Origin: an uncultured Gammaproteobacteria bacterium
GTDB lineage: Bacteria; Patescibacteriota; Patescibacteriia; UBA9934
DNA: 64,000 bases
Direction: 5' to 3'
Assembly (NCBI GenBank): GCA_964613815.1
Contig: CAZTKG010000003.1
Coordinates: forward strand, 125,440-189,439
In this document: positions 1 through 64,000 of the stretch, piece after piece
Layout of the letters: each line of letters opens with the position of its first letter
Numbering within the stretch: position 1 is the first letter of the stretch
The notes under the pieces: generated by a model
The model's database searches: none
What the model saw: only the letters and a program-made list of their open reading frames with translations
Told to the model about the DNA's origin: nothing
Made by a program: the position numbers and the translations under genes

Positions 1-265
1 ACGTGACGGCGCCTTCGAGGTCGTCGTCGTAGTCGTCGGGGTTTCCGTCGCAGTCGTTGTCGATGCCGTCGCAGATCTCACTGGCGCCGGGGTTGATGGT
101 CGAGTCGGCGTCGTTGCAGTCCTGATCTGCGGTGTAACCATCTCCGTCTGAGTCGACATTGGCAGACGTTGTGGACGCCGTGACTGCGTCACAGGTGCCA
201 GAATCGTGCCAGTGGACGTCGGTGGGCGTGCAGGCGATGATCAAAAAGGGGATGAAGTGCTTCAT
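1..265 (-). CDS. putative metal-binding (MopE-like) lipoprotein, N-terminal part; the gene continues past the window start
   Basis: Reverse translation begins MKHFIPFLIIAC (lipobox), then DGDGY..DCNDADSTINPGASEICDGIDNDCDG Asp/Cys repeats. Local GC is well above the window average. Confidence 0.45.
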   Translation of the reverse strand, partial: MKHFIPFLIIACTPTDVHWHDSGTCDAVTASTTSANVDSDGDGYTADQDCNDADSTINPGASEICDGIDNDCDGNPDDYDDDLEGAVT

Positions 266-321
266 TGATTCCTCCGAAGCAGTGATGAAAGGATCTTGCC
301 AAAATAAAGGCTCAAGTAAAC

Positions 322-349
322 CTAGCGGAAAACAGGGTTCTTGTAAAGA
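322..349 (-). promoter_or_regulatory. degenerate copy of the conserved promoter block (TTTACA-N17-TAGGTT with TTTTCCGCTA core) upstream of the MopE-like gene
   Basis: The minus-strand read ctttacaagaaccctgttttccgctaggtt matches the block found at 5 other sites. Confidence 0.3.
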
Positions 350-400
350 CTTTGGCATTGACACCGCGAACTTCCGATGTTAGAGTATCCACGAATTTCT

Positions 401-697
401 ATGAAAACTTCCATCCACCCAACTTATCATTCAGATGCAACGATTTCTTGCGCTTGCGGGACATCGTTTGCTTCTGGATCTACGGTTCAGGCCATTCAGG
501 TTGAACTTTGTAGCAAATGTCACCCATTTTACACAGGAAAGCAGAAAATTGTTGATACTGCTCGACGTGTTGAGAAGTTTGTTTCTCGCAATGAGAAAAA
601 AGCTGATGCGACACTTGATCACGCAGCGAAGCTTGCGAAAAAGAAAGCTCGAGCAGAGAAGCGTGCGGAGAAAAAGGCTGCTGAGGAGACTGTTTAG
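401..697 (+). CDS. rpmE: 50S ribosomal protein L31 with Lys/Ala-rich C-terminal extension
   Basis: [10 protein letters not shown] start and a C-x-C....C-x2-H zinc ribbon typical of L31. The start was moved to the internal Met. Confidence 0.85.
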
Positions 698-756
698 ATC
701 AAGAAAAATGTCTGCGAATTTTTGCAGGCGTTTTTTGTTACCTGTAAACTGACGTT

Positions 757-1833
757 ATGAATATTGAAGCGGTTTTGGAGCAATATAGTGCTCGGAAAGA
801 AGAACTTGAGCGAGAGATGAACTCTCCTGACCTCGCAAAAGACAATAAACGACTTGAAAAGGTGCATCGTGCGTATCGCGATGTTGCGGAGATTTTTGGG
901 TTGGCGAGTGCACTGCGCGTGGCCGAGGGGGATTTGCGCAGTGCGAAAGAGATGCTTTCTGGGGATGATGAAGAGATGCGCGAACTTGCCCGTGAAGAGG
1001 TTCCGATGCTTGAAGCGAAGATCGCGGAGCTGACGCCACAACTTGAGCAGGCGCTTATTCCGAAGGATCCGATTGATGAGAGTGGCGCGATTTTTGAACT
1101 TCGTGCTGGTGCTGGCGGAGATGAGGCAGCCTTGTTTGCCGGGGATTTGTTTCGGATGTATTCACGCTATGCCGAGGAGAAAGGGTGGAAGGTTGAGATT
1201 GCGAGTCAGAGTCAGAATGATTTGGGCGGATGTAAGGAGATTATCTTTTCTATGAAGCATGCAGGGGCGTTTGGGGAGTTTCGGCATGAGAGCGGCGTTC
1301 ATCGGGTTCAGCGCGTTCCAGCGACAGAGAAGCAAGGGCGGATTCATACCTCTACTGCCACTGTTGCGGTTTTGCCGATTATTGAGGAGCAGGACTTTCA
1401 TATTGATGCCAAGGATTTGAAGATTGAGGCGACAACCTCTACCGGGGCCGGCGGACAGAGTGTGAATACGACGTATTCTGCGGTGCGGATTGTGCATATT
1501 CCGACAGGGGTGATGGTCTACTGTCAGGAAGAACGGTCTCAACGACAGAATAAGGAGCGTGCGCTTCAGATTATTCGGGCACGGGTGTATGCGGCTGAGC
1601 AGGAGAAAAAACAGGCGGAGCTGGATGCGACGCGGCGAAGTCAGATTGGGACTGGGGATCGGAGTGAGAAAATTCGGACGTATAACGAACCGCAGGATCG
1701 GGTGACGGATCATCGGATTAAGACGACGTGGCATAATCTTGCGGGGATTTTGAATGGAGATATCGGAGAGATCATTGCGAACGTTCGCCTTGCCATTCAT
1801 CAGGAAGCGCTTGCGGATGCGACGGAGGGGTAA
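757..1833 (+). CDS. prfA: peptide chain release factor 1
   Basis: GGQ motif ([10 protein letters not shown]) and PAT tripeptide of RF1. prmC lies immediately downstream. Confidence 0.95.
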
Positions 1834-1836
1834 TGT

Positions 1837-2721
1837 ATGTCTACGATTTTTGAAGCTCTGCAATGGGCTCAGGAGGAGATTAAGTCTACTTCGCATGAGC
1901 AAGTGAATAAGCCGAATGCGATGATTGAGGCGCAGATGCTTTTGCGTCATGTTTTGGATGTGCCGGCGGCGCATTTGTTTTCGCACTTTAGTGATTACGT
2001 GGCCGCTGATAAGTTGAATGCGTATACGGATTTTGTGAAGCGGCGAGCGGCGCATGAGCCGATTGCTTATATTTTGGGGGAGAAGGGGTTTTATGGGCGG
2101 GACTTTGTGGTGACGGCTGATGTTTTGATTCCGCGGCCGGAGACGGAGCTTCTTGTGGAGGCGGCGATGGAGATTATTGATGAGGATACCGCGGTTCTGG
2201 ATGTTGGGACGGGGTCTGGAGCGATTGGGATTACGCTTGTGAAGGAGGTTGGGTGTGAGGTAGTCGCTTCTGATGTTTCTGTGGATGCGTTAACTGTCGC
2301 AAGGCGGAATGCGGAGAGATTGAAGGCTGCTGACAAGATTCGATTTCTTGAGGGGAGTTTGTTGGAGCCGTTTTTTGCTTCTGACTTGATCAACCGCGAG
2401 CACAAGACGATGGTGATTTGTGCGAATCTGCCGTATGTGAAGATTGATGCCTGGCCGTCGCTTGATCCTGATGTGAGGCAGTTTGAGCCGAAAAAGGCGA
2501 TCGTTGGCGGAGCTGATGGACTGGATTTTTATCGGGAGCTGCTTGGGCAGATTTCTGCGCGGCGGGAGATCTTTCCTCGGGCGCTGTTTGTGTTGATGGA
2601 GATTGATCCTGGGCAGGAACTTGGGGCGCCACGGATGGTGGAGGAAGTGTTTCCTGGGGCGATTGTGGATGTGCGGGAGGATATGAGTAAGCGCGCGCGA
2701 CTTGTTGTGGTACGGTGCTGA
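1837..2721 (+). CDS. prmC: release factor glutamine N5-methyltransferase
   Basis: SAM-MTase GxGxG (LDVGTGSGAIG), an NLPY (NPPY-type) motif, and the conserved position after prfA. Confidence 0.9.
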   Translation: MSTIFEALQWAQEEIKSTSHEQVNKPNAMIEAQMLLRHVLDVPAAHLFSHFSDYVAADKLNAYTDFVKRRAAHEPIAYILGEKGFYGRDFVVTADVLIPRPETELLVEAAMEIIDEDTAVLDVGTGSGAIGITLVKEVGCEVVASDVSVDALTVARRNAERLKAADKIRFLEGSLLEPFFASDLINREHKTMVICANLPYVKIDAWPSLDPDVRQFEPKKAIVGGADGLDFYRELLGQISARREIFPRALFVLMEIDPGQELGAPRMVEEVFPGAIVDVREDMSKRARLVVVRC

Positions 2722-2722
2722 T

Positions 2723-3103
2723 ATGAAAGAAGTCTCTGATGAAATTCATGCGTATTTAGAGGCTCGTGGATGGGTACCGACGTCTGCTTCGACGATTGCG
2801 AAGGGGATCAGCATTGAGGCGGCGGAGCTTTTGGAGCATTTTCAGTGGGACGAGGTGGCGTTTTCTGATCTTGATCCCGATTCTGAACGAGCTCGGAAGA
2901 TTCGGCATGAGCTAGCGGACGTGATGATTTATTGTTTGCAGATGGCTCGGTATCTTGGCGTGGACGCAGAAGATGTCGTGCGCGAGAAAATGCGGAGACA
3001 GGAAGAGAAATATCCGGTTGAGAAGGTTCGTGGCATGGGAACCGCCTATTATGAGATTCGAGATGCTGCAAGATCATCAGACTGGGATCAAAAAACAGCC
3101 TAG
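2723..3103 (+). CDS. MazG-like nucleoside triphosphate pyrophosphohydrolase
   Basis: EExxE(L)ADVMIY helical MazG core. Confidence 0.7.
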   Translation: MKEVSDEIHAYLEARGWVPTSASTIAKGISIEAAELLEHFQWDEVAFSDLDPDSERARKIRHELADVMIYCLQMARYLGVDAEDVVREKMRRQEEKYPVEKVRGMGTAYYEIRDAARSSDWDQKTA

Positions 3104-3120
3104 CCGGCTGTTTTTTGTTT
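3090..3120. terminator. bidirectional rho-independent terminator
   Basis: aaaaacagcc-tagcc-ggctgtttttt hairpin plus T tract, between convergent genes. Confidence 0.5.
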
Positions 3121-4256
3121 TACTTCCCTCCCTCGTGGTAGATCTCGACTTGTGAGAGGTCTGACACGACTTCGATCCAAGTTGTGCCGGCGTTGAATTG
3201 GATTTCTTCGCCCTCTGTTTTGTAGAAGCGGATTCGGTCGGTTCGTTCTTCTTTTTTCCAGGTGACGAGTTCGGTTTCTCCGTCTTGGGAGAAGATTGCG
3301 TCTCCTGATCCTAGGGTTTCTAGTGACTTTCGGCCGATGCTGTCGATGATGCGGATGTCGGTCGCGATGACGGCGACGTTATTTGCGTAGATAGAGGCGC
3401 CGTTTTCCATGAGCATTTCGTCACCTGCCTGGAAGCGTTCGTAGCTATTTGTTGGTGCATCGTATGTCCAGCCGATTTCGTAGAGGTAGCTGCCGTTGAA
3501 GTCGATGGTGATGGATTCTGCGTCAGAGGCGATGACTGGTTGGTCGTCTTTGAAGCTCCATGACTCGTATGCTGGCTCGCCCTCGATTTCTTTGTCGACG
3601 AGTGCTGCGAGGAGCATGACCATTGAGGTGTAGACGTTATGTGGGGCGTAGCGCGTTTGGTTCTGGCGGTAGAAGTACGTACCGTTCCAGGTTTGGTCTA
3701 GGTCGATGGTGCCTGTGACGTTCTTGATGAGGTCTAGGGCCTCTGGTGAGCCTCCGACGTGTGCATAGACCGCGTCTAGGGCGTCGTTCCAGTCTAGATA
3801 GTATGGACGCGATGAGCGGATTGGACCTACTTTTTCTACATCACTCTCTTCTGAGTAGAACGCGATGAAGCGAGGGATACTTGCTTCTACCGGCGCCTCG
3901 ATGACGAGAAAGGCCTTGTCGAGTCCAGTGAGCGGCCATGCTCCGGCGGAATTTTCCACCATGATACCGAATACTCTTGGGAGGGACTCGAGTGGTGATT
4001 CGAGGAGGTCTCCTGTGAGCGGGTGCCGGTCTGGTTCGGTGACGGTCTCGGCCTGCTCGTCTTGATCTTCTGATACACGATCTACTGTGGACATGACGGC
4101 GAGGAGCATAAGAACGCCGACGGCAAGCAGGGCAGCGACGGCAATCCAGATCTCTCGGCTTTTAAATGTCTTTAGTGATTTTCCCATTTTAGCCCAAAAT
4201 GAGGGCTTTGGACCCTCAGGCTTGGAGCTTTGGGAGTTTTTGGACTCCTCTTGCAT
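3120..4256 (-). CDS. DUF3048-family membrane-anchored protein
   Basis: N-terminal TM helix and an MVENSAGAWPLTGL motif that matches the DUF3048 signature. Confidence 0.65.
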   Translation of the reverse strand: MQEESKNSQSSKPEGPKPSFWAKMGKSLKTFKSREIWIAVAALLAVGVLMLLAVMSTVDRVSEDQDEQAETVTEPDRHPLTGDLLESPLESLPRVFGIMVENSAGAWPLTGLDKAFLVIEAPVEASIPRFIAFYSEESDVEKVGPIRSSRPYYLDWNDALDAVYAHVGGSPEALDLIKNVTGTIDLDQTWNGTYFYRQNQTRYAPHNVYTSMVMLLAALVDKEIEGEPAYESWSFKDDQPVIASDAESITIDFNGSYLYEIGWTYDAPTNSYERFQAGDEMLMENGASIYANNVAVIATDIRIIDSIGRKSLETLGSGDAIFSQDGETELVTWKKEERTDRIRFYKTEGEEIQFNAGTTWIEVVSDLSQVEIYHEGGK

Positions 4257-4259
4257 AGA

Positions 4260-4940
4260 CTATTTGTCTGATGATTCTTCTTTTGATTCCCCGTCTTCTG
4301 ATTCCTCATCCTTCTTTTCGCTGGTCACTTCGACGTTTGATACGTCTCCATCTACCGCTTCGTCGAGCGCTTCCATTTCTTCTTCTGATCGTGGAGGCTG
4401 TACTGATGCGATTGCCTTTTCTGCGTCTGTGATGAGCTCGATGCCTTCTGGCATCTTGAGGTCACTCACGCGGAGGACGTCGTCGAATGTCTCGAGAGAC
4501 TCAACACTTACGGTGATTTCTTTCATGAGCGCCGATGGAAGTGCTACGACTTCAATTTCTTCAAGCGACTGGAGCAATGTTCCGCCGAGCGCCTTGACCG
4601 CAGGAGCCTCGCCTTCGAGCGTGATTGAGATAGAAGCCTCTACCTTCTTACTCATGTCTACGCGACGAAAGTCTGCGTGTGTGATGTCGTCAGAAATTGG
4701 ATGTCGTTGGATTTCTTGAATGAGGACATCGTGCGCTGACCCTTCAACGTCTAGCTTGATCACGGTACTTGTTCCCGCTTTTGACAAGAGACGCTCGAGG
4801 TTGTTTCGGTCCAGCTTTAGGCTTGTTGGTTCTGTTTCGAATCCATACATAACCGCAGGGACCTCTCCCTCTGCACGTAATTGGTTTGTTTTGCGTCCAC
4901 TGATTGTTCGTGTGGAGGCAGTAATTGTCATTTCACTCAT
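4260..4940 (-). CDS. rplY: 50S ribosomal protein L25 / general stress protein Ctc with acidic C-terminal tail
   Basis: RTISGRKTNQLRAEGEVPAVMYG L25 N-terminus. The start was moved by arithmetic to the internal start matching L25 and may be off by a codon. Confidence 0.75.
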   Translation of the reverse strand: MSEMTITASTRTISGRKTNQLRAEGEVPAVMYGFETEPTSLKLDRNNLERLLSKAGTSTVIKLDVEGSAHDVLIQEIQRHPISDDITHADFRRVDMSKKVEASISITLEGEAPAVKALGGTLLQSLEEIEVVALPSALMKEITVSVESLETFDDVLRVSDLKMPEGIELITDAEKAIASVQPPRSEEEMEALDEAVDGDVSNVEVTSEKKDEESEDGESKEESSDK

Positions 4941-4969
4941 AGCTTTTGTTATCGTAAATCGCCCGTATT

Positions 4970-5287
4970 TCACCGTAATTCGGGAAAATTGTCAAGCGAG
5001 CAGACCTCGTGCATTTCGATGACGTCGTCTACTGTGATCTTTTCGCCATGCAAGAAGCGTTTTGCGTCTTTTGCAGACCAGTCTGTGAGAAATCCAGCGC
5101 ATTCGATCCCTCCCCCTTTGTAGCGAATGTGCAGCATCATGGCATTTTTGCACTTTTGACATTTTGAGTGAACGTAGGAAGAACGCTCTTTTGATTCGAT
5201 CTGTGTCACATCTGCCGAAGCATACACCTCTTTGCAGTAGGGGCACTTTGTTATCGGACTCGTTGCTTCGGATTCTGATTTTTGCAT
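4970..5287 (-). CDS. hypothetical zinc-ribbon protein
   Basis: CPYCK...CQKCK cysteine pairs. No recognised family. Confidence 0.35.
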   Translation of the reverse strand: MQKSESEATSPITKCPYCKEVYASADVTQIESKERSSYVHSKCQKCKNAMMLHIRYKGGGIECAGFLTDWSAKDAKRFLHGEKITVDDVIEMHEVCSLDNFPELR

Positions 5288-5330
5288 ATTTGCTAGAGAT
5301 TTCTGGTGAGCGCATTATATCATGACGTAT

Positions 5331-6446
5331 TTAGCTGAGCCGCTCCCCTGGCCTTAACTGTACCGCAATACTTTCTATGATGCCGACCATGATAAGCGAG
5401 AACAGGAGTGAGCTTCCCCCGTAACTCATGAGCGGAAGAGCAATTCCCGTTGTTGGGAAAATGGCGAGATTTACCGCGATATTGACGCAGGCTTGGAAAA
5501 ATAGGGACCCGAGCAGGGCAACAGCTAGAAAACTCGTGAAGTGGTCGCTGGAGAGCCTTGCGATGCGCAAAATTCTGACGCAGATGAGCGTAAGTGTCAA
5601 TAAGACGATTGTGACACCGAGGAACCCCAACTCTTCTGCGATGACAGCGAAGATGAAATCTGTTTGGCTTTCTGGGAGGAATTTAAGCTGGCTTTGAGAA
5701 CCGAACCCGAGGCCCCTTCCGAATATTTGGCCAGATCCAATGGCGATTTGTGCCTGCGTGATGTTGTATCCACTCGATAATGGATCGGCAGCTGGGTTTA
5801 AAAATACCTCTACACGTTCTTTTTGATACGGTTTTAGGAGGAATGACCAAGATACCGCTGAGACGATGACGGTTGCGACAAGGAGTGCCGCTATATGATG
5901 AGCGCGCGCGCCTGCGAAAAATGTGATCGTTGCCCAGATGCCAACCAGAAGTGTTGCGGACCCGACGTCTGGCTGCGCGAGCGTAAGAAGAACTGGCACC
6001 CCAGCGATTGTCATACTTCCGAATAATTCCCTCCAGCCAAATCGTTTTCTCGCGCGCTCGGCGTAATATCTCGCTAGCTGAATCGCGAGGGCCAGCTTCA
6101 TGAACTCGACAGGCTGGAAAGAGAAGATGCCTAGTTGGAACCACCCCGTGGTTCCACGGATGTCTGCGCCGAAGATGAGGACGGCCAGCATGAGTAAAAT
6201 CCCGAAGGCGTAGATGACGCGACCATAGCTTCGGAGGAAGAGATGACTCACGCGTGTCAGTCCGATGATCACAATGAGACCCAGGAGAAATGCTCCTGAC
6301 TGCTTCTTGATGAGGAGAAAATCTGAGCTTTCCCGCGAGAGCTCAACGGAATAGATCGCTGCCATGCCGAACGCAAAAAGCGCCATGGCGCCGAGCATGA
6401 GCCACCAGTCGAGGCGTGCGATGTTTTGCAGCCACTTATGAAGCAT
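5331..6446 (-). CDS. SEDS-family peptidoglycan glycosyltransferase (FtsW/RodA)
   Basis: About 10 predicted TM helices and a conserved C-terminal PLMSYGGSS segment. Confidence 0.85.
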   Translation of the reverse strand: MLHKWLQNIARLDWWLMLGAMALFAFGMAAIYSVELSRESSDFLLIKKQSGAFLLGLIVIIGLTRVSHLFLRSYGRVIYAFGILLMLAVLIFGADIRGTTGWFQLGIFSFQPVEFMKLALAIQLARYYAERARKRFGWRELFGSMTIAGVPVLLTLAQPDVGSATLLVGIWATITFFAGARAHHIAALLVATVIVSAVSWSFLLKPYQKERVEVFLNPAADPLSSGYNITQAQIAIGSGQIFGRGLGFGSQSQLKFLPESQTDFIFAVIAEELGFLGVTIVLLTLTLICVRILRIARLSSDHFTSFLAVALLGSLFFQACVNIAVNLAIFPTTGIALPLMSYGGSSLLFSLIMVGIIESIAVQLRPGERLS

Positions 6447-6485
6447 GGTTGCAGCTTACAGAAAAAGCCCCGATGGGAGTAGGGC

Positions 6486-9518
<3,033 letters not shown>

Positions 9519-9541
9519 AGAGCTTTTGATAAAACAGCGGT

Positions 9542-9570
9542 GATTGTCGCTGTTTTTGATTTAACCCTTG
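9542..9570 (+). terminator. rho-independent terminator after gyrB
   Basis: aaacagcg-gtgattgt-cgctgttttt. Confidence 0.5.
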
Positions 9571-9600
9571 TCAAAAACGCTTATTTGTTATACATTCTAG
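9570..9600 (+). promoter_or_regulatory. candidate sigma70 promoter for secE-nusG-rplK
   Basis: TTGTCA-N17-TACATT. Confidence 0.35.
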
Positions 9601-9639
9601 TCGTTGCCCACCAGGGCTTTTTTGAAAACTCAAAAATTT

Positions 9640-9846
9640 ATGAAATCAGCTAGTTTTGGATCTGTTATCAAGTATTTTCGGGAGGCGAAACAGGAACTTG
9701 AAAAGGTTACCTGGCCGAATCAGAAGGAGGTTACTCGGTACTCGATTCTATGTATCGTCATCAGCGTTCTTGCTGGAGCTTACTTTGGCGTCCTGGATCA
9801 GATTCTTAGCTATTTCGTTGAGGTTCTCGTGAACCTCGCTAACTAA
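9640..9846 (+). CDS. secE: preprotein translocase subunit SecE
   Basis: Small single-TM protein directly upstream of nusG with a conserved KEL..V.WP motif. Confidence 0.75.
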   Translation: MKSASFGSVIKYFREAKQELEKVTWPNQKEVTRYSILCIVISVLAGAYFGVLDQILSYFVEVLVNLAN

Positions 9847-9852
9847 ATTACT

Positions 9853-10398
9853 ATGGCAAAACAAACAGCGAATTACGGTCGACGCTGGTACGCGATCCAC
9901 ACCTACTCTGGCTATGAGGAGAACGTGTGTGAAAACTTGATGCAGCGTATTGAGACCATGGACATGGAGGAGAAGATCTTTCAGGTCCTTGTTCCGAAGG
10001 AGAAGAAGATCAAAATCAAGAATGGAAAGCGACGGATTGTTGAGGAGAAGATTTTTCCAGGATATGTGCTCGTTGAGATGATGGTGACTGATGACTCTTG
10101 GTATGTTGTGCGAAATACGCCAAACGTGACGGGATTTATTGGCGCTGGGACCACCCCTACACCGATTGCTGAGCAAGAGATTGAGTCTCTTATGAAGCGG
10201 ATGGGTGTGGAAGATCCTGAGTTTACGCTCGATGTACGTGTTGGTGATCCGATCGCGATTACTGACGGGCCGTTTAAGGATCAGCAAGGAAAGGTTTCTG
10301 AGATCGATGAGCAGCGCGGAAAGATCAAGGTTCTTGTTTCCATGTTTGGTCGAGAAACTCCGCTTGAGCTCGACTTCTTGCAGGTTAAGAAAGTTTAG
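9853..10398 (+). CDS. nusG: transcription termination/antitermination factor NusG
   Basis: WY.I.T.SG.E NGN domain plus a KOW motif. Confidence 0.9.
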   Translation: MAKQTANYGRRWYAIHTYSGYEENVCENLMQRIETMDMEEKIFQVLVPKEKKIKIKNGKRRIVEEKIFPGYVLVEMMVTDDSWYVVRNTPNVTGFIGAGTTPTPIAEQEIESLMKRMGVEDPEFTLDVRVGDPIAITDGPFKDQQGKVSEIDEQRGKIKVLVSMFGRETPLELDFLQVKKV

Positions 10399-10426
10399 TC
10401 CTGATTCCCCTATAGTAAATTGAAAT

Positions 10427-10849
10427 ATGTCTAAAGAAATTGTCAAAGTTCTCAAAGTTCAGGCTCCTGGGGGAGGGGCTACTCCTGCACCGCCGCTTGG
10501 GCCAGCGCTCTCGCAGTATGGTGTGAATATTCAGCAGTTTGTGACTGATTTTAACGCGAAGACACAAGATCGTCGCGGCGAGACCGTCCCGGCTGTGTTG
10601 ACGATCTATGCTGATCGGACGTTTAGCTTCATTTTGAAGACGGCGCCGGCTAGTGACATGATCAAGAAGGCCGCTGGGATTAAGAAGGGGTCTGGAAAGG
10701 CTCTTACAGAGAAAGCAGGATCAATCACGAAGGCTCAGCTGCAGGAAATTGCTGAGGCGAAGATGGTTGACTTAAATACCAATGACGTTGAGATGGCGAT
10801 GCGGATTATTGAAGGGACCTGTCGTCAAATGGGCGTTGAGGTGAAATAA
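10427..10849 (+). CDS. rplK: 50S ribosomal protein L11
   Basis: Conserved PPLGPALSQ motif. Confidence 0.95.
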   Translation: MSKEIVKVLKVQAPGGGATPAPPLGPALSQYGVNIQQFVTDFNAKTQDRRGETVPAVLTIYADRTFSFILKTAPASDMIKKAAGIKKGSGKALTEKAGSITKAQLQEIAEAKMVDLNTNDVEMAMRIIEGTCRQMGVEVK

Positions 10850-10858
10850 CCCAAATCT

Positions 10859-11263
10859 ATGAAAGGTGCACAGGAGGTTCTCATTAAAATCTATTTCTTG
10901 CTTGTTTCGATTATTACGCTGATCATGATTCTCGTTGTCGGATCTGGCCTGCTTGATACGGGGCTTCGGGCGTATGTGTTTCCGAATGCGAACCAACCTT
11001 CTCACGTGAAGCTTTGTGATGCGGATTCGAATGACCTGCTATTTAAGAGCGATTCTCCCACGACGCTGGAGATCGAGACCGCGATCACTGAATGCGACAC
11101 TTACAACGTGGAACAGATGTATCGGTATGAGGTCAATCAGGCCCAGGATGCCGTCCGAAATCTCTCGTATCTGATCGTTGCGCTTCCGATCTTCTTCCTT
11201 CACTTCCGGATCATCCTTCGTGAATGGCGGGGCCGGGATAACAAGAAACCTGCAAAAAAATAA
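10859..11263 (+). CDS. hypothetical small membrane protein inserted between rplK and rplA
   Basis: Two hydrophobic segments. Fills a 460-nt gap in an otherwise conserved operon. The alternative start at 10922 has no better support. Confidence 0.35.
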   Translation: MKGAQEVLIKIYFLLVSIITLIMILVVGSGLLDTGLRAYVFPNANQPSHVKLCDADSNDLLFKSDSPTTLEIETAITECDTYNVEQMYRYEVNQAQDAVRNLSYLIVALPIFFLHFRIILREWRGRDNKKPAKK

Positions 11264-11315
11264 CTAATTACTGTGGGAGCTGATCTTCAGCGCTTGAACC
11301 ACTAACGAAACCATT

Positions 11316-11993
11316 ATGCCTAGTAAGCGTTTTAAGGAGATTGTTAAAGGAGTTGATAAGGATAAGAAATACGGGCTAGATGAAGCTATTGAGCTTTTGA
11401 AGCAGGGGGCTACCGCGAAGTTTGACGAGACGGTTGAATTGCACTTTCAGCTTGGGATTGATCCGAAGAAGAGTGATCAGCAGATTCGTGCGACACTCGT
11501 GCTTCCGCATGGGACTGGGAAGACGAAGCGTGTGATCGTGTTTGCGGATAGCGCGAATGAATCAGCTGCGAAGGAGGCTGGTGCTGACATTGTTGGGACT
11601 GAGGAGACGATTGCGGAGATCGTGCAGAAAGGCGTTATTGACTTTGATGTTGCGATCGCTGTGCCGACGATGATGCCGAAGCTTGCGAAGGCTGCGCGTG
11701 TTCTTGGACCTCGTGGACTTATGCCGAACCCGAAGACGGATACGGTAGGAACGAATATTGCGAAGATGGTTGCAGAGCAGAAAGGGGGGAAGATCTCGTT
11801 TAAGAACGATAATACGTCGAACTTGCATATCGCTTGTGGAAAGGCCTCGTTTGAGACCCCGAAGTTGAAGGAGAATCTTGAGACAGTGATTGAGGCTTTG
11901 AAGAAATCTAAGCCTGCTGCTTCTAAGGGGATATTCATTAAGAAGGCGATCTTGACGAGTACGATGGGAGCGGGGATTGCGCTTGAGGTTTAG
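11316..11993 (+). CDS. rplA: 50S ribosomal protein L1
   Basis: Global similarity to L1, ending GAGIALEV. Confidence 0.95.
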   Translation: MPSKRFKEIVKGVDKDKKYGLDEAIELLKQGATAKFDETVELHFQLGIDPKKSDQQIRATLVLPHGTGKTKRVIVFADSANESAAKEAGADIVGTEETIAEIVQKGVIDFDVAIAVPTMMPKLAKAARVLGPRGLMPNPKTDTVGTNIAKMVAEQKGGKISFKNDNTSNLHIACGKASFETPKLKENLETVIEALKKSKPAASKGIFIKKAILTSTMGAGIALEV

Positions 11994-12000
11994 TCGGTCA

Positions 12001-12032
12001 TTAAAAATAGAGCTTGAGGGCTCTATTTTTTT
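12001..12032 (+). terminator. rho-independent terminator after rplA
   Basis: aaaaatagagc-ttgagg-gctctattttttt. Confidence 0.5.
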
Positions 12033-12036
12033 ATCT

Positions 12037-12114
12037 CGTCATTGCGAGCGTAGCGCGGCAATCTTGCGGTTGTGCCTCGCGGATTGGGATTGCCGCGCTA
12101 CGCTCGCAATGACA
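12037..12114. repeat. perfect 26-bp inverted repeat (GTCATTGCGAGCGTAGCGCGGCAATC) with 26-nt spacer
   Basis: The two arms are exact reverse complements. It lies between rplA and dcd. Confidence 0.8.
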
Positions 12115-12152
12115 GTGCTTCGTTTGCCTCGTTATGATAAAGTACTTTCAAT

Positions 12153-12827
12153 ATGATTTTGACTCGTGATGCTATTTTGGCGCGGATTCGGAAGGGGGAG
12201 CTTGTTTTTACTCCGGGGGTTGATCGGTTTCAGTTGCAGCCGCATGCGATCGATTTGCGGCTTGGGTATCGGTTTTTGATTCCGAAGAATTGGTCGGTGA
12301 CGGAGAGGGGGAGAGAGGCGATTCAGATATCGATAGAAGAGGAGTCTCGGCATCGGGAGCAGTTTGAAGAGGTTGTTTTGGAGCCTGGGCAGTATTTTGA
12401 CTTGTTGCCGAATGAGTTTGTGATTGCGACGAGTTTAGAGCATCTGGAGCTGAATGCGCCGGATTTGATGGCGCTTTTGTTTCCTCGGACGAGTACGAAT
12501 CGGCGGGGGATTAATCTTTCGCTCTCGGGGATTATTGATACGGGGTATCATGGGAATTTGATTTTTCCGATGAAGAATGAGGCTGGGGATCAGGTTTTGC
12601 GGCTTTATCCTGGGGAGCGGATTTGTCAGGTTATTTTTGAGACACTCGATGCGCCGCTCAGTAAAGCGGCTGCACAGATGCACGGGATGAGTCCTGCGAA
12701 GTATTCTCATGCGGCAGATTCCGCCTATCGAGTTGATAAGTCTGAAGAGCGAGAACGGCTTGTGGCGGGGGATTTGGAGGGGTTAAAATCAGCCTTTGGG
12801 GTCGATTTGGACGAGGACTCGGCCTAG
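12153..12827 (+). CDS. dcd: dCTP deaminase (dCTP deaminase/dUTPase family)
   Basis: Dcd/dUTPase fold motifs (GxIDxGYxG-like IIDTGYHGNL). Confidence 0.8.
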   Translation: MILTRDAILARIRKGELVFTPGVDRFQLQPHAIDLRLGYRFLIPKNWSVTERGREAIQISIEEESRHREQFEEVVLEPGQYFDLLPNEFVIATSLEHLELNAPDLMALLFPRTSTNRRGINLSLSGIIDTGYHGNLIFPMKNEAGDQVLRLYPGERICQVIFETLDAPLSKAAAQMHGMSPAKYSHAADSAYRVDKSEERERLVAGDLEGLKSAFGVDLDEDSA

Positions 12828-13712
12828 GTGGTCTAGAGCTTCTTCGGGGGAGTTGTATTCGATGTGGTAGATGACTCCAGGGTTTCCTCGGACGAATCTT
12901 GATAGTTTTGTGCCTTTTTTAGACATGAGCACGATCTGCTTGTTGTTTTTTTCTGCGAGGACGATTTCGCCACCGGCGCCTAGCGATGGGTAGGTGACTT
13001 CGGCGATTGTCATGTCTCGATTTGAGGCGTTTTCGAATCCGATGTTGTAGATTTCTTCTGGCGTAAGATCTTTTGCGACCTCTGGATCTGTATGCTGGTG
13101 GGGGACGTAGGCGTTGATCCCGAAGGATTCGCAGACACTTCCGATCGCTTCTAGGTAGCTTAGGAAGTCCTGACGGTCTTGTTGCGGGATGTTTGTGAGA
13201 GCGCTTGCGATGTAGGCGGTTTTTATTTTAACGCCAAGGACTTCGCCGTAGACTTTTTCTCGGGTGAATTCTTCTTTTGCGCCTTTGAGGAGGTAGACGT
13301 CTTTGACGCCGGCGTCTATTAAGACGTCCCAGCAGTATTTGCAGCACCACCAGTGGCCGTAGAGGTAGAGGTCTGATCCTTGGGTGTCGCGCCCTAATGA
13401 TTTTGCCACGTTGACGACGGTGCACTCTGCGTGTCCTGGAGGGTCGTGGACGGCGCAGAGGTCGTAGCCTTGGCCTGTGGGCGCGTCGTGGACGTAGCGC
13501 TTGCAGATGATTCTGGCACTTCGCCCCTTATTGAATCCGTTTCCAGCGCATGCGATTTCTACAGAATCTTTCACTAAACAGGCGCCGATTGGATAGAGCC
13601 GATCGCCGGACAAGTGATGACGCGCGAGCTTAGCCCGCTGCATGAATTTATTGTCTAGTGTCGTAAAACGAATTTCTTTGCCATCGGGAAGGTAAGGGTA
13701 CTCAATTTTCAT
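12789..13712 (-). CDS. dCMP (deoxycytidylate) deaminase fused to a C-terminal Rossmann-like domain of uncertain function (nucleoside 2-deoxyribosyltransferase / DNPH1-like)
   Basis: N-terminal GACLVKD...HAEC...CCKYC zinc-deaminase motifs (CDA fold). The extra ~140 aa is a C-terminal alpha/beta domain (KTAYIASALT...). Confidence 0.7.
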   Translation of the reverse strand: MKIEYPYLPDGKEIRFTTLDNKFMQRAKLARHHLSGDRLYPIGACLVKDSVEIACAGNGFNKGRSARIICKRYVHDAPTGQGYDLCAVHDPPGHAECTVVNVAKSLGRDTQGSDLYLYGHWWCCKYCWDVLIDAGVKDVYLLKGAKEEFTREKVYGEVLGVKIKTAYIASALTNIPQQDRQDFLSYLEAIGSVCESFGINAYVPHQHTDPEVAKDLTPEEIYNIGFENASNRDMTIAEVTYPSLGAGGEIVLAEKNNKQIVLMSKKGTKLSRFVRGNPGVIYHIEYNSPEEALDHLGRVLVQIDPKG

Positions 13713-14211
13713 AGGGTTTGAGATGAAGCAGTGCCGCTTCTCCCCCTAGCGATTCTTGCGAGATTAGGTCTAGTTTTACTGGATTAATACCGTCTGCGAG
13801 CCCCACTCCCCTGCCGAAGAGGATGGGCTCTATGGTGAGAAAATAGTCGGTGATGAGGCCTGCGTCGATGAATTGTTTGTAAATTTGGCCTCCGCCGGCG
13901 ATGACGCATGACTCGAATCCTCTGCCCTTTAGGCTGGAGATGATGTCTTCTGGTGTGACTGATGTATATTCTAGCTCGCCATGAATGGATTCGTAGCGCT
14001 CTGGACTACGGGTCATGACGATATTTAGACGGCCTGGCAGCGGCCTTCCGATGGTTTCGTAGGTTGTGCGGCCCATGATGAGGACGCCAGCCTCTTTGGT
14101 CTTCTTTACGAAAAAACGCTTGTCAGATTTACTGGTCCAATCTGCAAGCTGGTCGGATTCTTCGGCGATTTTTCCGTCGAGGGTGATCGCGGCGAGAAGC
14201 CAAGTGTTCAT
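13702..14211 (-). CDS. folA: dihydrofolate reductase (DHFR/RibD C-terminal family)
   Basis: DHFR-fold motifs (LDGKIA, IMGRTTYE, AGGGQIY). Overlaps the ThyA-like gene, arranged as in thyA-folA. Confidence 0.75.
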   Translation of the reverse strand: MNTWLLAAITLDGKIAEESDQLADWTSKSDKRFFVKKTKEAGVLIMGRTTYETIGRPLPGRLNIVMTRSPERYESIHGELEYTSVTPEDIISSLKGRGFESCVIAGGGQIYKQFIDAGLITDYFLTIEPILFGRGVGLADGINPVKLDLISQESLGGEAALLHLKPYEN

Positions 14212-15056
14212 ACGGAGATTTTCATTTTTTTGAGCGACTTCATGGGCTTGTACTGGTCTTTCAGCGATTGCGCGATCTCTTTGACGAGACTCACGTCTTC
14301 TGCGAGCGCGCGTTCGAAAGACCTTTCCGGGAGACGAAGCTTGATCTCCTGATGGCGATGCGGCATACGGCTGATGAGGGTTTTGGCTTGGTCGTAGTGA
14401 TTTCCGTAGACATGTGCGTGCGAGATGGAAACGGTGTACTTCCCCACCCCGGCCCGGAGCTCCTGCGCAAGCATGGATTGCAGGAGCGCGAAACCGGCCA
14501 CGTCGTGGGGATTTCCGAGCATCATGTCATTTGATCTGAGAACGAGATGGAGATTTAGTTTTCCGCCGATGATGTTTGCTGTGAACGTAAATGGACATGG
14601 GACATTCTTCTTTTTGGGTGCGGTGAGGCCGTCTGAGGCCGGGTCCCACATCATCACCACTCCCTGGCGGGATGTTGGCTCTGTTTTGAGGTGGTTGACG
14701 AGGTCCATGAGCTGGTCGCGGCCGAAATGATGTCGCCAACGGTAGCCATAAGCGGTCTGCATGGTGTTGTCCTCCTCTGCGAAATCGTCCCAGATCTTGG
14801 TGAATTGTTGAACGAATGAAAGATCTTTTTGGCCCGTGATCATCCAAACCACTTCTGAGACAAATAGGCCTATTGGGATTCTTCTGAGAGTTAGGAGTGG
14901 GAATCCATCTCCTGGACTTAGCTCCATTGTCCTTCCTGGAAGTGCAGTGATGTTGATCTTGGTTCGCTCGTGAAAAAACTCGTCGCCATTGATCATAATG
15001 GCGGCGATCATATCCCTGTATTGCTGATCGTACTTTGTCATAACGGTTTTTTTCAC
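14208..15056 (-). CDS. thymidylate synthase-fold enzyme carrying a dCMP-type specificity signature (ThyA / dCMP hydroxymethylase / dCMP methylase family)
   Basis: Ungapped alignment to E. coli ThyA over the PC(H)...GKL..L.(Q)RS.D..LG.P(F)N..A..ALL block. The catalytic Cys, R166, S167, D169, H207 and Y209 equivalents are present. The Asn177 equivalent is Asp (GNPHD) and PCH is PCP. Confidence 0.8.
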   Translation of the reverse strand: MKKTVMTKYDQQYRDMIAAIMINGDEFFHERTKINITALPGRTMELSPGDGFPLLTLRRIPIGLFVSEVVWMITGQKDLSFVQQFTKIWDDFAEEDNTMQTAYGYRWRHHFGRDQLMDLVNHLKTEPTSRQGVVMMWDPASDGLTAPKKKNVPCPFTFTANIIGGKLNLHLVLRSNDMMLGNPHDVAGFALLQSMLAQELRAGVGKYTVSISHAHVYGNHYDQAKTLISRMPHRHQEIKLRLPERSFERALAEDVSLVKEIAQSLKDQYKPMKSLKKMKISV

Positions 15057-15120
15057 CCTAGCAAATCAACCTTTTGCTGCAATGATGGATTGTGGACAGA
15101 TCGAAATGCGGGTCTATTTT

Positions 15121-15129
15121 TGGTATAAT
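15121..15129 (+). promoter_or_regulatory. extended -10 element TGGTATAAT upstream of tmk
   Basis: TGnTATAAT consensus 10 nt upstream of the adjusted start. Confidence 0.4.
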
Positions 15130-15138
15130 GTGAGCGCT

Positions 15139-15936
15139 ATGAACGATCGATCGCGTTTTGTTGTTGTGGAGGGGATAACTGGAAGTGGAAAATCTACCTG
15201 CCTTCGTGCGATTCACGCGTATTTGGTTGATCAAGGCCTTCGTGTTTTTGATGCCCAAGCCTTTGCTGAGGAGTCGCACGATCCGCCGCATTTTGATAGC
15301 CATGGCGATTTTGATGTCTACTTTACGTTTGAGCCAACGAAATGGTGGGTTGGGCATGCGATTCGGAAGGAGATGTCGTTTGGTGATACGTACTCTGGAC
15401 TTGAGCAGGCGCATGCGTTTTCTCTTGATCGACTTATTCAGTACAGACGATTTATCTTGCCAGCGCTTCGAGCTGGAAAGACCGTGATTCAAGATCGGTG
15501 CGTGTCCTCCTCCCTCTTGTATCAGCCGATCATTGCCGGAGGTCCACATCAAGATGCTGTTGCCGCCCTCCCTGGGAATGCGCTTGCGCTCAAGCATGCG
15601 CCGGGGCATCTCATTGTTCTTGATCTGGATGCGAAGAAGGCTTGCGAGAGGCTGCAGGGGCGATTTGATGAATCTAAGGGCGTATTTGAGCAACTGGAGC
15701 TTTTACAGAATATTGATAAACGCATTCGCTCTGACTGGTTTCGTGACTTATTTACTTCGCGCGGCACGACAATTCATGCGCTTGATGCGGATGGTACGCC
15801 CGATATTGTTGCGCAGCGATCTATTGAACTTATCCAATCCATTATTCCCGACCTATGCCCGCAAAAAAACTCATCTCCGTTGGACAGCTCATTGACGAGA
15901 CGTGGGACCACTACCGTGCAAAGTTCCCAGACTTAA
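15139..15936 (+). CDS. tmk: thymidylate (dNMP) kinase family protein
   Basis: P-loop VVVEGITGSGKST and a DRCVSSSLLYQ (DRYxxSxxAYQ) motif. The start was moved to MNDRS. The 3' end overlaps the next ORF by ~80 nt. Confidence 0.7.
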   Translation: MNDRSRFVVVEGITGSGKSTCLRAIHAYLVDQGLRVFDAQAFAEESHDPPHFDSHGDFDVYFTFEPTKWWVGHAIRKEMSFGDTYSGLEQAHAFSLDRLIQYRRFILPALRAGKTVIQDRCVSSSLLYQPIIAGGPHQDAVAALPGNALALKHAPGHLIVLDLDAKKACERLQGRFDESKGVFEQLELLQNIDKRIRSDWFRDLFTSRGTTIHALDADGTPDIVAQRSIELIQSIIPDLCPQKNSSPLDSSLTRRGTTTVQSSQT

Positions 15937-16733
15937 CACGCGTATCTCTTTGGCTCTTCTTGGGCGCGCTCCTTTGGACGATTGGCGTCATTATTGCTCC
16001 CGTTGGAGACCCGATGGATATTCTGTTTACAGGAACTCAATCGCTTTCTGATATTCTTGGAAGTGCCTGGCTTATTGTGGTGAGCGCCATTATTCAACCA
16101 CTTATCTTTGTTTGGGTGGTGCTTGCGATGATTCTCTTGATTGAGCGACAATTTCTCCGTAAGAAAATTGGTAATCCCGCGAAGGATGCGACAAAGCTGT
16201 TCTTGCCCTATGTCTGGATCAGCCTTTTGAAAACAGCTATTACCTTCCTCCCCTTTCTCCTTATTGCTCCAGGGATTGTAATCCTGTTGACCGAGGCACT
16301 GGGTGGAGATGCTCCGTTTTTGGAGGGAATTGGTTCAATTCTGTTGTTAGCTGGCATCGTTGCTACAATTTGCTTGGTTTTTGCGTTCTTGGTCCGCTTT
16401 GCTTTTGTGGGATACGAACTTACGCTCCATGATCACCGTGGTCTCAAGGCCCTGAAGGCCTCCAATGCCCTTGTGAAGGGGCGATTCTGGTCTGTATTTT
16501 GGCGATATATTGCTCCGCGAATGGTGTTTGGCGCTGCGGCGGTCGTGATTCAACTCGCGCTTTACTTTGTGCTCATCGTCTCTCTGGCTGCCATTCCTGC
16601 GACAGGACCTGCCATGTTCAAGATCTCTAGCGTGCTCTTGCAGATTAATGATGTTCTTGTTCTCGTTCTTCTACTTCCAATTCTAACCATTGCTGACTAC
16701 AAATTATTCGACAGTCTTCGTAAGACCAAATAA
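15855..16733 (+). CDS. hypothetical polytopic membrane protein (tandem paralog 1)
   Basis: 6-7 TM helices and a shared KGRFWSVFWRY motif with the next gene. Confidence 0.5.
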   Translation: MPAKKLISVGQLIDETWDHYRAKFPDLTRVSLWLFLGALLWTIGVIIAPVGDPMDILFTGTQSLSDILGSAWLIVVSAIIQPLIFVWVVLAMILLIERQFLRKKIGNPAKDATKLFLPYVWISLLKTAITFLPFLLIAPGIVILLTEALGGDAPFLEGIGSILLLAGIVATICLVFAFLVRFAFVGYELTLHDHRGLKALKASNALVKGRFWSVFWRYIAPRMVFGAAAVVIQLALYFVLIVSLAAIPATGPAMFKISSVLLQINDVLVLVLLLPILTIADYKLFDSLRKTK

Positions 16734-16735
16734 CT

Positions 16736-17509
16736 ATGGATACCACACAAGCAGTTCAAGCCACCTCCCCTGCTGCTGGCGCACTCATGAGCGCCAGCGA
16801 CCTCATACGCGCAACATTTCAAACGTATAAGTCTCATCTTGGAATGTATTTTGGATTTGGCGCCTGGCTCTTTATTCCGGCAGTTTTGATCATTCTTGGA
16901 TCCCTTCTTGCAGGCTCTTCGGATGGAGCTGCTGTTGCCGATGGAATTGCTAGCTTTTCGACGCTTCTGTATGTCATTCTCACGCTCTGGGTCACGGCGG
17001 TAACGATTCTTGCTACGAATAACCTTGGCGCCGGCGCTCAGGCTCGTGGGCTTGGCAGTGCTGCATGGGGGCTTGTTCCGTCCTTGATCCTTATCATGAT
17101 CCTTCAAACTTTTATTACGATTTTTGGATATATTCTCCTCATTATTCCTGGCATTATCTTTTCCATCTGGTTTAGCTTCTCAGGCGTTGTGCAGGCGGTT
17201 GAAAAGCCTGGGGTTGTTGCTTCATTGAAACGCAGTCGCGCGCTTGTCCGTGGCCGCTGGTGGGGCGTGTTTGGTCGAGGACTCTTGTTTGGGCTTGTTA
17301 CGGGGATTGCCTATATTGCCATTACGTTTGCCGTTCTTCTTGTGACCGGCGGGCTTTCTAGCATCGGGGGAAGCGTTATTGGGCCAATTGCAGAACTTCT
17401 TATTCGACTTGTCGATGTTCTCTTTATTCCATTTTATGCTGTATTCATGACCTTGTTTTATCGAGATCTGGTTAAATCACCTTCTGCTCCTGCAAAAGCT
17501 GCAGCCTAA
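16736..17509 (+). CDS. hypothetical polytopic membrane protein (tandem paralog 2)
   Basis: Same architecture as the previous gene (RGRWWGVFGRG motif). Confidence 0.5.
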   Translation: MDTTQAVQATSPAAGALMSASDLIRATFQTYKSHLGMYFGFGAWLFIPAVLIILGSLLAGSSDGAAVADGIASFSTLLYVILTLWVTAVTILATNNLGAGAQARGLGSAAWGLVPSLILIMILQTFITIFGYILLIIPGIIFSIWFSFSGVVQAVEKPGVVASLKRSRALVRGRWWGVFGRGLLFGLVTGIAYIAITFAVLLVTGGLSSIGGSVIGPIAELLIRLVDVLFIPFYAVFMTLFYRDLVKSPSAPAKAAA

Positions 17510-17581
17510 GAGGGATTTTATAAAACCGATTCCGCGTGAATCGGTTTTATTTTTGAGAAAATCCTGCTAGAATCGGCTCAT

Positions 17582-19090
17582 ATGAATCTAGCGCCCGTGA
17601 TTGGTCTTGAGACCCATATTCAGCTGAAAACAAAGACAAAGCTCTTTTGTGCGTGTTCGAATGATGCGCGCCAAAGCGGGCCGAATGCCCATATTTGTCC
17701 TGTTTGCCTTGGGCACCCTGGCGTCTTGCCGGTACCGAATCGTCAGGCGGTTGAATGGTCTGTCTTGCTCGGTCTTGCTTTGAATGGGTCTATTTCTGGG
17801 TATTCGAAGTTTGATCGGAAGCATTACTTTTACCCTGATTTACCTAAGGCTTATCAGATTTCGCAGTTTGACTTGCCGATTATGGAGGATGGGCATGTTG
17901 TTTTGGATGTTCCCGGCGAGGGCGAGGTTCGGATTGACATTGAGCGACTTCATCTTGAGGAGGATGCGGCGAAAAACCTGCATGGTGATGATGGGTCTAC
18001 GTATGTTGACTTTAACCGTGGAGGGACGCCGCTTTGCGAGATTGTGACGAAGCCGGTGATTAAGTCCTCTGCTCAGGCGAAGGCTTATATGCAGTATCTA
18101 CGATTGCTCGCTCGTACGCTTGAGGTTTCTGACGGGGATATGGAAAAAGGTAATTTACGATGTGATGTGAACATCTCGCTTCGTGAGGTGGACGATGAGG
18201 GGAATCCGCTTTCTGATGAATTGCATGCGAAGACAGAAATCAAAAATGTGAACTCGTTTAAGGCTGTTGAGCGGGCGATCGCGTATGAGATTAAGCGGCA
18301 GACGGAGCTTTGGGAGGCCGGGAAGGCGCCGGGTGTGAATACGACTCGTCGGTGGATTGATGCGAAGCAGAAGACGGAGCAGTCTCGGAGCAAAGAGGAC
18401 GCGGCGGATTATCGGTATTTCCCTGAGCCGGATATTCCTCCAATGAAGCTTGAGGTGATGCGGGATGAGATTCAGGCTCGGATGCCTGAGTTGCCACTTG
18501 CGAAGAAGCATCGGTTTGTGGAGGAGTATGGGTTCCGACCTTCTGATGCGGGAGCGCTTATTGATGATGCGGCTGTTGCGGGATTTACGGAGAATGCGAT
18601 GAGCGAACTTGGGGCATGGCTGCAGAGTTCGCCAGATATTGATGCTGAGGCGATGCCGGAGATGCGGAAGAAGCTTGTGAAGCTGTATGCTGGATGGGTT
18701 TTGAATAAGCTTGCGGGGGTTCTCGCGGAGCGGAAGATTTTGTTTGGTGAGATGAAGGTGACGGCGGAGAATTTTGCAGAGTTTATTTTGATGATTGCTC
18801 GAGGGGAGGTTACGGGGACGAAGGGACTGGAGATTCTTGGTGAGATGGTTGATACGGGCGGTGACCCTTCGCAGATTGTGGAGAGTATGGGAGCGAAGCG
18901 GATTGATGATGAAGGGGCGCTTGGGGAGGTTATTGATGGCATTATTGCCGATAATCCTGGGGAGGTTGAGCGGTTTAAGGGCGGTGAGGCGAAGTTGATG
19001 CAGTTCTTTATTGGGCAGGTGATGAAGGCGACGACTGGGAATGCGGATCCGGGGGCTGCGGCAAAGATTTTGAAGCAGAAGTTGGGATAG
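17582..19090 (+). CDS. gatB: Asp-tRNA(Asn)/Glu-tRNA(Gln) amidotransferase subunit B
   Basis: GLETH...C.C motif at the N-terminus and a GatB/YqeY C-terminal domain. Confidence 0.95.
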   Translation: MNLAPVIGLETHIQLKTKTKLFCACSNDARQSGPNAHICPVCLGHPGVLPVPNRQAVEWSVLLGLALNGSISGYSKFDRKHYFYPDLPKAYQISQFDLPIMEDGHVVLDVPGEGEVRIDIERLHLEEDAAKNLHGDDGSTYVDFNRGGTPLCEIVTKPVIKSSAQAKAYMQYLRLLARTLEVSDGDMEKGNLRCDVNISLREVDDEGNPLSDELHAKTEIKNVNSFKAVERAIAYEIKRQTELWEAGKAPGVNTTRRWIDAKQKTEQSRSKEDAADYRYFPEPDIPPMKLEVMRDEIQARMPELPLAKKHRFVEEYGFRPSDAGALIDDAAVAGFTENAMSELGAWLQSSPDIDAEAMPEMRKKLVKLYAGWVLNKLAGVLAERKILFGEMKVTAENFAEFILMIARGEVTGTKGLEILGEMVDTGGDPSQIVESMGAKRIDDEGALGEVIDGIIADNPGEVERFKGGEAKLMQFFIGQVMKATTGNADPGAAAKILKQKLG

Positions 19091-19097
19091 CTTGAAG

Positions 19098-19132
19098 AAA
19101 ACACCAGAGCTGATGAGCTCTGGTGTTTTTTT
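19098..19132 (+). terminator. rho-independent terminator after gatB
   Basis: aaaacaccagagc-tgatg-agctctggtgttttttt. Confidence 0.55.
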
Positions 19133-19146
19133 GATATCTCCTGCCG

Positions 19147-19194
19147 CCATCTCGACCTTGGCGGAGAGATCTCTCCACTGCGGTCGAGATGGGA
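19147..19194. repeat. dispersed nested palindromic repeat, copy 1 (CCATCTCGACC-N5-GGAGAGATCTCTCC-N5-GGTCGAGATGG)
   Basis: Exact 11-bp outer arms and a 14-bp central palindrome, between convergent gatB and miaA. Confidence 0.8.
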
Positions 19195-19209
19195 GTGGAG
19201 GGTTTTTAT

Positions 19210-19941
19210 TTATTTGATGAAATCTCGGACCATTTCCATCACCCCCTCCCCGCTCGTGATCCAAACGATGTTGTCGTTTCGCTTGAACCACGTCATTTGG
19301 CGTTTCGCGTAGTGGCGCGTGTCTCGTTTGATGAGCCTGATGGCTTCTGCTAGATCGTATTCGCCTTCTAGGTGATTGATGATTTGGCGGTAGCCGATAC
19401 CCGTCATGGCTGTGGCGGTTTTTGGGTAGGATTTTAGGAGTGTTTGGACTTCTTCGATGAGACCCTCTTCGATCATTTGATCTACTCGCGCGTTGATGCG
19501 GGCGTATAGCTCCTCTTTTTCTATTTTGATGCCGATTTGGAGAGCTTGATATTTGGATGGGCCTTTTGTGTCAGCGGAATCGAATTGGTAGTTATCAATG
19601 AGCGCTTCTGTGTAGAGGCCGGTGCCTCCGGCGATGATGGGGAGCCCTCCCCTGCTTTTGATTTCGGTGATTTTTGCCTCGGCGAAGTCTTTGAATTCTG
19701 CCGCCGAGTAAGCTTCGTCGGGGTTTCTGATGTCGATGCCCCAGTGCGAGATACCTTCGATGAGCAAAGCGCCCGCTGGATCGAGTGATCCTGCGGGTTT
19801 TGCTGTGCCGATATTCATCCCACGGTAGATCTGGCGGGAATCTGCTGATATGACCTCGCCCTTGAATACCTTTGCGATATTGATGGCGAGCGCGGTTTTG
19901 CCGGCGGCGGTTGGGCCGATGATGGCGACGATTTTCTCCAT
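19210..19941 (-). CDS. miaA: tRNA dimethylallyltransferase
   Basis: P-loop GPTAAGKT, then DSRQIYRGMNIGTAKP. The start was moved to MEKIV. Confidence 0.9.
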   Translation of the reverse strand: MEKIVAIIGPTAAGKTALAINIAKVFKGEVISADSRQIYRGMNIGTAKPAGSLDPAGALLIEGISHWGIDIRNPDEAYSAAEFKDFAEAKITEIKSRGGLPIIAGGTGLYTEALIDNYQFDSADTKGPSKYQALQIGIKIEKEELYARINARVDQMIEEGLIEEVQTLLKSYPKTATAMTGIGYRQIINHLEGEYDLAEAIRLIKRDTRHYAKRQMTWFKRNDNIVWITSGEGVMEMVRDFIK

Positions 19942-19945
19942 ACTC

Positions 19946-21688
19946 CTAGAGCGGGAGCTTTGCGGCCTCCCCTGCCCTGCTTGCAAGCTCCGCCTGTGGG
20001 AATGTGAGATCTTCTTCTTGGCCGAAGACGTTTATGGTGAGATCTCCTCCCTCCGTCTCTCGGTTGCCGATGACGATGGTCCATGGGGTTTTCATCATCG
20101 CTGCGGCTCGGATCTTTTTGCCGATTTTTTCACTTGTGCTGTCTACGGAAACTCGAATGTCGGCCTCTGACAGTTCTGCTGCGAGCTTTTCTGCATGTGG
20201 GATGACGGCGTCGTTTACGGTGACAAGGCGGACCTGCTCTGGAGCGAGCCAGAATGGAAATGCGCCTGCGACGTGCTCGATGAGGACAGAGAGGAAGCGT
20301 TCGATGGAGCCCATGATAGCGGCGTGAATCATGACGATGCGCTCGCTTGATCCGTCTTCTGCGATGCAGCTGAGGTCGAAACTCTCTGGCATAGATCGGT
20401 CGATTTGGATGGTTGCGACTTGCCATTCGCGGCCGATGGAGTCCTTTGCGATGAAGTCGATCTTTGGTCCGTAGAATGCAGCTTCGCCTGGCGCTACTGT
20501 GTAATCTGCGCCGCGTTCTTTGATCCATGCTTCGAACTCGTCTACTGCTGCGTCCCAGGTTTCGATAGAGCCCATGTAGGCGTCCATGTTATCTGGATCG
20601 TGTGTGGACAGGCGGACATTTAGCTCGAAGCCGAATGCGCCGTAGAATGTTTCGATGATGTCCCATATCTTGAGCGCCTCTTCTTTTGCTTGAGACTCTC
20701 GGCAGAAGACGTGGGCATCGTCTTGAGTGATGGAGCGGACGCGTGCGAGACCAGCGAGCTCGCCTGTTTGCTCATCGCGATAAACGACGGTTGTATTTGA
20801 ATAGCGCTGTGGCATGTCTCGGTAGCTCCAGAGCTGGCGTTTGAAGATTTGTGTGTGGTGCGGGCAGTTCATTGGCTTGAGCGCGAACTCGTGGTCTTCT
20901 CGGGTTTTGATGCGGAAGAGGTCGTCTTTGAACTTGTCCCAGTGACCGCTTGTTTCGTAGAGATCTTTTTTGGTGATGTGTGGGATTTCTACTTTTTGGT
21001 AACCTCGGGCGCGGCGCATTTGCCAGACGAACTCGTCTAGAACAGTTCTGAGAACGGTCCCGCGCGGGGTGAAGAGTGGGAGACCGGATCCGACTAGATC
21101 GGAAAAAGTGAATAGGTCTAGTTCTTTGCCGAGTTTTCGGTGGTCTCGTTTTTTCGCCTCCTCGATCATGGCGAGATGGGCCTTTAGTTCTTTTTTGTTG
21201 TTGAATGCGACGCCGTAGATTCGGGTGAGCATTTTGTTCTTTTCGTCCCCTCTCCAGTAGGCGCCGGCGACTTTTGTGAGCTTGAAGCTTTGCGGGTCGA
21301 TTTCTTCTGTTTTTGTGACGTGGGGGCCGAGACAGAGGTTTTCGAACCAGTCAGACTTGTAGAAGCTGACGTTTTTTTCTCCCTTCTCTTTTAGCTCGTT
21401 GATGAGCTCTGTTTTGTAGGGGTCGTTTTTATATTCTTTGAGCGCTGGGTCGAAATCCATACTGTGCTGCTCGAAAGCGATGTTGGATTTGATGATTTCT
21501 CGCATGCGAGCTTCGAGCTTTTCGAAGATTTCCTCCGAGATTGGTTCTGGGAGGTCGTAGTCTTGGTAGAAGCCGTTTTCTATGACTGGACCGACACCGA
21601 GGCCTGCATTTGGATACAGTTCGACAACCGCCATGGTCATGATGTGGGATAGGGAGTGACGATTCTTATATATTTGGTCGTTTTGCAT
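19946..21688 (-). CDS. thrS: threonine--tRNA ligase (lacks the N-terminal TGS domain)
   Basis: HxxxH editing-domain motif, class II motifs and a C-terminal anticodon-binding domain. The start was moved to MQNDQ because the longer N-terminus overlaps the repeat element. Confidence 0.85.
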   Translation of the reverse strand: MQNDQIYKNRHSLSHIMTMAVVELYPNAGLGVGPVIENGFYQDYDLPEPISEEIFEKLEARMREIIKSNIAFEQHSMDFDPALKEYKNDPYKTELINELKEKGEKNVSFYKSDWFENLCLGPHVTKTEEIDPQSFKLTKVAGAYWRGDEKNKMLTRIYGVAFNNKKELKAHLAMIEEAKKRDHRKLGKELDLFTFSDLVGSGLPLFTPRGTVLRTVLDEFVWQMRRARGYQKVEIPHITKKDLYETSGHWDKFKDDLFRIKTREDHEFALKPMNCPHHTQIFKRQLWSYRDMPQRYSNTTVVYRDEQTGELAGLARVRSITQDDAHVFCRESQAKEEALKIWDIIETFYGAFGFELNVRLSTHDPDNMDAYMGSIETWDAAVDEFEAWIKERGADYTVAPGEAAFYGPKIDFIAKDSIGREWQVATIQIDRSMPESFDLSCIAEDGSSERIVMIHAAIMGSIERFLSVLIEHVAGAFPFWLAPEQVRLVTVNDAVIPHAEKLAAELSEADIRVSVDSTSEKIGKKIRAAAMMKTPWTIVIGNRETEGGDLTINVFGQEEDLTFPQAELASRAGEAAKLPL

Positions 21689-21701
21689 ATGCGTCTTTGC
21701 C

Positions 21702-21750
21702 CCATCTCGAGCGAAGTCGAGAGATCTCTCCACTTCGGTCGAGATGGGAA
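21702..21750. repeat. dispersed nested palindromic repeat, copy 2
   Basis: CCATCTCGAGC...GAGAGATCTCTC...GGTCGAGATGG, 14 nt upstream of the thrS start. Confidence 0.8.
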
Positions 21751-21945
21751 TGGAAATTAATAATCAAAAATGAGACCAGCAAAAATGCTGCTCTCGGGAC
21801 CCCTTTTGGGGCGGTTCCACCCGAGTTGTCGGCTTTTTTGATGAAGTCGACCGCTCTTTTAACTGCGCAGACGGGCGTAGTTCCGATCACTCCTGGGTTG
21901 GTGAGGCCCGATCTTGATGATGGTTTTAGGTTAGCGTAGTTTTGG

Positions 21946-22251
21946 TTGACGTGCAAGGGACTTGGTGATAGTCTTCGGGCGCAATGTGGAGGCCAAATGG
22001 CTTATGATAGCGGCGTCTCTCTGTGGAGAGGCTCTGGCGAGGAATACTGCATGAAGCACAAGATCTCGTTCCCGGGCATCAGCTGTCCTGACTGCCGATT
22101 CGAGATCAGGCGCAAGCTCGATCAGGAGCGCGCACTTGCCGAGAAGAAAGCGATTGTTGCCGCAGCTACTTCGGGGGCTACACGTCATCCGTTTGCGGTC
22201 GACGATCGTCAGCGTGAAGCCTGCAGCCCGGACGTTGACTCTCCTTCGTGA
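21946..22251 (+). CDS. hypothetical Cys-rich protein
   Basis: ORF with CPDC and CGG motifs. Weak support. Confidence 0.2.
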   Translation: MTCKGLGDSLRAQCGGQMAYDSGVSLWRGSGEEYCMKHKISFPGISCPDCRFEIRRKLDQERALAEKKAIVAAATSGATRHPFAVDDRQREACSPDVDSPS

Positions 22252-22344
22252 GAACCGCGTGATCGTGGTTCTTTTTTGTTTGAGAAAAAGATGACCGCGC
22301 CCGGGTTAGGGGCGCGGCTGAGAGTTGAGTCGTGTCACCACAGC

Positions 22345-23476
22345 CTAGGGCTTGGCGACGAACTCTCCGATGCGGAGGTTGAACCAGACACTGGGCCGCT
22401 TGGCATGGCTGTGCGTGATGGCGATGATGTTGCCACGGAGGTCCACGTCGGTGATGTTGCCGAGGTGGCCTCCGTACACGGCCTCGACCCACTCGTGCTC
22501 GTGGCGGTCGTAGTACATGATGCCGCCGCCGAACATGCCGCCACGGATCTCGTAGACCTCGACGTTTCTGGGGAGCTGGAGGCGCTGGCTCGGGTAGTAC
22601 TCGAGATCCTGCGTACGGGTGACGGTGCCGTTCTCGTAGGTGAGGATGTAGGACTCCCACTCGTCCTGCATGATGATGTTGGCTCCGTAGGGTGTCTGCG
22701 AGACGCCGACGACCGACCTCGCCGGGGTGGAAGCCGGGGCCGAGGGGGATGTTGGCGTCGACGGTGGCCAGAGTCTGGTAGGGCACGGTTCCGTCGGCGG
22801 CGGCCCAGCACCAGTGTCCGTCGATCTTGGCGAGGTACCGTTCTGGGGTGACATACTCGCCGTAGCCGGTGTAGATACGGAAGTACTGGCCGCCTTCGAT
22901 GTACTCAGTGGGCTCCCCACAGGGGACCTGGAAGCGGCCGGTGAAGAGGTTCAACAGGATCTCTTCGGGGTCGGTGTCGCGGGTCGCCAAGGCGTTCGGC
23001 GTGATGATGGTGCGACCGTGGTGCAAGTCGACCGCCTCGGCATGGCCGGTTCGGGGGCCCTTGTAGTACGCGATGTGCCAGTTGCCGCCCGCGTAGTACA
23101 GCATACCGTTGAAGCTGGCGGCGCCGGTGCTTGGGAGCATCGGGTAGATCGCCATGGTGTCGGTCTTGAGCAGGGGCTCCTGGACCATGCTGCCGGTCTC
23201 GCGGATGGTGACCAGCGCATCGCCTTCGGGGACGTACTGGTGCACGCCGCCTCCGGTGATGAGGAAGGTCTTTCCGTCCATGGTGACGAGGTCTTCGAAG
23301 CTGTCGTGGAGACTGAGGCTGACCGTGGTGCCGCCCGGGAGCTCGAGAGTCTCTTGGCGGACGCGACCGGGAAAGCTGACGTCGTGGATGAAGGTGCCGG
23401 CCGGCGTTTCGATGGTGTCGGCGCGGTCGAAGGGGGATGCGGCGAACGCGGTGGAAAGGGCGAGGGTCAACAGCAT
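22345..23476 (-). pseudogene. high-GC secreted protein gene split by a frameshift near 22700-22760
   Basis: The N-terminal part (signal peptide MLLTLALSTAFAAS...) reads in one frame down to about 22730. The C-terminal part (...TPYGANIIMQDEWESYILTYENGT...VAKP) continues in a second frame to the stop at 22345. The junction contains G/C homopolymer runs. Confidence 0.55.
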
Positions 23477-23530
23477 GAGATCTCCTTGGAGGGGTGGAAT
23501 GGATGCGATAAATCGCGACTGCTTGACGGT

Positions 23531-23563
23531 TTATATTAGCAGGAAAATGGGGTTTTGTCAATG
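23531..23563 (-). promoter_or_regulatory. conserved promoter block (TTGACAAAA-N-ATTTTCCTGCTAATAT) driving the frameshifted secreted-protein gene
   Basis: Minus-strand read cattgacaaaaccccattttcctgctaatataa: -35 TTGACA, 17-nt spacer, -10 TAATAT. Confidence 0.5.
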
Positions 23564-23632
23564 TAATCTTGGCTAAACCTTGACAAAATGCTAGTTTTAT
23601 GGCAAGTTCTCTAGTCTTAACAGGAGACTGAA

Positions 23633-23821
23633 ATGGACTCTCGCTCTTTAATCAATGGCTTTAGTACACCCGCTACCCGACAGTACTGTGCGTCCCACAA
23701 TCTGTTCTACCCGAAGAACGGTTCGTGCGTATTCTGCGATCCTCCGGTGCAACTTGATGATGAGCCTCCTCCGTCCGACCCTTCGCCGAAGAAGGATGTG
23801 GGAACGCAAACGCCGCGATGA
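23633..23821 (+). CDS. hypothetical small zinc-ribbon protein
   Basis: AGGAGA RBS 7 nt upstream, CxxH...CxxC motif, and the repeat element directly downstream. Confidence 0.35.
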   Translation: MDSRSLINGFSTPATRQYCASHNLFYPKNGSCVFCDPPVQLDDEPPPSDPSPKKDVGTQTPR

Positions 23822-23847
23822 ATTTCGCGGCGTGATTTTTTTTGTTT

Positions 23848-23893
23848 CCATCTCGACCTTGTGGAGGGATCTCTCCGCAAGGTCGAGATGGGA
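23848..23893. repeat. dispersed nested palindromic repeat, copy 3
   Basis: CCATCTCGACC-ttgtg-GAGGGATCTCTCC-gcaa-GGTCGAGATGG. Confidence 0.8.
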
Positions 23894-23915
23894 ATTGGAT
23901 GATGCACCAGGTTCG

Positions 23916-25100
23916 CTAATCGATGTCTTTTACGATTATTTTGATGTGGTCTTTGAGCGTTGGGACGCGCTTTAGCCAGAATGGGGTGAAGGAGATGCTC
24001 ACCTCTTCGATCGCGTTTGAGGACTCTAGGATGGTTTCTACTTCTTGCGGCGCGCGGCCGAGGAAGCGTTCTTTGTCTAGGATGTCGGATGCTGTACTGA
24101 TGACTGCGATGCCGTCTAGGTAGACGGAGAGAGATGCCGTGCCTTGGTTTGGGTTTGAGTTTTGGACTTCGATTTGGAGGCCCTCGTCGTTTACTTTGGC
24201 GATTTCGTAGCCTTCTGCGACGCGGGTTTGGAGTTCTGCTCTGGCGTAGTCTGCGACGACTTCTTGGTCGAAGAATACCCCTGTGACAACAACGGAGAGC
24301 GAGACGGTGAAGGCACCTATTTCTGCGCCCGGTTCGCTATCTGCGACTTTTTCTGTGACCTCCGTGGTGTATTCTGCGTAGTCTAGGGCCTCGTCAACGC
24401 GTTCGGCGAGCATGGCTTTTGACTCTTCTAGGACCTCTTCTGTGAGCTCTTCTACAGCTGATTCTAGATCTGCTTCAGTGAGGGTTCGGATATAGACGAG
24501 GCCGCCGACCATTTGTTCAACGCTGACAGCGTAGACTTCTTGCTGACGTGACTCGTTAAGGCCTGGGATCGTGAATTGACTTGGACCGATTTCGCCGTCT
24601 AGACCTGGCTGGTCTGCGTGCGCGATGACGTCGATGGATCCGTTTGCTGGGACGGTTGTGCCTTCATCTAGGCGGAATAGGATGCCCTCTTCTGATAGCA
24701 AGCGTGTGGTTGCGACGAGCTGCTGGTCTTCGCCTGACTCGTTGATGAGCGTGACGAGGCCGCCCGCCTTTTGTTCCACTGCTTCAGCGCCTTCTGATGA
24801 GAGGGTGAAGGTCTTTCCTTTTGAAAAGGTGTCTTCGATGACGATTCCGGCGAGTTGGTTTGTGGATGGTGGGTTTGCGACCTCTACGGTGATGTTGGTG
24901 GAGACGACCTTTTCTGCTGGGTCGATCTTGATCGTGGCTTTGGATACCGATAGATACAAGACGATGATGAGCAATAAAAGCGCCCCTGCGACGAATAGGA
25001 GGGCGATTTTTTGGTAGATTCTGAGTGATCTTGAAAGCGGCTTTCCGCTTGATCTGGAGGATTTTCTTGCTTTGCTTAGAGACATACGCAAAATAGTCAC
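23916..25100 (-). CDS. hypothetical membrane-anchored extracytoplasmic protein
   Basis: Basic N-terminus, one TM helix, then a large acidic domain. Confidence 0.5.
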   Translation of the reverse strand: MTILRMSLSKARKSSRSSGKPLSRSLRIYQKIALLFVAGALLLLIIVLYLSVSKATIKIDPAEKVVSTNITVEVANPPSTNQLAGIVIEDTFSKGKTFTLSSEGAEAVEQKAGGLVTLINESGEDQQLVATTRLLSEEGILFRLDEGTTVPANGSIDVIAHADQPGLDGEIGPSQFTIPGLNESRQQEVYAVSVEQMVGGLVYIRTLTEADLESAVEELTEEVLEESKAMLAERVDEALDYAEYTTEVTEKVADSEPGAEIGAFTVSLSVVVTGVFFDQEVVADYARAELQTRVAEGYEIAKVNDEGLQIEVQNSNPNQGTASLSVYLDGIAVISTASDILDKERFLGRAPQEVETILESSNAIEEVSISFTPFWLKRVPTLKDHIKIIVKDID

Positions 25101-25162
25101 GTGAGTGAACCTGATTGATGGTTTTATTATAGCGGATTGTGGGGGGATGATCTAGGCTCGCC

Positions 25163-28100
25163 TTACCGCGAGAACATCACGTTCTGTTTCCCGACGATTT
25201 CTTGGATGCTTGCAATCACCTCCCCGTCTGGATCAATGAGATATTCTGTTTGGACTTTTCGGGAGCGCTCACCTGACCTTACGACGAGATAGACACGTTC
25301 TTTGCCGGGGTTTGCTTTTAGGAGCGCCTGCAGGTTTGTGATCATGTCTGGGGTTGGCTTTTGTGGGACGACGATGGAGACCCCCTGCATGACGAACGGA
25401 TTCATGATTTCGTTTTCACCGTCCTCTAATGACGGCCACATTCCTCGTTTTAGTGCTGACTTTACGATTGGCGTATCGGACTCTTCGAAACTCAGGAGTT
25501 GGTCGCACAGAATACTTCGACGACCTTCGTCGCCGTCTCGCACGGATACTTTTCCGGCGATGAGAGTAAGCTTTCCCTCGATGAGCTGATGCTGTATCTC
25601 TGCGAATATTTTCGGGAAGACAACGATCTCTAGCTCCCCTGCCCCGTCTTCTAGCTTCACAAAGGCCATGGGCTTTTGATGCTTCTTGGTCAGGATCTTT
25701 TTTACGGTACCGATGACACCAGCGACTTGGGTCATAGATTGGTTTTCCAGTCCTTGCACTGCCGATGTTTTGACAGTGAGATCTCCAAGAGTTTCTGAGA
25801 GGATTTTTCCTGGGTGGTTTGAGACGTAGATCCCGAGAAGCTCTTTTTCCCAAGCCATGAGTTCGCCTTTTGAGATCGGCTCTTTGACCTCTCTTAGGCG
25901 CAGCTTACTGTCTTGCATTGCTGGAGCCATGTCGAACATAGAGACTTGGTTCTGCTCCTTTTCTTTACTGATCTGCTTTGTGAAGAGAAGCATCTGGTCC
26001 AGGTTTGTGACCAAGCACTCTCTTTCTTCGAACCTATCTATTGCCCCTGACTTTGTAAGCGCCTCTAGGGCTTTTTTGTTTAGGGCGCTTGCTGGGACTC
26101 TGGATAGGAAATCTACTAAATCTACGAAATCTCCGTTTTCTTTTCGCTCCTGGACAAGCACTTTTGCAACTTCGTCTCCGTAGTTTTTGATGGCGCGAAG
26201 GCCCCAGCGGATGTTTCCTGTTTCTGGGACAACAGCGAAGCTTGGAAATGATTCGTTTACGTCTGGCGGGAGGACCTCGATACCAAGACGACGGCATTCT
26301 TCTACCTCGATCGTGATGCGGTCGATGTTTCCTGCGTCGGAGTTCATGAGGGCGGCCATGAAGGCGGATGGATAGTGCGCTTTGAGGTAGGCGGTCCAGT
26401 AGGCGATGGTTCCGTAGCAGGCGGCGTGGGATTTGTTGAATCCGTAGGCGGCAAAGTCTTCTAGTTTTTGGAAAATCTCTTCTGCGATGCGTTTTGGTAC
26501 GCCGTTTTCTACGGAGCCAGCAATAAACTTGACCTTCATTTTGGCCATCAGCTCGACGATCTTCTTTCCCATTGCTTTACGGAGCGTGTCCGCCTCTCCC
26601 CCGGTGAAGCCCGCCATTTCTTTGGAGATTTGCATCACCTGTTCTTGGTAGACGGGGATTCCGTAGGTTTCTTTGAACGAGTTTTCCATTTTTGGATGCT
26701 CGTATTCGATCTTTTCTTTGCCGTGCTTTCGCGCGATAAAGCTCTCGATGAACTGCATTGGGCCTGGGCGGTAGAGAGCCACCATCGCGATGATGTCTTC
26801 GAAGACGGTGGGTTTGAGTTCGCGGATGTAGCGCTTCATGCCGTCTGACTCGAGTTGGAAAACGCCAGTGGTGTCGCCGCGGCCGAGGAGTTCGAAGGTT
26901 TTTTTGTCTTCGAGGGGGATGTCTTCCACGACGACGGTGTCGCCGTAGACGGCTTTGATGACCTTGATCGCGTCTTGGATCACGGTGAGGTTTGAAAGGC
27001 CGAGGAAGTCCATTTTGACGAGTCCTGCGGCTTCTGCGGAGTTGAGAGAGTACTGGGTGACAAGGGCGGTGTCTTCTCTTTGGCCGGCTTGAAGCGGGGC
27101 GCGCTCGACGAGTGGCTTGTCTCCGACCACGAATCCGCAGGCGTGCTGCGAGGCGTGACGGGGGTTTCCCTCGATTTTCATGGCGAGGTCGATGACGCGG
27201 CGGGCCATGGCTTGGCCGTTGTAAAGCTGCTTGAGTTCTGGGTCTTCTTTGATGGCGATTCCGAGAGGCGTGTGGCGACCCTGTACGGGAGGTGGGACGG
27301 TTTTGGCGATAAGGTCTGCTTCGTCGTATTCGAGACCGAGGACGCGGGCAGCGTCGCGGACGGCGGCGCGGGGCATCATGGTTCCGAAGGTGATGATACC
27401 GGCGACGTGGTCGGCGCCGTATTTTTCCGTGACGTACCCGAGGACCTCCCCTCGCCTGGTGTCGGTGAAGTCTAGGTCGACGTCTGGCATGGAGATTCTG
27501 TCTGGGTTTAAGAAGCGCTCGAAAAGAAGGCCGTATTTGAGTGGGTCGATGTCGGTGATCTTTAGGGCGTAGGAGATGATGGAGCCTGCAGCAGATCCTC
27601 GGCCTGGGCCGACGAGGATTCCCTGGTCTTTTGCCCAGTTTACAAAGTCCTGGACGATAATAAAGTACGAGGCAAAGCCCATGTTTTTGATCACGCCGAA
27701 CTCGTATTCGAACCGTTCGAGTACTTCTTCTGAGAGATCGTTTCCGTAGCGTACTTTGAGCCCTGCTAGCGTGAGGTCGTGCAGGTAGTCGTCATCTGTC
27801 TTCCCTGGCGGCATCGGGAAGATCGGCAGGTAGTTGTTGCCTAAGTCCATTTCGAAGGTGACGGAGTCTGCCACCTTTTTTGTGTTCATGATGGCTTCTG
27901 GGATGTGCTTGTAGGCGTCGAAGATTTCTTGATTGCTGCACATGGAAAGATCCACATCCATTGGATTGGTTTGGCGGAAGCGTTCTAGCGTGCGGCCGCG
28001 TTGGATGCAGAGTTGGGCCTCGTATCCTTCTTTATCTTCTGACTTGATGTAGAACGAGTTGCGGGTGACGATGAGAGGAGCGCCGGTTTTTTTGCCGAAT

Positions 28101-28684
28101 TCGATGAGCTTTTCGTTGAGCTCAACTTGGCGGGCGTAGTCTGGGTGGTGAATGAGTTCTAGGTAGAAATTTTCCTCACCGACGATTTGTTGCCATTCAC
28201 GGAGGATAGACTCGGCCTTTTCGTGGTCGTCCATTGAGAGCGCTGAGGGGATTTGGCCTTTTGGTCCGCCTGATAAGACTGTAACGCCTTTGCCGTGGGA
28301 CTTCATGAACTCCATGTCGACGCGGGGCTTGTAGTAGAAGCCTTCGAGAAAGCCGGCGGTGGTGATTTTGAGAATGTTTTTGTAGCCGTCGTCGTTTCTT
28401 GCGAGGAGTGTTGCGCGGTGAGGGCGGCCGTCTAGACGTGAGCGTTTTAGGTGCATGCCGTGGACCGCGATGAAGGCGTCGAGGCCGATGATGGGCTTGA
28501 TCTCTGCCTTTTTGCAGGCTTTATAAAACTCCACGGCTCCATACATGGAGCCGTTGTCGGTAAGTGCGATTGCCTTCCCTCCTTGCTCGAGTGTGTGCGC
28601 GACAAGCTTCTTTGGGCTTGGTAGCGCTTCGAGGAGTGAGTAATGCGAATGCACATGAAGATTGACGAAATCTTCTGGCGTCAT
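25163..28684 (-). CDS. dnaE: DNA polymerase III subunit alpha
   Basis: PHP domain HVHSHYS at the N-terminus, then polymerase core, OB fold and other DnaE-wide similarity. The 90-aa N-terminal extension in the ORF track is a high-GC read-through and was removed. Confidence 0.95.
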   Translation of the reverse strand: MTPEDFVNLHVHSHYSLLEALPSPKKLVAHTLEQGGKAIALTDNGSMYGAVEFYKACKKAEIKPIIGLDAFIAVHGMHLKRSRLDGRPHRATLLARNDDGYKNILKITTAGFLEGFYYKPRVDMEFMKSHGKGVTVLSGGPKGQIPSALSMDDHEKAESILREWQQIVGEENFYLELIHHPDYARQVELNEKLIEFGKKTGAPLIVTRNSFYIKSEDKEGYEAQLCIQRGRTLERFRQTNPMDVDLSMCSNQEIFDAYKHIPEAIMNTKKVADSVTFEMDLGNNYLPIFPMPPGKTDDDYLHDLTLAGLKVRYGNDLSEEVLERFEYEFGVIKNMGFASYFIIVQDFVNWAKDQGILVGPGRGSAAGSIISYALKITDIDPLKYGLLFERFLNPDRISMPDVDLDFTDTRRGEVLGYVTEKYGADHVAGIITFGTMMPRAAVRDAARVLGLEYDEADLIAKTVPPPVQGRHTPLGIAIKEDPELKQLYNGQAMARRVIDLAMKIEGNPRHASQHACGFVVGDKPLVERAPLQAGQREDTALVTQYSLNSAEAAGLVKMDFLGLSNLTVIQDAIKVIKAVYGDTVVVEDIPLEDKKTFELLGRGDTTGVFQLESDGMKRYIRELKPTVFEDIIAMVALYRPGPMQFIESFIARKHGKEKIEYEHPKMENSFKETYGIPVYQEQVMQISKEMAGFTGGEADTLRKAMGKKIVELMAKMKVKFIAGSVENGVPKRIAEEIFQKLEDFAAYGFNKSHAACYGTIAYWTAYLKAHYPSAFMAALMNSDAGNIDRITIEVEECRRLGIEVLPPDVNESFPSFAVVPETGNIRWGLRAIKNYGDEVAKVLVQERKENGDFVDLVDFLSRVPASALNKKALEALTKSGAIDRFEERECLVTNLDQMLLFTKQISKEKEQNQVSMFDMAPAMQDSKLRLREVKEPISKGELMAWEKELLGIYVSNHPGKILSETLGDLTVKTSAVQGLENQSMTQVAGVIGTVKKILTKKHQKPMAFVKLEDGAGELEIVVFPKIFAEIQHQLIEGKLTLIAGKVSVRDGDEGRRSILCDQLLSFEESDTPIVKSALKRGMWPSLEDGENEIMNPFVMQGVSIVVPQKPTPDMITNLQALLKANPGKERVYLVVRSGERSRKVQTEYLIDPDGEVIASIQEIVGKQNVMFSR

Positions 28685-28726
28685 ATCACATTTTAGATTA
28701 GCAAAGATGTGGGAAAGAAAAAAGCC

Positions 28727-28762
28727 CCCGACGAGAGCTGGGCTCGATCGTCGGGGGGTGTG
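28727..28762 (-). terminator. rho-independent terminator after the 28782..29369 membrane gene
   Basis: Minus strand CCCCCGACGA-tcgagcccagctc-TCGTCGGGGG followed by CTTTTTT. Confidence 0.5.
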
Positions 28763-28781
28763 CCGTGGGCGGGCGCGTTGT

Positions 28782-29369
28782 CTAGGCCGGGTCGAACTCG
28801 ACCGGGGGGCAGACCTTGCCGTGGGCCGTGCGGAGGACGGCGATGAGGAAGGACTTGTTGAGCGCGATCTTGATGCGCTCGATGAGCCGCTCCGCTGGGC
28901 GCTCGATGAGCATGTAGGCAGCCATCGCCATGAACGTGAACGTGAACGCACCACCTACGGCCATGGCGAGGCTGATCATCACCTGCTGGAAGTGATCCAT
29001 CGCCTCGATGATCACCATCGGAATTGCGCCAAGCATCATGAGGAGGAGCTTGCCTACCCCGATGAGCGTGTACACGACCGCGTCGATGCCGGCGAGACCG
29101 GTGTGCTCGCTGACGATCTCGACCACTCCAACGAACGAGATCAGAGCGAAGACGCCGATGATCTGCAGCATGAAGGCTTCGGAGCCGGTGCCTCTCGAGT
29201 ACATGTCCTTGTAGAACAATGTCCAGCCGAAAGCCGAGAAATAGATCTCGTCGATGACGGCTCTGACGTACGGGCAGAGACCGATGTGTCCGGCGTCGAG
29301 GACCTCGACGTGGTAGGGGTTGGCGCGCAGGTAGAGTCTGCGATGCCAGGCGTTTTGTGGGAATCTCAT
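28782..29369 (-). CDS. hypothetical membrane protein, high-GC (paralog A)
   Basis: N-terminal WHRRLYL...LCPY and C-terminal VCPPVEF motifs shared with 30030..30608, and 4 TM helices. Confidence 0.55.
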   Translation of the reverse strand: MRFPQNAWHRRLYLRANPYHVEVLDAGHIGLCPYVRAVIDEIYFSAFGWTLFYKDMYSRGTGSEAFMLQIIGVFALISFVGVVEIVSEHTGLAGIDAVVYTLIGVGKLLLMMLGAIPMVIIEAMDHFQQVMISLAMAVGGAFTFTFMAMAAYMLIERPAERLIERIKIALNKSFLIAVLRTAHGKVCPPVEFDPA

Positions 29370-29396
29370 GTGATTTCACCTCTTGGTTGAAGGAAC

Positions 29397-29437
29397 TTTA
29401 GCGGTAAAATATACCAAATATTCTGCCTTTTGTCAAT
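29397..29437 (-). promoter_or_regulatory. conserved-family promoter (TTGACA-N17-TATATT followed by TTACCGCTA)
   Basis: Minus-strand read gaattgacaaaaggcagaatatttggtatattttaccgcta. Confidence 0.5.
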
Positions 29438-29487
29438 TCCCCCGGGTACTGAATAGAAAAAACCTCCCTTGTTGGGAGATTGAGGAC

Positions 29488-29919
29488 TTACGCGTCTGCA
29501 GCGGTGAAGAGTTCGGCGAATGCGGACATGGAGTCGTCCACCGTGTCCTGCAGGGAATTGCTGAGCTGACGCAGTGTGACGTGGAACGCGATCGCGAGGG
29601 CGATGGTCTGGCTGACGGAGTCGGTGCCGACCCTGCCCTGCAGCTCAGCGAGTACCGCCTTTGCCTCGGCGCTGAACGTCATGCCGAAGGCGTCGGTTCC
29701 GGCGTAGCTGTCCATGATGGCCCGTGCTTTACCCATCGCATCTTCCCCGAGGCTTCCGAGGCGTTCTACTTCGGCGCGCCTGTTGGGGTCTGTGAACACG
29801 TCCAGTGCGCGGAGGGATCTGCGAATGGCCTCGCCCGCGGTGCGCGAGTGGAGATCCGGTGTTGCCGCCCTGAGCATGGGCATGTTGATGTGGATGATGT
29901 TACCTGAGGATGATGACAT
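29488..29919 (-). CDS. hypothetical small alpha-helical protein (high-GC)
   Basis: Begins MSSSSGNII. The longer ORF-track start was rejected because it overlaps the real downstream paralog in another frame. Confidence 0.45.
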   Translation of the reverse strand: MSSSSGNIIHINMPMLRAATPDLHSRTAGEAIRRSLRALDVFTDPNRRAEVERLGSLGEDAMGKARAIMDSYAGTDAFGMTFSAEAKAVLAELQGRVGTDSVSQTIALAIAFHVTLRQLSNSLQDTVDDSMSAFAELFTAADA

Positions 29920-30029
29920 GTCTTCTCCTGAAAAAGGACGCTTTAGACTAGATTTTTTCGCTGGGTTTGTCAAGAAGTAAATGAAAAACCCCGGCGGGCC
30001 AAGCTGGGCTTGGGGCCGGGGCGGACGCG

Positions 30030-30608
30030 CTACTGCGCAGAGAAGCGGACGGGTGGGCAGACGCGGTTCCAGGTGGCGATGGCCATGGCTCCGAGGAGGG
30101 TGGAGGCGATGTAGGCCTTGGTGCGGATCAAGAACTTCCAGATGATGGAGCTCGTAATCGCTACAGCGACCCAGAATGCCAGCACGAATGGCACGCCGAT
30201 CGCAAACTTGCCCATCTGCAGGAGTTCGCCGGGAGCGTTGCGAATGAGATTCCCACCGATGTAGGACGTGAACTCCCAGATCACCGACACGAAGGCGATG
30301 AGCGTTCCCATGGCATCGGCGTGGATCATGGTGGCTATCTCGTGGAATGCGAGCACGAAGGCGATGGCACAGATCGAGACCACGAACCACCAGAGGCGGA
30401 TCAGGAAGGTGAACATGACGCTGTCGACGAATGAGAATCCGTCTTCGGTCTGCTTGCCGAAGTTGCGTCGCCAGATCTCGCCGACGACGGTCCAGAAGTA
30501 GGGACAGAGGTGAACCTCTTCGTTTTCGATACGCAGCCAGTCTCCTGGTTTGGCGTCGAGGTAGACCTGGCGATGCCAGACGTTTTTGTTGAACATGGAT
30601 GACTCCAT
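30030..30608 (-). CDS. hypothetical membrane protein, high-GC (paralog B)
   Basis: WHRQVYL...LCPYFW and RVCPPVRF motifs, paralogous to 28782..29369. Confidence 0.55.
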   Translation of the reverse strand: MESSMFNKNVWHRQVYLDAKPGDWLRIENEEVHLCPYFWTVVGEIWRRNFGKQTEDGFSFVDSVMFTFLIRLWWFVVSICAIAFVLAFHEIATMIHADAMGTLIAFVSVIWEFTSYIGGNLIRNAPGELLQMGKFAIGVPFVLAFWVAVAITSSIIWKFLIRTKAYIASTLLGAMAIATWNRVCPPVRFSAQ

Positions 30609-30627
30609 TGAATGAACGGTGGTGGAT

Positions 30628-30659
30628 TACTATAGCGGAAAAATGTCGTTTTGTCAATA
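30628..30659 (-). promoter_or_regulatory. conserved promoter block (TTGACAAAACGACATTTTTCCGCTATAGT)
   Basis: -35 TTGACA, 17-nt spacer, -10 TATAGT, about 20 nt upstream of the paralog B start. Confidence 0.5.
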
Positions 30660-31048
30660 AGAAAACCGGCTGGCCGAGTTGAGATCGGTGCCGGTTTATG
30701 TGCATGAAATCCTTTGTATAAGGCATGTTGTCCTTATTTATCTCATGCGCTTAGCGCTGCGTGTCCCGCCTTTGTGACTTGCACTCCCCCACCCCATCGC
30801 CTTGTGATGAGGCCTCTCTGGTGCAGGGATAGCAGGATGAGCTGACAGACCTGGCTTGATAACTCCCATCGCTTCCTCATTTCTCTGATGCAGATGCGAT
30901 GCGATGGCCCACCTTTACCGTTCCAGTCCCCCTCTATTCTTTAGATGCAGCCGAGAACTTGTCTCGTTTCTGCCTTAGTCATCTATCCCCCGAAAAAGAA
31001 CTTGGGTATTGAGCCATAAATGCGTCACGTCGTCAAAAAGAAAAACCG

Positions 31049-31408
31049 CTACTCTTGCGGTTCAACGATGGTGAGTGATGTGATGTTGTGACGGGCCGGT
31101 GGGCCCTTATCCCATCTGACCATGATCTTGAAGAGACCTGGCGCGTCTGAGCAGAAGATGAACAGGACGATCCCTCTCTTTTTTCCGCCGGATGTCATGC
31201 GGACATGTTTTCCGATCCACTTCTCCTGCAAGGCGCGGAAGTCTGCGATCCTCTGCAAAAAATGTGTATTGTCTTGCGTTCCCCTGAGCGCATTTTCAAA
31301 CCAGTAGATCAGCCAAAGCGCCGTGATTCGCTTTGGAGGCAGGATGAGGCCATGCGTCTCGAAGAACGCTTTTTGATCCTCTGTTGGAGGATTTCTCTTT
31401 CTGGGCAT
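31049..31408 (-). CDS. hypothetical protein
   Basis: ORF only. Lies downstream of hicA. Confidence 0.3.
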   Translation of the reverse strand: MPRKRNPPTEDQKAFFETHGLILPPKRITALWLIYWFENALRGTQDNTHFLQRIADFRALQEKWIGKHVRMTSGGKKRGIVLFIFCSDAPGLFKIMVRWDKGPPARHNITSLTIVEPQE

Positions 31409-31458
31409 CTTCTCCTCATAAATGAGCTGATGTCAGCCTACCTCGTTGCCAGCCCTTG

Positions 31459-31698
31459 TCAATGGAGCGCATTCCAAATATCGTCTTCGGAAACTCCCCA
31501 GCTGCGCAGGATTTTGAATATCTTTTTGTTAATGATTTTGTGTAAGCTCTTTTGTATCGTGTACTTTTCTCCGGTTGTTGGATTCTTAACCAAAACATGG
31601 CTTCCCTTGCCATGTTTTGTTTCTACGATGAGATTGAGCTTTTTACAGGCTCGAATCCATTGTTTTTGGGTAATGTCAGCAAGACTTCTGCTAGACAT
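31459..31698 (-). CDS. hicA: HicA-family mRNA interferase toxin
   Basis: KHGKGSHVLVKNP...YTIQ...INKKIFKILRSWGV matches the HicA/YcfA signature (GSH...P...K). Confidence 0.8.
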   Translation of the reverse strand: MSSRSLADITQKQWIRACKKLNLIVETKHGKGSHVLVKNPTTGEKYTIQKSLHKIINKKIFKILRSWGVSEDDIWNALH

Positions 31699-31966
31699 AT
31701 GCCCGCTCTTTGATCTTTACTGTCTTGCCAGCTCTCTCGAGCATCGCATGATTGCAAAGATGTGCGGGAATTTCGAAGTAGGTGAAAATCGCGTCCTGAA
31801 TGGCGGCGTCAATGTCCGATGGAAAGCTTGATCCTCCAGTGAGGATACCTTTTATGTTTGTGGACTCTGCGGCCCATTCGCCTGTCGGCTCGTTTTCGAA
31901 GTGAAAAGAGATCCCGCCCAGGCGACTTATGGTTGATCTCATTTTTTGCAGGCGAATGTCTTGCAT
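31691..31966 (-). CDS. hicB: HicB-family antitoxin
   Basis: FENEPTGEWAAESTNIKGILTGGSSFPSDIDAAIQDAIFTY RNase-H-like HicB N-domain. Overlaps hicA by 8 nt. The start was placed at the internal MQDIR. Confidence 0.65.
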   Translation of the reverse strand: MQDIRLQKMRSTISRLGGISFHFENEPTGEWAAESTNIKGILTGGSSFPSDIDAAIQDAIFTYFEIPAHLCNHAMLERAGKTVKIKERAYV

Positions 31967-32292
31967 TACTTCTTCTTTTTGGATTTTGATGCGATCTTTC
32001 TTTTCTTTTTTGCTGGTGCAAGGATTTTGTCCGTCTCTTTTTTGACTCCCTCTGCCGCCTTTTTGATGTGGCCGGTCATCTTTTGGATGTGGGTTGCGCC
32101 GTGTTCTACTTTTGAGCGGACGCCGTGGAGGGCTTGCTCGACGCGGTCCATGCTGTAGCGGACGTCTGACAGGAGCGTGCTGATGGTGCGGATGGCTTTG
32201 GTGACGTGGTAGACGAACCAGCAGATGAATGCGGTTACCCAAAGTACGCAGAATGCGATGACGATATAGAGCAAATCTTGAGCCTCAAACAT
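31966..32292 (-). CDS. small single-TM protein with Lys-rich C-terminal tail (DUF948/YtxH-like), first gene of the hicBA operon
   Basis: GGAGGAAG RBS, a TM helix and a coiled coil. Its TAA stop overlaps the hicB ATG (TAATG). Confidence 0.45.
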   Translation of the reverse strand: MFEAQDLLYIVIAFCVLWVTAFICWFVYHVTKAIRTISTLLSDVRYSMDRVEQALHGVRSKVEHGATHIQKMTGHIKKAAEGVKKETDKILAPAKKKRKIASKSKKKK

Positions 32293-32340
32293 ACTTCCTC
32301 CGTTCGGCGTCCATATCCTTCGCATTTTCGGCTTACGCAT

Positions 32341-32397
32341 TCATTTTTTCGACACCGTACGATTTAGTACGCCTTACGAAAAAATGAATTCGTGCAC
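32341..32397. promoter_or_regulatory. palindromic operator candidate (TCATTTTTTCG-N35-CGAAAAAATGA) upstream of the three-gene hicBA operon
   Basis: 11-bp perfect inverted repeat about 35 nt upstream of the operon's first start, lying between the pheT stop and the operon. Confidence 0.4.
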
Positions 32398-32443
32398 CGA
32401 AACTGCTTTGAATATGAACCCCTCAGTTAATGTAATTTATTGT

Positions 32444-34837
<2,394 letters not shown>

Positions 34838-34864
34838 ATGTGATGACTTTACTTCTGATCTAGC

Positions 34865-35932
34865 CTAAAACTGCTTCAAGAATCTAAAGTCGTTCTTGTA
34901 GAGAATTCTGATGTCGTCGATATTGAGACCTGCTCGCATCATGTTTGTGCGCTCCACTCCCCAACCGAAGGCGAATCCTGTGTATTCGTCTGGGTCGATG
35001 CCGCCAGCTTCGAGTGTTCGTGGGTGGACCATTCCTGCTCCACCGAGTTCGTGCCACCCTTCTTTGCAAACACGGCAACGTTTTCCATCCTTCTCCCCTA
35101 CCCCTTTGCAGATTGGGCACGTGATGTCGATTTCGAATGCTGGTTCCACGAAACGGAAGTGAAATGGGCGGAGGCGGATTTCTCGGTCGTGGCCGAAGTA
35201 GTTTTTGACGAAAAAGTCGATGACGCCTTTGAGGTGACTGACGGATATGTTCTTGTCGATCATGAGGCCCTCGAACTGGTGGAACATTGGGCAATGTGTT
35301 GCATCTGATTGGCGGCGGTACGTCTTGTTGATGTTGATCATGCGGATTGGGAGGTCGCGTTGTTCCATTTCGCGGACCTGGCCGTTTGAGGTGTGCGGAG
35401 TGAGGACAACCTTTCCCTTTTTGCCCTTCCAGGTTTTTGATTGATCTGTAGGGCCTGCCATGAAGAATGTCTCCCATTCGTCTCGCGCTGGGTGGTCTTT
35501 TGGCATGTTTAGGGATTCGAAGGCGTACCAGTCCCAATCAATCTCTGGGTGACGGGCGCGGACGAAGCCTAGGCGCTTGAAGATATCTGCTACTTCTTCG
35601 ATGGCCTGTGAGACGAGGTGGATACTTCCCTGGTCTGATCGTGCTCCAGGAATGGTCATGTCTACGCGTTCTGATTCTATTTTGGCGTCTTTTTCCGTGT
35701 GCTTGATGCGGTGCTCAGCCTCTTCGAATTCTTGCTGGATCTGGGCCTTTAGGGCGTTAAGCGCCTTTCCTTGCGCGGCTCGCGCTTCTGAGTCTAAGCT
35801 TGATAGCTCCTTCATGGCGGCGGCGAGTCGACCCTTTCTGCCGATGAATTCGATTCGGATGTTTTCGATGTCTTCTGCTGATTCTGCTTTGATGATTGCC
35901 GCGTGGAAGTCTTCTAGTAGGTTTTGGCTCAT
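34865..35932 (-). CDS. pheS: phenylalanine--tRNA ligase alpha subunit
   Basis: Class II motifs, with GAGMVHP...FAFGWGVER matching E. coli PheS. Contains an extra CPICKG...CRVCKEG zinc-ribbon insertion. Confidence 0.95.
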   Translation of the reverse strand: MSQNLLEDFHAAIIKAESAEDIENIRIEFIGRKGRLAAAMKELSSLDSEARAAQGKALNALKAQIQQEFEEAEHRIKHTEKDAKIESERVDMTIPGARSDQGSIHLVSQAIEEVADIFKRLGFVRARHPEIDWDWYAFESLNMPKDHPARDEWETFFMAGPTDQSKTWKGKKGKVVLTPHTSNGQVREMEQRDLPIRMININKTYRRQSDATHCPMFHQFEGLMIDKNISVSHLKGVIDFFVKNYFGHDREIRLRPFHFRFVEPAFEIDITCPICKGVGEKDGKRCRVCKEGWHELGGAGMVHPRTLEAGGIDPDEYTGFAFGWGVERTNMMRAGLNIDDIRILYKNDFRFLKQF

Positions 35933-37011
35933 ATTAACTTGATGATGTCGCGGTATGTGACGAGAATTATGAGGAGGATGAGAATGAGGAATCCTGAATT
36001 GTGTACAACGGCCTCAAGTTTCTGGCTGACCGGCTTGCGACGGACAGCCTCAATAAACACGAAAAGCATCCTTCCTCCATCGAGGGCTGGGAATGGGAGA
36101 ATGTTGATGATGGCGAGGTTTATGCTGAGAATGGCAGCGAACTGTAATAGATAGACAAATCCCATGGCGGCAACTTCTCCTGTCATGACGGCGATGCCGA
36201 CTGGGCCGGCGAGATCTTGACTGACGCCGGCGCCGGTGATGAGGTTTTTTGCGAGATCGTATAAGGCTACCGTGATAGCTACCGTGTATTCGCCTGTGAG
36301 AATCACTCCCTCGACTGGAGCCTTGTACCACGGATACTGCACGGTTCCTGTTTGGAGGATGGCGAGACCGAAGCCTGGGCGGTCGATTTGTTCAATGTAG
36401 GCGGGGGTTGCTTCGAGCGTGATCGGTTCGTTGTTTCTGATGAGGTCGAAGGTTGTGAGCGTGTCTGCTGGGGCTGCTTCTAGGAGATTCCAGGCCTGTT
36501 CTGATGAGATGACCTCCTGTGTATTGATCGCGATGACTTCGTCTCCTGCTTCTAGGCCTGCGATTGCTGCCGGTGATGACTCTAGGACCTGTGTGATGGA
36601 GATTTTTTCGTCGGTGATCGTTGCAGAGGTGTCGGTCCATCCTTCTGTGACCGATGGCATGCCGATCATGAAGGCGACTGAGTAGAGGACGGCGGCGAGG
36701 ACGAGGTTCATGAAGACGCCGGCGGCGAGGACGATGGTTCGGGAAAGGATTGATTTTGAGACGAAGGCGTCTGGGTCGTTTGATTTTTCGCCTGTTTCAC
36801 CTTTGATACGAACAAAGCCTCCGATTGGGATGAGGTTTATGGACCATTCCATGCCGTCTTTTCCTTTCCAGGAATAGATTTTTGGCGGGAATCCGATGCC
36901 GAATTCTTCCACCTTCATGCCCGCTTTTTTGGCGGTGATGTAGTGACCCCATTCATGAACGAGAACGAGAGCGGAGAGGACGACAAAAAATAGGATGATC
37001 GTTGCAATCAT
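35929..37011 (-). CDS. rseP: RIP metalloprotease RseP (site-2 protease, M50)
   Basis: HEWGHY zinc motif in TM1 and a PDZ domain. Confidence 0.85.
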   Translation of the reverse strand: MIATIILFFVVLSALVLVHEWGHYITAKKAGMKVEEFGIGFPPKIYSWKGKDGMEWSINLIPIGGFVRIKGETGEKSNDPDAFVSKSILSRTIVLAAGVFMNLVLAAVLYSVAFMIGMPSVTEGWTDTSATITDEKISITQVLESSPAAIAGLEAGDEVIAINTQEVISSEQAWNLLEAAPADTLTTFDLIRNNEPITLEATPAYIEQIDRPGFGLAILQTGTVQYPWYKAPVEGVILTGEYTVAITVALYDLAKNLITGAGVSQDLAGPVGIAVMTGEVAAMGFVYLLQFAAILSINLAIINILPFPALDGGRMLFVFIEAVRRKPVSQKLEAVVHNSGFLILILLIILVTYRDIIKLI

Positions 37012-37039
37012 AATGCTCGTATTTTAGCACTTTTTTTGG

Positions 37040-37190
37040 GATTGTCGAGGGTGTATTGTCCTATTTCCCATCCTGAGTCGAGGGATAAATACCCTCGACG
37101 GAAGGATCTCGTTATGCAGTTGTGCCGCGCGGCATGGGATCCTTCCGTTGGTCGGCTGGCGCTCTCCCTCCTCAGGATGGGAGAGAAAAC
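37040..37190. repeat. structured intergenic region with nested inverted repeats
   Basis: Arm pairs cccatcctgag/ctcaggatggg, gtcgaggg-ataaata-ccctcgac and ggaaggatc/gggatccttcc, plus a gccgcgcggc palindrome. Lies between murD and rseP. Confidence 0.5.
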
Positions 37191-37195
37191 GGTCT

Positions 37196-38467
37196 TTATT
37201 TTGCGTGTTCTCGTGCCCATTTTCCGAAGAGGTCTCCTCGGTTTTTGTAGTTTTCGAATTGGTCAAAGCTTGGCGCTGCTGGTGATAGGAGCAGCGATGT
37301 GCCTTGAGCAAGATTTTTATAGGCGTCTTTAATCGCGTCTTCTACGGTGGGCACAGGAGTTGTTCGGCCTCCTGCTTTTTTGATGAGATCGTCGATTTTT
37401 TTGCCGCCTGGGAGGGTGTAGATGATGGCGGAATCTGCTATTGAGGCGGCTAGATTTGCGAGATCTTTGTAGTCATATCCTTCGTCTTGGCCGCCTAGAA
37501 TGACGCCGCCGAGGTCGTTGCCGATTGCTTTGATGCCGGCGATTCCAGCTCCTGGGAGGGTTGATATGGAGTCGTTTATAAAGGTGATGCCTTTGTAGGT
37601 TCCGATGTTTTGGAGACGGTGCGGGAGGCCTTTGAAGGACTCCATTTCGCGTATCATTGCGGACCGATCTAGCTTGAGTCTTCCTGCCATTTTGATGATT
37701 GCGCAGGCGTTTCTGGCGAAGTGCGTGCCTGGGAGGTTTAGGTGGTTTTTGATTTCTTCTGTTTGGTCTGGGAATCGGAGAGCGGTGGCTTTGGTGTGTT
37801 TTGAAAGAGATTTGAGGTCGCTGAAATCTGGATTATAAATGAAGAGATCGTCCTCGGTTTGGGTGAGGGTGATGCGGGACTTTGCGGCGAGGTAGCCGTC
37901 GTAGCCATTGTGATGTTTGAGGTGGGCATCTGGGAAGATGTTGATGATGGTGGCGATGTCTGGGGCCGTGGTGATGTCTTCTAGCTGGTAGCTTGAAAGT
38001 TCGAATACAAAAATTGTTCCTTTGGGGGCGTGGATGTGGGAGATCGCTGGGTCGCCGATGTTTCCGATGAGGCGGGAGTCCTTACCGAGTCTTCCTAGGA
38101 CGTGGTGGAGGAGTGAGGCTGTGGTGGACTTTCCTTTGGAGCCGGTGATGCCGATGATGGCGCCCTTCCCTTTTTGTTCGGCGAGGAAGAGGTTCGTACC
38201 GGAGGTGATGTGAGCGCCTTTTTCTTTTAGTTTTGTGAGGGTTGGGTTGTTGAGGGGGATGCCTGGGGAGCGGAGGACGACTGTGTCAGGACCTGCTTTT
38301 TTGATGGCTTCTGCTGATGTCAGCGTTACCTCGGGGATGTCGGCGTCGTCGATGATGTCGATGTTTTCGATGAAGTCCTGGGCGCTTAGGACCTCGAATG
38401 CTGCTCGGCCTTCTGCGCCGTAGCCGTAGATGATGATGTGTTTGTGTTCGAGGTCTTTTAGGGTCAT
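37196..38467 (-). CDS. murD: UDP-N-acetylmuramoylalanine--D-glutamate ligase
   Basis: IGITGSKGKSTT P-loop of Mur ligases and a MurD-like N-terminal Rossmann fold. Confidence 0.9.
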   Translation of the reverse strand: MTLKDLEHKHIIIYGYGAEGRAAFEVLSAQDFIENIDIIDDADIPEVTLTSAEAIKKAGPDTVVLRSPGIPLNNPTLTKLKEKGAHITSGTNLFLAEQKGKGAIIGITGSKGKSTTASLLHHVLGRLGKDSRLIGNIGDPAISHIHAPKGTIFVFELSSYQLEDITTAPDIATIINIFPDAHLKHHNGYDGYLAAKSRITLTQTEDDLFIYNPDFSDLKSLSKHTKATALRFPDQTEEIKNHLNLPGTHFARNACAIIKMAGRLKLDRSAMIREMESFKGLPHRLQNIGTYKGITFINDSISTLPGAGIAGIKAIGNDLGGVILGGQDEGYDYKDLANLAASIADSAIIYTLPGGKKIDDLIKKAGGRTTPVPTVEDAIKDAYKNLAQGTSLLLSPAAPSFDQFENYKNRGDLFGKWAREHAK

Positions 38468-38468
38468 A

Positions 38469-39842
38469 TTAAGCCTTTGATTTGATGAAGTCAGTGATTT
38501 CTTTGGTTTTTTCTTCCATCATTTCTGATGAGACCGCCTCTAAATTCAGGCGTAGAAGTGGCTGCGTGTTGGAGGCTCGGACGTTGAACCAAAAGTCTTG
38601 GTAGTTGACGGAGAGACCGTCTAGTTCGATGATTTCGCCGTCGCTGTACTTTTCTTTTAGGGCTGAAATGACATCTGGTGGAGATGTGACTTTGAAGTTT
38701 TGCTCTCCGGAATGGGCGTAGCGGCCTCGGAATGGGGCGACGATTTGTGACAAGGACTTCCCTGTCTCGGTCATCTCGGCGAGGATTTGGGCGATGACGG
38801 TGACCGGGGCTTCGAATGAGCCCTGTGGGAGCGTGTAGTACATGTGGCCGGATGATTCTCCTGCGAAGATTGAATCTCGCTTGATCATGGCTTGTTTGAT
38901 GAAGGAGTGCCCTACCCTTGTTGCAAATGGGATGCCGCCGGACTCTTTGATCATGTCTTCCGTTATTTTTCCTGGGCGGATGTCGTAGCCGATTGGGGCG
39001 CCTGGGTGGGTTCGGAGGATGATTTGGCCGATAAGTCCTCGGAGGATTTCTGGCTCGATCGCGTCTCCGTTTTCGTCGAATAGGAAAATGCGGTCGCCGT
39101 CGCCGTCTGTGGCGATGCCGATGTCGGCGTTTGAGGACTTAATGGCGGCGCGGAGGTCTTCGGTGTTTTCTGGCTTAAATGGGTCAGCTTCGTGGTTTGG
39201 GAAGGTGCCGTCTAGGTCCCAGTACATTCTGTTTAGTTCGCCGGGGATGAGGTTGAAGCATTCATCGATGTAGGGGGCGCCCATGCCGTTTGCGGTGTCG
39301 GCGATGATGTTGAAAGACTTGATCTTGGGATTTCCAGCGAAATCTATTTGGGCTTTTGCGGCGAGCGCCTCGATACCGGTGATTTCTTTTATTGATCCTG
39401 CTGATTCTGATGCTTTGTAGGCTTCGGATTCGATGAGATCTGCCAGATCTTTAATACCGTCGTCTCCGCTGATTGGGATTGCGCGGTTTCTGACCATTTT
39501 GCAGCCGTTGTATTCCGCTGGATTGTGGGAGGCGGAGATGATAGCGCCGCCATCGGCGTTTAGATGGTCGATGGAGAAATAGAAGGCCGGCGTAGATACG
39601 AGGCCGATGTTGTAGACCTTTGAACCTAGCGATGTCGCACCTTTAATGAAAGCTTCTTGGTATGCGACTGATGTCTCTCGCATGTCTCGGCCTATGGCGA
39701 TTGATAGCTGCTTGCCGTCCAGTTCTTTTGATCTGAATGTGGCGTAGGCTTTTCCGAGGTGGAAAAATAGATCTTCTGATAAATCTGAGCCCACGAGCCC
39801 TCTAATGTCGTACGCTCGGAAAATTCCTCTGTTTATTTGCAT
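38469..39842 (-). CDS. alpha-D-phosphohexomutase (phosphoglucomutase/phosphomannomutase or GlmM)
   Basis: Active-site SASHNPAEYNG and a sugar-binding GDGDR motif. Confidence 0.85.
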   Translation of the reverse strand: MQINRGIFRAYDIRGLVGSDLSEDLFFHLGKAYATFRSKELDGKQLSIAIGRDMRETSVAYQEAFIKGATSLGSKVYNIGLVSTPAFYFSIDHLNADGGAIISASHNPAEYNGCKMVRNRAIPISGDDGIKDLADLIESEAYKASESAGSIKEITGIEALAAKAQIDFAGNPKIKSFNIIADTANGMGAPYIDECFNLIPGELNRMYWDLDGTFPNHEADPFKPENTEDLRAAIKSSNADIGIATDGDGDRIFLFDENGDAIEPEILRGLIGQIILRTHPGAPIGYDIRPGKITEDMIKESGGIPFATRVGHSFIKQAMIKRDSIFAGESSGHMYYTLPQGSFEAPVTVIAQILAEMTETGKSLSQIVAPFRGRYAHSGEQNFKVTSPPDVISALKEKYSDGEIIELDGLSVNYQDFWFNVRASNTQPLLRLNLEAVSSEMMEEKTKEITDFIKSKA

Positions 39843-39846
39843 AAAA

Positions 39847-39876
39847 TGGTTGACGTAGTAGGTAAAAACAGCGTAA
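39847..39876 (+). promoter_or_regulatory. candidate promoter for lemA-htpX-clpC
   Basis: TTGACG-N18-TAATAT. Confidence 0.3.
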
Positions 39877-39912
39877 TATTTTAGTGATCATTAGTGTATC
39901 TTTAAGCACTTA

Positions 39913-40479
39913 ATGCAGCAAACTTTTATGCCAATTTTGATTATTGTCTTGGTAGCCCTTGCTTTGATTGCCCTGTGGCTTATCGCGGTCTACAACGGAG
40001 TGATTAAGCTTCGAAACCGCGTGGATGAAGCCTGGAGCGACATCGAGGTTCAGATGAAGCGTCGATACGACCTTATTCCGAATCTTGTGAGTTCAGTGAA
40101 GGGATATGCGAAGCATGAGGATAGTGTGTTTACGAAAGTTACAGAGGCCCGAGCGAGTGCCATGGGGGCAAAGACTCCTGGCGAGCATGCTGCTGCGGAG
40201 AATATGCTTTCTGAGACGTTGAAGAGCCTTTTTGCGGTGAGTGAGGCGTATCCTGAGTTGAAGGCGAGTGATAATTTTATTCACCTTCAGAAGGAGCTTG
40301 TGGATGCTGAGGATAAGATTCAGGCGGCTCGACGGTTTTACAATGGAAATGTTCGTGACTTCAATACGAAGATTCAGGTCTTCCCGAACAATGTTGTGGC
40401 TGGAATGCTCGGATTTAAGAAGTATGACTTCTTTGATGCGCCAGACGAAGTCGAAAAAGCTCCAACGGTTAAGTTTTAG
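39913..40479 (+). CDS. lemA: LemA family protein
   Basis: N-terminal TM helix and a YNGVIKLRNRVDEAWSDIEVQMKRRYDLIPNLV LemA signature. Confidence 0.85.
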   Translation: MQQTFMPILIIVLVALALIALWLIAVYNGVIKLRNRVDEAWSDIEVQMKRRYDLIPNLVSSVKGYAKHEDSVFTKVTEARASAMGAKTPGEHAAAENMLSETLKSLFAVSEAYPELKASDNFIHLQKELVDAEDKIQAARRFYNGNVRDFNTKIQVFPNNVVAGMLGFKKYDFFDAPDEVEKAPTVKF

Positions 40480-40484
40480 TCTCA

Positions 40485-41381
40485 ATGTATAAACAGATTG
40501 ATTCTAATAAAAGAAAGACGTGGCTGCTGATGTTTGGGATGTCAGCGGTCATTGTTTTGCTTTTTTATGTTTTTAGCCTGTACGTTGGCACTGATCCGAT
40601 TGCGACGATGGTTGTTGGAGCGGTGTTTTCGATTGTGTACTCGCTGATTAGTTTTTATGCGAGTGACAGGGTGGCGCTCATGAGTTCTGGCGCGAAGCAG
40701 ATTCGGAAGCAGGATTCGCCGGAGCTTTGGAATATGGTCGAAAATCTTTCGATTACTGCCGGGATTCCGATGCCGAAGGTATATGTGATTAATGATGAGG
40801 CGCCGAATGCGTTTGCGACTGGGAGGGATCCGAAGCATGCGAGCGTCGCGTTTACGACCGGGATTTTGAAGTTGATGAATCGACAGGAACTTGAAGGGGT
40901 TACAGCGCATGAACTTAGTCATATCAAGAATTACGACATCCGCGTTATGACGGTGACGGTCGTACTCGTGGGATTGATCGTGCTGATTGCAGACATTTTC
41001 TTGAGAATTGGACTGTTTAGGAATGGGGATCGACGTGGCGGCGGACAGGCTGCTGCGGTTTTGATCGTGGTTGGGATCGTGCTTGCTATTATCTCTCCAC
41101 TGATCGCGCAGGTGATTAAATTAGCCATTTCGAGAACGCGAGAATATCTCGCTGACTCTTCTGGAGCGCTTTTGACACGTTATCCTGAAGGACTTGCAAG
41201 TGCACTTGAGAAGCTTGGCCAATACAGCGGCAAGCTGAAGAAGGCGAACCATGCGACAGCGCATCTCTTTATCAGTAATCCGTTTGGCGAGAAGCGTGGT
41301 CAAAAGGTGGGATTTTTTGAGCGATTATTTCGTACGCATCCGCCTATTTCTGAGCGGATTGCTAAACTTCGAGCGATGTAG
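40485..41381 (+). CDS. htpX: M48-family zinc metalloprotease HtpX
   Basis: HELSH zinc motif and 4 TM helices. Paired with lemA. Confidence 0.85.
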   Translation: MYKQIDSNKRKTWLLMFGMSAVIVLLFYVFSLYVGTDPIATMVVGAVFSIVYSLISFYASDRVALMSSGAKQIRKQDSPELWNMVENLSITAGIPMPKVYVINDEAPNAFATGRDPKHASVAFTTGILKLMNRQELEGVTAHELSHIKNYDIRVMTVTVVLVGLIVLIADIFLRIGLFRNGDRRGGGQAAAVLIVVGIVLAIISPLIAQVIKLAISRTREYLADSSGALLTRYPEGLASALEKLGQYSGKLKKANHATAHLFISNPFGEKRGQKVGFFERLFRTHPPISERIAKLRAM

Positions 41382-41383
41382 CT

Positions 41384-43903
41384 ATGCAGCATGACATTAT
41401 TTCTAAATTCTCTGAACATTTAAAGGCGGCGTTGACGCGGTCTTTTACGCTTGTCATGAGCTCTGACGGGAAAAAGATTGAGCCAGAACATCTTTTGTGG
41501 GGACTTGCGACGCAGGACGGATGTGTTGCGGCGGAAATCTTGGGACGCGTCACGTTTCCCGTTGATACACTTGGTGAACTTCTCGGTTCTACATCCGTGA
41601 ATCCTGATGTCACCACGGAAAAACGTGCTCTCCCTGTCATGACTCAGGCTGCGAGCGCGCTCGTGGAGGCCGCGGTTTTAACTGCGAACGTTTACGAACA
41701 TCGATTTGTTGGGACCGAGCACCTCCTTTCTGCGATGACGCATCCGAAGGGGCCTTGCAAAATTGGTTTTTTTGAAGAAAACGAGGTTGATGTTGGGCAA
41801 ATCCAGGAACATCTCAAGACGGCGTTTCTTGCGTCCATGAACATCTCTCGAAACCCCCACGCGCTCATGAAGATGACCCAGACACCAGAGCTTGCGCTTT
41901 TTGAGGAAGAGGTTCGTGATGAGCGACGCGATGAAGAGGTTGAGACCGATGATCGTGAGACGCCTGCGCTTGATTATTTTGCTGACGAACTTACGCATCC
42001 GGACATGGTTGATACGTTTAATCCTGTGATTGGGCGTGATCGTGAGATCCGGCGTGTGATGCACATCTTGTCTCGCAGGACGAAAAATAACCCTATCCTT
42101 GTTGGTGAGCCAGGTGTTGGGAAAACGGCGATTGTTGAAGGGTTAGCCCGAATGATTGTGAGTGGGGATGTTCCGCCAGTCTTGATGGAGAAGCGTATTT
42201 ATCGACTAGATCTTGCGAGCCTTATTGCCGGGACGATGTACCGCGGGGAGTTTGAGTCTCGGCTACGTCAACTTATAGAAGAGGTTGCTGAGCGGCCTCA
42301 GGTGATTTTGTTTATTGATGAGGTGCATACCATTGCTGGAACCGGGTCCTCCTCTGGCACGCTTGATGCAGCAAACATTTTGAAACCTGCGCTGGCGCGT
42401 GGGGAAATTCGATGTATTGGCGCGACAACGCAGATGGAGTACAAGAAAAGTATTGAATCCGACGGCGCGTTGGAGCGGAGATTTGGACGTGTCGTTGTGC
42501 CAGAGCCCTCTCCTTCTGAGACGCGTAAGATTTTGCTTGGGATACAGTCTTACTATGAAGATTTTCATTTGGTGAACTACACGCCGGAGGCAATCGATGC
42601 AGCTCTTCGACTTTCTGAGGCATACTTTTATGATCGTCACTTTCCTGATAAGGCAATCGATGTTTTGGATGAAGCTGGCGCTATTACGAACACGAAAAAG
42701 CGACCTAGTCGGCGAATGAAGGAAATTCAACGGTGCAAGCGACTGCTTGAAAAGGCGCGAAAAACGAAAGAAAAGGCTGTGCATTTGCGACAATATGATG
42801 ACGCGAAGGAGATTAAGGAATGCGAGAAAGAGATTTTGGATGCGTTGCAGCAGCTTTATGACATGCAAGAGGATGAGAAGCCTACGACGGTTGATGCTCC
42901 TGCTGTTTATCATGTCGTTTCTGAGATGCTTGGGATTCCTGCCGAACATGTTCAAGAACAATCTCTGTTTACGAGCGAGGGGCTTCAGAGCGCATTTAAA
43001 GCTCATCTCTTTGGTCAGGATCGAGCAGTGAAGACCGTTGCTTCTCAGATTTTACGGAGCCAAGTTGGGATGCGTCGGAAGCACCGGCCACTTGCCTCGT
43101 TTTTATTCTGTGGACCTACTGGCACTGGAAAGACGAGTTTTGCGAAAGTGATTTCTGACACCATCTTCCCCGTGAATGGCGGATATTTGCGCCTGAACAT
43201 GTCTGAATACTCTGAAGGATTTTCTGTCTCCAAGTTGATTGGTGCGCCTGCTGGATATGTTGGCTACCGTGAAAAGAGTCGGCTTACGGATGTTGTGAAA
43301 GCGCAGCCGCATAGCGTTATTTTGTTTGATGAGTTCGAGAAGGCACATCCTGACGTGCGATCGCTCTTGTTTCAGATCCTCGATCAGGGAGAGCTCGTTG
43401 ATGCGACTGGGCGCGCGATCTCTTTTCGGCAGGCGATTATTGTGATGACGACCAATGTTGGTGCTGATGCGATTCGTGGAGGCGGGATCGGGTTTTCTGA
43501 CGGTGATGCGGAGCGCGGGTCTGATGCCGGCGTAAGGAAAGCTCTCGAAGACGCGCTTTCTCGACCACTTTTGAATCGTGTCGATTCTGTTTGCGTGTTT
43601 AATCCACCTGCTGATGAAGTGATCCGTGCAATTGTGCGCAAAGAGCTTGAGATTGTTGCAGGTCGGTTGCGTGATAGGGATAGCGAACTCGCGTTTTCTG
43701 ATGCCGCTGTGGAATATATTAGCTCGCAAATTGACCCAAAGCATGGTGGGCATGGCGTGCGCCGCGCCATTGAAGACCATGTTGAATCTCAATTGACTGA
43801 CTTGATTATTTCGCGTGGCCTCTCCCCGCTTCTGACAGCGAAGCGATCACCTGAAGGAGATATTGTCATCGAGCCGTGCGATCAACCTCCACTTGCGGTA
43901 TAA
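41384..43903 (+). CDS. clpC: ATP-dependent Clp protease ATP-binding subunit (ClpC/ClpA class, two AAA+ modules)
   Basis: Clp_N repeats, Walker [10 protein letters not shown] and GPTGTGKT, and a UVR-like coiled coil. Confidence 0.85.
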
Positions 43904-43924
43904 TTTTGGTGTGAATCTTTTTGA

Positions 43925-44746
43925 TTGGCACTTATGGCGAATGCGCATGCTTTCAAGCGCGAACTGAACCAGAAGAAACACATTAAACGCCTTCAATCGA
44001 GCACGCAGCCGCTTCGCGCGATAGATATGAATCCTACTAGCCGCGCAAGCTCTGGAGAGCGTGCTTTTCGCGAATCTACGCATGCGGCGAAGATGTCCGC
44101 TCAACGAGCTCAGATTCATGCGCAGTCACTTGGACATTCTCAGCTACAACCTCACCCCGAGATTCGTCAAGACGGCAATGTCCACTACCTCCCTGCCCCC
44201 TCGAGACCAGCGCCGCCACAACAGCATGAAATGCGCGCTACAGATCCTCGCCGCGGTGCCGCTCGAAGACGTCGGAATGCTGATCGTGAGAACAAACGAC
44301 GCCTTCTTGCCACCGAGAAAAACGTCGCTGAGATGAAGAGGAACATGACGCGAAAGATTATTTGGGGAGCTGGAGGCCCTGGCGGCGCCGCGGAATGCGA
44401 GGGAGCTGCTGGAGGAACGTGGTTTGGTCTTGGAGGGCTTGCAACGGTCTATCAGGCTGGAAAGGCATTTCTCAAGTCCAAAGATGATCCTGATCTTTTT
44501 GGTAAAGATGGTGTTTTGACGTTTTTTGAACCACCAAGACCTGACCCGAATGATGGCTTTAGTTATGTGGTTTATCTCTATGCGATCGGCTGGACGTTTG
44601 CCGTTGTTGCCGCACTGCTTGTTCTGATTTTTTTCTTGACCCTTCTTGCCTTCTCGATTCTTGTCTACTCTGGCATGATGGCATCGATCTTCGGAATCCT
44701 TACATCCTTTCTCTCACCATTTGTTGAAATTATCTTCTTCCTTTAG
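43925..44746 (+). CDS. hypothetical protein with Gly-rich region and C-terminal TM helices
   Basis: ORF with an RBS and a hydrophobic C-terminus. Confidence 0.4.
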   Translation: MALMANAHAFKRELNQKKHIKRLQSSTQPLRAIDMNPTSRASSGERAFRESTHAAKMSAQRAQIHAQSLGHSQLQPHPEIRQDGNVHYLPAPSRPAPPQQHEMRATDPRRGAARRRRNADRENKRRLLATEKNVAEMKRNMTRKIIWGAGGPGGAAECEGAAGGTWFGLGGLATVYQAGKAFLKSKDDPDLFGKDGVLTFFEPPRPDPNDGFSYVVYLYAIGWTFAVVAALLVLIFFLTLLAFSILVYSGMMASIFGILTSFLSPFVEIIFFL

Positions 44747-44748
44747 CT

Positions 44749-45951
44749 ATGTTTACTTCTCGATGGAAAATTGCTCTTGCCGTCCTTGGCCTCATTGCTT
44801 TTGCCATGCTTTTGGGGGGATTTTTTTATTGGCTCCTGTTTTCGAAGACGCCTGTTGTGACGCCCGTTGATGAGATCGTTGTTGATGATGGCACCGCGTC
44901 GCTTCCAGGCTCTGGAGATGCTCAAGAGCGGGTATCTACCCCTTCTGATAGCGCTCCTGCAGCGGAGAGTGATGGACTGCCCGTCAGTGACGCTGTTCTT
45001 TTGACCACCTCCCCTGTTGAGTCCCCTGTTGCAACCGGCCTTGGTGAAATGGCGTTTTATGACCCTAGCGATGGACGATTTTATCGCATTGATGAGAACG
45101 GTAATCTCGTTGCACTTTCCAGCGAAACCTTTCCAGATGTTGAGGACGTGACGTTTAGTACCGATGTTGACATGGCTGCCATCGAGTTTCCTGATGGAAC
45201 AAACATTTTGTATGACTTTGCGTCAGACGAGCAGACAACGCTTCCGAGTCACTGGGAGGACTTCACCTTCTCTCCTGAGAGTGAAATTGTTGCTAGCAAG
45301 AATATCACTTCCAATCCTGATCTGAATTCTATTGTTGTTACATCGACTGATGGGACGCATACGCAGGTTCTCGCAGGGCTTGGGACCAATGCGGGAGACG
45401 TTACACTTGACTGGTCGCCGACTGGAGATGTGATTGGGTATGCACAGACTGGAAGTACACAGAGTGGATTTGGGCGTGAGCAGATTTATTTGATTGGAAA
45501 CGATGGGGAGCCTGCGGGGTCCATTGTGGTTGAAGGTCTGTATTTTGATCCTATTTGGTCACCTAGTGGGGAGACGATTTTGTATTCTATTACGGATGAT
45601 TCTGCCGATGGTCGGCCGACGATTTGGTCGGTTGATGGGAATGGAGCGGACGCTGGGGGTGATCGGACTCGGTATGGGGTTCAGACGTATGTTGAAAAAT
45701 GTTCGTTTGCGACTGAGACGATTGTGTATTGCGCGGTTCCGCGAGAGCTTCCGGATAATGCTGGTTTTGATGTTAGCCTCGCTGATGCGCCGGATGATGT
45801 TTATAAGTTGAATTTGACGACTGGACAGACAACACTTGTCGCTGTTCCCTCTCGTGATTATCAGATGTTTAATGTCTCTGTTCCTGAGGATCAATCTATT
45901 CTTTACTTCACCGACGAGGCAGGTCGCCTTCATCGTTTAGAACTTGATTAG
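44749..45951 (+). CDS. membrane-anchored beta-propeller protein (TolB/PD40-like repeats)
   Basis: N-terminal TM helix and repeated DWSPTGD / WSPSGE PD40-like motifs. Confidence 0.5.
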   Translation: MFTSRWKIALAVLGLIAFAMLLGGFFYWLLFSKTPVVTPVDEIVVDDGTASLPGSGDAQERVSTPSDSAPAAESDGLPVSDAVLLTTSPVESPVATGLGEMAFYDPSDGRFYRIDENGNLVALSSETFPDVEDVTFSTDVDMAAIEFPDGTNILYDFASDEQTTLPSHWEDFTFSPESEIVASKNITSNPDLNSIVVTSTDGTHTQVLAGLGTNAGDVTLDWSPTGDVIGYAQTGSTQSGFGREQIYLIGNDGEPAGSIVVEGLYFDPIWSPSGETILYSITDDSADGRPTIWSVDGNGADAGGDRTRYGVQTYVEKCSFATETIVYCAVPRELPDNAGFDVSLADAPDDVYKLNLTTGQTTLVAVPSRDYQMFNVSVPEDQSILYFTDEAGRLHRLELD

Positions 45952-45953
45952 TT

Positions 45954-46562
45954 ATGAAGCACCCGAAAAGTTTTCTTGCTGTCTTTGGTCTTTCTGCGCT
46001 GGCCCTTGTGATTCTTTTGACTCGGCCGGATGCGTCTGATTTGTTTACCATTGATGAGCCTCGGATTGGAGATGACCCGTTTTATGGCGCTGAAGATGCT
46101 GCTCTGACTGTTGTGCTTTTTGGGGACTTTGAGAGTGATGGGACACGCGATGCTGTAGAGTCTTTGCGGGATATTGTGGATGCGAATGACGACATTCGAC
46201 TTGTTTGGAAGGATTTTCCAAATGCTTCGCTGCACCCCGATGCGGTGAAGGCCGCTGTTGCTGCGCAGTGTGCGCATCGTCAGGATGTGTTCTGGGAGTA
46301 CGCAGCGTATCTTTTGGATAATCAGAACGCGTTTGGTGATGATCTTTACTATACGGTCGGTGATACGCTTGAGTTGAGGGCTCGGGCATTTGCGAACTGT
46401 GTTGAAAATGACGAGACCCTTGAGCTTATTGATGAGAGTTACCGAGAGGGGCTTGCGCTAAAGATTCTTAGCACTCCGACGATTTATATTGGCTCCGAGC
46501 GCTTCGCTGGTGAGATGACGGATCGTGATATTGCCTTGTTTATTGACGAACAACGACCATGA
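45954..46562 (+). CDS. DsbA-like thioredoxin-fold protein lacking the CxxC active site
   Basis: Signal peptide and DsbA-like fold pattern, but VVLFGDFESDG replaces the F.C..C motif. Confidence 0.5.
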   Translation: MKHPKSFLAVFGLSALALVILLTRPDASDLFTIDEPRIGDDPFYGAEDAALTVVLFGDFESDGTRDAVESLRDIVDANDDIRLVWKDFPNASLHPDAVKAAVAAQCAHRQDVFWEYAAYLLDNQNAFGDDLYYTVGDTLELRARAFANCVENDETLELIDESYREGLALKILSTPTIYIGSERFAGEMTDRDIALFIDEQRP

Positions 46563-47911
46563 GACTTTTTGCGACGATTGCGATTGGGCTCTTTTTGATG
46601 CCCGCGGTGGCGTTTGGGGCACTTGCTTCTGAGTGTGATGATTCGCCGCTTTGCTCTTGTGATGATTATTCTGTTCCAAATAGTGGTGTTCAGGAGTGCT
46701 GGGATGAGTGTGAAGGCAGCCTTCAGTGCACGATTGATGGAAGTATCACCTCCGTTGAATCAACCGAATGCGACCCAGATGCCGATGAAACGTCTTTTGA
46801 TTGTTATTCCGCAGCGAGTTCTGATGGAGAAGATTCAGAGGCATCGAGCACTACTGAAGAAAAGAAAGATCATGACGCGCCCAGTTTGAGTATCCATATT
46901 CCCGGATTAGACCTCTCCCCTTCCACGGCCAGCGGTTCAAGTATTGAGGTCAATTATATTGGCCAGTATGTTAATGCCCTTTACTCATGGCTGATTGGTG
47001 CCGGCTCACTTATCGCCGTCGTTGTTCTGATGGTTAGCGGTGTACAGTACATGATGGCGCGTGGAAATGCCTCGCTTGTTACCCAGGCGAAGGAACGGAT
47101 GACGAATGCCGTTATTGGGCTCGTGCTGCTCTTGGGAGCCTATGCGATTGCGAACTTCATTGATCCTGCGACGGTGAATTTTGATACGCTTAAGCTTGAC
47201 TCTATTGGTAAGATGCTTGATAAAAGTACTTCTGGAGAAGAGGGAGCTTCAGGCGGAGGGGATCAAACGAAGTGTGATGAGGTCCTCGCCAAGGCCTCGA
47301 CGGAGGGGTCCTGCCCAATTGATAACTTTATGGCGCCAGCGTCTGGCGTGGGACTGTCGTGCAATTACCACTTTAGTGATGCGGATTATAATTACAAGGA
47401 TCAGAAAAGCTTGGACTACCCAGGCATTTGGGGCACCCCCCTTCTCGCCTCGTTTGATGGAGAGGTTGAGTATGTTGAAGGAGGAGGGAGTAACCGCTGC
47501 GGTAATCAGATCAATCTCAAGGGTAGTGGTATCTCTATTATTTACTGTCATGCGAAAAACTTTGTTGATAGTCAAGGTAATATGCGTGAATCTGGAACCA
47601 AGGTTGTTCAGGGCGAAGTCCTTGGACATTTGGGCGGAGTTGCTTGCGGCGGTCAAGCAGATATTCCAAAGCATTGGAAGTATCGCGATAGAATGCTTAA
47701 TGGACCATCTGGCACGGCATGTAAAACGGTTAACTCCCTTGAGACCTGCAGTTGTCAAACTTGGCAACATAGCGGCCATACGACCGGCTCCCATGTTCAT
47801 ATTGAACTGAAATATGGCGGCAATCTCCTTACCTGCGTTGCAAATGGACTAGATACTGCTGAAGCGACAGGTGATACCGGCCAAGCCGCTCCGGTGGAGG
47901 GTGATCATTGA
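46559..47911 (+). CDS. secreted Cys-rich protein with a central hydrophobic hairpin and C-terminal M23 (LytM) peptidase domain
   Basis: Signal peptide, a Cys-rich acidic region, two adjacent hydrophobic helices, and M23 motifs HSGHTTGSHVHIE. Confidence 0.65.
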   Translation: MRLFATIAIGLFLMPAVAFGALASECDDSPLCSCDDYSVPNSGVQECWDECEGSLQCTIDGSITSVESTECDPDADETSFDCYSAASSDGEDSEASSTTEEKKDHDAPSLSIHIPGLDLSPSTASGSSIEVNYIGQYVNALYSWLIGAGSLIAVVVLMVSGVQYMMARGNASLVTQAKERMTNAVIGLVLLLGAYAIANFIDPATVNFDTLKLDSIGKMLDKSTSGEEGASGGGDQTKCDEVLAKASTEGSCPIDNFMAPASGVGLSCNYHFSDADYNYKDQKSLDYPGIWGTPLLASFDGEVEYVEGGGSNRCGNQINLKGSGISIIYCHAKNFVDSQGNMRESGTKVVQGEVLGHLGGVACGGQADIPKHWKYRDRMLNGPSGTACKTVNSLETCSCQTWQHSGHTTGSHVHIELKYGGNLLTCVANGLDTAEATGDTGQAAPVEGDH

Positions 47912-47917
47912 TCGTCT

Positions 47918-49198
47918 ATGTATTCTTGTTCACATTGTGATTCTCAGTCGTTGAAGTGGCAGGGGCGTTGCTCTGAATGCGGGAAATGGGGGACGCTTCA
48001 GGAGGAGGCTAGGACTGGGAAGAAATCTACATCCAAACGGAGGGCGCCTGCAGCGCCTGTTTTGGATCTTGGGAGCGCGGTGATTGGGACGGAGACGCGG
48101 ACTTCTACGAAGATTGGAGAGCTCGATCGGGTCTTGGGAGGCGGGCTTGTTGCGGGGAGCGTGACGCTACTTGCTGGTGAGCCAGGGATTGGGAAGTCTA
48201 CGCTTACGGCTCAGCTTTCTTCGTTGTTTGGTTCTGATAAGGCGAAGACCCTTTATGTGAGTGGCGAGGAGTCTCAGGCGCAGGTCTTGATGCGGTTTCA
48301 GCGGCTTGGGATCGTGCCTGATGCGGTGGTGTTTAGTGGGGCTACGGATGTTGGGTCGATTGTTGCGGCGGCTGATGAGGTCTCCCCTGCTCTTCTTGTG
48401 ATCGATTCGATTCAGACGATGATTCCTGAAGGAATTGATAGTATGCCGGGGACGCCGACAGCGGTTCGAACGGCGACGGCGCAGCTGATTGGGCATGCGA
48501 AAACGTCTGGGATGCCGGTGGTTTTGATTGGTCAGGTGACGAAGGAGGGGTCTATTGCGGGACCGAAGACGCTTGAGCATTTGGTTGATACGCTTTTGAC
48601 GCTTGAGGGGGATCGGCATTCTAGTTATCGACTACTGCGCGCGAGTAAGCATCGGTTTGGAGGGACGGAAGAGGTTGGGATTTTTGAGATGATGGAGCGC
48701 GGGATGGTTGCGGTGGAGAATCCTAGTTCTCGGTTTTTGGAGGAGCGGCAGGATGTGACCGGGAGTGCGGTGACGTGTTTGATGGAGGGGTCTCGGCCCA
48801 TTTTGGTGGAGATTCAGGCGCTTTGTGAGCAGAGTCAGTATCCGAATCCTTTGCGGCGTGCGACGGGGTTTGATAGTGGGAGGCTGCAGATGCTTTTGGC
48901 GATCTTGAATAAACGCGCGGGGCTGAAGACGCATGGACTGGATGTGTATGTAAATGTGGTTGGCGGGGTGAAGATTAAGGAGACGGCGGCGGATTTGGCG
49001 GTTTGTGCGGCGATTTTGAGTTCTGTGAAGGATAAGGCGCTGCCGATGAAGGGGGTTTTGATTGGGGAGCTTGGGCTCAGTGGTGAGGTTCGGAGTGTGA
49101 CGCGGATAGCATATCGGGTGAAGGAGGCGAAGCGGTTGGGGTTTGATGCGGTGGAGGTGAAGCATGTGCGGGATTTGAAGGGACTGCTTGGGCAATAA
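47918..49198 (+). CDS. radA: DNA repair protein RadA/Sms
   Basis: N-terminal C4 zinc finger, RecA-like P-loop GEPGIGKST and a Lon-like C-terminal domain. Confidence 0.95.
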   Translation: MYSCSHCDSQSLKWQGRCSECGKWGTLQEEARTGKKSTSKRRAPAAPVLDLGSAVIGTETRTSTKIGELDRVLGGGLVAGSVTLLAGEPGIGKSTLTAQLSSLFGSDKAKTLYVSGEESQAQVLMRFQRLGIVPDAVVFSGATDVGSIVAAADEVSPALLVIDSIQTMIPEGIDSMPGTPTAVRTATAQLIGHAKTSGMPVVLIGQVTKEGSIAGPKTLEHLVDTLLTLEGDRHSSYRLLRASKHRFGGTEEVGIFEMMERGMVAVENPSSRFLEERQDVTGSAVTCLMEGSRPILVEIQALCEQSQYPNPLRRATGFDSGRLQMLLAILNKRAGLKTHGLDVYVNVVGGVKIKETAADLAVCAAILSSVKDKALPMKGVLIGELGLSGEVRSVTRIAYRVKEAKRLGFDAVEVKHVRDLKGLLGQ

Positions 49199-49232
49199 AA
49201 AACAACGAGTGATGAGCTCGTTGTTTTTTTAT
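49198..49232. terminator. bidirectional terminator between radA and recG
   Basis: aaaaaacaacgag-tgatg-agctcgttgttttttt. Confidence 0.55.
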
Positions 49233-51301
49233 TCGAAATGGACTTCTTCAATGTATTCTTCGACGCGTTCTGATAATGATGGCCACTTTTTTAGGGTTGG
49301 GTCGTCTGTGAGAATCCATTCTGCATGGTCTTTTGCCTTGTAGAGAAGCTCTCTGTCGGCGTAGGTGCCGAGTTTGAAGGCTTCGAAGCCGGACTGCTCT
49401 GTGCCGAAGATATTTCCTGGGCCGCGGAGTTCTAGGTCCTTGTCTGCGAGCTGGAAGCCATTTTGGCACCCGACAACGGCGATGAGGCGCTTGCGAGCGA
49501 GTTCTGATAGGCGGCCGGATGGATGGAGGTAGCAGTAGCTTTGGTGGTCGCCCCGCCCTACCCTTCCTCGGAGTTGGTGTAGCTGCGCGAGACCGAAGCG
49601 TTCGGCTCCTTCGATGAACATGACGGTGGCGTTTGGGATGTCTACGCCGACCTCTACCACCGTGGTGGAGATGACCATGTCTAGTTCGCCTGAAGAGAAT
49701 TTTTCCATGATCTCGTCTTTTTCCATGGTTTTGAGCTTTCCGTGGAGAATTCCGAGCTTGTATTTTTTGAATGGGCCTTTTTTGAAGATCGTGTAGGTTT
49801 CGGTGACAGATTTTACTCCGAGCGCGTCTGATTCTTCGATGAGGGGGCAGACGACGAAGACTTGGCGGCCGGCGTCCATTTCTTCTTTGATGCGCTTGTG
49901 AGCCTGCGGTTCTTGCCCCTGTTCGACGAGGAAGGTTTCGATTTTCTTGCGGCCTGCAGGGTATTCGTCTAATAGTGATCGGTCTAGGTCGCCGTAGAGG
50001 ACGAGAGCTAGTGATCTCGGGATTGGGGTTGCGGTCATGCTGAGGAGATGGGGGATGCCGTCTTCGTCGCCTTGGCGATCTTTGAGGGCTCGGCGCTGTT
50101 TGACGCCGAAGCGGTGCTGTTCGTCGACGATCATGAGACCTAGGCGGTTGAAGAGGACGCCTTCTGAGAGGAGTGCGTGGGTTCCGATGGCTAGGTCTAT
50201 TTTTCCATCTTTTAGTGCGTCAAGCATTTGTTTTTTGGTGACCTGCTTGCCTTTGATGCGGCGCTTTGTGCGTGTGAATAGGCCTATCGTGAGCATGTCG
50301 CCGAAGATTTTTTGTAAGCCTTTTGCGTGTTGGTCGGCAAGGATTTCTGTTGGGGCGAGGAAGGCGGTTTGCCAGGTTGAAGATGCGGCGTTTACTGCTG
50401 CGAGCGCTGCGACGACGGTCTTCCCTGTTCCAACGTCCCCCTCTAGCAACCTATTCATTGGGGTTTCCTTTTCTAGATCTTGGATGATGGACCAGCTGGA
50501 TCTTTTTTGGGCATCGGTGAGTTCGAATGGAAGAGCCTTTACCGCCTTTGTGACGGCAGGTTTGTTGAATGGGATTTTTGATGATTTTTGCTTTTGGAGC
50601 GCTCGGCGGACGCGGCGGTGGAGGATTTGATGGAGGAAGAACTCGTCGAATTTAAGACGATCTAGGGCGCGTTCCTGCTTTTCTGTTGAGGATGGGAAAT
50701 GCATCTCCTTGATTGCATCGTGGAGGGGCATGAATTCCTCGGACTTGATAATGTCTTGCGGCATCCATTCTTCGACCTCTTCGATGCCTTTTGTCGCCTC
50801 CTCTGCCAGGGCTCGGCGCATTTTTTGGGTGATTGCGCCGGTAAGTTTGTAAACCGGGAGGATTCTACCGGTTTGCTTGACGCTCTGCTGCTTGCCGAGG
50901 ACTTCGTAGATTGGGTTTACGAGCGAAAGGCCGTAGCGGTCGTCTACCTTTCCTGATAGGGACACGATCACGCCTGGTTTTAGGGTTTTTGTGAGGAAGC
51001 CTTGGTGGAACCAGACGGCTTTGATGGAGCCGGTACCGTCTTCGACCATGGCTTGTGTGATGGTCATTCGCGGGTTGTTTTTGGCGCGGCGGTTTTCGAT
51101 AGTTGCGATCGCGCCTTGGATCGTAATGCGCTCCCCTGCTGATACGCTGCTGATTTCTGTCTTTTTTGAGAGATCGTCGTAACGGAATGGGAAATCTAAT
51201 AAGGCATCTCTTAGGGAGACGATGCCTAGGCGCGCGAAATCTTTGGCGCGGGCGGCGCCGATTCCTTTTGCTCTTTGGATGTTTTTGTCGAGAAGAGGCA
51301 T
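49229..51301 (-). CDS. recG: ATP-dependent DNA helicase RecG
   Basis: Wedge domain, DEAD-box helicase motifs (GDVGTGKT, DEQHRFG) and a TRG motif. Confidence 0.95.
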   Translation of the reverse strand: MPLLDKNIQRAKGIGAARAKDFARLGIVSLRDALLDFPFRYDDLSKKTEISSVSAGERITIQGAIATIENRRAKNNPRMTITQAMVEDGTGSIKAVWFHQGFLTKTLKPGVIVSLSGKVDDRYGLSLVNPIYEVLGKQQSVKQTGRILPVYKLTGAITQKMRRALAEEATKGIEEVEEWMPQDIIKSEEFMPLHDAIKEMHFPSSTEKQERALDRLKFDEFFLHQILHRRVRRALQKQKSSKIPFNKPAVTKAVKALPFELTDAQKRSSWSIIQDLEKETPMNRLLEGDVGTGKTVVAALAAVNAASSTWQTAFLAPTEILADQHAKGLQKIFGDMLTIGLFTRTKRRIKGKQVTKKQMLDALKDGKIDLAIGTHALLSEGVLFNRLGLMIVDEQHRFGVKQRRALKDRQGDEDGIPHLLSMTATPIPRSLALVLYGDLDRSLLDEYPAGRKKIETFLVEQGQEPQAHKRIKEEMDAGRQVFVVCPLIEESDALGVKSVTETYTIFKKGPFKKYKLGILHGKLKTMEKDEIMEKFSSGELDMVISTTVVEVGVDIPNATVMFIEGAERFGLAQLHQLRGRVGRGDHQSYCYLHPSGRLSELARKRLIAVVGCQNGFQLADKDLELRGPGNIFGTEQSGFEAFKLGTYADRELLYKAKDHAEWILTDDPTLKKWPSLSERVEEYIEEVHFE

Positions 51302-51352
51302 TTGATTTAGTATTTTATCTCAGTTTTTGCGAAAAACCAAGCTTGTATTGCT

Positions 51353-51400
51353 CTATCTCGACCGAAATGAGGAGATCTCTCCACGTTGGTCGAGATGGGA
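51353..51400. repeat. dispersed nested palindromic repeat, copy 5
   Basis: tATCTCGACC-gaaatga-GGAGATCTCTCC-acgtt-GGTCGAGATGG. Confidence 0.75.
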
Positions 51401-51427
51401 GCAGATTTTATCCCCACTTTATCCACG

Positions 51428-51545
51428 CTATAAACACCTTTATTCACGGGGTTGTTCACAGATTTGTGGAAAAGTTATACACATTTTGTTCACGTTGACA
51501 TCCGGTTTTTTATTTACGTGTTCAAAAAGCTTAATGATTTGCCCG
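51428..51545. promoter_or_regulatory. cluster of six DnaA-box-like 9-mers followed by an AT-rich tract (candidate oriC or DnaA-regulated promoter)
   Basis: TTATCCACG, TTATTCACG, TTGTTCACA, TTTTCCACA (reverse), TTATACACA and TTGTTCACG within 76 bp, each 7-8/9 to TTATCCACA, followed by an AT-rich segment. Confidence 0.45.
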
Positions 51546-51556
51546 GTTGACTCTGT

Positions 51557-52204
51557 GTGGCTTATTTGATAATCCTGATTGGTGACCCTGGAGGCACTTT
51601 GTTCTTTTTTTTGACGATGCTTCTCCTGTCTCTCGGCGGCGCGGTTGCCGAGACTAGTCAGGCTGTGCAGGATGCCACCACCTTCTCGCCTGAGCCACAT
51701 GTTCGCCTTATTCTGCACGGGACGCGAGCCCCTGTGGAAGGTGGCGCTGTCGGACTTTCGGGCTGGGTGATCGCTCCCGACATTGGCAATGATCCGACCA
51801 AATGGGTGACGCTTGCAGGCCTACGGGTTGTGAATGATGTCTTGAGCCTTGAGTTCCATGGTGGACTCTTGAAGGCTGGCGACGGCACCGCCCACCTTCT
51901 GGACGTTCGCTTTGGCGCAGCGCCCAAGAACAGCCGGCTTTCGCACTGGAGCAATGTTCAGCTGATCATGGATCCGAGCGGCGAAGGCGGTGGCGGACTC
52001 TACTTCTACCATCAGTACGATCTGTCGATCTGGCTTGTCGCTATTGGGCTGGAGAACGAAAATCTCTTTACACGTGAAGCTGCGGGGATTGCGACAGGGC
52101 CCCACCTCGTGATTCCGCTTGGGAGCCTTACGATCGTCATGGCGCTCCAGTTTGACATGGCTCATGCCGAATACTTCTGGACCCGCGCTGTCCTGAACCT
52201 CTGA
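51557..52204 (+). CDS. hypothetical secreted protein (moderately high GC)
   Basis: Hydrophobic N-terminus, ORF only. Confidence 0.4.
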   Translation: MAYLIILIGDPGGTLFFFLTMLLLSLGGAVAETSQAVQDATTFSPEPHVRLILHGTRAPVEGGAVGLSGWVIAPDIGNDPTKWVTLAGLRVVNDVLSLEFHGGLLKAGDGTAHLLDVRFGAAPKNSRLSHWSNVQLIMDPSGEGGGGLYFYHQYDLSIWLVAIGLENENLFTREAAGIATGPHLVIPLGSLTIVMALQFDMAHAEYFWTRAVLNL

Positions 52205-52228
52205 CCCCCTCCTGGGGTTGTTTATGGC

Positions 52229-53074
52229 TCAAGTAAAGGACTTGGAACAAGTTAGCGCGTTTGCGAGGTAATAATGCCGAGACTCAAAGAGTCTCGGCAT
52301 GTTTTGTCTTGCCTCAAGCTCTCTCACGAGGTGCGGGAGCCAGTAGGCTCTCACCTGCTGGTACGTGCGACGTATGAAACGTTTAAGGACAGACCAAATA
52401 GCTTCAATGTGGTTTGTAGGGCCAAACTCAAATTTAGAGTGGATACAGACTTCATGCTTGTAGTTAAAGAACTCATGGATGCGGTTGTAACCGCTCCATC
52501 CGTCTGTGTAGACGGTGGAACCGGTCTTCACATGCTTAAGAAGAAATCTATCTGTCGTATCTTGCTCTCTGTTATCTGTGACAAAGAGGGCGACTCTCTT
52601 TGTCCCGCGTTCATACGCACCAATGACAATGCGCTGGTTACCGCTTCTCCTTCTTCCGACAAAAGCTTCGTCTACTTCTACATCCCCAGAAAGAATCTGG
52701 AGGTGTTCGTACGGAAGATGGTACTGGAACCTTCGGTACTATCTTCTGGCTGTCGGCACACTCACTCTTGCGAGTTCGCAAGCAGCGGGCAGAGCCCGCT
52801 GCTTCTGCCAGCAGTAGAGAAGGATCCAAAACTGTGTTCATGAGAGCTTCATTCCACTAAGCCATGAGACCGACGTGAGACTAAACGGCTTCCTGCAACT
52901 CGGACACCGGAATCTGCACTCACTTCTGCGAATATTAGATGAATTGCAGCGAGGACAGCGGATGCGCTGTCCAAACACTACTTTTCTGACAAAAGCCTTG
53001 ATCTTTCTTTCATTTGGAACCTCGTTTAGAATGGACATACGGAACAGTTGGTTATTTGTTAGCTGCACTAACAT
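52229..53074 (-). mobile_element. IS1595-family (ISXO2-like) transposase gene remnant with an internal deletion / frame break
   Basis: The N-terminal zinc ribbon (CPRCNSSN...CPSCRKPFSLTS) is in one frame. The DDE / C-terminal region (VEVDEAF...TDGWSGY...TNHIEAIWSVLKR) is in another, and only ~100 nt lie between them where ~300 are expected. Confidence 0.7.
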
Positions 53075-53181
53075 TGTAACCTCTGTTCCATTTCGATTAT
53101 ACGAGCCTGTTTATTTTGGATTGACAATCTGTGTAGTTCTGATATTGTTCGCTCCTGATCGATCTTTTTCTGGAGAAAATC

Positions 53182-53622
53182 TTGCCTGCACCCCGCTCCC
53201 CGTTCCCTGATCCGAATGTGTTTACTGCCCGTCGTGGCTTTGTGAGGATCTTTGGGTTCTCTGCCTGGATTGAGGATGGGCACTGGGTCCTTTCGCATCG
53301 CTCTGGGCACACCTCTACCTCCTCCCCTACTCCGGTTCACGAGCAGATTCAGGCTTCTATTGAGGAGGACATCTCTCGTGGTCGTGGAGATGATGTCTGT
53401 GCGGTTCACGTCTCGCCCGCTACGGCTGCTCGGCTGATTCTTGAGGGAGCGATCCCCGAGACTTCGCTTGCCGCAGCTGATACGCAACGACGTGCTGGAC
53501 GTGTCCTGATTCCGGATGTGACATTTGGGACGTCGCTTCGAGTGATGCGGCTTCCGGTGGTGGTTCGGCGAGGATACATTCACGTGTTCGCGACCGTGGA
53601 TGCGCGGGAGATTATTGTGTAG
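53182..53622 (+). CDS. hypothetical protein
   Basis: ORF in a high-GC region. Weak support. Confidence 0.25.
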   Translation: MPAPRSPFPDPNVFTARRGFVRIFGFSAWIEDGHWVLSHRSGHTSTSSPTPVHEQIQASIEEDISRGRGDDVCAVHVSPATAARLILEGAIPETSLAAADTQRRAGRVLIPDVTFGTSLRVMRLPVVVRRGYIHVFATVDAREIIV

Positions 53623-53654
53623 CGTGCGCTGGCTGATGCTGGCGCTTTTTTGTT

Positions 53655-53696
53655 TGGGAAAAAGAAAGACCCCGCGCTTGGCAGGCGCGGGGCCTG
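53655..53696 (-). terminator. rho-independent terminator after the acidic lipoprotein gene
   Basis: Minus strand GGCCCCGCGCC-tgccaa-GCGCGGGGTC followed by TTTCTTTTT. Confidence 0.45.
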
Positions 53697-53733
53697 ACCG
53701 AAGGCGGAGTAGGAGACTCCCTCGATCTGATCT

Positions 53734-54427
53734 ACTGTTCCAGGTGGACGATTCGCGTGACGTCGGAGCTGTTGATCCCATTGTAGGCGATGCTCGGGTC
53801 GGCGTCGCTCTCGAATGCGGGATCCTCCAGGGCGTACAGCGAGGCCTGGATGCCCACCCTCTCCTCGGTTCCGTAGAACGCACAGGAGAGAACGAAGGAT
53901 GTCGCGCTGGCGACCTCGTGGTCGAAGAAGACGAGGTCGGCCTGGATGTCTGCCGCGATGTCGACCGGAACGATGTCGACGGAGGAGTCTCCCCCGCCCT
54001 GGATCTCGTAGAGCTCGCACCAGTGGAGGTACTCGTCCGCGTTGAAGTCGCTGTCGGACTCGACCTAGTAGACGATGCCACTTGCGGAGAATCCATCCTC
54101 CTCGGTCGTGATGGCGTCGGCGGTGAGTCGCGCTTCGTCACCAGCTCCGTAGGAGATGGTGTCCAGGACGGACTGCGGGGTCATGTAGGCTTCGACCGGG
54201 ATGACGTCGACGGGGATGACGTCTCCGGTCTCGATGATCTCCTCCATCGTGTCGCCGTCCGTGTCCTCGGAGCAGAGGTCCGGGAACTCGGCGCAGAAGT
54301 CGTCGGCAGGAGGGGTGAGGTCGGAGATCGTGGCCTCGTCTGCGGTATCGGTCTCGACGTCGGTTGGGGCGAAGCGGCAGGCGGTGAGGGTGAGGAAGGT
54401 GATGATTGCGGGGAAACGGGTGGTCAT
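53734..54427 (-). pseudogene. high-GC acidic lipoprotein gene interrupted by an in-frame TAG at 54065-54067
   Basis: Lipobox LTLTAC after a signal peptide. The reading frame continues unbroken after the amber codon (...SGIVY*VESDSDFNADEY...) to a stop at 53734. TAG is a normal stop elsewhere in the window (rpmE, gyrB). Confidence 0.55.
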
Positions 54428-54478
54428 TTGACGCTCCGTGAGGGTTTTTGAAGGAAACAGTCGTTTGACTGATGCGCG

Positions 54479-54510
54479 CATGATAGCAGAAAAATGCCTT
54501 TTTGTCAATC
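54479..54510 (-). promoter_or_regulatory. conserved promoter block (TTGACAAAAAGGCATTTTTCTGCTATCAT)
   Basis: -35 TTGACA, 17-nt spacer, -10 TATCAT, about 50 nt upstream of the lipoprotein start. Confidence 0.5.
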
Positions 54511-54570
54511 AAAATGTCTTTAAAAAGCTGTTTTTATTAGGTTTTTCTGGTTATTTTTGTTCAAAAGTAC

Positions 54571-54604
54571 TTGACAAAACTTGGTTTTTGTGCTATTGTA
54601 TAGC
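54571..54604 (+). promoter_or_regulatory. conserved promoter block, plus-strand copy (TTGACAAAACTTGGTTTTTGTGCTATTGT), divergent from the previous one
   Basis: Same block architecture, driving 54669..55061. Confidence 0.45.
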
Positions 54605-54668
54605 TATTCTTTCACACCATTCTATTCGCTTTTTAGCGAAGGAGTCCCTCAAGAATCCCTCCATTGGC

Positions 54669-55061
54669 ATGCGTATCATGCGCTACTTCGAGATCATGAT
54701 GATGCTGAGCGCTGTCACCGCAGCTCTCCTCGCCTTCGGTCCTGTGATCGAAGACGCTGAGAACACGCAGCGCGCACTGCATCAGCAGCGTGCGGAGCGG
54801 CGCGTGATCGATGAAGTCGCCATCAAGGCAGCTACCGAGTCAATCGCTACCTTCTCACGCTACTACAGCGCCTGCGAGTTCGAGGCCCTGCAGAACCAGC
54901 TGGTCGCTGTTAGCGGCGGTCGGCAGGTTACGCAACACAGCATCAAACTCATGCGGAATGCGGCACACAGTGCTCGTCTCGCTGGCGCACCTGCTAATAT
55001 CGTAGCCCTGCACCTCGACCGTGCCGGACAGCTTCACCGCTTCGCCTCCAGCCACCACTAA
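54669..55061 (+). CDS. hypothetical secreted protein (high-GC)
   Basis: Signal-peptide-like MRIMRYFEIMMMLSAVTAALLAFG. The start was moved to the internal Met. Confidence 0.4.
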   Translation: MRIMRYFEIMMMLSAVTAALLAFGPVIEDAENTQRALHQQRAERRVIDEVAIKAATESIATFSRYYSACEFEALQNQLVAVSGGRQVTQHSIKLMRNAAHSARLAGAPANIVALHLDRAGQLHRFASSHH

Positions 55062-55090
55062 CCACAAACATCAACGCATGGTACGCGAAG

Positions 55091-55396
55091 ATGCGTACCG
55101 GCGTCGTTCGAACCACTCTGCAGCGTCAGCTCCCCCACCTCACCAAGGAGTTCGAGATGGAGGTGCGCTCCGCCCTCCTTCCCGGACTCGCCGGTGATCA
55201 GAAGGCGGCGTTCTCCCGCGTTCGCCGGCTCGGCAACGACCCGGGTCGCCAGCTCGAGAACGCCAACGTTCTCGTCCGGATGGCGGCTCAGTCGGAAGAT
55301 GCCGACATGGAGCTGCTGACCGACATCGACACGCGTCGACGACGGCTCGTGCGTCTGGTTCGCCTGGCCGATGCCGGGCACCTGATCTGGCAGTAG
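55091..55396 (+). CDS. hypothetical protein (high-GC)
   Basis: ORF only. Confidence 0.25.
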   Translation: MRTGVVRTTLQRQLPHLTKEFEMEVRSALLPGLAGDQKAAFSRVRRLGNDPGRQLENANVLVRMAAQSEDADMELLTDIDTRRRRLVRLVRLADAGHLIWQ

Positions 55397-55412
55397 CCCT
55401 CGCCCTCGCCTC

Positions 55413-55450
55413 ACGGCGCAGCTTCACCGCTGCGCCGTTTTCTTTTTATT
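55413..55450. terminator. bidirectional terminator
   Basis: ggcgcagc-ttcacc-gctgcgcc followed by gttttcttttt. Confidence 0.45.
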
Positions 55451-55895
55451 CTGGCGCGTAAACTCCTATGAGCTCAGCTTTTTTGATGATTGCCCCCTCC
55501 ATTGCCTCTTCTACCTCTTTTTTTGATGCTCCCTCAGGGAGATCAAGCATTTTACTCAGTGCGTAGAGCTTGAAAAAATATCTATGTTCACGGTCGGGCG
55601 GCTTTGGGCCGGAGTAGTCCAGATACCCGCGCGTTCCCTTCCCTTTTACGCCCTCGACTTCCCAGTTTTCTGGGATGGATGTGATGTGCGGCGGGATGTT
55701 GAATACGGTCCAGTGATCCCAAACGTCTACCGGGGCGTATTCTGGGACGTCGGGGTCGTCTACGATGAGGGCTAGCGATATCGTGCCCTCTGGAATGTTT
55801 GTGATTTCTAGCGGCGGGCTGATGTCTTCTGCGAATTGGGTGTATTTTCTTGGGATTGTTTGACCTTGGTTGAATACCGGAGATGTAATTTGCAT
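55446..55895 (-). CDS. YbhB/YbcL-family phosphatidylethanolamine-binding protein (PEBP)
   Basis: DPDVP..AP...HW and HRYFFKLYAL motifs of bacterial PEBPs. The start was moved to MQITS. Confidence 0.75.
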   Translation of the reverse strand: MQITSPVFNQGQTIPRKYTQFAEDISPPLEITNIPEGTISLALIVDDPDVPEYAPVDVWDHWTVFNIPPHITSIPENWEVEGVKGKGTRGYLDYSGPKPPDREHRYFFKLYALSKMLDLPEGASKKEVEEAMEGAIIKKAELIGVYAPE

Positions 55896-55906
55896 AAAAT
55901 GTCTTA

Positions 55907-55937
55907 AAATCCCCCGCCCTTTCAGGCGGGGGATTTG
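55907..55937. terminator. rho-independent terminator
   Basis: aaaatcccccgcc-ctttca-ggcgggggattt. Confidence 0.5.
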
Positions 55938-55957
55938 TGAATGGATTTTGGTTCTAT

Positions 55958-56275
55958 TTATTTTTTCACCCCTCTCTTTCGCTTTTGCGTGAAGTAGTAG
56001 ACAAGCGCAGCGGGTCCGGAGAGGAAGATGATGAGCGCGATCCACATTCCCTTTTCTTTTTCTTGGTTTTGGATGGCGTCTATGAGCATCCAGAGCCAGA
56101 AGGCTACGAGCGCGAGCCCGATAAGGACTCCGAGGATCGGGATGATGACGAGCCAGCCGGGGACATCTGGGCATGGGACTTCTTCGCCGTTTACTCTGCA
56201 GGTTGCGGCGAGAGCGAACTTGGAGCTTGCCAGGAAGAGCGCGAGGGATGTGAGGGAGGTTTTTAAGGTGTTCAT
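55958..56275 (-). CDS. small membrane protein with PLDc_N-like C-terminal segment
   Basis: Signal peptide plus a WMLIDAI...KGMWIALIIFLSGPAALVYYF motif. Confidence 0.45.
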   Translation of the reverse strand: MNTLKTSLTSLALFLASSKFALAATCRVNGEEVPCPDVPGWLVIIPILGVLIGLALVAFWLWMLIDAIQNQEKEKGMWIALIIFLSGPAALVYYFTQKRKRGVKK

Positions 56276-56370
56276 GGTACGTGGTTAAAAATTGGTTTTA
56301 TTTTAGCATTTTTCGTGCCTTTGTTCGAATCCCCTTTCCATGCAAAAAGACTCCACGAGTGGAGTCTTTT

Positions 56371-56460
<90 letters not shown>

Positions 56461-56502
56461 GTGTTTGATTTTCAATACCCCCTTAGCTCGGATGGCGCCG
56501 GA

Positions 56503-56600
56503 AAAATGCTCTGTAATCGGTTTTCTGAGAGCAGCGCAGTAAGGCGTATAGACAATACGTCGTCGAGCAGCGCAGCAGAAAAACGATTACAGAGTATTTT
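56503..56600. repeat. long imperfect inverted repeat (25-nt arms) in the tRNA-Arg/tRNA-Ser spacer
   Basis: AAAATGCTCTGTAATCGGTTTTCTG ... CAGAAAAACGATTACAGAGTATTTT (2 mismatches), with the inner direct repeat gagcagcgcag x2. Confidence 0.7.
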
Positions 56601-56613
56601 ACCAAGCCAGCCG

Positions 56614-56690
56614 TGGCGCGCTCGGCAGGGCTCGAACCTGCGACCTCTGGCTCCGCAAGCCAACGCTCTATCCAACTGAGCTACGAGCGC
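56614..56690 (-). tRNA. tRNA-Arg (anticodon read as GCG)
   Basis: Cloverleaf GCGCTCG...GGTTCGAGCCC...CGAGCGC-G-CCA with A20 in the D-loop and anticodon loop TTGCGGA. Confidence 0.75.
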
Positions 56691-56695
56691 ACGGT

Positions 56696-57208
56696 TCAGA
56701 ATTTATACAGTCTTCGCATGTGATCTGTCAAGGTTTCTTCCTCTCTGTCGAGGTTCTCGAAAACGAAGTTTAGCAAGGTTTCGCGGAGGATATTTGGGTC
56801 CATGTCTTCGACGGGAATATGGAGAAGCGGCTTCCACATGCGGAGAAAGTCGATGTACAGAATTTTGGCCACTCCTGGCTGGTAAACAATGGAGAAGTCT
56901 TTCATTTCTTCGTACGGGAACCAGTGGTCGTCGTAGACGATGCCGGCATCTGTGACAATAATGTTGATACGCTCTGGCTTTTTTGAGTGGTCAAGAATGA
57001 TGAGGAGCCCCATCATGAGGACAATGGTTGCAAAAAGGAAGTTCGCCGAGGCGATTGCGTATACTAAGAATAGACCGCCAATGATTCCGGCGGTGATATA
57101 CCACCTGCGTGAATGGTCGTGAGGTGGACGATCCCAGGTCTCCCAGGCGAGTAGCGCTTCGCCGACATCGATCTCTTCCATCTCCGGTTCCTTGGTTTCT
57201 TTTGCCAT
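56696..57208 (-). CDS. hypothetical membrane protein
   Basis: Two TM helices, ORF only. Confidence 0.45.
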   Translation of the reverse strand: MAKETKEPEMEEIDVGEALLAWETWDRPPHDHSRRWYITAGIIGGLFLVYAIASANFLFATIVLMMGLLIILDHSKKPERINIIVTDAGIVYDDHWFPYEEMKDFSIVYQPGVAKILYIDFLRMWKPLLHIPVEDMDPNILRETLLNFVFENLDREEETLTDHMRRLYKF

Positions 57209-57281
57209 GCCTGCAGTATACCAGAGTTAGGACTTGAAATCAGGAGCGGTTTAGGATATAACTGTGCTACGTTTAATGAAT

Positions 57282-57371
57282 GGAGAGGTGCCGGAGCGGT
57301 CGAACGGGGCACCCTGCTAAGGTGTTAGGTCTTCACGGGCCTCGAGGGTTCGAATCCCTCCCTCTCCGCCA
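57282..57371 (+). tRNA. tRNA-Ser (anticodon GCT)
   Basis: Cloverleaf with anticodon loop CTGCTAA, long variable arm, GGTTCGAATCC T-arm and a 3' CCA. Confidence 0.85.
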
Positions 57372-57375
57372 GGAA

Positions 57376-57405
57376 AAGGACTTCGCTTTTGCGGAGTCTT
57401 TTTTG
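57376..57405 (+). terminator. rho-independent terminator after tRNA-Ser(GCT)
   Basis: aaaggacttcgc-tttt-gcggagtctttttt. Confidence 0.55.
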
Positions 57406-57437
57406 TTTGGAATAAAACAACGCAGTACTTGACTGCG

Positions 57438-57860
57438 TTACTGTTTCGGACCGGTGCCCCCTGGGAAGATTCGGTCCCCCGCATCCCCGCGGAACGTGAT
57501 CTCGCAAGGTTGGTGATTGATCTGGAACGTGATCGTACCATCTGTTGATCCAGGCACCGGAAATCGGCGAATGCGGATCATGGCCGTTGTGACCTCTGCG
57601 CGTGCGATGTGTTTGGCGGTGAGAATGCCCTCGAGGAACATTCGAACGGCGATTTCTGGCGATACTGTGACCGTTCTGACTCGCTCGCTTCTGATCCCTG
57701 TGATCGCAGCTCGAAGCTGACTACTGACCGGCTCTGGATCAAGCGTGATACTCTCCCCTGACGGCGTTTCGAGACGAAATTCGCGACCACATTCGGTGAA
57801 TCCGTGATATCCATAGAATGAGGCACTTAGGATGACGATTGGGCGTCCTGATCTTCGCAC
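57438..57860 (-). CDS. hypothetical protein
   Basis: ORF only. Confidence 0.35.
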   Translation of the reverse strand: MRRSGRPIVILSASFYGYHGFTECGREFRLETPSGESITLDPEPVSSQLRAAITGIRSERVRTVTVSPEIAVRMFLEGILTAKHIARAEVTTAMIRIRRFPVPGSTDGTITFQINHQPCEITFRGDAGDRIFPGGTGPKQ

Positions 57861-57912
57861 TTTCCCTCCATTAAGGAACGTTCGGTGATGATGCCGTCTT
57901 GATGACTTGTTG

Positions 57913-58557
57913 TCAATCTTTTCCTTGCGCTAGGGTGTATATTTTGATGTTTTCTTGGCCGTTTGTTGCCAAGGTTTGCATGGCAGCCCTTGTGGTTGCG
58001 CCGGTTGTGAAGACGTCGTCTATGAGGAGTATTCCCGACTCTTCTGCGAGCTCTTTTATGTATTTGAATGGTGAGCTTCTCATTGCCTCAACCCTTCCCT
58101 TCTCTGTTTGCTCCGTTTGTCTCTGTGTACTTCTTTTTCTTGAAAGCGCGTGTCTGACGGGAATCTTTGTGTGTTCTGATAAGAATGAAGCGAGTTCTTG
58201 TGCTTGATCGAAGCCTCTTTCTGCCTTTCTGGCGAAATGTAGTGGAATTGGGATGAGCGCGCTGACCCTGTGGACCTCTATGTAATGCTCTAGCCAACTC
58301 AGGTTTGGGATGAGCTTTTTTTGGAGGATGTGCCAAGCTGATTCATCGAAATGGTATTTCCAGGCTTTGATGAGGTCTCTTGCAATTGGGTCTGCGTAAG
58401 AAAACGAGGCGACGGCGCCGGAGTCTGATTGAATGAAGGAATTTTGTAAGATCCAGGATTGTTCGCAGGAAGCGCACAGGAGCGCACCTTCGGCTTTGCA
58501 GGCGACGCAAAAACGCGGGAAGACCGCGTTTTTTAGGTTTTCGATGAATGCTTTCAT
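57913..58557 (-). CDS. comFC: ComF-family phosphoribosyltransferase (competence protein ComFC)
   Basis: N-terminal C4 zinc finger (CVACK...CASC) and a PRTase motif LLIDDVFTTGAT. Confidence 0.75.
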   Translation of the reverse strand: MKAFIENLKNAVFPRFCVACKAEGALLCASCEQSWILQNSFIQSDSGAVASFSYADPIARDLIKAWKYHFDESAWHILQKKLIPNLSWLEHYIEVHRVSALIPIPLHFARKAERGFDQAQELASFLSEHTKIPVRHALSRKRSTQRQTEQTEKGRVEAMRSSPFKYIKELAEESGILLIDDVFTTGATTRAAMQTLATNGQENIKIYTLAQGKD

Positions 58558-58560
58558 GGT

Positions 58561-59112
58561 CTACTCCCAGGTGAAGTCGTCTACGAGCCAGGAATTGCCT
58601 GATTTGATGAGTGAGAGTGTTAGTTTTTGTGTTGTTGTTGTTGAGTTTGCAGGGGATCCGATAGATTCTGTGCGTTGGGTTTGGATTTCTACGACGGATA
58701 CCTCCTCTGTTTCTGACGTGGTTTCCATGGATAGGACGCGGGTGGACATCCCCTGGTATTCGTCGGATGCGGATGCCTGCGCTGAGGCTGCGATGGACTC
58801 TAGGCGGTCTTTGAGTGCCTCTGTTGCGATGGACATGACGTCTGTGACGTTTGCGAAGTCTCCTTGGCTTGAGTAGCTTCCAAAGCGCTCTGCGAAGGTT
58901 CTGGCGATGGTTTGGGCAGCGATATCGACAGGTTCTTTCGTGATTTCTGGGATTTCTGCTGGCTCGCCGGTGATTTCTGTTTCTACAGGCTGAGATGGAA
59001 CCGGCTCTTCGATGATTTGTGGCTCTGGGCGGAGGAGAAGCCAAATGATAATGACGAGCGCGATGAGAATCGCGATCGCGATGAGCATTTCTTTTTTGTG
59101 TCTGGATTCCAT
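58561..59112 (-). CDS. membrane-anchored hypothetical protein adjacent to VirB4 (possible VirB8/PrgL-like)
   Basis: N-terminal TM helix, acidic linker and an ~110-aa globular C-terminal domain. The family assignment is a guess. Confidence 0.45.
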   Translation of the reverse strand: MESRHKKEMLIAIAILIALVIIIWLLLRPEPQIIEEPVPSQPVETEITGEPAEIPEITKEPVDIAAQTIARTFAERFGSYSSQGDFANVTDVMSIATEALKDRLESIAASAQASASDEYQGMSTRVLSMETTSETEEVSVVEIQTQRTESIGSPANSTTTTQKLTLSLIKSGNSWLVDDFTWE

Positions 59113-59145
59113 ACGCGACGCGCAGGGCGCGGTTAATGCTGAAGA

Positions 59146-61191
59146 TTAGCTCGGCGTTTGTGAGGTCGGGGCCTCGCTGGCGGCGGGAGGTTGTCCGTTT
59201 TCCGGTGGAGCTGTGTCGGGGATTGGTTCTGGGATTTCCGGTTGCGCTGGTTCTGATGGTTGCTGTGCTTCCTGCGCCTCCTTTTCTGCGAGAGATTCTT
59301 CGAATTCTTTTCTTGCTCGCTCGATTTCTAAGAGCTGTTCTGGATTTGTGGTGATGAGTTGATCTTCTGCGTAGCTGGCGATGACTTTAACGGCCGCGTG
59401 ACGCTTTCCGGCGAAGAAGATCCCTTCCCCCACAGATGCATCGATGAGGAGGTAGCGCTCTGACTGCGTGAGGTTGAATGTTTTTGCGATCGCGTCTACG
59501 CCTGCGGTGGACTGCTTCATGAGGAGCTGCATGGCGGAGTTTGTCACGATTGCGTGACCGTATTGGTTGCGCAGGAAGTCGTTTACGTCCTGTGTGATCG
59601 TTGTGACGCCTAGGTAATATTTGCGGGCACGTTTTACGAGGCCGAAGATGAATTTGGATGCGTCTTCGTGCTGCATGAGCCACCAAGCCTCGTCGATTGC
59701 TAGGAGGCGTTTTTTGCGCTCTGAGCGGACGACGTTCCAGATGTAGTTGACGATAGAGTAAATAGCCATTGGGCGGAGCTCATCTTCTAGATCTCGTACG
59801 GAGTAGACAACGAGCTGGTTGTCCATTTTGACTGTGGTTGGGTAGTTGAGGAATCCTGCGAATGTTCCTTCGGTGAATTTTTGGAGTCTTGAGACGAGAT
59901 CCCCTGTTTCTTCCATACCTTCTAAAACCTCTTGCAGGTCTTGCATGACCGGGTATTCTGCTGATGCTAAGTCTTTTGCTGAGAGGTCTGGAGTGATGTC
60001 TTTTTTGGCGTAAGCTTCGATAATGGCTCGGTCTAGAGTGGAATCTTCTTTTGGCGTGAAGCCGTTTTTACCCCCCTCTCCGACTGGTTGGCCGATCATG
60101 ATACGGAGAAGACCCTTTAGTGTAATGATCGCGCTTCGGAGGATGTCTTCTGTTGAGGTGTCTTCCCCCATTGGTCGTGGGAGGTCGAAGGGGTTGATCT
60201 TGCTCTCTGACCCGAGAGAGACGTTGACGAATGTGCCTCCGACCGCGTCTGAGAGGGTGCGATACTCCATTTCTGGGTCAATGACGATGACCTCTACGCC
60301 CATCATCATGGAGCGCAGGATTTCTAGCTTGATCGCGTAGGACTTTCCTGCACCAGACGTCGCGAAAACGACTGCGTTTGCGTTTGCGAGGGAGAACCGG
60401 TCAAAGATGATGAGGGAGTTGTTGTGGCGGTTTATCCCGTAGAGAATCCCTTTGTCGCTCGTGAGGTCAGATGAGATGAATGGGAATGACGACGCGATTG
60501 GCGACGTGTTCATGTTGAACGAGATCATGAGCTCGTCGTTTCCGATTGGCATGGTGGAGTTGAAGCCCTGCTCTGCCTGGTAGAAGCCGCGTTTTGTAAA
60601 AATGAGACGGGAACCGAAAACGGATTCCATTTCTTCTGTCCGTTTTCCTAGCTCTTCTTCTGAATCTGCGTAAATTGTTACGTAAAATGCGAATTGGAAA
60701 AAGTGCTCCGTTCCTTGCGTGAGGTCGTCTCGTAGCTGCTCCATGTCTCGAAGGGCGGTTTCTTGGATTGGGTCTCTTGGAGCGCCTTTTTCGTTGTCGC
60801 TGACGATTTGCGCCTCTGCGATACCTACCTTGTTCTTGAGCTGCTTGAGAATGACGGCTGCTTTTACTGGGTAAAAGAACATGCCGATGTCGATGGTTCC
60901 GTTGTAGTTGATGATTGGGGCGCCCCATCCTACCCCTACGTATCGTGGGTATGTCGTCACAAATAGTGTGCGGACGTATTTTGATCCGAGTCGGAGGAAG
61001 TCTGGGTTTACCTGGAATGCTGCCGGCGCAATGAGGTCACGTATGGTAACGGTTCCAATTCTATACGTGCGCTCGTCTTCGAGCGTTGCTTGGTCGGCGA
61101 TCTTTTTCTCCTCTTCTTCAGACGTCTTCTTTGGCGGAGGAGCTTTTTTGGCCTTTTTTTCTTTTTGTAGTTTGTGAATGTCGATCGACAT
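59146..61191 (-). CDS. type IV secretion system ATPase, VirB4/TrbE/CagE family
   Basis: Walker A FATSGAGKSY and Walker B RLLAIDEAWWLM (the DEAW motif of VirB4). Length and domain order are typical, with a Glu/Pro/Gln-rich C-terminal tail. Confidence 0.85.
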   Translation of the reverse strand: MSIDIHKLQKEKKAKKAPPPKKTSEEEEKKIADQATLEDERTYRIGTVTIRDLIAPAAFQVNPDFLRLGSKYVRTLFVTTYPRYVGVGWGAPIINYNGTIDIGMFFYPVKAAVILKQLKNKVGIAEAQIVSDNEKGAPRDPIQETALRDMEQLRDDLTQGTEHFFQFAFYVTIYADSEEELGKRTEEMESVFGSRLIFTKRGFYQAEQGFNSTMPIGNDELMISFNMNTSPIASSFPFISSDLTSDKGILYGINRHNNSLIIFDRFSLANANAVVFATSGAGKSYAIKLEILRSMMMGVEVIVIDPEMEYRTLSDAVGGTFVNVSLGSESKINPFDLPRPMGEDTSTEDILRSAIITLKGLLRIMIGQPVGEGGKNGFTPKEDSTLDRAIIEAYAKKDITPDLSAKDLASAEYPVMQDLQEVLEGMEETGDLVSRLQKFTEGTFAGFLNYPTTVKMDNQLVVYSVRDLEDELRPMAIYSIVNYIWNVVRSERKKRLLAIDEAWWLMQHEDASKFIFGLVKRARKYYLGVTTITQDVNDFLRNQYGHAIVTNSAMQLLMKQSTAGVDAIAKTFNLTQSERYLLIDASVGEGIFFAGKRHAAVKVIASYAEDQLITTNPEQLLEIERARKEFEESLAEKEAQEAQQPSEPAQPEIPEPIPDTAPPENGQPPAASEAPTSQTPS

Positions 61192-61194
61192 AGG

Positions 61195-61905
61195 CTAGAA
61201 TCCTTCTTCAATGCGTAATTCGCTTACGTCGTTTAGTTTTTGACGATCGAATGTGTGCGGGTTGTACACTGTGTAATACAGCTCAATGAGCCCCTGCGTG
61301 TCTAGGATAGCGTTTTTTAGGCCCATTCCAGTAAGTCCACCTTGTACAATGGAAACGCGTTGCATAAGAGACTTTCGGCGGTCTTGGAACTTCTTTTCTG
61401 AGAGCTTTACGACCGATGCCGGCATGATCGCCTCTGAGAGACGTGTCATGAATCCAATCTTCTTGTCTGTCGCTGCATCGAACGGGACGACGACAAAGAA
61501 GCGCTTTTGCATGATTTCGCCAAGGTCTACGAGCTCGTTAATGAACGAGCGATAGTCTTTGATTTGCGCCCTCAGGAGCTCATTTGTCATCTTTGCCTCT
61601 TGCTCGTTTAGACTTTGAATGTAGCTGTCAATGTTCATCTTTCGTGACTGGATCACGATTTGGATTGGGTATTCTAGGCCGTTCAAAAACTGCATGTAGG
61701 ATTGGATCATGGCCTGCTGCTCGTCTACGGATTTGAGCGCGAAATTGACGCTTGAAACCATGATAACCGCTCGGAGTGTCCCATCTTTTAAGACGACTGC
61801 ATCTTCTCGAATCTCTGCGATGTCCAAAAATCGCTGAGTTGGTGGGCCAACCTTTGATTTTGCCAACTTTTTGGACTGCATTTCTTTTTTCTTTTTGTCG
61901 GCCAT
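61195..61905 (-). CDS. type IV secretion-associated protein resembling the VirB4 N-terminal (membrane-proximal) domain
   Basis: LDIAEIREDAVVLKDGTLRAVIMV parallels IRDLIAPAAFQVNPDFLRLGSKYVRTLFV at the N-terminus of the adjacent VirB4. Confidence 0.45.
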   Translation of the reverse strand: MADKKKKEMQSKKLAKSKVGPPTQRFLDIAEIREDAVVLKDGTLRAVIMVSSVNFALKSVDEQQAMIQSYMQFLNGLEYPIQIVIQSRKMNIDSYIQSLNEQEAKMTNELLRAQIKDYRSFINELVDLGEIMQKRFFVVVPFDAATDKKIGFMTRLSEAIMPASVVKLSEKKFQDRRKSLMQRVSIVQGGLTGMGLKNAILDTQGLIELYYTVYNPHTFDRQKLNDVSELRIEEGF

Positions 61906-61906
61906 A

Positions 61907-62347
61907 TTATTTGTGATCTTCTGGGTTGTAGATTCCGCCGGTGTTTACCACAAGTGAGAGCTCTGAGAGTCTTGATTTTGGGACCTTCCTCTTTGTCGGG
62001 GGCGGGATTTCTTTTTCTTTTTTCTCTTTTTTTAGCCTTGCCTTGATTTGCCCCGTTGTGAGTGCCTTGTCCCACACGCGCACCATTGGACGCCTGAACG
62101 TTAGTACCATGTTGAGAACGATGAAATGAAATGGCTGCCCATTTACTTTTACGAATGCAAATACGATTCCTATCGCAAGGACAGGTAGGCCGACCGCGAG
62201 CAAGGCAAATATGTTGAGGATTAGCTTGTAGAGAAGCGCCTCGACAAGAACAACGCCAATCATGATGAGGAACTGCCTCATGGTGACTGGGCCGATGATC
62301 TTTGTTTCTACGTCGAGAAATTGTGGTACGACAAATTGATCTGGCAT
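61907..62347 (-). CDS. PrgI / VirB3-like small membrane protein
   Basis: VPQFLDVETKIIGPVTMRQFLIMIG followed by two TM helices. Position immediately upstream of VirB4, as in Gram-positive-type T4SS. Confidence 0.5.
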   Translation of the reverse strand: MPDQFVVPQFLDVETKIIGPVTMRQFLIMIGVVLVEALLYKLILNIFALLAVGLPVLAIGIVFAFVKVNGQPFHFIVLNMVLTFRRPMVRVWDKALTTGQIKARLKKEKKEKEIPPPTKRKVPKSRLSELSLVVNTGGIYNPEDHK

Positions 62348-62370
62348 ATTTCTTCCCTTGCATTATAGCA

Positions 62371-64000
62371 CTATGCAAGCTGAATACGTTTGTTGAGCTC
62401 TACGATGGCACGCACCTCTGCGGGACTGAGACTTTCCTCGCCTTTTGCGCGGCGGCTAGATGCGACTTCGGAGACCGATCTTCCTTGCACGAGCGCTGCC
62501 TTGGTCATGCGCACATATAGGCGATTTATTGGACTTTTTCGCCATGCAAGTACCGCCTTTACTCTGTCTTCGTATCCCTGCTCTTCGATGAGATCTAGCT
62601 TGTCTTCTATCTTTTGTATTGCCTCCATTGGATCGCTTGAGAGTCTACGGAACTGCTTTGGGGTCATGGTACCAACTTCCTCTGTTGGACCCATGAGCTT
62701 TGGGGTTGCGACGACGTCGGCGATCCTGCCCTTCTTTTGCGGTGGGGCGCTCTGGTTGCTAAGTCGTGCTTTTGCTTTTTTGGGCTTTTCTGGTGTTTTG
62801 GCGTGAACGATAAACTCTGGCTCGAGCTTGTTGTGATGAAGCTCTAGCTCTTCTTCGTGCGATCTTGCCGCACTGACTCGACCGATTGGATGTATGCTGT
62901 TGATTTTTTCTTTTGAAGCTGCGCCGGTGAGCTTGGCGTGACGCGCGTTTATAACGACACGTTCTTTCTGGGCTGTAGTCGATGTTTTCTGTGTCTTTTT
63001 TGGGATTTTTTTGTATGCCGCCTCCACTGCTTGGCGTGCCTGTTTTGCTGCTGACGTGAGTTCTAACACTTGATCTTGCGCGACTTTGTAGCGAGACTCG
63101 AACAGTGCCCGCAGTTGACGCTCGGATCTTCGGCCGCGGATATGGGAGGCGAGGAGGTCTTTTGCTGCTGGAATTGGGATTTTGTATTTTCTGAGCGTTG
63201 TTCTGACCCCGCTTAGCGCACGATCGGTACAGACGTCGATCACCTTTGTGTATTGGTCATTTTTTGTCTTTTTTGCTGCTGATGCGTGCGCCTTTAGCTC
63301 TTCGTGCTCGTGGTCGTGCAAAAGATTGCCAGCGATTACTGGCGTCGTGGTGGAAAGCGCTGTTTCGGTGTGTGGGACGATGGCAGTTGAGCGGAGAGGC
63401 GGTTGCTTTTTTGCGGGCCCAGCCACGGGGCTTGGAGCAGGTTTTTGCTTTTCCTGCTTGATCTTGGGAGCGATTACCCTCGTTGCTTTTTTGATGACTT
63501 TTTTCGGCTTTGGCTCTGGTGGGAGTGGTGGGAGTGGTCTGATCGCTCCAGCGCGTCTTTTGACTACTGATGTCTTTGCTTGTTTTGCCGGTTTTGATTT
63601 TGGCGCTGGCTCTGATGGTTTCTTGATCTTCTTTTTTTCCTGTGGCTGAGCGGGGGCGTTTAGCTTTTGTTGCTTAGGTGTTCTTGCCGCTGTTGAGCTA
63701 GATGTTTTCTGCTCTTCTTTTCGGACTTTCGGAGCAGGCTTCTTTGGCTTTTGAGGCTCTTGCTCCTGTGCCGATACCTTCGCCGGGTCGAATCGCGTTG
63801 CTTTGATTTTTTCTATTGCTGATAGGTCGATCTTTTCTTCCAGCTCTTTGATGAGCTTTTGCGACTGCGCTTCGTCTAATCCTAGCCCTCCTACCATGAG
63901 TGGGCGCTCCATGAGAGTTATCGTTGCCTCTTTTGCTCTCTTTTTTTCGAGATAGCCCTTTGCAATGTAGACAAAGCGCTTTGTGAGGCGTTCTGGGAGA
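62371..64000 (-). CDS. Lys/Pro-rich low-complexity protein, 5' end beyond window
   Basis: The frame stays open upstream of the annotated Met to the window edge (...LPERLTKRFVYIAKGYLEKKRAKEATITLMERP...). Long basic PK-rich region. Confidence 0.45.
   Translation of the reverse strand, partial: LPERLTKRFVYIAKGYLEKKRAKEATITLMERPLMVGGLGLDEAQSQKLIKELEEKIDLSAIEKIKATRFDPAKVSAQEQEPQKPKKPAPKVRKEEQKTSSSTAARTPKQQKLNAPAQPQEKKKIKKPSEPAPKSKPAKQAKTSVVKRRAGAIRPLPPLPPEPKPKKVIKKATRVIAPKIKQEKQKPAPSPVAGPAKKQPPLRSTAIVPHTETALSTTTPVIAGNLLHDHEHEELKAHASAAKKTKNDQYTKVIDVCTDRALSGVRTTLRKYKIPIPAAKDLLASHIRGRRSERQLRALFESRYKVAQDQVLELTSAAKQARQAVEAAYKKIPKKTQKTSTTAQKERVVINARHAKLTGAASKEKINSIHPIGRVSAARSHEEELELHHNKLEPEFIVHAKTPEKPKKAKARLSNQSAPPQKKGRIADVVATPKLMGPTEEVGTMTPKQFRRLSSDPMEAIQKIEDKLDLIEEQGYEDRVKAVLAWRKSPINRLYVRMTKAALVQGRSVSEVASSRRAKGEESLSPAEVRAIVELNKRIQLA

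Follow-up and report, generated by a model that had tools for sequence, protein, structure and literature searches.

Inherited gene order and a CGTC-tagged REP-like dimer downstream of rplA in an Uhrbacteria-like Patescibacteria locus

The canonical bacterial cluster reads secE-nusG-rplKA-rplJL-rpoBC. In the window analysed here, i.e. the whole stretch of 64,000 nucleotides, an extra reading frame separates rplK from rplA, the pair rplJ-rplL is missing after rplA, and a perfect inverted repeat stands between rplA and a module of deoxypyrimidine genes. The question is whether the palindrome is the trace of a recent break in the operon, as proposed in the initial annotation, or an element which settled in a gene order that is much older than itself. 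It appears quite probable that the locus joins an inherited gene order with a CGTC-tagged REP dimer, the latter being a lineage-specific, non-autonomous repeat in a variable spacer.

The gene order, confirmed with Pfam, starts with gyrB upstream of secE (9604-9846; Pfam SecE) and continues with nusG (9853-10398; Pfam NusG), rplK (L11; 10427-10849, plus strand; Pfam Ribosomal_L11_N and Ribosomal_L11, E 1e-24 and 2e-25), a 134-aa ORF for a membrane protein (10859-11263, plus strand) and rplA (L1; 11316-11993, plus strand; Pfam Ribosomal_L1, E 1.5e-58). The intrinsic terminator of the secE-rplA operon (12003-12033, plus strand) is composed of an A-tract, an 11-bp stem and a T-tract; the arms of its inverted repeat (I2; 12003-12013 and 12020-12030) are 100% complementary and followed by the T run, and the hairpin is also folded in the MFE structure of the region. 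Beyond the palindrome, a dCTP deaminase/dUTPase-like (dcd-like) gene (12153-12827, plus strand; Pfam DCD, E 1.5e-26) is the first of the deoxypyrimidine module; Pfam identifies after it a dCMP-deaminase fusion, DHFR and thymidylate synthase on the minus strand and, closing the module, thymidylate kinase on the plus strand. The description given initially, of a terminator, then an exact 26-bp inverted repeat, then the deoxypyrimidine module, is thus accurate, as is that of a membrane ORF, with two hydrophobic helices, inserted between rplK and rplA. The absence of rplJ-rplL after rplA is likewise confirmed, because tblastn searches with E. coli L10 and L7/L12 detected neither gene anywhere in the window, the best E being 0.43.

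The host lineage of the locus, as judged from its proteins, is an Uhrbacteria-like lineage of Patescibacteria (CPR): no other L1 sequence exceeds 72% identity to that of the window, the best named homologues belonging to Candidatus Uhrbacteria.

The palindrome and the CGTC-tagged repeats

The inverted repeat is exact, its two 26-nt arms (12038-12063 and 12088-12113) being 100% complementary and separated by a spacer, or loop, of 24 nt (12064-12087) which is polymorphic among strains. This element of 76 nt starts five bases past the rplA terminator; its arm is expected 0.00 times in shuffled sequences, and the palindrome region folds at -79.5 kcal/mol (z = -9.2). The range of 12037-12114 originally assigned to the repeat exceeds the perfect arms, which hold, by one base on each side, and corresponds to two complete tagged units. 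The left unit (12037-12065, plus strand) comprises a CGTC tag, the body ATTGCGAGCGTAGCGCGGCAAT and the tail CTT; the right unit (12086-12114, minus strand) comprises a TGTC tag, the same body and the tail CCC. TGTC is the reverse complement of 12111-12114, and the tags occupy the outer ends, at 12037 and 12114.

CGTC-tagged REPs were defined by Di Nocera, De Gregorio & Rocco (2013, BMC Genomics 14:522, PMC3733652). According to the accessible part of that paper, the class includes the Neisseria dRS3 and the Rickettsia RPE-4 and RPE-6 repeats, and its units display an unpaired CGTC tag, often TGTC or CCTC, a stem of 8-9 bp whose positions 1 and 2 are almost invariably complementary A-T, a loop of 4-5 nt, and an unpaired 3-nt tail, mostly CCA. 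In the same source, the units are mostly arranged as head-to-head dimers, with tags outside and spacers mostly of 20-100 bp, and they are intergenic, near the 3' end of the upstream ORF and between unidirectional or convergent ORFs, yet sometimes they lie within genes, tRNA synthetase genes included (PMC3733652). The hosts named there are Proteobacteria (chiefly alpha), Chlorobi, Bacteroidetes, Spirochaetes and Thermotogae. The later literature that was searched on CGTC REPs merely cites Di Nocera et al. 2013.

Both units of the window bear the CGTC or TGTC tag, and in both the stem starts with A-T, the body having the form ATTGC...GCAAT. They are placed head-to-head, with the tags outside and 24 nt between perfect arms, in an intergenic position near the 3' end of the upstream ORF, namely 44 nt past the rplA stop and 39 nt upstream of the start codon of the dcd-like gene, between two plus-strand genes. 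In addition, they resemble members from other organisms: a covariance model, R1, made of 54 foreign units only, with the one unit identical to the window's left out, scores the right unit at 42 bits (E 4.7e-8) and the left one at 40 bits (E 1.5e-7), the next match in the window reaching 12.4 bits. The point of departure from the published class is the continuous 8-9-bp stem with a 4-5-nt loop, in place of which the window unit, folded as DNA, forms an outer stem of 5 bp and an inner one of 3 bp, separated by a 2x1 internal loop and closed by a triloop; at -5.5 kcal/mol it is no more stable than shuffled sequence. Its 22-nt body nonetheless aligns column for column with canonical 9+4+9 units, ATCCCCCGC-GAAG-GCGGGGGAT, of foreign loci. 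The tails CTT and CCC are short and C-rich, versus the published tails, which are mostly CCA. On these grounds, the palindrome is identified as a head-to-head dimer of two 29-nt CGTC-tagged REP units of an ATTGC...GCAAT subtype. The subtype is assigned to the CGTC superfamily only, and not to a numbered family, the published families having been compared by their text description in the accessible part of the survey.

When one genome per species was scanned for GTCATTGCGAGC-N24-54-GCTCGCAATGAC, at least 120 loci in many phyla were retrieved. Among the matches listed are Bradyrhizobium, Sphingomonas/Novosphingobium, other Alphaproteobacteria and Betaproteobacteria, as well as Bacteroidota, Nostoc, Anaerolineae, Treponema, Schekmanbacteria, Moduliflexus and an Eubacteriales MAG, the last of which (L036) contains the identical 26-mer. 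Their consensus, among the matches listed, is CGTC-ATTGCGAGCGNAGCGAAGCAAT-CCA (then G), followed by a lineage-specific loop and the inverted copy, and the total length of these foreign elements is mostly 73-78 nt. Canonical units with the 4+22+3 layout, such as TGTC-ATCCCCCGC-GAAG-GCGGGGGAT-CCA, occur in the same foreign loci, and the tails of 675 units mined from the foreign loci listed include CCA (344), CTC (110), CCC (32) and CTT (31). Along with this, the base 5' of the 26-mer in 124 foreign occurrences among the matches listed is C in 66, T in 54, A in 3 and G in 1. The foreign copies adjoin unrelated genes in many phyla.

The search for further copies of the 26-mer, suggested at the outset, found none in the 64 kb besides this one dimer, which is also the only ATTGC-subtype dimer of the window; elsewhere, over 120 metagenome contigs, spanning a GC of 0.32-0.70, contain the exact 26-mer, in most cases opposite a partner arm of another sequence. 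Among plasmids, those of Methylosinus, Methylobacterium, Legionella and Aulosira carry the arm, as do the megaplasmids of Novosphingobium, one of which has it at no fewer than 40 places; it is also present in prophages of Helicobacter canis. A full-text search of the literature located neither the DNA nor the RNA form of the arm in any paper.

Perfection of the arms was seen in 56 of the 122 foreign dimers (among the matches listed, over the outer 26 nt); it is therefore ordinary for this repeat family and gives no sign of either recency or age.

A second set of REP-like units, here called type B, is represented by nine units in the window. They have a tag that is mostly TCCC, a body ATCTCGACC....GGAGAGAT (22 nt; ATCTC...GAGAT) and a CTC tail, and their dimers are head-to-head and spacer-less. 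Dimers are found at 19145-19194 (13 nt past the gatB terminator), at 21700-21749 (about 60 nt upstream of the start of thrS, which is on the minus strand), at 23848-23895 (1 nt past a terminator T-run), and, with a degenerate left arm, at 51351-51400 (50 nt upstream of the recG start); two of them, like the rplA element, are thus found 1-13 nt past an intrinsic terminator. A cluster of DnaA-box-like 9-mers (51408-51483) adjoins the last of these dimers. A single unit (34228-34256, minus strand) lies in frame within pheT, where it encodes ..PISTEVERSLP.. between the tRNA-binding and B3/4 domains; it was considered as an insertion that lengthens the protein, which was rejected, as the alignment with homologues reveals no extra length. 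Membership of type B in the sequence family of the rplA palindrome was also rejected, with at most 11 bits under model R1 and no plasmid matches.

A stricter version of the repeat hypothesis would regard the palindrome as a REPIN or a MITE, mobilised by a RAYT (Y1/HUH) or DDE transposase of the same genome. A pair of hairpin units in inverted orientation around a short spacer is indeed the REPIN architecture as given in the accessible text of PMC3116915, and an unpaired 4-nt tag is a property of GTAG REPs too. Nevertheless, the tag is CGTC/TGTC and not GTAG, and the available part of the 2013 survey records no transposase gene flanked by CGTC units (PMC3733652). In the window itself, tblastn with two RAYT fragments yielded a best E of 0.35, to an ORF devoid of Pfam hits, and the flanks outside the tagged dimer, TTATCT (12031-12036) and GTGCTT (12115-12120), share no direct repeat. 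A dedicated transposase of this kind is accordingly an unlikely, though not negligible, explanation, and the element is better regarded as a CGTC-tagged REP dimer. Along the same line, no consistent target-site duplication was seen in 122 foreign copies among the matches listed.

Arrival of the element and its local effects

The element is borne by five independent assemblies, comprising the marine-metagenome contig JGI 3300007504 Ga0104999_1000250 and near-identical contigs in four others, and is therefore not an assembly artefact. Over 6-11 kb, only 3-4 bases distinguish the strain contigs L003 and L006 from the window; two of these are changes in the spacer (12067 C>G and 12082 G>T), the arms still being perfect. 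One assembly (L004) ends inside the palindrome.

No long inverted repeat was found 3' of rplA in the relatives examined, and 51 kb of their homologous loci contain no REP units, as against 11 units in this 64 kb. The palindrome is hence a species-specific element, situated in the single spacer of the locus that varies; as the relatives lack it at this position, it was probably inserted there. An empty-site allele, with the rplA terminator joined directly to ..AGTGCTTCG, was not seen, so that the case for insertion, as opposed to loss in the relatives, depends on comparisons with genomes whose L1 shares no more than 72% identity with that of the window. The element would have arrived by whatever copying process spreads the CGTC REP class; by analogy with GTAG REPs and their RAYT transposases, the tag and the single-stranded hairpin may be the substrate that is recognised. 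Two properties attributed to the palindrome in the initial annotation are in this way retained, in that it forms a strong structure and is probably inserted DNA, while the recency of the event and its nature as a breakpoint are not.

As a candidate intrinsic terminator the palindrome was rejected: it is followed by AGTGCTTCGTTTGCC, without a T-run, and the separate hairpin at 12003-12033 is the real terminator. Since the element comes after a good terminator, it is probably transcribed by read-through only; any transcript that escapes the rplA terminator would then have a highly stable hairpin at its end, which might block 3' exonucleases or act as a back-up terminator.

Downstream, a promoter-like site of the dcd-like gene (12109-12138, plus strand) consists of a -35 ATGACA, an 18-nt spacer and a -10 TATGAT. 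This site, known by its match to the consensus, is the best sigma-70-like one in 9400-12400 (10 of 12 positions), and is placed 15 nt before the start codon. The -35-like hexamer coincides with the outward end of the right REP unit (..AATGAC + A), and the element may thus contribute the -35 box of a dcd-like promoter.

The proximity to the dcd-like gene (39 nt from its start), the overlap with the best -35-like hexamer, and the great stability of the structure might also be explained by a locus-specific cis-regulatory element, such as an operator or RNA switch for the dcd-like gene or for a deoxypyrimidine regulon, or a 3' structure of the L1/L11 operon. This is, however, very unlikely: the element is missing from the same intergenic region in relatives that keep the same genes, an identical sequence is found beside unrelated genes in many phyla, and its position downstream of a good terminator makes it probably poorly transcribed from upstream. 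Nor is there an Rfam family to match it. With 4227 models at the gathering score, Rfam recognises nothing at the palindrome, the three tRNAs being its only matches in the window; three foreign loci bearing the element gave no match either, and the E-value mode returned only spurious miRNA-hairpin matches far below threshold. An NrdR-type operator and an L1-binding mimic were considered as well, and received no support; the element is absent in relatives.

Gene order in the relatives and the protein between L11 and L1

Whether the arrangement of genes around the CGTC-tagged dimer is itself new can be read from the genomic context of six L1 homologues, 65-72% identical to the L1 of the window. 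The succession of rplK, an ORF of 119-144 aa and rplA recurs in five of the six, namely L007 (P0003), the P0010 contig, L008 (Uhrbacteria), L252 and L253, and in most of these five it is preceded by gyrB-secE-nusG. The sixth (L251) has adjacent rplK and rplA, also without rplJ-rplL; indeed, rplJ-rplL are downstream of rplA in none of the six. A deoxypyrimidine block (dcd/dCMP deaminase/DHFR/thyA or thyX/dUTPase/tmk) is situated 3' of rplA in four relatives (L007, the P0010 contig, L008 and L253), at a variable distance of zero to three genes: three response-regulator genes intervene in L007, one unknown ORF in L008, and a cytidylyltransferase gene in L253.

The order being shared with relatives, the rplK-ORF-rplA layout is ancestral and not rearranged. 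Likewise, the GC content runs from 0.49 to 0.50 across the palindrome without a step, hence the deoxypyrimidine module is not an inserted segment. From synteny, the gene order of the locus is the inherited layout of an Uhrbacteria-like Patescibacteria lineage, with rplJ-rplL located elsewhere and the deoxypyrimidine module adjoining.

That the palindrome marks a recent recombination or insertion breakpoint, at which a nucleotide-metabolism module would have entered and split an rplKA-rplJL operon, would agree with the lack of rplJ-rplL after rplA and in the whole window and with the location of the palindrome exactly between the two gene blocks, but it is extremely improbable, given that relatives without the palindrome have the same rplA-module adjacency and the same extra ORF, that composition does not change across the palindrome, and that copies of this same repeat occur across bacteria in unrelated contexts. 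The recent operon rearrangement initially claimed is therefore refuted, the rplK-ORF-rplA order being present in five of six relatives and the module following rplA in four. The same holds for the idea that the palindrome bounds an inserted nucleotide module, as GC is flat and the relatives possess the module without the palindrome. An origin of both features in the common ancestry of the lineage was also envisaged at the start; it applies to the gene order, but not to the palindrome, which is absent from the relatives.

As to the reading frame between rplK and rplA, its conservation indicates that it is a real membrane protein, predicted to be co-transcribed with L11 and L1. A word-based search for homologues matched nothing except the protein itself, whereas an exhaustive HMMER search (E<=1e-3) gathered a family of 117 representative clusters of similar length. 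Counterparts occupy the same position in L007, L008, L252, L253 and the P0010 contig; an alignment of the 134-aa ORF with these syntenic ORFs (A1) displays two TM helices and 14 invariant columns, among which are C53 and C79, both in the loop that joins the two helices. Pfam DUF5671 matches the protein at 19 bits, below the gathering threshold of 28.4 (E 0.0013, residues 95-121 only), and leaves 'faint' marks in the orthologues of relatives. No related protein was found among solved structures. Encoded between the genes of L11 and L1, this conserved two-cysteine membrane protein marks the lineage, and may be of interest for the biology of the CPR ribosome.

Relation to known repeats and operons

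To sum up, the locus consists of an inherited order plus one copy of a known kind of repeat, and annotation pipelines should consequently not flag it as a rearrangement. The host belongs to the Patescibacteria (CPR), a phylum outside the list in the accessible part of the CGTC survey, and the present data extend the CGTC-tagged REPs to it and to several other phyla outside that list. This small genome also turns out to host at least two REP-like families, with about 11 units per 64 kb, one of them in frame within pheT.

The arm of the ATTGC subtype (26-29 nt) is almost invariant in CPR, Proteobacteria, Bacteroidota, cyanobacteria, Chloroflexota, spirochaetes and Helicobacter prophages, and the question is raised again of how a repeat with no known transposase retains one arm sequence across bacterial phyla. 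It is conceivable, albeit a long shot, that the units of this subtype are copied or maintained by a universal housekeeping function instead of a dedicated mobile-element enzyme. If that were true, their presence in a gene-poor CPR genome of ~1 Mb would narrow the candidates for the machinery enough to identify it.

REPIN sequences are lineage-specific, whereas the arm of the CGTC type is almost identical across phyla. REPINs and GTAG REPs (Bertels & Rainey 2011; Nunvar et al. 2010) are otherwise similar to the element behind rplA, in that they too are extragenic and repeated, and consist of two inverted hairpins with a short spacer that form one long fold. Likewise, the REP/BIME sequences of E. 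coli 3' UTRs are located just after ORFs, the roles proposed for them, in the available part of the literature, being the protection of mRNA 3' ends and termination; they are unrelated in sequence to the present element, which follows a canonical intrinsic terminator and does not replace it. As regards the genes, the secE-nusG-rplK...rplA order of the canonical cluster is retained here on one strand, whereas the gene of a membrane protein stands between rplK and rplA, and rplJ-rplL are separate from the cluster, both being lineage-wide features.

Strain variation at the rplA palindrome, and features of its flanking genes

In two strain-variant contigs of the same species (L003 and L006), which show no more than 3-4 mismatches to the window over 6-11 kb, two of the differences (12067 C>G and 12082 G>T) fall within the 24-nt spacer of the rplA palindrome, a head-to-head dimer of CGTC-tagged REPs (12037-12114), and both of its 26-nt arms are perfect. 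Spacer changes accompanied by intact arms suggest either that this site is a hot spot of mutation or that constraint on the loop is relaxed and the arms are homogenised. A further contig of this species (L004) ends inside the palindrome, at about window position 12094; therefore, the element breaks short-read assemblies.

Concerning the flanking genes, the small membrane protein encoded between rplK and rplA (10859-11263) shows, in its alignment with syntenic ORFs (A1), two invariant cysteines, C53 and C79, in the interhelix loop; helix 2 holds a P-x-F...F motif that is likewise invariant. Clustered at 50% identity, the family numbers at least 117 clusters, and some of its members carry at least two tandem copies of the domain in proteins of 270-330 aa. 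The dCMP deaminase fusion (12789-13712, minus strand) is 307 aa long with a C-terminal domain of ~165 aa, and its orthologue in a relative (L007) bears a weak mark of nucleoside 2-deoxyribosyltransferase (PF05014).

A second family of REP-like palindromes

Four intergenic palindromes devoid of a spacer (19145-19194, 21700-21749, 23848-23895 and 51351-51400) belong to a second REP-like family, type B. Each half consists of a tag, mostly TCCC, a 22-nt body (ATCTCGACC....GGAGAGAT) and the tail CTC, a 4+22+3 layout which is that of the rplA element. Scanned with the covariance model of CGTC-REPs (R1, built from 54 foreign units), type B scored at most 11 bits and went undetected, and no plasmid matches for it were found. 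An intrinsic terminator lies 1-13 nt upstream of two of the four palindromes; each of the other two lies 50-60 nt upstream of the start of a gene on the minus strand.

A single type-B unit, identical to the intergenic copies at 24/24 positions, is found on the minus strand (34228-34256) within pheT (32444-34837), in frame within the PheRS beta linker that joins the tRNA_bind domain to the B3_4 domain, where it encodes the peptide ..PISTEVERSLP... A simple insertion is rejected as the origin of this unit, for PheRS beta is no longer there than in its homologues.

Compositional bias, DnaA boxes and other inverted repeats

A strong strand-compositional bias spans the whole window: nearly all 1-kb bins of 1-64000 combine a positive GC skew with a negative AT skew, independently of gene strand. 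The window holds 10 near-consensus DnaA boxes (TTATCCACA, with at most one mismatch), four of which cluster within 76 nt (51408-51483), further boxes with two mismatches being located nearby. This cluster is intergenic, between the start of recG and an unknown ORF, and adjoins a type-B palindrome; cumulative GC skew does not turn at this position. It is a candidate oriC or a candidate DnaA-regulated promoter.

Two imperfect inverted repeats are also present, one immediately downstream of pheT (32306-32422; 46-nt arms, 76% complementary), the other between tRNA-Ser and tRNA-Arg (56500-56603; 28-nt arms, 89% complementary).

Taxonomic spread of the ATTGC-type arm

Among the foreign genome and metagenome loci (L009-L250), the arm opposite the 26-nt arm is longer (..GAGGAGCAAAGCGACGCGGCAATC) in many of the metagenome dimers. 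Prophages of Helicobacter canis carry a near-identical ATTGC-type arm, as do Cyanobacteria, Chloroflexota, Bacillota, Patescibacteria and Schekmanbacteria, these five phyla lying beyond those listed for CGTC REPs in the 2013 survey (Di Nocera et al.).

Follow-up and report, generated by a model that had tools for sequence, protein, structure and literature searches.

A Patescibacteria gene cluster with an Asp-type thymidylate synthase homolog: a candidate cellular route to dTMP via 5-methyl-dCMP

INTRODUCTION

The active-site mutations N177D and N229D turn thymidylate synthase (TS) into an enzyme that methylates dCMP (Liu and Santi 1992; Hardy and Nalivaika 1992, as summarized in PMC8670742), and positions 177 and 147 are the top two that split the TS homologs of phage contigs with modified cytosine from those of unmodified contigs (PMC8670742). 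The natural Asp-type members of known activity, i.e., T4 gp42, MilA, BcmA, the Xp12 enzyme, and five of seven MetaGPA enzymes, all use a cytosine nucleotide (PMC5175136; bioRxiv 10.1101/2024.12.05.627091). MilA and BcmA are hydroxymethylases, which do not need dihydrofolate reductase (DHFR) and whose C-termini differ (PMC5175136). Formation of 5mdC in vivo has been described for the Xp12 TS homolog and for five of seven metagenomic Asp-type homologs; in Xp12-type phages these enzymes yield fully 5mC-substituted DNA plus dTTP, and mSCD-B5, the one phage deaminase characterized in detail, is active on 5mdCTP, but not on 5mdCMP (bioRxiv 10.1101/2024.12.05.627091). In Patescibacteria, public annotation and the literature treat thyA as coding for a normal dTMP synthase. 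Here, we describe a chromosomal cluster from a tiny, uncultured member of the Patescibacteria that contains an Asp-type enzyme, located in a 64-kb window (the whole stretch of DNA that was analyzed).

RESULTS

The cluster comprises five ORFs (Table 1), and Pfam and NCBIfam searches agreed with the folds that an earlier note on this DNA had assigned to them. Its setting in the window, which has a GC content of about 50%, is core chromosome and non-viral. A MazG-like pyrophosphohydrolase is encoded at positions 2702-3103, 9 kb from the cluster. The cluster is conserved across Patescibacteria: relatives occur in at least 172 GTDB species representatives, and 80 related loci (±8 kb each) were taken from at least six lineages of this group. 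DHFR adjoins TS in 60 of the 80 loci, with a median gap of about 10 bp, while a deaminase is present in 47 and dTMP kinase (Tmk) in 32. Thirteen of 42 well-flanked loci have no deaminase within 8 kb (five with DHFR, eight with TS alone), and loci of this kind include two complete Altimarinota chromosomes. Neither a second ThyA nor a ThyX was found in the window or in any of the 80 loci (±8 kb), and a search of IMG/VR gave no close viral relative, the best being just 43% identical.

Table 1. Positions of the cluster, its genes and domains, and selected residues of the ThyA-fold enzyme in the window
Feature	Position	Strand	Basis or remark
Five-ORF cluster	12153-15936		TS operon on -, Dcd-fold gene and tmk on +
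Dcd/dUTPase-fold protein, 224 aa	12153..12827	+	Pfam DCD, 1.5e-26
Fusion, C-terminal domain: DNPH1/MilB/BcmB-like (deoxy)nucleoside 5'-monophosphate N-glycosidase	12789..13247	-	Profile search, phmmer, Foldseek
Fusion, N-terminal domain: zinc-dependent deaminase, dCMP-deaminase family	13248..13712	-	Pfam PF00383, 7.8e-10
Dihydrofolate reductase, 169 aa	13702..14211	-	Pfam DHFR_1, 3.7e-18
ThyA-fold enzyme, Asp-type, 277 aa	14208..15041	-	Pfam PF00303, 1.8e-54; putative dCMP C5-methyltransferase releasing dihydrofolate
Asp180	14502-14504	-	GAC; E. coli N177 column
Leu168	14538-14540	-	E. coli Q165 equivalent
Pro150	14592-14594	-	E. coli H147 equivalent
Cys149	14595-14597	-	E. coli C146 equivalent
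Gln126	14664-14666	-	E. coli R127 equivalent
Divergent intergenic region, TS operon/tmk	15042..15138	.	Promoter-like site, consensus scan
dTMP kinase, 265 aa	15139..15936	+	Pfam PF02223, 1e-21; divergent from TS operon

The TS gene, whose start had been placed at 15056, probably begins at the ATG at 15041, which gives 277 aa and matches the homologs, the in-frame GTG at 15056 being an alternative start. The AF2 model of the protein has a pLDDT of 95.7 and matches bacterial TS over the full length (TM 0.80 to 0.85); the protein has a C-terminal tail of the TS type, and its fold fits that of full-length TS ternary complexes. Numbered according to E. coli ThyA, with a reference sequence identical to that of PDB 1aob, the catalytic residues R21, E58, W80, Y94, R126, C146, R166, S167, D169, H207, and Y209 are retained, as the earlier note had observed for a subset of them. 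The Asp that it had read in the Asn177 column was recovered by phmmer, MAFFT, and a survey of homologs alike, and in a MAFFT alignment with ThyA, Xp12-type enzymes, and T4 gp42 the specificity column holds Asp, not Asn. Specifically, phmmer ranks the L. casei N229D mutant 1njc (LGVPFD) first among PDB sequences, above the wild type, and pairs the query segment 'lgnphdva' with 'lgvpfdia'. The further substitutions PCH to PCP, R127 to Q, and Q165 to L (YQRS to VLRS) all appear in the table of hallmark residues. A gapless alignment to ThyA, also reported previously, holds for the block from Cys to Tyr209; outside this block, MAFFT places indels relative to E. coli ThyA, with four extra residues immediately preceding the catalytic Cys and a shortened 'RWR...DQ' loop.

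Judged from its homologs, the Asp is a clade trait rather than a point change. It occupies the N177 column in 120/120 closest homologs. In a 1.84-billion-protein library, the 150 nearest representatives of clusters at 50% identity include 126 of the Asp type; Asp-type representatives include fusions of a deaminase with TS (P0145) and of PRA-PH with TS (P0226). Among 133 Asp-type sequences, 106 have Pro at position 147 and 101 have Gln or His at position 127; of 17 Asn-type sequences, 16 have His at the former position and all 17 have Arg at the latter. In a neighbor-joining tree, drawn without bootstrap, a 120-member clade (119 with Asp) unites the window protein with Xp12/PaMx74-type enzymes and excludes E. 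coli ThyA. The earlier reading of the Asp as a dCMP-specificity signature is reinforced, in that the Asp is kept in the alignments, position 147 deviates too, and the clade includes the validated Xp12 methylase; by these signatures, the active site matches that of the phage enzymes whose methylation substrate is dCMP, not dUMP.

As noticed before, the DHFR gene overlaps the TS gene, its start sharing 4 nt (ATGA) with the TS stop; its last 11 nt are also the first 11 nt of the gene that follows. The best PDB match of the protein is T. maritima DHFR (6e-28, full length), and the catalytic Asp is kept. Because DHFR is translationally coupled and the TS-type C-terminal tail is retained, reductive methyl transfer, which had been proposed from the overlap, is favored over hydroxymethylation.

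The Dcd-fold protein (TIGR02274, 93.7 bits versus a cutoff of 92.8), whose gene overlaps the fusion gene convergently at its 3' end, had been named a dCTP deaminase, an assignment that the alignments do not support. In HMMER alignments to E. coli Dcd and 4xjc, for which the reference sequence was verified, Pro139 (codon 12567-12569) occupies the column of the catalytic Glu138, making deamination by the known mechanism impossible, and Pro stands in this column in 45/45 co-localized homologs and in 119 of the 120 closest ones. The Dut-type Asp129 and the R/S/R phosphate and base residues are retained, and motif 4 (GERICQ) is of the Dut/bifunctional type, with GER[IV]CQ in 120/120 closest homologs. 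Since the catalytic Glu is missing, the protein is more likely a dCTP and/or dUTP pyrophosphatase (diphosphatase) than a dCTP deaminase.

The 307-aa fusion protein had been described as a dCMP-deaminase fusion with an unnamed partner. The deaminase half was borne out: His94, Glu96, Cys124, and Cys127 are intact, and a profile search of the PDB returned S. mutans dCMP deaminase (1.3e-9), followed by the PBCV-1 enzyme, human DCTD, and T4 cd. The partner is a DNPH1/MilB/BcmB-like N-glycosidase. It matches DNPH1 by phmmer (0.004) and by profile (4e-8), followed by BcmB (8e-7), BlsM, and MilB; equivalents of the catalytic Tyr167, Asp233, and Glu249 and two phosphate-binding Ser are retained, and its homologs carry a precomputed PF05014. 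The AF2 model (pLDDT 89.5) has DNPH1, MilB, and BcmB as its best Foldseek matches, with TM values of 0.68 to 0.82. The N-glycosidase domain is present in 20 to 22 of the 80 loci, the TS-DHFR-deaminase combination being much more general, and occurs in three architectures, i.e., fused to the deaminase, stand-alone (L071), and fused to an amidohydrolase (L070); in Kerfeldbacteria, the slot is filled by an unrelated amidohydrolase-type deaminase with the same N-glycosidase.

Tmk (TIGR00041, 83.9 bits versus a cutoff of 83.25) retains the thymine-reading elements FSxDR and DRxxSSxxYQ, as seen in PDB alignments with the T. thermophilus and S. aureus TMK. The longest ORF runs from 15082 and tblastn conservation begins at 15136; the start is probably the ATG at 15139, directly after an extended -10 element, TGGTATAAT, which was recognized by consensus match alone and ends at 15129, about 10 nt 5' of the ATG.

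DISCUSSION

We see roughly an even chance that the cluster is a housekeeping thymidylate module, which would be the cellular counterpart of the Xp12 route, leading from dCTP via dCMP, 5-methyl-dCMP, and dTMP to dTDP. The Glu-less Dcd-fold protein would cut dCTP (and/or dUTP) to the monophosphate, and the Asp-type ThyA-fold enzyme would use methylene-tetrahydrofolate for C5 methylation of dCMP, giving 5-methyl-dCMP and dihydrofolate, from which the translationally coupled DHFR would regenerate tetrahydrofolate. We propose that the deaminase domain would then convert 5-methyl-dCMP to dTMP and that the divergently transcribed Tmk would supply dTDP; the N-glycosidase might, at a guess, clear dUMP or 5-substituted dUMP that arises off the pathway. 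The substrates, the order of TS before deaminase, and the role of the module as the sole thymidylate source are inferred, the substrates being predicted from residue signatures and from relatives of at most 38% identity. Given that mSCD-B5 is active on 5mdCTP but inactive on 5mdCMP, deamination may take place at another phosphorylation level than the monophosphate. The earlier note had weighed this thymidylate route against synthesis of a modified cytosine; conservation of both a deaminase and a thymine-type dTMP kinase within the cluster makes the former the better fit. It had treated the route as hypothetical, but phages are already known to use this chemistry (Xp12; bioRxiv 10.1101/2024.12.05.627091), and what is new is the cellular, housekeeping setting. 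If true, an entire lineage of bacteria would obtain its thymidine nucleotides via 5-methyl-dCMP, a route hitherto described from phages alone.

Several observations count against the 5-methyl-dCMP route. The Dcd-like protein, if a dUTPase, would make dUMP, which the route leaves unused; the fused N-glycosidase could destroy the dNMP product, and the fusion and the Kerfeldbacteria slot are no less compatible with a role in catabolism or at the base level; and the deaminase is absent within 8 kb from the 13 well-flanked loci mentioned above. The textbook pathway would use every part: the dUTPase-like enzyme and dCMP deaminase would provide dUMP, an ordinary dUMP-dependent TS would form dTMP, DHFR would recycle the folate, and Tmk would phosphorylate the product, with Pro147, Gln127, and Leu165 compensating for the Asp and the latter protonated or reoriented to read uracil. 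The gene content is exactly canonical, as are all catalytic residues besides 177, 147, and 127; the Glu-less Dcd-fold protein with its Dut-type residues could be a plain dUTPase, and Patescibacteria thyA is annotated accordingly. Gene content alone cannot separate the two routes, because both require TS, DHFR, deaminase, and Tmk, and the active-site signature is the only feature arguing against the canonical one. We nevertheless regard an ordinary TS as rather unlikely: the natural Asp-type enzymes of known activity all use cytosine nucleotides, the N177D and N229D mutations shift TS to dCMP according to the account in PMC8670742, the protein shares a clade as well as insertions and deletions with the Xp12 enzyme and is no single-change ThyA, and the Asp is fixed across hundreds of species.

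Alternatively, the module might make 5-methyl-dCTP, so that 5mC replaces some or all of the DNA cytosine as in Xp12 and dT arises in a deamination side branch; the Glu-less Dcd-fold enzyme, perhaps together with the MazG-like protein, would then be a dCTPase that feeds the methylase and excludes dCTP from DNA. The full phage cytosine-replacement set is present (NTP pyrophosphatase, Asp-type TS, DHFR, and deaminase, with the MazG-like pyrophosphohydrolase in addition), the same enzymes give fully substituted DNA in Xp12-type phages (bioRxiv 10.1101/2024.12.05.627091), and our literature search met no contradicting base-composition or methylome data for Patescibacteria. We still consider this unlikely, given that the sole nucleotide kinase of the cluster has thymine-reading residues and a 5mdCMP-type kinase is not evident there; the GC content, with no obvious strong 5mC-to-T decay, and the many assembled long-read MAGs and complete chromosomes, for which anomalies are unreported, weigh weakly in the same direction. 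Moreover, we know of no cellular organism with complete base replacement.

The fusion, whose C-terminal domain is closest to DNPH1, MilB, and BcmB, its recurrence in three architectures, one with an unrelated amidohydrolase-type deaminase, and the fact that free-cytosine deaminases are known in two folds (CDA and amidohydrolase) would suit a MilA/MilB- or BcmA/BcmB-like system, in which a C5-modified (in one variant hydroxymethylated rather than methylated) cytosine nucleotide is cleaved to the free base and deoxyribose 5-phosphate, the deaminase acts on the free base, and the output is a free pyrimidine or catabolic/salvage flux instead of dTMP. This is very unlikely in view of the restricted occurrence of the N-glycosidase, the DHFR coupling and thymine-type Tmk, which indicate a nucleotide product, the DHFR-independence and different C-termini of MilA and BcmA (PMC5175136), and the improbability of a free base for secondary metabolism in a minimal genome.

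Compared with known systems, the cluster shares its parts list (dUTPase-like protein, dCMP deaminase, TS, DHFR, Tmk) with the canonical dUMP pathway, and its ThyA-fold protein is about 30% identical to E. coli ThyA. Identity to T4 gp42 dCMP hydroxymethylase is 25% (E 1e-9), and gp42 is without the TS-type C-terminal tail (PMC5175136) that the window protein has. The validated dCMP methylase of phage Xp12 is 38% identical (E 8e-52), and Xp12-type enzymes share with the window protein the insertion 'KNVPCP', the deletion in 'YGYRWR-HFGRDQ', and the motif 'HAHxY'. The Xp12-type phages also have the same TS-DHFR-deaminase trio; their gene order is hydrolase-TS-deaminase-DHFR in Xp12, Mallos, PA_LZ02, and 83-24, and their hydrolase is a MazG/PRA-PH or HAD protein, whereas in the window the Dcd-fold protein would fill this role.

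Gene content of the region

All five open reading frames that the earlier note had recognized are present and have the folds it named; their positions, together with those of neighboring features, are listed in the table. The genes on the minus strand are packed into a tight operon: the stop codon of the gene for the ThyA-fold protein (TS) overlaps the start of the DHFR gene as ATGA, and the last 11 nt of the DHFR gene are shared with the beginning of the gene that follows. The tmk gene is read divergently from this operon.

Features of the region and their coordinates in the window
Feature	Position	Strand	Remarks
MazG-like NTP pyrophosphohydrolase gene	2702-3103	+	Small protein; overlaps the end of prmC; located 9 kb upstream of the module
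Spurious ORF	11977-12156		59 aa; arises from the 26-bp repeat
Terminator-like hairpin of rplA	12003-12030
Inverted repeat	12038-12113		Perfect, 26 bp, 24-nt spacer: GTCATTGCGAGCGTAGCGCGGCAATC ... GATTGCCGCGCTACGCTCGCAATGAC
Promoter-like site of the Dcd-like gene	12109-12138
Module	12153-15936
Dcd-like gene	12153-12827	+
N-glycosidase domain	12789-13247	-	C-terminal half of the 307-aa fusion
Deaminase domain	13248-13712	-	N-terminal part of the 307-aa fusion
DHFR gene	13702-14211	-
TS gene	14208-15041	-	277 aa; probable start ATG 15041, favored by homolog lengths
Codon for Asp180 of TS	14502-14504	-
tmk	15139-15936	+	Start ATG 15139 favored by conservation and an extended -10 just upstream
Large ORF	22178-23476	-
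Large ORF	23916-25100	-
Large ORF	25163-28954	-	1263 aa
Large ORF	29488-30726	-

The inverted repeat is located upstream of the Dcd-like gene, between the terminator-like hairpin of rplA and the promoter-like site. The window contains no further copy of it, and Rfam matched neither the repeat nor anything else in the region.

The ThyA-fold protein carries Asp at the substrate-specificity position

An alignment of the window TS with E. coli ThyA (reference sequence identical to PDB 1aob), three Xp12-type phage enzymes, T4 gp42, and three homologs was computed using MAFFT. The residue aligned with E. coli Asn177 is Asp180, and a phmmer comparison with every sequence in the PDB agrees, which upholds the Asp reported in the earlier note. 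Specifically, the top PDB match is the N229D mutant of the L. casei enzyme (1njc/1njd), which outranks the wild type because "LGNPHDVA" of the query fits "LGVPFDIA". The other substitutions read from the sequence, Pro150 for His147, Gln126 for Arg127, and Leu168 for Gln165, likewise stood up in the alignment. Arg21, Glu58, Trp80, Tyr94, Arg126, Cys146, Arg166, Ser167, Asp169, His207, and Tyr209 are retained. Canonical dUMP-dependent ThyA has His147 and, for recognition of O4/N3-H of uracil, Asn177; the window TS instead has the combination typical of the Xp12 group, i.e., Asp at position 177 and a non-His residue, mostly Pro, at position 147.

The protein belongs to superfamily PF00303 (Pfam, 1.8e-54), with all required catalytic residues found, and its AlphaFold2 model (pLDDT 95.7) superposes along its entire length on ternary complexes of bacterial TS with TM scores of 0.80 to 0.85. 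The NCBIfam equivalog models for ThyA gave 125 to 154 bits versus cutoffs of 325 to 405; only the broad model TIGR03284 is passed.

Asp is present in all of the closest 120 TS homologs (58 to 100% identity), which are from Patescibacteria and annotated as "thymidylate synthase"; this conservation rules out a sequencing error or a pseudogene as its origin. Among the best 150 matches of an exhaustive HMMER search in 1.84 billion cluster representatives, 126 were Asp-type, and the first Asn-type sequence appeared near rank 82. In that representative set, position 147 is Pro in 106/133 Asp-type sequences versus His in 16/17 Asn-type sequences, and at position 127, 101/133 of the former have Gln or His and 17/17 of the latter have Arg. 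At positions 177 and 147, more than at any others, TS homologs encoded on phage contigs differ according to whether the contig has modified cytosine or ordinary DNA (PMC8670742). The accessible literature handles patescibacterial thyA as an ordinary dTMP synthase gene (PMC12455944), and our literature search found no paper that remarks on the Asp in patescibacterial ThyA.

The closest validated relatives are phage dCMP methylases

The nearest annotated phage relatives of TS are encoded by siphoviruses of Xanthomonas, Pseudomonas (Pamexvirus), Achromobacter, and Stenotrophomonas, a family that includes Xp12 and PaMx74. With 38% identity (E 8e-52), the window TS is closer in sequence to the validated Xp12 enzyme than to E. 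coli ThyA (about 30%) or T4 gp42 (25% over a partial alignment, E 1e-9). Three features that the protein has in common with the phage group stand out in the MAFFT alignment, namely an insertion of 4 residues ahead of the catalytic Cys ("KNVPCP"), a deletion within "YGYRWR-HFGRDQ", and the motif "HAHxY"; the enzymes of Xp12, Mallos, PA_LZ02, and 83-24 all read "NVPCP ... LPYD". A simple neighbor-joining tree on Kimura distances, which lacks bootstrap values and is indicative only, places it in an all-Asp clade of 30, nested within a clade of 120 members (119 with Asp) that contains the phage enzymes and from which E. coli ThyA is excluded.

In vivo, 5mdC is made by the TS homolog of Xp12 and by five of seven Asp-type homologs from metagenomes, and of the dCMP-deaminase genes on phage contigs whose cytosine is modified, 70% are no more than 3 kb away from a TS homolog (bioRxiv 10.1101/2024.12.05.627091). 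Some of these deaminases prefer 5-methyl-dC substrates, the best-studied one using 5mdCTP, not 5mdCMP, and the authors proposed that such phages obtain dT nucleotides via deamination of 5-methyl-dC nucleotides, in agreement with older labeling data for Xp12 (bioRxiv 10.1101/2024.12.05.627091). The chemistry suggested in the earlier note is not new, because this preprint already describes it in phages. The phage modules that we fetched have the gene order hydrolase (MazG/PRA-PH or HAD)-TS-deaminase-DHFR.

Several cluster representatives show further domain arrangements. The Asp-type TS is fused to a dCMP deaminase in P0145, to a PRA-PH/MazG-like pyrophosphohydrolase in P0226, and to an HNH endonuclease in P0142, the last probably being a homing-endonuclease insertion or a gene-call fusion. 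In P0121, the closest representative (50% identity), it carries an unassigned N-terminal region of 190 residues.

Operon structure and C-terminal tail favor methyl transfer

In T4 gp42 and MilA, the intermediate is hydrated, tetrahydrofolate is released, DHFR is not needed, and the C-terminal tail of TS is absent (PMC5175136). The window TS extends 35 residues past E. coli position 243 and ends in KISV (cf. KAPVAI). The adjoining DHFR is genuine, its best PDB match being T. maritima DHFR (6e-28) with the catalytic Asp kept, and a DHFR gene was found in 60/80 related loci at a median gap to TS of about 10 bp. Despite its Asp, the window TS differs from a gp42-type dCMP hydroxymethylase: it has retained the tail, is translationally coupled to DHFR, and resembles gp42 only weakly and over part of the sequence. 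The earlier note had argued from the DHFR gene for reductive methylation; the ATGA overlap and the retained TS-type tail lend weight to this argument, and overall the sequence, as indirect evidence, favors reductive methylation by TS rather than hydroxymethylation.

The Dcd-fold protein lacks the catalytic Glu

The first gene of the module had been read as a dCTP deaminase. While the Dcd fold is indeed present, the column of the catalytic Glu138, whose role is to activate the water for deamination, holds Pro139, as seen in HMMER alignments to 4xjc and E. coli Dcd (reference sequence identical to 1xs1). Pro occupies this column in 45/45 Dcd-like homologs adjoining an Asp-type TS and in 119 of the 120 closest Dcd-like homologs in a large database, all of which are annotated as "dCTP deaminase"; the dCTP deaminase model TIGR02274 is scarcely passed by the window protein (93.7 versus 92.8). 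Residues expected of dUTPase and DCD-DUT pyrophosphatases are in place: Asp129 of motif 3 (D128 of Dcd, D90 of Dut) is invariant, motif 4 (R-x-x-Q) reads GER[IV]CQ in 120/120 sequences, and the Arg/Ser/Arg set equivalent to Arg110, Ser/Thr111, Ser112, and Arg115 is kept. With Pro in place of Glu138, deamination by the known mechanism is therefore unavailable, whereas triphosphate hydrolysis is still possible, and we predict that the protein is a dCTP and/or dUTP diphosphatase. If it hydrolyzes dCTP to dCMP, it would supply the methylase and correspond to the hydrolase found in phage modules; conversion of dUTP to dUMP would be ordinary sanitation. A caveat to the non-deaminase reading is Dcd2 of Dictyostelium, whose relatives are mostly from the CPR and which rescues an E. 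coli dcd mutant; the paper is silent on its active site and hence on the Glu-to-Pro exchange (PMC10733785).

A second candidate hydrolase is encoded outside the module, i.e., the small MazG-like protein (PF12643, 8e-18; PHROG "pyrophosphatase"); the PHROGs offered generic names only and nothing further. MazG-superfamily enzymes serve as dCTPases in Xp12-type phage modules, and human DCTPP1 prefers 5-modified dCTP. By analogy, the MazG-like protein could supply dCMP or exclude 5-methyl-dCTP from DNA.

A deaminase fused to an N-glycosidase, and a thymidylate kinase

The gene described in the earlier note as a dCMP-deaminase fusion has an intact N-terminal deaminase domain; its C-terminal half turned out to be an N-glycosidase related to DNPH1, MilB, and BcmB. 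The deaminase domain (PF00383, CDA fold) has its zinc and catalytic residues (H-A-E and C-x-x-C motifs; His94, Glu96, Cys124, and Cys127) invariant in the homolog alignment, gave a profile match to S. mutans dCMP deaminase (1.3e-9), and is 26 to 29% identical to phage deaminases. Selectivity for 5-methylated substrates is polyphyletic among deaminases, and no transferable sequence determinants were given (bioRxiv 10.1101/2024.12.05.627091).

As a single sequence, the C-terminal half matched DNPH1 with an E value of 0.004; profiles gave 4e-8 for DNPH1, named "5-hydroxymethyl-dUMP N-hydrolase" in PDB entries, and 8e-7 for BcmB. PF05014 was detected on the homologs, and the AlphaFold2 model (pLDDT 89.5) matched by Foldseek with TM scores of 0.68 to 0.82. 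The Rossmann-like fold of this superfamily and its catalytic Glu nucleophile, Tyr, Asp, and Ser residues are all found: Glu249 is invariant, conservation is 90% or higher for Tyr167 and for Ser243 and Ser264, which bind the 5'-phosphate, and Asp233 is present. The domain occurs in 20 to 22 of the 80 loci and stands alone within the cluster of a Dojkabacteria genome. In a Kerfeldbacteria locus (L070:9569-11311, JACPGL010000008.1), a 581-aa fusion of Amidohydro_1 and PF05014 is encoded between DHFR and the Dcd-like gene; its amidohydrolase part falls into the nucleobase/nucleoside-deaminase subgroup, with 5'-deoxyadenosine deaminase as the best NCBIfam model (254 bits versus a cutoff of 522). 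This protein is a non-homologous counterpart of the window fusion. The joining of one kind of N-glycosidase to deaminases of two unrelated folds indicates a coupling of deamination with glycosidic cleavage in these clusters.

In mammals, 5hm-dCMP is deaminated by DCTD, and the resulting 5hm-dUMP is cleaved by DNPH1. Following this logic, the N-glycosidase may remove off-pathway dUMP or 5-substituted dUMP; other possible roles are cleavage of (5-methyl-)dCMP followed by deamination of the free base, or transfer of phosphodeoxyribose to a base.

The remaining gene, tmk, encodes a dTMP kinase (TIGR00041) with the P-loop, the DR(Y/H) motif, and the Arg and Gln that recognize thymine, in which GSGKST, FSLDR, and DRCVSSSLLYQ align to TMK structures; its score is borderline (83.9 versus 83.25), and it has an insertion of about 50 residues.

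The module belongs to the core chromosome and is widespread in Patescibacteria

The module resides in the core chromosome of a Patescibacteria bacterium similar to Candidatus Uhrbacteria, with nusG, rplK, and rplA upstream and two membrane protein genes and gatB downstream; prfA, prmC, rplY, ftsW/rodA, gyrB, miaA, thrS, pheST, rseP, glmM, clpB, radA, and recG are found elsewhere in the 64 kb. A prophage or viral origin of the locus is ruled out by these housekeeping neighbors and the lack of a close IMG/VR relative, the best one of TS having 43% identity.

A scan of one genome per species, based on a 10-sequence alignment, found a close TS relative in at least 172 GTDB species, a lower bound because the scan patterns were narrow. 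The 80 loci returned (±8 kb) were from Uhrbacteria, Gracilibacteria, Peribacteria, Altimarinota (two complete chromosomes), Kerfeldbacteria, Dojkabacteria, and Paceibacterota. Counted over the 42 loci whose flanks were long enough, DHFR was near TS in 34, a Dcd-like gene in 32, DHFR together with a deaminase in 29, tmk in 21, and the N-glycosidase domain in 14; TS stood alone in 8. A profile HMM search in six frames under genetic codes 11 and 25 added no divergent deaminase in the loci without one, leaving 47/80 loci with a deaminase. A local rather than genome-wide search, i.e., tblastn with E. coli ThyA and a T. maritima ThyX sequence plus the motif RHR-x7-S, found no second ThyA and no ThyX in the 64-kb window or the 80 loci.

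In the complete Altimarinota chromosomes (L047 and L053; OZ245819.1 and OZ246423.1), the cluster consists of TS, DHFR, and the Dcd-like gene, and a deaminase is absent within 8 kb. In about 20 loci from Gracilibacteria and Peribacteria (among L044-L084), an Asp-type TS has no partner gene nearby. Many GTDB representative MAGs with the cluster (L005, L008, L010-L013, and others) are titled "uncultured Gammaproteobacteria bacterium," which is evidently wrong and suggests systematic mislabeling within a single series of submissions.

Despite genes on both strands, all 2-kb bins of the window have positive GC skew, and all but two (8001-12000) have negative AT skew, consistent with the whole window lying on one replichore. 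The run of large minus-strand ORFs (394 to 1263 aa) lies in its most GC-rich part (0.56 to 0.59 versus about 0.50 elsewhere). No Pfam match was obtained for the three that were scanned (22178-23476, 23916-25100, and 29488-30726); the ORFs of this run may encode lineage-specific surface proteins.

A putative route to dTMP via 5-methyl-dCMP

In the proposed route, the Dcd-fold protein would act as a pyrophosphatase converting dCTP to dCMP, from which the Asp-type TS, as its residues and clade membership suggest, would form 5-methyl-dCMP and DHF with CH2-THF. DHFR, identified by fold and residues, would return DHF to THF; the deaminase domain would convert 5-methyl-dCMP to dTMP, by analogy with phages and because dCMP deaminases are known to accept 5-methyl-dCMP; and Tmk, which has the thymine-reading residues, would phosphorylate dTMP to dTDP. 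We consider it likely that the substrate of TS is dCMP and very likely that its reaction is methyl transfer, and dTMP is the probable main fate of the product. As confidence in the whole route from dCTP via dCMP, 5-methyl-dCMP, and dTMP to dTDP in this organism is the product of these three assessments, it is evenly balanced.

That TS is a normal dUMP enzyme despite its Asp is unlikely; the idea retains some weight because the gene content fits both routes and alone cannot tell them apart. Incorporation of 5mC into the cell's own DNA is compatible with the route via 5-methyl-dCMP, but we regard it as quite improbable. A still bolder version, in which the chromosomal C of module-carrying Patescibacteria is wholly or largely replaced by 5mC at the pool level through dCTPase, dCMP methylase, and DHFR, as in Xp12-type phages, with dT arising by deamination of the same pool, is a long shot; if true, these would be the first cellular organisms with pool-level genome base substitution. 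A literature search, in part ill-designed, found nothing relevant on DNA base composition or methylomes of Patescibacteria. A MilA/MilB-like base-producing or catabolic role, for which the N-glycosidase domain might speak and from which the TS-type tail and DHFR pairing set the module apart, is very doubtful.

Thymidylate synthesis is held to be settled, with ThyA or ThyX acting on dUMP, and to our knowledge the 5-methyl-dCMP route has so far been found only in phages. If the route via 5-methyl-dCMP holds, a large bacterial branch (at least 172 species-level genomes in several classes of Patescibacteria) makes dTMP in this way, "thymidylate synthase" and "dCTP deaminase" mislabel hundreds of database entries, and metabolic reconstructions of these minimal genomes must change. 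A standing pool of 5-methyl-dC nucleotides would raise the question of methyltransferase-independent 5mC in DNA, and the direction of transfer between the nucleotide-modification modules of Patescibacteria and phages would become an evolutionary question. Enzymes of biotechnological interest would include dCMP methylases, a Glu-less Dcd-fold pyrophosphatase, deaminase/N-glycosidase fusions, and possibly 5mC-selective deaminases. The module proteins are all small and soluble-looking, and direct tests should therefore be easy.

Comparison with known systems

Canonical ThyA of E. coli and L. casei shares with the window TS the full-length fold, the catalytic residues, the C-terminal tail, and the pairing with DHFR; the window TS departs from it by Asn177→Asp, His147→Pro, Arg127→Gln, Gln165→Leu, and the 4-residue insertion, and lies outside the Asn-type group in the neighbor-joining tree. 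The hydroxymethylases T4 gp42 (acting on dCMP) and MilA/BcmA (acting on CMP) have Asp at the specificity column as well and use cytosine nucleotides; unlike the window TS, they hydrate the exocyclic methylene, release tetrahydrofolate, do not need DHFR, and have no tail or a different C-terminal domain.

Among the accessory proteins, the Dcd-like protein resembles Dcd, bifunctional DCD-DUT, and trimeric dUTPase in fold. It has the C-terminal lid of Dcd, combined with a motif 4 of the Dut/bifunctional kind, and differs from Dcd in the Pro that replaces the catalytic Glu138. The fusion protein corresponds to the DCTD-DNPH1 pair and to MilB/BcmB in its domains, the catalytic Tyr/Asp/Glu, and the phosphate-binding Ser; unlike in DCTD-DNPH1, both domains are on one polypeptide, within a thymidylate-type operon, and in only part of the lineages.

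The closest counterpart is the Xp12/PaMx74-type module, which has the same Asp at N177, Pro at H147, insertion/deletion pattern, and TS-type C-terminal tail, and in which TS, deaminase, and DHFR genes are likewise adjacent with an NTP/NMP hydrolase gene alongside. Unlike it, the window module is chromosomal, near ribosomal-protein and tRNA-synthetase genes, and conserved in at least six lineages of Patescibacteria; its hydrolase is a Glu-less Dcd-fold protein rather than MazG/PRA-PH or HAD, its deaminase is fused to an N-glycosidase, and Tmk belongs to the cluster. The sequence-level marks of an Xp12-type dCMP methylase are all found, and the module would work like that of Xp12; the contextual mark of the Xp12-type enzymes, encoding by a virus whose DNA has 5mC instead of C, is absent because the module is not viral and is part of a bacterial core chromosome. 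While the chemistry is already known, what is new here would be its cellular, housekeeping, and clade-wide setting, together with two new accessory components.

Follow-up and report, generated by a model that had tools for sequence, protein, structure and literature searches.

Two questions are raised by this locus: why a dCMP-deaminase-like gene in a thymidylate gene cluster should carry a second domain, and what that second domain does. The host of the window, by which we mean the whole 64,000-nucleotide stretch of DNA that was analyzed, is an Uhrbacteria-type bacterium of the Candidate Phyla Radiation (CPR) with a tiny genome. The original prediction described a fused open reading frame at 12789..13712, and these coordinates proved exact: the gene lies on the minus strand, starts with ATG, and encodes 307 amino acids, among which are all of the motifs quoted at the time (GACLVKD at residues 43-49, HAEC at 94-97, and CCKYC at 123-127). 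The protein consists of two domains, a zinc deaminase domain (residues 1-161) and a separate alpha/beta domain (residues 166-303), and its AlphaFold (AF2) model has a mean pLDDT of 91 and a pTM of 0.83. Judged from its sequence, it is a bifunctional-looking enzyme. Because the same ~300-amino acid architecture was seen in many proteins, from both genome and metagenome loci, the fusion is not a gene-calling artifact, and its recurrence in more than 50 independent contigs likewise led us to discard a frameshift. A defense-system or typical phage-family reading was also set aside, since PADLOC and PHROGs returned no match for the fusion or for one stand-alone family member.

The N-terminal ~165 amino acids had been assigned to the dCMP deaminases, and profile searches agreed. 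The domain (13230..13712, minus strand, as are all residue coordinates below) is covered by the N-domain HMM from residue 2 to 161, and residues 19-141 matched the Pfam family dCMP_cyt_deam_1 (PF00383) with an E-value of 7.8e-10 and a score of 39 bits against a gathering cut-off of 25. When its profile was compared with the PDB, the best solved relatives were true dCMP deaminases, led by the S. mutans enzyme (2hvv, 1.4e-9) and followed by those of S-TIM5 (4p9c), human DCTD (2w4l), and T4 (1vq2). The His94-Ala-Glu96 motif (13425..13433), which provides a zinc ligand and the catalytic glutamate, and the zinc ligands Cys124-x-x-Cys127 (13332..13343) are invariant among 29 homologs. While these HAE and CxxC motifs are shared with the ComEB, T4 Cd, and S. 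mutans dCMP deaminases, the fusion differs from these enzymes in carrying GHWW instead of the usual F-P before the CxxC, such that both cysteines of the P-C-x-x-C motif are kept and the preceding proline is replaced (GHWWCCKYC), and in having three further residues that are invariant in the homolog alignment (Cys70, Cys86, and His120). Its score against the ComEB equivalog TIGR02571 was 26.8 bits, far under the cut-off of 219.45. The zinc deaminase domain of the fusion is intact and belongs to the dCMP-deaminase family, within a clade marked by 'GHWW(A/C)C'.

The C-terminal ~140 amino acids had been linked more tentatively to DNPH1 and the nucleoside 2-deoxyribosyltransferases (NDTs), and had been thought to form an alpha/beta domain of their own. 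This domain (12804..13217) is indeed separate and confidently folded (AF2 pLDDT 91). As a single sequence, it matched Nuc_deoxyrib_tr (PF05014) weakly, at 15.3-17.6 bits and under the cut-off of 28.8, and DNPH1 with an E-value of 0.004; at the family level, PF05014 was matched by 26/26 C-domain homologs (best 1.6e-9), and a profile of 26 homologs matched DNPH1 at 2.6e-9, its top match, and BcmB at 6e-7. Foldseek comparison of the C-domain model with the PDB ranked MilB, DNPH1, and BcmB at the top, with E-values of 5e-7 to 1e-6 and target TM-scores of 0.77-0.84, whereas the NDTs, which are nucleoside transferases, were much poorer matches (E-values of 0.0025-0.9, target TM ~0.6). These profile and fold matches confirm the tentative assignment, and the outcome named beforehand as its refutation, a match to an unrelated family such as a mere oligomerization domain, did not arise. 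The nearest relatives of the C-domain, by profile and predicted structure, are the (d)NMP N-glycosidases DNPH1, MilB, BcmB, and BlsM rather than the NDTs proper, and we are highly confident in the family identities of both domains.

The resemblance to human and rat DNPH1 (Rcl, 5-hydroxymethyl-dUMP N-hydrolase) extends to the NDT fold, which is Rossmann-like (target TM of up to 0.80 in Foldseek), a 'D..AEVT.PSLG.G.E' strand-helix bearing the glutamate nucleophile, the tyrosine, both phosphate serines, and the 'LS..RG' helical extension, although the C-domain is only ~25% identical and is fused to a deaminase. We mapped residue roles from published DNPH1 work (PMC10603095) and counted residues across 152 representatives of the wider C-domain family, which are mostly stand-alone proteins. 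Tyr167 (13212..13214) corresponds to Tyr24 of the DNPH1 catalytic triad and is tyrosine in 131/152 representatives; Glu249 (12966..12968) corresponds to the nucleophile Glu104, never varies among the fusions, and is shared by 148/152 representatives. Ser243 of the PSLG motif (12984..12986; serine in 144/152) corresponds to the phosphate ligand Ser98, and Ser271 of LSRFVRG (12900..12902; 137 serines and 7 threonines of 152) to Ser128, the phosphate ligand contributed by the partner subunit (PMC10603095). In DNPH1, the 5'-phosphate ligands Ser98 and Ser128' separate nucleotide hydrolases from nucleoside transferases (PMC10603095). The C-domain keeps the part of the DNPH1 active site that handles sugar and phosphate, namely Tyr167, Ser243, Glu249, and Ser271.

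Other positions differ from DNPH1. Throughout the family, Pro-His appears to take the place of Glu55-His56 and threonine (Thr173 in the window copy) that of Arg30. His205 of the Pro-His motif (13098..13100; histidine in 135/152) lies in a short helix after strand 2, spanning residues 204-207 in the model, and from its position in this predicted helix we infer that it is equivalent to the leaving-group residue His56. Pro204 falls at or beside the Glu55 position, a placement based on the post-beta2 helix rather than on alignment, HMMER being unreliable there. At the position of the general acid Asp80, the window copy has Gly225 (13038..13040); aspartate is found there in 122/152 representatives of the wider family and in only 17/42 genome-locus fusions. 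The full Tyr/His/Asp/Ser/Glu/Ser set is present in 91/152 representatives, compared with only 14/38 unique fusions. Among the fusions, conservation is loose on the base side, at positions 205, 209, and 225, while the sugar-phosphate ligands are strictly conserved. Because the general acid is replaced by Gly225, the glycosidase of the window copy may be slow or already inactive.

The fusion gene is the third gene of a translationally coupled thyA(Asp177)-folA-fusion operon. The first gene (14208..15056, minus strand) encodes a ThyA homolog with aspartate at the position of E. coli Asn177, and folA (13702..14211, minus strand; DHFR, 169 amino acids) shares 4 nt with thyA and 11 nt with the fusion gene. 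Convergent with the operon is a Dcd-like gene (12153..12827, plus strand) that lacks the deamination glutamate, having proline at the position of E. coli Glu138, and its product is probably a pyrophosphatase. The dTMP kinase gene tmk (15082..15936, plus strand) diverges from thyA. Linkage of the fusion to thyA, folA, the Dcd-like gene, and tmk is conserved. The folA gene lies directly downstream of thyA at 56/67 loci, the Dcd-like protein has proline at the Glu138 position in 66/67 copies and serine in the other, and Dut is found at 33 related loci. The chromosomal synteny of the cluster (tmk, dut, rplK, rplA, nusG, and gatB) is likewise conserved. At one syntenic locus, L085, ThyA has Asn177, Dcd is long and retains the glutamate, and a dCMP deaminase is absent; the cluster takes the place held there by a canonical thyA-folA pair.

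The original prediction had associated the fusion with the Asp-variant ThyA, and this association was present at 36/36 fusion loci. However, it was equally present at 36/36 loci where the deaminase lacks the extra domain, giving Asp177 ThyA at 72/72 loci of the deaminase clade, with 7 further metagenome loci carrying it as well. Specificity of Asp-ThyA for the fusion was therefore dropped. Since the Asp variant occurs without the fusion and stand-alone C-domains occur beside Asn177 ThyA, the C-domain is tied to thymidylate clusters generally rather than to the Asp variant specifically.

Liu and Santi in 1992 and Hardy and Nalivaika in 1992 reportedly found that an N177D or N229D substitution turns thymidylate synthase into a dCMP methylase. 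The gene content of the cluster makes it probable, though well short of certain, that dTMP is made here by methylating dCMP and deaminating afterwards. In this scheme, the Dcd-like protein without the deamination glutamate would convert dCTP to dCMP, ThyA-Asp would methylate dCMP to 5-methyl-dCMP with formation of dihydrofolate, DHFR would recycle the dihydrofolate, the deaminase domain would convert the 5-methyl-dC nucleotide to a thymidine nucleotide, and Tmk would take this onward. A modified-pyrimidine pathway had been suggested for the locus; the route looks like housekeeping dTMP synthesis by way of a modified intermediate rather than DNA hypermodification. There is phage precedent, in that Asp177-type ThyA homologs make 5mdCMP and enzymes of the dCMP-deaminase family encoded nearby produce thymidine nucleotides (10.1101/2024.12.05.627091). 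Like the cluster described here, the Xp12-type pairing of the dCMP methyltransferase ThyA(Asp177) with the 5mC-selective deaminase mSCD-B5 is proposed to derive thymidine nucleotides from 5-methyl-dC nucleotides, but it is a viral system for 5mC genomes, works on triphosphates, and has neither a DNPH1-like domain nor synteny with folA, tmk, and ribosomal genes. The sole characterized phage deaminase of this type, mSCD-B5, prefers the triphosphate over the monophosphate (10.1101/2024.12.05.627091), which would weaken the case for a direct passing of monophosphates from one domain of the fusion to the other.

In the literature searched, this phage precedent was the only one, and neither the fusion nor a ThyA-Asp pathway in CPR bacteria was found to be described; proposals of dTMP synthesis via 5-methyl-dCMP have been confined to 5mC phages, and we found no report of it in cellular organisms. 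The gene context outweighs the fusion in importance, as the cluster suggests that dTMP is made via 5-methyl-dCMP, not dUMP, in many CPR bacteria. If confirmed, thymidylate metabolism in CPR genomes would be reconstructed differently, from genes that at present carry the standard ThyA, Dcd, and dCMP deaminase annotations, and new tools would be gained in the form of 5mC-selective deaminases and dNMP glycosidases.

The distribution of the C-domain bears on what it contributes to such a cluster. The same ~300-amino acid fusion architecture was found in ~28 database proteins and at no fewer than 36 genome loci of CPR bacteria, in every case inside a thyA-folA-deaminase cluster. It was also found at 13 metagenome loci, in a scan whose pattern was specific to the Uhrbacteria fusion clade (14 loci returned, nearly all fusions) and not systematic for stand-alone contexts. 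The domain order is reversed in one protein (P0063), the C-domain is joined to DHFR in another (P0049) and to a Dcd-like domain in P0127 and L070, and the two domains are encoded by adjoining separate genes at L087 and L088. One stand-alone C-domain gene lies between canonical thyA and folA, and stand-alone copies sit beside canonical Asn177 ThyA at L085 and L087. Three stand-alone family members are located on very short contigs or phage-like contigs.

The joining of the two domains in either order within one chain is, at the level of sequence, the classic functional-coupling (Rosetta-stone) signature. In ~30 Uhrbacteria lineages, however, the catalytic core has been deleted, leaving a C-domain relic of 42-105 amino acids. 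In relics of 48-105 amino acids, all that is left is strand 1 with helix 1 and, at the end, the 'VY.IE...NVLRQL' helix, so that the domain survives in these sister lineages as no more than a structural remnant. Many other CPR lineages have a bare deaminase in the same cluster. Because of these relics and bare deaminases, the function of the C-domain is dispensable. Mean pairwise identity is 45% for the C-domain and 54% for the N-domain, and the C-domain is still under purifying selection.

In human cells, the link from DCTD to DNPH1 was recognized only in 2021 and has been pursued for PARP-inhibitor sensitization. In our best reading, the DNPH1-like module serves the cluster as an accessory domain that binds dNMPs. 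Its most likely function is that of a clean-up glycosidase, although we regard this role as possible rather than probable. The domain would bind 2'-deoxynucleoside 5'-monophosphates in the manner of DNPH1 and cut aberrant deaminated or 5-substituted pyrimidine dNMPs into base and deoxyribose 5-phosphate, with 5-hydroxymethyl-dUMP and possibly dUMP as candidate substrates, putatively so for the window copy. The fusion would then be a bacterial counterpart, in one chain, of the human sanitation route in which DCTD and then DNPH1 handle hm-dC nucleotides (PMC10603095, PMC10305735). That route uses both of these enzyme families on pyrimidine dNMPs, but the human enzymes are separate proteins without linkage to genes for thymidylate synthase, and the bacterial deaminase comes from the divergent 'GHWW' clade tied to ThyA-Asp.

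The whole explanation, pathway and clean-up glycosidase together, falls slightly short of probable in our estimation. That many CPR/Patescibacteria lineages make thymidylate without dUMP, with the DNPH1-like module as a built-in proofreading glycosidase removing mis-made 5-hydroxymethyl or uracil dNMPs, is a doubtful generalization at present; were it true, the module would be a fused, bacterial ancestor-analog of the human DCTD-DNPH1 axis, which is now a cancer drug target. Evolution itself argues strongly, through the repeated, independent fusion of both families in bacteria, for a pairing that is ancient and functional, and bacterial fusions offer small, soluble models of it.

Alternatively, the C-domain may no longer be an enzyme but a nucleotide-binding allosteric or structural module that senses a dNMP such as dTMP and tunes the deaminase, or that supports oligomerization. 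We consider this somewhat unlikely. The loss of the general acid at Gly225 and the pattern of relaxed base-side and strict sugar-phosphate positions would fit such a module, the elements kept in the relics suggest packing on the deaminase, and the pTM of the model would imply a fixed inter-domain arrangement. Against it, Glu249 is invariant even where the aspartate is gone, most representatives of the wider, mostly stand-alone family keep the full catalytic set, and purifying selection on the C-domain persists.

A glycosidase acting on a narrower substrate than the clean-up proposal envisages, as a sink specifically for dUMP, is a less likely reading. Here dUMP, arising from Dut, the Dcd-like protein, or off-target dCMP deamination, would be a dead end because ThyA-Asp cannot use it. 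The invariable ThyA-Asp context and the presence of Dut at related loci agree with this, as does the slow hydrolysis of dUMP by human DNPH1 (PMC10483697), but stand-alone copies occur in clusters with a dUMP-consuming Asn177 ThyA (L085 and L087), and half of the ThyA-Asp loci do not have the extra domain.

CPR bacteria are salvage-dependent, which would suit a dNMP:base 2-deoxyribose-5-phosphate transferase that provides ThyA with dCMP or dUMP by exchanging the bases of scavenged dNMPs. The invariant Pro204 would stand where DNPH1 has its water-activating Glu55, the Asp80 position is variable, and the founders of the superfamily are transferases with the same covalent glutamate intermediate. 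Nevertheless, we judge this activity very unlikely: the characterized phosphate-binding members (DNPH1, MilB, BcmB, and BlsM) are all hydrolases, and the proposal is pure inference, with no acceptor-base site identified in the C-domain.

The N-glycosidases MilB, BcmB, and BlsM, which act on CMP and hydroxymethyl-CMP in the making of nucleoside antibiotics, include the top structural matches (4jel, E-value 4.9e-7; 4jen, target TM 0.83), and they too work beside a ThyA-fold enzyme (MilA and BcmA). Their substrates, however, are ribonucleotides, and they release a free base for secondary metabolism; MilA and BcmA are hydroxymethylases that need no DHFR, unlike the ThyA partner here, which is coupled to folA, tmk, and dut in a housekeeping locus. 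That the cluster's product is instead a modified pyrimidine released as free base, in the style of MilA/MilB and BcmA/BcmB, or 5mC DNA in the style of phage Xp12, is the most improbable reading of all, as the pairing of a ThyA-like enzyme with an NDT-fold glycosidase and the Asp177 ThyA-deaminase pairs of 5mC phages are outweighed by the lack of PADLOC or PHROG matches for the fusion, by the housekeeping synteny of the cluster, which contains no biosynthetic-cluster genes, by the canonical thyA-folA pair at the same place in L085, and by the translational coupling of folA to thyA. This coupling indicates that dihydrofolate is produced and, therefore, that the reaction is methylation, not hydroxymethylation.

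The fusion ORF was present exactly as originally predicted (12789..13712, minus strand; 307 aa, ATG start). Its start overlaps by 11 nt the stop of the upstream DHFR gene (folA, 13702..14211, minus strand), which in turn overlaps by 4 nt the stop of the gene for a ThyA homologue (14208..15056, minus strand), while a dTMP kinase gene (tmk, 15082..15936, plus strand) diverges from thyA. At its 3' end, the fusion converges with a Dcd-like gene (12153..12827, plus strand), and the two overlap by 39 nt (12789..12827); the equivalent pair at a related locus, L001, overlaps by only 4 nt. Since gyrB, secE, nusG, rplK, rplA, and gatB surround this cluster, we place it on a cellular chromosome. No dUTPase (dut) homologue was detected within the 64-kb window; dut is present at most 8 kb from the deaminase in 33 related loci, usually between tmk and thyA.

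Residues 1-161 (13230..13712, minus strand) scored 39 bits with Pfam dCMP_cyt_deam_1 (E 7.8e-10), above its cut-off of 25, and His94, Glu96, Cys124, and Cys127 were without variation across 29 homologues. When the family profile was compared with solved structures, true dCMP deaminases came first, with S. mutans 2hvv the best match (1.4e-9), followed by cyanophage S-TIM5, human DCTD, and T4. The sequence nevertheless marks this domain as a divergent family member, because its ComEB equivalog score was below the cut-off (26.8 vs 219 bits), its clade has GHWW where the usual dCMP deaminases have FP before CxxC, and Cys70, Cys86, and His120 are further invariant residues of the clade. These three residues and GHWW could build a second metal site, or else reshape the substrate pocket to take a 5-substituted cytosine.

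The C-terminal domain had been tentatively assigned to the nucleoside deoxyribosyltransferase/DNPH1 type, and both profile and fold matches bore this out. Residues 166-303 alone scored 15.3-17.6 bits against Nuc_deoxyrib_tr, under the cut-off of 28.8, and matched human DNPH1 with an E of 0.004. A profile built from 26 homologous C-domains matched DNPH1 best (40.8 bits, E 2.6e-9), ahead of BcmB, a CMP N-glycosidase (6e-7), BlsM (1e-4), and MilB (1e-3), with much weaker scores for the nucleoside deoxyribosyltransferases proper. While the window copy alone stayed below threshold, the family does reach PF05014, which all 26 members matched (best 1.6e-9). The AlphaFold2 model of the fusion protein (pLDDT 91, pTM 0.83) gave MilB, DNPH1, and BcmB as the top Foldseek matches in the PDB (E ~5e-7, target TM 0.77-0.84), and no match to an unrelated family displaced them.

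In DNPH1, the nucleophile Glu104 acts in a triad with Tyr24 and the acid Asp80, Glu55 activates water, His56 and Arg30 serve the leaving group, and Ser98 and Ser128' bind phosphate (PMC10603095, PMC12751057). Glu104 corresponds to window Glu249 (conserved in 148 of 152 family representatives), Tyr24 to Tyr167 (131/152), Ser98 to Ser243 (144/152), and Ser128' to Ser271 (Ser in 137 and Thr in 7 of 152). The Asp80 position is Asp in 122/152 representatives and in only 17 of 42 genome-locus fusions; the window copy has Gly225. Glu55 is matched, by an equivalence inferred from position, with Pro204 (Pro in 145/152), part of a conserved Pro-His (His205, 135/152) in a short helix at the Glu55-His56 location, and Arg30 with Thr173, the family motif being YISGALTN. 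The full Tyr/His/Asp/Ser/Glu/Ser set was found in 14/38 unique fusions compared to 91/152 family representatives. These conservation counts indicate that the pocket is strictly conserved on its sugar-phosphate side but, in the fused copies from Uhrbacteria, relaxed on its base/acid side. The window copy is one of these, and its catalytic activity is doubtful given Gly225 at the Asp80 position.

We scanned genomes for related loci and searched the ORFs of the 80 obtained with domain HMMs; nearly all belonged to Candidatus Uhrbacteria or other CPR/Patescibacteria. The deaminase clade occurred as a full fusion of ~300 aa (36 loci), as a deaminase with a 42-105 aa tail (~30 loci, all Uhrbacteria-like), and, in other CPR phyla, as the deaminase alone (155-190 aa, with no more than 25 aa of tail). 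The 42-105 aa tails (L035-L066; e.g. L057 7992-8711 and L041 3633-4256) retain the first strand, the first helix, and the VY.IE...NVLRQL helix at the end and have lost the entire catalytic core, features that identify them as relics of the DNPH1-like domain; their differing lengths point to repeated erosion. With the C-domain profile, a search covering 1.84 billion representatives returned 2965 relatives, of which 64 had E <= 1e-30. Among the best 149 of the 2965, 98 were stand-alone proteins (~140-160 aa), 40 had other extensions, and 10 were deaminase-fused, including P0063, with the two domains in reversed order (293 aa), and P0049, a triple fusion of DHFR, deaminase, and DNPH1-like domains (481 aa). 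P0127, also among the 149, joins the DNPH1-like domain to a Dcd-like domain (401 aa), and a single 544-aa ORF (L070 897-2531) is a candidate Dcd-like/deaminase/DNPH1-like fusion. Stand-alone genes lie immediately after canonical thyA in a folA-deaminase-dcd-thyA operon (L087) and between deaminase and Dcd-like genes (L088). Given these relics, permuted fusions, and stand-alone cluster genes, the module is an accessory part of the thymidylate gene clusters of CPR, and a mobile one. Stand-alone members were also seen on phage-like contigs with many small unannotated ORFs (L094 1957-2490; L095 2322-2855).

The original prediction, largely right in its interpretation, had suggested that the fusion would fit a modified-pyrimidine pathway with the neighbouring Asp-variant ThyA. 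An Asp stands in place of E. coli Asn177 in the ThyA of 72/72 loci. As half of these (36) carry the fusion and the other 36 lack it, the association follows the deaminase clade, not the fusion; seven additional metagenome loci had the same Asp. It is well established that Asn177 decides between dUMP and dCMP specificity, as reported by Liu and Santi and by Hardy and Nalivaika in 1992. The window ThyA also has His147 replaced by Pro, Arg127 by Gln, and Trp83 by Phe, and these clusters appear to have no thymidylate-synthase-like gene other than that for a dCMP-methylating ThyA. folA directly follows thyA in 56/67 loci, which argues for reductive methylation, with DHF made, rather than hydroxymethylation. 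E. coli Dcd requires Glu138 for deamination; the Dcd-like neighbour has Pro there in 66/67 copies and Ser in one. With that Glu replaced and the dUTPase-type Asp and triphosphate-binding Ser/Arg retained, it is probably a dCTP/dUTP pyrophosphatase, not a dCTP deaminase.

The simplest reading, which we favor with some reserve, is a pathway that deaminates last instead of first: dCTP would yield dCMP, dCMP would become 5-methyl-dCMP, and terminal deamination would give dTMP. Phage Asp177-type ThyA homologues produce 5mdCMP experimentally, co-located dCMP-deaminase-family enzymes yield thymidine nucleotides, and the phage deaminase studied in depth acts on the triphosphate (NEB preprint, 10.1101/2024.12.05.627091). 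In the literature searched, no account of such a route turned up for cellular organisms, CPR included; the fusion is a new joining of known enzyme kinds inside a seemingly undescribed cellular thymidylate pathway.

The DNPH1-like domain has the fold, nucleotide-phosphate ligands, and Glu nucleophile of its namesake and is repeatedly fused to or adjacent to thymidylate-pathway enzymes; we infer that it binds a pyrimidine 2'-deoxynucleoside 5'-monophosphate. Its dispensability, evident from the relics and bare deaminases, is as compatible with a regulatory or structural role as with an accessory sanitising function. Our preference, a tentative one, is for a clean-up glycosidase that would remove 5-hydroxymethyl-dUMP or dUMP arising from ThyA-fold side reactions, deamination, or scavenged nucleotides, mirroring the experimentally established human route of DCTD then DNPH1. 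The clean-up role is compatible with both Asp-type and canonical clusters. At L085 (5162-6923), canonical Asn177 thyA, a stand-alone DNPH1-like gene, and folA overlap in that order, accompanied by genes for a NUDIX protein and for a long Dcd that contains the Glu, and dCMP deaminase is absent from the cluster. L085 is the syntenic, "classical" counterpart of the window cluster at the identical chromosomal position, with a complementary gene set.

The longest tmk ORF (284 aa) extends ~45 aa N-terminally beyond most homologues (~237 aa) and overlaps the next ORF (15855..16733) by 82 nt at its 3' end; its true start may lie downstream. The only Rfam families found in the 64-kb window were three tRNA genes (Ser-TGA, Arg-GCG, and Ser-GCT, at 56.3-57.4 kb). 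GC skew was positive in all 2-kb bins (1..64000), and the cumulative skew rose monotonically, so the window lies inside a single replichore. Many of the genome records containing this typical CPR locus bear the title "uncultured Gammaproteobacteria bacterium" (L006, L009, L011, L014, L019, L020, and others), which is probably a taxonomic mislabel for Patescibacteria MAGs.

Follow-up and report, generated by a model that had tools for sequence, protein, structure and literature searches.

A short nested palindrome recurs between the genes of the window (the whole 64-kb stretch of DNA analysed here), and part of it also lies inside pheT; we asked what kind of element this is and what could have spread it. 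The host is a marine, Uhrbacteria-like member of the candidate phyla radiation (CPR). The first-pass annotation had described a dispersed REP/MITE-like palindromic family with one copy embedded in pheT, and our analysis agrees with that description. With moderate confidence, we regard the window copies as cargo-less REP/REPIN-like palindromic DNA elements whose candidate partner is a GIY-YIG nuclease, a link that we infer for the window genome.

Anatomy of the repeat

The window contains four nested palindromes of 44-46 bp and one half copy in pheT (Table 1). All five sites hold the sequence originally described, at a level far above chance. With ≤1 mismatch, GGTCGAGATGG occurred 12 times in the window versus 1.71 ± 1.06 times in shuffled sequences (0 of 100 shuffles reached 12), and with ≤2 mismatches the central GGAGAGATCTCTCC occurred 5 times versus 0.36 expected. 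A search of the window with an nhmmer profile of the unit recovered exactly nine units (four dimers and one single) with E values of 2e-10 to 6e-7; the next match had an E value of 0.2. Two members had been missed in the first-pass annotation, namely a 14-aa insertion in pheT and an intergenic unit at 37069-37115. All seven window members lie between 19 and 51 kb, and the other 41 kb examined did not contain any. Copy 1 is identical in three independent assemblies (two from JGI and one from Logan, in which one contig ends within the copy), which excludes an artefact of assembly or adapters.

The palindromes are built as inverted dimers of a unit of approximately 27 nt, TCCC-ATCTC-GA-CC-N4-5-GG-A-GAGAT-CTC, and the 48-bp form corresponds to two inverted units that meet tail to tail. 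The unit comprises a tag (TCCC or TGTC), a stem of 5 bp, a GA/A internal loop and 2 bp, with A-T and T-A as the first pairs, a loop of 4-5 nt (GCAGT, GAAGT, TTGC, AACGT, TTGGC, TTGT or GAAAT) and a CTC tail. The nine window units start with (T)CCC-AT or CT-AT and end in CTC or CCC. The stems of the five minus-strand units are identical, whereas their partner units have diverged, and the five ATCTC-type copies are all oriented alike, the GC skew of their strand being positive throughout. Measured from arm to arm (34225-34255 for the half copy), the copies end 2-3 nt short of the ends first drawn, because the GGGA(R) that follows the right arm is conserved as well. The BglII core (AGATCT) ascribed to the family is replaced by GGATCT in copy 3 and intact in the other four. 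The spacers between the arms do vary, as was noted, yet under a constraint: in any one copy, the two spacers are largely complementary to each other (GAAGT/ACTTC, TTGT/GCAA, TTGGC/ACTGC), and four pairs show two-sided compensatory change. No direct repeat indicative of a target-site duplication was visible at the four window copies.

Based on folding predictions, the dimers reach -31 to -42 kcal/mol as RNA (z -4.4 to -9.5) and -15 to -23 kcal/mol as DNA; a lone unit is barely structured (-3.2 kcal/mol, z 0.24). Because the single unit is strictly conserved despite this lack of structure, its conservation points to sequence-specific recognition rather than to hairpin stability. The unit is free of stop codons in all six frames and can thus be translated inside proteins.

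Table 1. Repeat copies and adjacent features in the 64-kb window.
Feature	Position	Strand	Sequence or structure	Site
Copy 1	19147..19192		Dimer, CCATCTCGACC-TTGGC-GGAGAGATCTCTCC-ACTGC-GGTCGAGATGG	Convergent gap between gatB (+, ends 19090) and miaA (-, ends 19210), 13 nt past T-run of gatB terminator
gatB intrinsic terminator	19100..19133	+	Hairpin and T-run	Directly upstream of copy 1
thrS	19946..21688	-	Threonyl-tRNA synthetase	Copy 2 in leader region
Copy 2	21702..21747		Dimer, spacers fully complementary (GAAGT/ACTTC), one G.G mismatch in outer stem	Upstream of thrS (-), 14 nt from first ATG at 21688
Intrinsic terminator of small + ORF	23810..23845	+		Directly upstream of copy 3
Copy 3	23848..23891		Dimer, 4-nt spacers (TTGT/GCAA), almost perfect 24-bp hairpin	Convergent gap, 4 nt past terminator T-run of + ORF 23633-23821, before end of - gene 23916-25100
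pheT	32444..34837	-	Phenylalanyl-tRNA synthetase beta subunit, 797 aa	Hosts two in-frame units
Second in-frame relative	33059..33100 (about)	-	GTCATCCTGAGCGAACGAAGTGAGTCGAACGGA = VILSERSESNG	pheT, within 14-residue insertion SSSVILSERSESNG
Half copy	34225..34257	-	Single unit, GA strand of unit = sense strand	pheT
Related single unit	37069..37115	+	ATCCT subtype, hairpin inserted in loop: CCCATCCTGAG[TCGAGGGATAAATACCCTCGA]CGGAAGGATCTC	Between M50 peptidase and Mur ligase genes (both -)
Copy 4	51353..51398		Dimer, most diverged left half: CTATCTCGACC-GAAAT-GAGGAGATC	Divergent gap between recG (-, start 51301) and + strand ORF, left-adjacent to four DnaA-box-like 9-mers (51408-51483)

Placement of the window copies

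Copy 2 does lie at the distance from the thrS start that was first reported (Table 1). The thrS open frame continues into this copy, up to a GTG at 21733; the JGI gene call has a length of 564 aa, which would put the start 48 nt downstream of the first ATG. Predicted folding energies as RNA were -35 kcal/mol for copy 2 (z -5.6 and -6.8) and -41.6 kcal/mol for copy 3 (z -9.5), and the related unit between the M50 peptidase and Mur ligase genes reached -11.1 kcal/mol as DNA (z -3.2). No T-run follows the hairpins, and the elements are therefore not intrinsic terminators. The DnaA-box cluster said to adjoin copy 4 is present as four DnaA-box-like 9-mers, albeit with no accompanying switch in GC skew.

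In-frame copies in coding sequences

The half copy is identical over 30 nt, including the loop, to the right half of copy 2. Within the pheT ORF it reads CCC ATC TCG ACC GAA GTG GAG AGA TCT CTG and encodes PISTEVERSL in frame, as the first-pass annotation had stated. This peptide was not found in any of 120 PheT homologues, which indicates that it was acquired secondarily. It is nevertheless not a clean insertion: the region is a linker of hypervariable length in which the window PheT is only ~2 aa longer than its nearest homologues. Two homologues (P0092 and P0113) carry unit-like peptides in the same linker.

The 14-aa insertion that contains the second relative is clean: of 21 aligned orthologues, 20 lack it and one has a 5-residue insert (alignment columns 636-649). 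The unit at this site has a TGTC tag (33092), belongs to the ATCCT subtype and has an extended loop. In-frame units also occur in LeuRS, Dus and ArgRS genes of other CPR, one in each. The best PheT match to the window protein is 48% identical, a distance at which no empty-versus-filled site, target duplication or recent movement can be demonstrated for the window copies.

Distribution and placement in other genomes

We identified the pattern GATCTCTCC-N4-5-GGTCGAGATGG in at least 86 stretches of the genome collection, versus ~2 expected by chance according to our own estimate. Among the matches listed, hosts include Anaerococcus (Firmicutes), Doudnabacteria and other CPR, Riflebacteria, Balneolaceae, Thiotrichaceae and others, and many genomes hold several copies. 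Across these distant phyla the 27-base unit is nearly unchanged. The pattern was not found in viral contigs, plasmids or phages, and the exact gap-free dimer is rare, with one further match in 241 million metagenome records. A single RAYT-like match, at L010, is located 2 kb away from a match that is probably fortuitous.

Elsewhere, the layout consists of a left unit, a variable apical insert and a right unit, with arms 0 to >300 nt apart; an Anaerococcus unit contains an insert of ~80 nt, and other units have extended loops. Units mostly favour the 3' ends of genes. Among 66 placeable units, 21 lie in convergent, 40 in co-directional and 5 in divergent gaps, and the co-directional units show no bias in orientation relative to transcription (21 versus 19). 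In other phyla, U.G-compatible differences occur between the two arms. At the gathering score, Rfam 15 reported only tRNAs in the window and in 18 loci of other phyla, and a permissive Rfam scan of copy 1 yielded sub-threshold noise only.

These placements bear on the proposal, also raised in the first-pass annotation, that the palindrome is a protein-binding site. An operator of a dimeric DNA-binding regulator for thrS, recG and their neighbours would account for the nested dyad symmetry, for copy 2 just upstream of thrS and for copy 4 in a divergent promoter region near DnaA-box-like sites. However, terminators in convergent gaps precede two of the four full copies (1 and 3), half and variant copies lie within coding sequence, units occur in frame in several genes and phyla, and the unit accompanies unrelated genes of unrelated phyla, mostly at their 3' ends and with the variable arm distance described above. 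We therefore set the binding-site proposal aside and consider an operator the most improbable of the readings weighed here.

The element might instead be a structured RNA that acts on transcripts and is conserved because it stabilises 3' ends, provides an RNase III site, assists terminators or attenuates translation in the thrS leader; several observations speak for this reading, but we judge it improbable. The hairpins are very stable, spacer changes are compensatory, gene 3' ends are enriched and divergent promoter regions depleted, and REPs in E. coli have 3'UTR effects; the co-varying spacers and G.U-compatible pairs, together with the U.G-compatible arm differences of other phyla, would also fit selection at the RNA level. 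Against this, the single units are the best-conserved part but are not significantly structured, their orientation is unbiased with respect to transcription, the hairpins lack the T-run of an intrinsic terminator, translated copies lie inside essential genes, and neither the window nor the 18 loci of other phyla matched an Rfam family. A functional RNA would also leave the nuclease gene between the arms (see below) unexplained.

Association with a GIY-YIG nuclease gene

At two loci (L076 and L020), a GIY-YIG ORF occupies the apical position between units. Among eight GIY-YIG homologues fetched without regard to the motif, five are enclosed by both units; one of the other three has whole elements on its flanks, one a remnant and one none. 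In several lineages the polarity is fixed as 5'-CCATCTCGA..GAGAGATC - ORF - GAGATTTCTC..TCGAAATGG-3'. At four loci (L076, L094, L100 and L102) the ORF is preceded by an ATCTC-type unit and followed by an inverted ATTTC-type unit; variant units enclose it at L095 and L098. In the related genomes of L094 and L100, the nuclease locus is kept between a GtrA-like gene and dnaX. One Doudnabacteria genome encodes two paralogues, and each has a cargo-less subfamily of its own with the same ends and loop-proximal sequence, an arrangement that we liken to RAYT genes flanked by cognate REPs. We propose the unit-flanked GIY-YIG gene as a REPtron-like cassette; the term does not denote an established family.

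The flanked protein belongs to the UPF0213 family (PDB 1ZG2, 1YWL). It is of the YhbQ type, ~93 aa long and without an attached DNA-binding domain, and the catalytic Tyr, Arg, His, Glu and Asn residues of the GIY-YIG protein are invariant. To our knowledge, bacterial UPF0213 proteins have no established function, and a literature search likewise returned no relevant match. Neither the 64-kb window nor the 9 kb upstream of it yielded a GIY-YIG gene or another candidate for a nuclease or transposase, and the window copies are thus cargo-less.

The first-pass annotation had advised looking for an associated RAYT/IS200-like gene, and classical REPs or REPINs mobilised by a RAYT (Y1 HUH, IS200 type) encoded elsewhere in the genome would match the general REPIN picture of short imperfect palindromes, inverted dimers and gene ends. 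The common orientation of the five ATCTC-type copies on a strand of positive GC skew could likewise reflect a single-strand, replication-linked process. TBLASTN with IS200 TnpA and E. coli RAYT queries (approximate sequences) nevertheless found no such gene in the window, in the 9 kb upstream or beside units at the 86 loci. Moreover, the units carry no GTAG or GTGG tag, the genes that units actually flank encode GIY-YIG proteins, and the closest described repeats, of the CGTC type, are reported without RAYT association (PMC3733652). A RAYT is accordingly a highly improbable mobiliser of these units.

We favour an element that acts and spreads at the DNA level and that would be tolerated where it does little harm, such as at gene 3' ends, especially just past terminators, and in length-variable linkers on protein surfaces. 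The enzyme that recognises and propagates it would most likely not be a RAYT-type transposase, the best candidate being the small UPF0213/YhbQ-type GIY-YIG nuclease. Host repair or copying after the nuclease has cut at or within the palindrome would then spread both units and cargo. We infer that such a nuclease mobilises the units and that the window genome encodes one. GIY-YIG enzymes, as far as we know, only cut DNA, and we know of no mechanism that would let such an enzyme place a 27-nt unit at a new site. An established copy, with its very stable hairpin, may have incidental effects on neighbouring transcripts, for example in the thrS leader.

A GIY-YIG homing gene that invades pre-existing palindromes could equally explain the association. 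In that case, the repeats would be an older, independent family spread by host recombination, by replication slippage or fold-back synthesis, or by another enzyme, and the GIY-YIG genes would be free-standing homing genes that target the palindrome loop as a safe landing site. REPs are targeted by some IS elements in much this way. Within one genome, the ORF in the apical loop is all that distinguishes filled from empty copies; unit loops also hold other inserts, such as the one in Anaerococcus; a DUF559 nuclease gene lies within a different palindrome; and most units, for example those of Anaerococcus, have no nuclease gene nearby. However, the polarity of the ORF relative to the asymmetric unit pair is fixed across several lineages, and the matching of units to individual paralogues suggests co-evolution over opportunistic insertion. 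This reading would also leave the spread of the units and their conservation across phyla unexplained. We regard this alternative as possible but rather unlikely, and prefer a nuclease that propagates the units themselves.

Comparison with known systems

The window elements resemble MITEs (Correia/NEMIS and Coxiella MITEs) in being bounded by inverted repeats, dispersed and sometimes intragenic, and in having longer relatives that carry an ORF between the same ends; the counterparts of MITE terminal inverted repeats are the inverted units of ~27 nt around an insert of 0 to >300 nt. No target-site duplication was visible at the window copies. Unlike in MITEs, the related ORF encodes a nuclease rather than an IS-family transposase, and each "terminal repeat" is an independent unit that is also found singly. 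Like Rickettsia palindromic elements (RPE), they form stop-free in-frame inserts in essential genes that are translated as extra surface peptides; whereas RPE-1 measures 100-150 bp and is confined to Rickettsia, the inserts described here measure 27-63 nt and lie in aminoacyl-tRNA synthetases and Dus of CPR.

The flanked gene resembles free-standing GIY-YIG homing genes (phage T4 seg) and the UPF0213/YhbQ/Slx1 branch in that it encodes a small single-domain protein with an intact catalytic set, has many intergenic copies and leaves filled and empty versions of a site in one genome. It differs in that its target would be a palindromic repeat found at dispersed sites, not a unique gene, and in that no DNA-binding domain is attached to the protein.

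Several features recall REP/REPIN-RAYT systems: the palindromes are non-autonomous and dispersed, often occur as inverted doublets and lie at gene 3' ends, and a genome may hold several enzyme paralogues, each with its own repeat subfamily. As in REPtrons, in other genomes a small nuclease gene lies between two inverted cognate units, and its locus is kept in two related genomes (L094 and L100). The flanked gene, however, encodes a GIY-YIG (UPF0213) protein and not a Y1 HUH transposase, the GTAG tag is absent, and the sequence of the unit has been kept across phyla, in contrast to the usual restriction of REPs to particular lineages. Because GIY-YIG enzymes, unlike RAYTs, form no covalent DNA intermediate, the chemistry of spread would have to differ.

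In our best reading, the element is closest to the "orphan" CGTC-tagged REPs, a super-family that includes Neisseria dRS3 and Rickettsia RPE-4 and RPE-6 (Di Nocera, De Gregorio and Rocco 2013, PMC3733652). In those repeats inverted dimers predominate, intragenic copies occur, including in tRNA synthetase genes, and no transposase is known; the stem has 8-9 contiguous bp starting with A-T and T-A, the loop 4-5 nt and the tail 3 nt (mostly CCA), and the authors noted that their search possibly missed bulged variants (PMC3733652). Our elements share the start of the stem, the loop length, a short unpaired tag at one end with a 3-nt tail at the other, inverted dimers able to fold into one long hairpin, convergent and co-directional intergenic sites, intragenic copies that include tRNA synthetase genes, a distribution over several phyla and the lack of an associated transposase. 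CGTC REPs also have the tag variants TGTC and CCTC, of which TGTC is present here in the pheT unit (33092) and in L090. Our elements differ in the TCCC tag of the five ATCTC-type units, in an interrupted stem (5 bp, GA/A internal loop, 2 bp) in place of 8-9 contiguous pairs, in a CTC or CCC tail rather than CCA, and in their hosts, which are CPR, Firmicutes and others rather than mainly Alphaproteobacteria. Finally, whereas no partner enzyme is reported for CGTC REPs, a GIY-YIG gene lies between the units in related genomes.

Repeat copies in the window

We confirmed the sequences of all five repeat copies located by the first-pass annotation, four palindromic dimers and one half copy within pheT. 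Allowing ≤1 mismatch, the arm GGTCGAGATGG occurs 12 times in the window against 1.7 occurrences expected, and the central palindrome occurs 5 times at ≤2 mismatches against 0.36 expected. A profile derived from the ~27-nt unit identified exactly nine units in the window, arranged as four pairs and one single (E values of 2e-10 to 6e-7); the next-best match had E = 0.2. Two further relatives of the ATCCT subtype, which differs from the main ATCTC-type form, were identified by a relaxed pattern search. The 9 kb of sequence extending the window to the left contained no further copy.

The window's contig derives from JGI sample 3300007504 and related source samples, 3300008627 among them, and copy 1 is unchanged in three independent assemblies. 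We rejected an adapter or assembly artefact because the copies differ from each other by compensated substitutions, sit in-frame in genes, and recur across independent assemblies; the copies are real genomic sequence that acts as a repeat in assembly. A Logan contig (SRR8062317) terminates exactly inside copy 1 (…GGTCGAGATGGG), consistent with an assembly graph broken at the repeat. Assemblies can break at unit sites.

Positions of repeat copies and associated features in the window and in two loci from other genomes
Sequence	Feature	Position	Strand	Description
Window	Copy 1	19147-19192		Convergent gatB/miaA gap; starts 13 nt beyond the gatB terminator
Window	Copy 2	21702-21747		First thrS ATG 14 nt away
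Window	ORF	22178-23476	-	Holds the two hairpins below in its 5'-distal part
Window	Terminator-like hairpin	22250-22273	+
Window	Terminator-like hairpin	22318-22294	-
Window	62-aa ORF	23633-23821	+	TTGACA-type promoter-like site, AGGAG ribosome-binding site, clean intrinsic terminator (region 23570-23845); three cysteines, Pro/Asp-rich tail
Window	Copy 3	23848-23891		Convergent gap, 4 nt beyond the terminator of the small 62-aa ORF
Window	pheT	32444-34837	-
Window	ATCCT-subtype relative	~33059-33100		In pheT; GTCATCCTGAGCGAACGAAGTGAGTCGAACGGA = VILSERSESNG
Window	Half copy	34225-34257	-	In pheT; encodes PISTEVERSL
Window	ATCCT-subtype relative	37069-37115		Intergenic; extra hairpin in loop; DNA -11.1 kcal/mol, z -3.2
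Window	Copy 4	51353-51398		Gap between recG and another ORF
Window	Four DnaA-box-like 9-mers	51408-51483		TTATCCCCA, TTATCCACG, TTTTCCACA (on - strand), TTATACACA; within 76 bp, directly after copy 4, recG divergent gap
L020 (Balneolaceae chromosome OZ245822.1)	Tandem array	1760-3320		At least 12 elements, ~125 nt each
L079 (Doudnabacteria)	DUF559 (Vsr-like) nuclease gene	6300-6800		Flanked by another pair of inverted hairpins, TTCTTCTCCCCTTGCGGGAGAAGATG ... CATCTTCTCCCGTCAAGGGAGAAGATG

Anatomy and predicted folding of the repeat

The 44-46 bp palindromes are inverted dimers, each made up of two ~27-nt units. On the - strand the unit reads TCCC-ATCTC-GA-CC-(4-5 nt)-GG-A-GAGAT-CTC and, as read from the sequence, is free of stop codons in all six frames. 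Stem sequence is identical in the five - strand units, including the one in pheT, which vary in the loop alone; each + strand partner has 1-3 substitutions. The spacers were initially described as N5 segments that vary between conserved arms; they do vary, but not freely, as the left spacer largely complements the right spacer within each copy. In the dimers, four pairs have changed on both sides with pairing kept. This complementarity and compensation indicate that the dimers arose as, or are kept as, true long hairpins.

Folded as RNA, the dimers have energies of -31 to -42 kcal/mol (z -4.4 to -9.5), and as DNA -15 to -23 kcal/mol. A lone unit has no significant structure (-3.2 kcal/mol, z 0.24) but is better conserved than any other part, from which we infer sequence-specific recognition.

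Genomic context in the window

A role as intrinsic terminators was rejected: with no T-run behind them, the elements are not called by the terminator scan. Terminator-like hairpins were observed on both strands within the - strand ORF at 22178-23476, which may in truth be shorter than these coordinates.

Across positions 1-64000, every 4-kb window has positive GC skew (0.02-0.25), despite the many - strand genes between 19 and 39 kb, and the stretch as a whole appears to belong to a single replichore. The DnaA-box-like cluster beside copy 4 shows no change in the sign of the skew and has no adjoining dnaA gene. A replication origin at this cluster was rejected based on the positive skew throughout the window and the number of DnaA boxes, which is at chance level for the window as a whole (10 against 9.6 expected).

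The first-pass annotation had proposed a dispersed REP/MITE-like family. This proposal is supported, and we interpret the window palindromes with high confidence as REP/REPIN-like palindromic repeats.

In-frame copies in pheT and other genes

The best database relatives of the window PheT are from Uhrbacteria and other Patescibacteria, with ≤48% identity. We aligned the window protein with 21 homologues. PISTEVERSL, encoded in-frame by the half copy, cannot be called a simple insertion because it falls in a linker of very variable length, and the window protein is only ~2 residues longer there than its closest relatives. A second segment of the window PheT, SSSVILSERSESNG, is a clean 14-residue insertion that is missing in 20 of the 21 orthologues, the other having a 5-residue insert. 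Neither peptide occurs in any of 120 PheT homologues. In two of the homologues (P0092 and P0113), the PISTEVERSL linker holds peptides typical of related units, SFAGAQDDR and VILSKAKDP, which makes this linker a recurrent, permissive landing place.

Within genomes of candidate-phyla-radiation (CPR) bacteria, we also identified the element in-frame in genes for LeuRS (TISNEVRNPSQERSLPSVEMG), Dus and ArgRS (RSLHYGRDGE), and the LeuRS copy is read in the same frame as PISTEVERSL. The 27-nt unit is translated in PheRS, LeuRS, ArgRS and Dus of CPR bacteria, so repeat invasion contributes to the protein insertions typical of reduced CPR genomes. Annotation pipelines will take such units for spurious peptides, for example PISTEVERSL or VILSERSESNG.

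Distribution across phyla

We scanned one genome per species (596 Gb) with the pattern GATCTCTCC-N4-5-GGTCGAGATGG; this analysis identified matches in at least 86 stretches, against ~2 expected by chance by our own estimate (20 fixed bases, two strands, two spacings). Among the matches listed, a minority are fortuitous coding matches, and multi-copy genomes include Anaerococcus species, Doudnabacteria, Uhrbacteria, Riflebacteria, a Balneolaceae chromosome, Thiotrichaceae and Pedobacter. At many loci a right unit is preceded, 12 to ~125 nt upstream, by a left unit (YCATYTCGASC-loop-SGAGARATC), so that the general layout elsewhere is left unit, variable apical insert and right unit, and the window copies are the minimal, insert-free form. 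The stems vary by transitions only (ATCTC, ATTTC, ACTTC, ATCTT), matched by changes on the opposite side. In the Balneolaceae tandem array, each element consists of left unit, insert and right unit, with ~30-nt spacers between elements.

Among 66 units located between long ORFs, 40 are in co-directional gaps (divided 21 to 19 by orientation), 21 in convergent gaps and 5 in divergent gaps. Unit placement is REP-like, without preference for one transcript strand.

Orthologous loci of Anaerococcus differ in unit number, and the loop of one unit holds an ~80-nt insert. At one orthologous site, A. rubeinfantis and A. jeddahensis (L062 vs L016) differ by a single unit versus ~525 nt of extra repeat modules, and in the expanded species two units share the same ~80-nt loop insert. 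This comparison of orthologous sites revealed no clean empty site that would define a target. That the unit is nearly identical in a marine Uhrbacteria-like organism and in human-associated Anaerococcus calls for an explanation; horizontal spread and a strong recognition constraint are candidates.

A metagenome scan of a collection without the window's own contig returned one match to the exact dimer, downstream of a ychF-like gene (L090). Aligning copy 2 against plasmids and phages with BLAST, and scanning viral contigs with the pattern, returned nothing, giving no hint that the element came from a phage or plasmid.

Association with GIY-YIG nuclease genes

We scanned 150 ORFs located ≤900 nt from units in other genomes against Pfam. 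Most are unrelated housekeeping genes; among nuclease families, only GIY-YIG (2 ORFs) and DUF559 (1 ORF) recurred. No nuclease gene was seen in the window. In one Doudnabacteria locus (L076), a 93-aa ORF exactly occupies the space between two units; the genome also has a sister locus where this element lacks the ORF. Pfam assigns the encoded protein a GIY-YIG domain, and among solved structures it is closest to the UPF0213 proteins BH0048 and EF2693. The catalytic Tyr, Arg, His, Glu and Asn do not vary among 25 homologues. A second case is a GIY-YIG gene in the Balneolaceae array, where one element is interrupted after its left unit. The main rival to a partnership between enzyme and repeat takes the GIY-YIG gene for a homing gene and the palindrome loop merely for its landing site.

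As an unbiased test, we searched for homologues of the L076 protein and retrieved eight with their flanks. Five (L094, L095, L098, L100 and L102) lie between a left unit and a right unit; the remaining three comprise one flanked by whole elements, one with a remnant and one without units. L076, L094, L100 and L102 share one polarity: the start codon is preceded by an ATCTC-type unit, and the stop codon is closely followed by an ATTTC-type unit in inverted orientation. The arrangement recurs with variant units in L095 and L098. By our count on the alignment, 24 of 27 positions of the window's - strand unit match the unit found upstream in these cassettes. In several homologues from the databases, an N- or C-terminal extension is a translated unit. 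Within one Doudnabacteria genome, the paralogues P0121 and P0142 are each matched, at their ends and in loop-proximal sequence, by a separate subfamily of cargo-less elements, which have no ORF between the units. L094 and L100 are both located between a GtrA-like gene and dnaX.

In Buchananbacteria (L095/L096), the unit-flanked cassette lies between pheS and pheT; in the window, pheT itself holds two units. The DUF559 gene in Doudnabacteria has its own inverted hairpin pair, and further small nuclease genes may likewise be partnered by palindromes. Beside the cassette of a Chloroflexi locus (L098) are classical-type hairpins, CCATTCCGGCGAAAGCCGGAATCC, which link the ATCTC-type units to the commoner ATTCC-type repeats, which are read as spurious peptides such as IPAKAGIQ.

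A role at the RNA level may arise as a side effect, notably in the thrS leader; however, such a role leaves unexplained the absence of strand bias, the coding copies and the nuclease gene. The small GIY-YIG nuclease, whose association with the units is consistent, polar and paralogue-specific, is a concrete, bench-testable enzyme candidate, and the association also suggests a first function for UPF0213/YhbQ.

Comparison with known repeat systems

The window repeats are a genuine family of a known general kind, and REP-type repeats are among the commonest non-coding elements of bacteria. Three features raise their interest: the units are almost identical in distant phyla, they lie repeatedly in-frame within essential CPR genes, and they show a specific, testable association with a nuclease family.

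An associated tyrosine transposase, which the first-pass annotation had suggested looking for, did not appear: using approximate query sequences, we found no IS200/RAYT gene in the window, in the 9 kb upstream, or beside units elsewhere. The units also have no GTAG tag. Rfam searches at the gathering threshold (the window and 18 loci of other phyla) and a permissive scan of copy 1 returned only tRNAs and noise; the element is therefore not a described RNA family. By inspection of the sequence, the defining bulges or core motifs of a kink-turn, a hammerhead and a bulge-helix-bulge intron are absent, and these candidates were rejected. Literature searches by sequence string returned primers or nothing. 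We found no paper tying GIY-YIG, COG2827, UPF0213 or YhbQ to REP-like repeats, MITEs or palindromes, within an incomplete coverage of the literature that makes an earlier description possible.

The closest described group is the CGTC-tagged REPs, one of two large REP super-families, for which no mobilising enzyme is known (PMC3733652). The window units share with them AT-initial stems, 4-5 nt loops, a tag and tail, and a mostly inverted-dimer arrangement; also common to both are intragenic copies, including in tRNA synthetase genes, occurrence in several phyla and, explicitly for the CGTC REPs, no associated transposase (PMC3733652). However, the window units have a TCCC tag (TGTC in two relatives), an interrupted stem and a CTC tail, and because of these departures we regard them as a variant of the CGTC REPs rather than a member.

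The GIY-YIG loci resemble a REPtron, in which a RAYT gene is flanked by cognate REPs, in that the nuclease gene lies between two cognate inverted units, subfamilies are paralogue-specific, and the locus is retained in related genomes. On this likeness we propose the UPF0213-type GIY-YIG nuclease as a putative partner enzyme of the units, a step in which we infer mechanism from association. A tentative reading, which we consider possible though not probable, is that the window palindromes would be non-autonomous members of a widespread, undescribed REPIN-RAYT-like partnership, with a UPF0213/YhbQ-type GIY-YIG nuclease as the dedicated enzyme instead of a tyrosine transposase. If so, it would give UPF0213/YhbQ, a very large protein family of unknown role, its first function, account for the short palindromes that decorate essential proteins in reduced CPR genomes, and supply the missing partner of the 'orphan' CGTC-like REP super-family.
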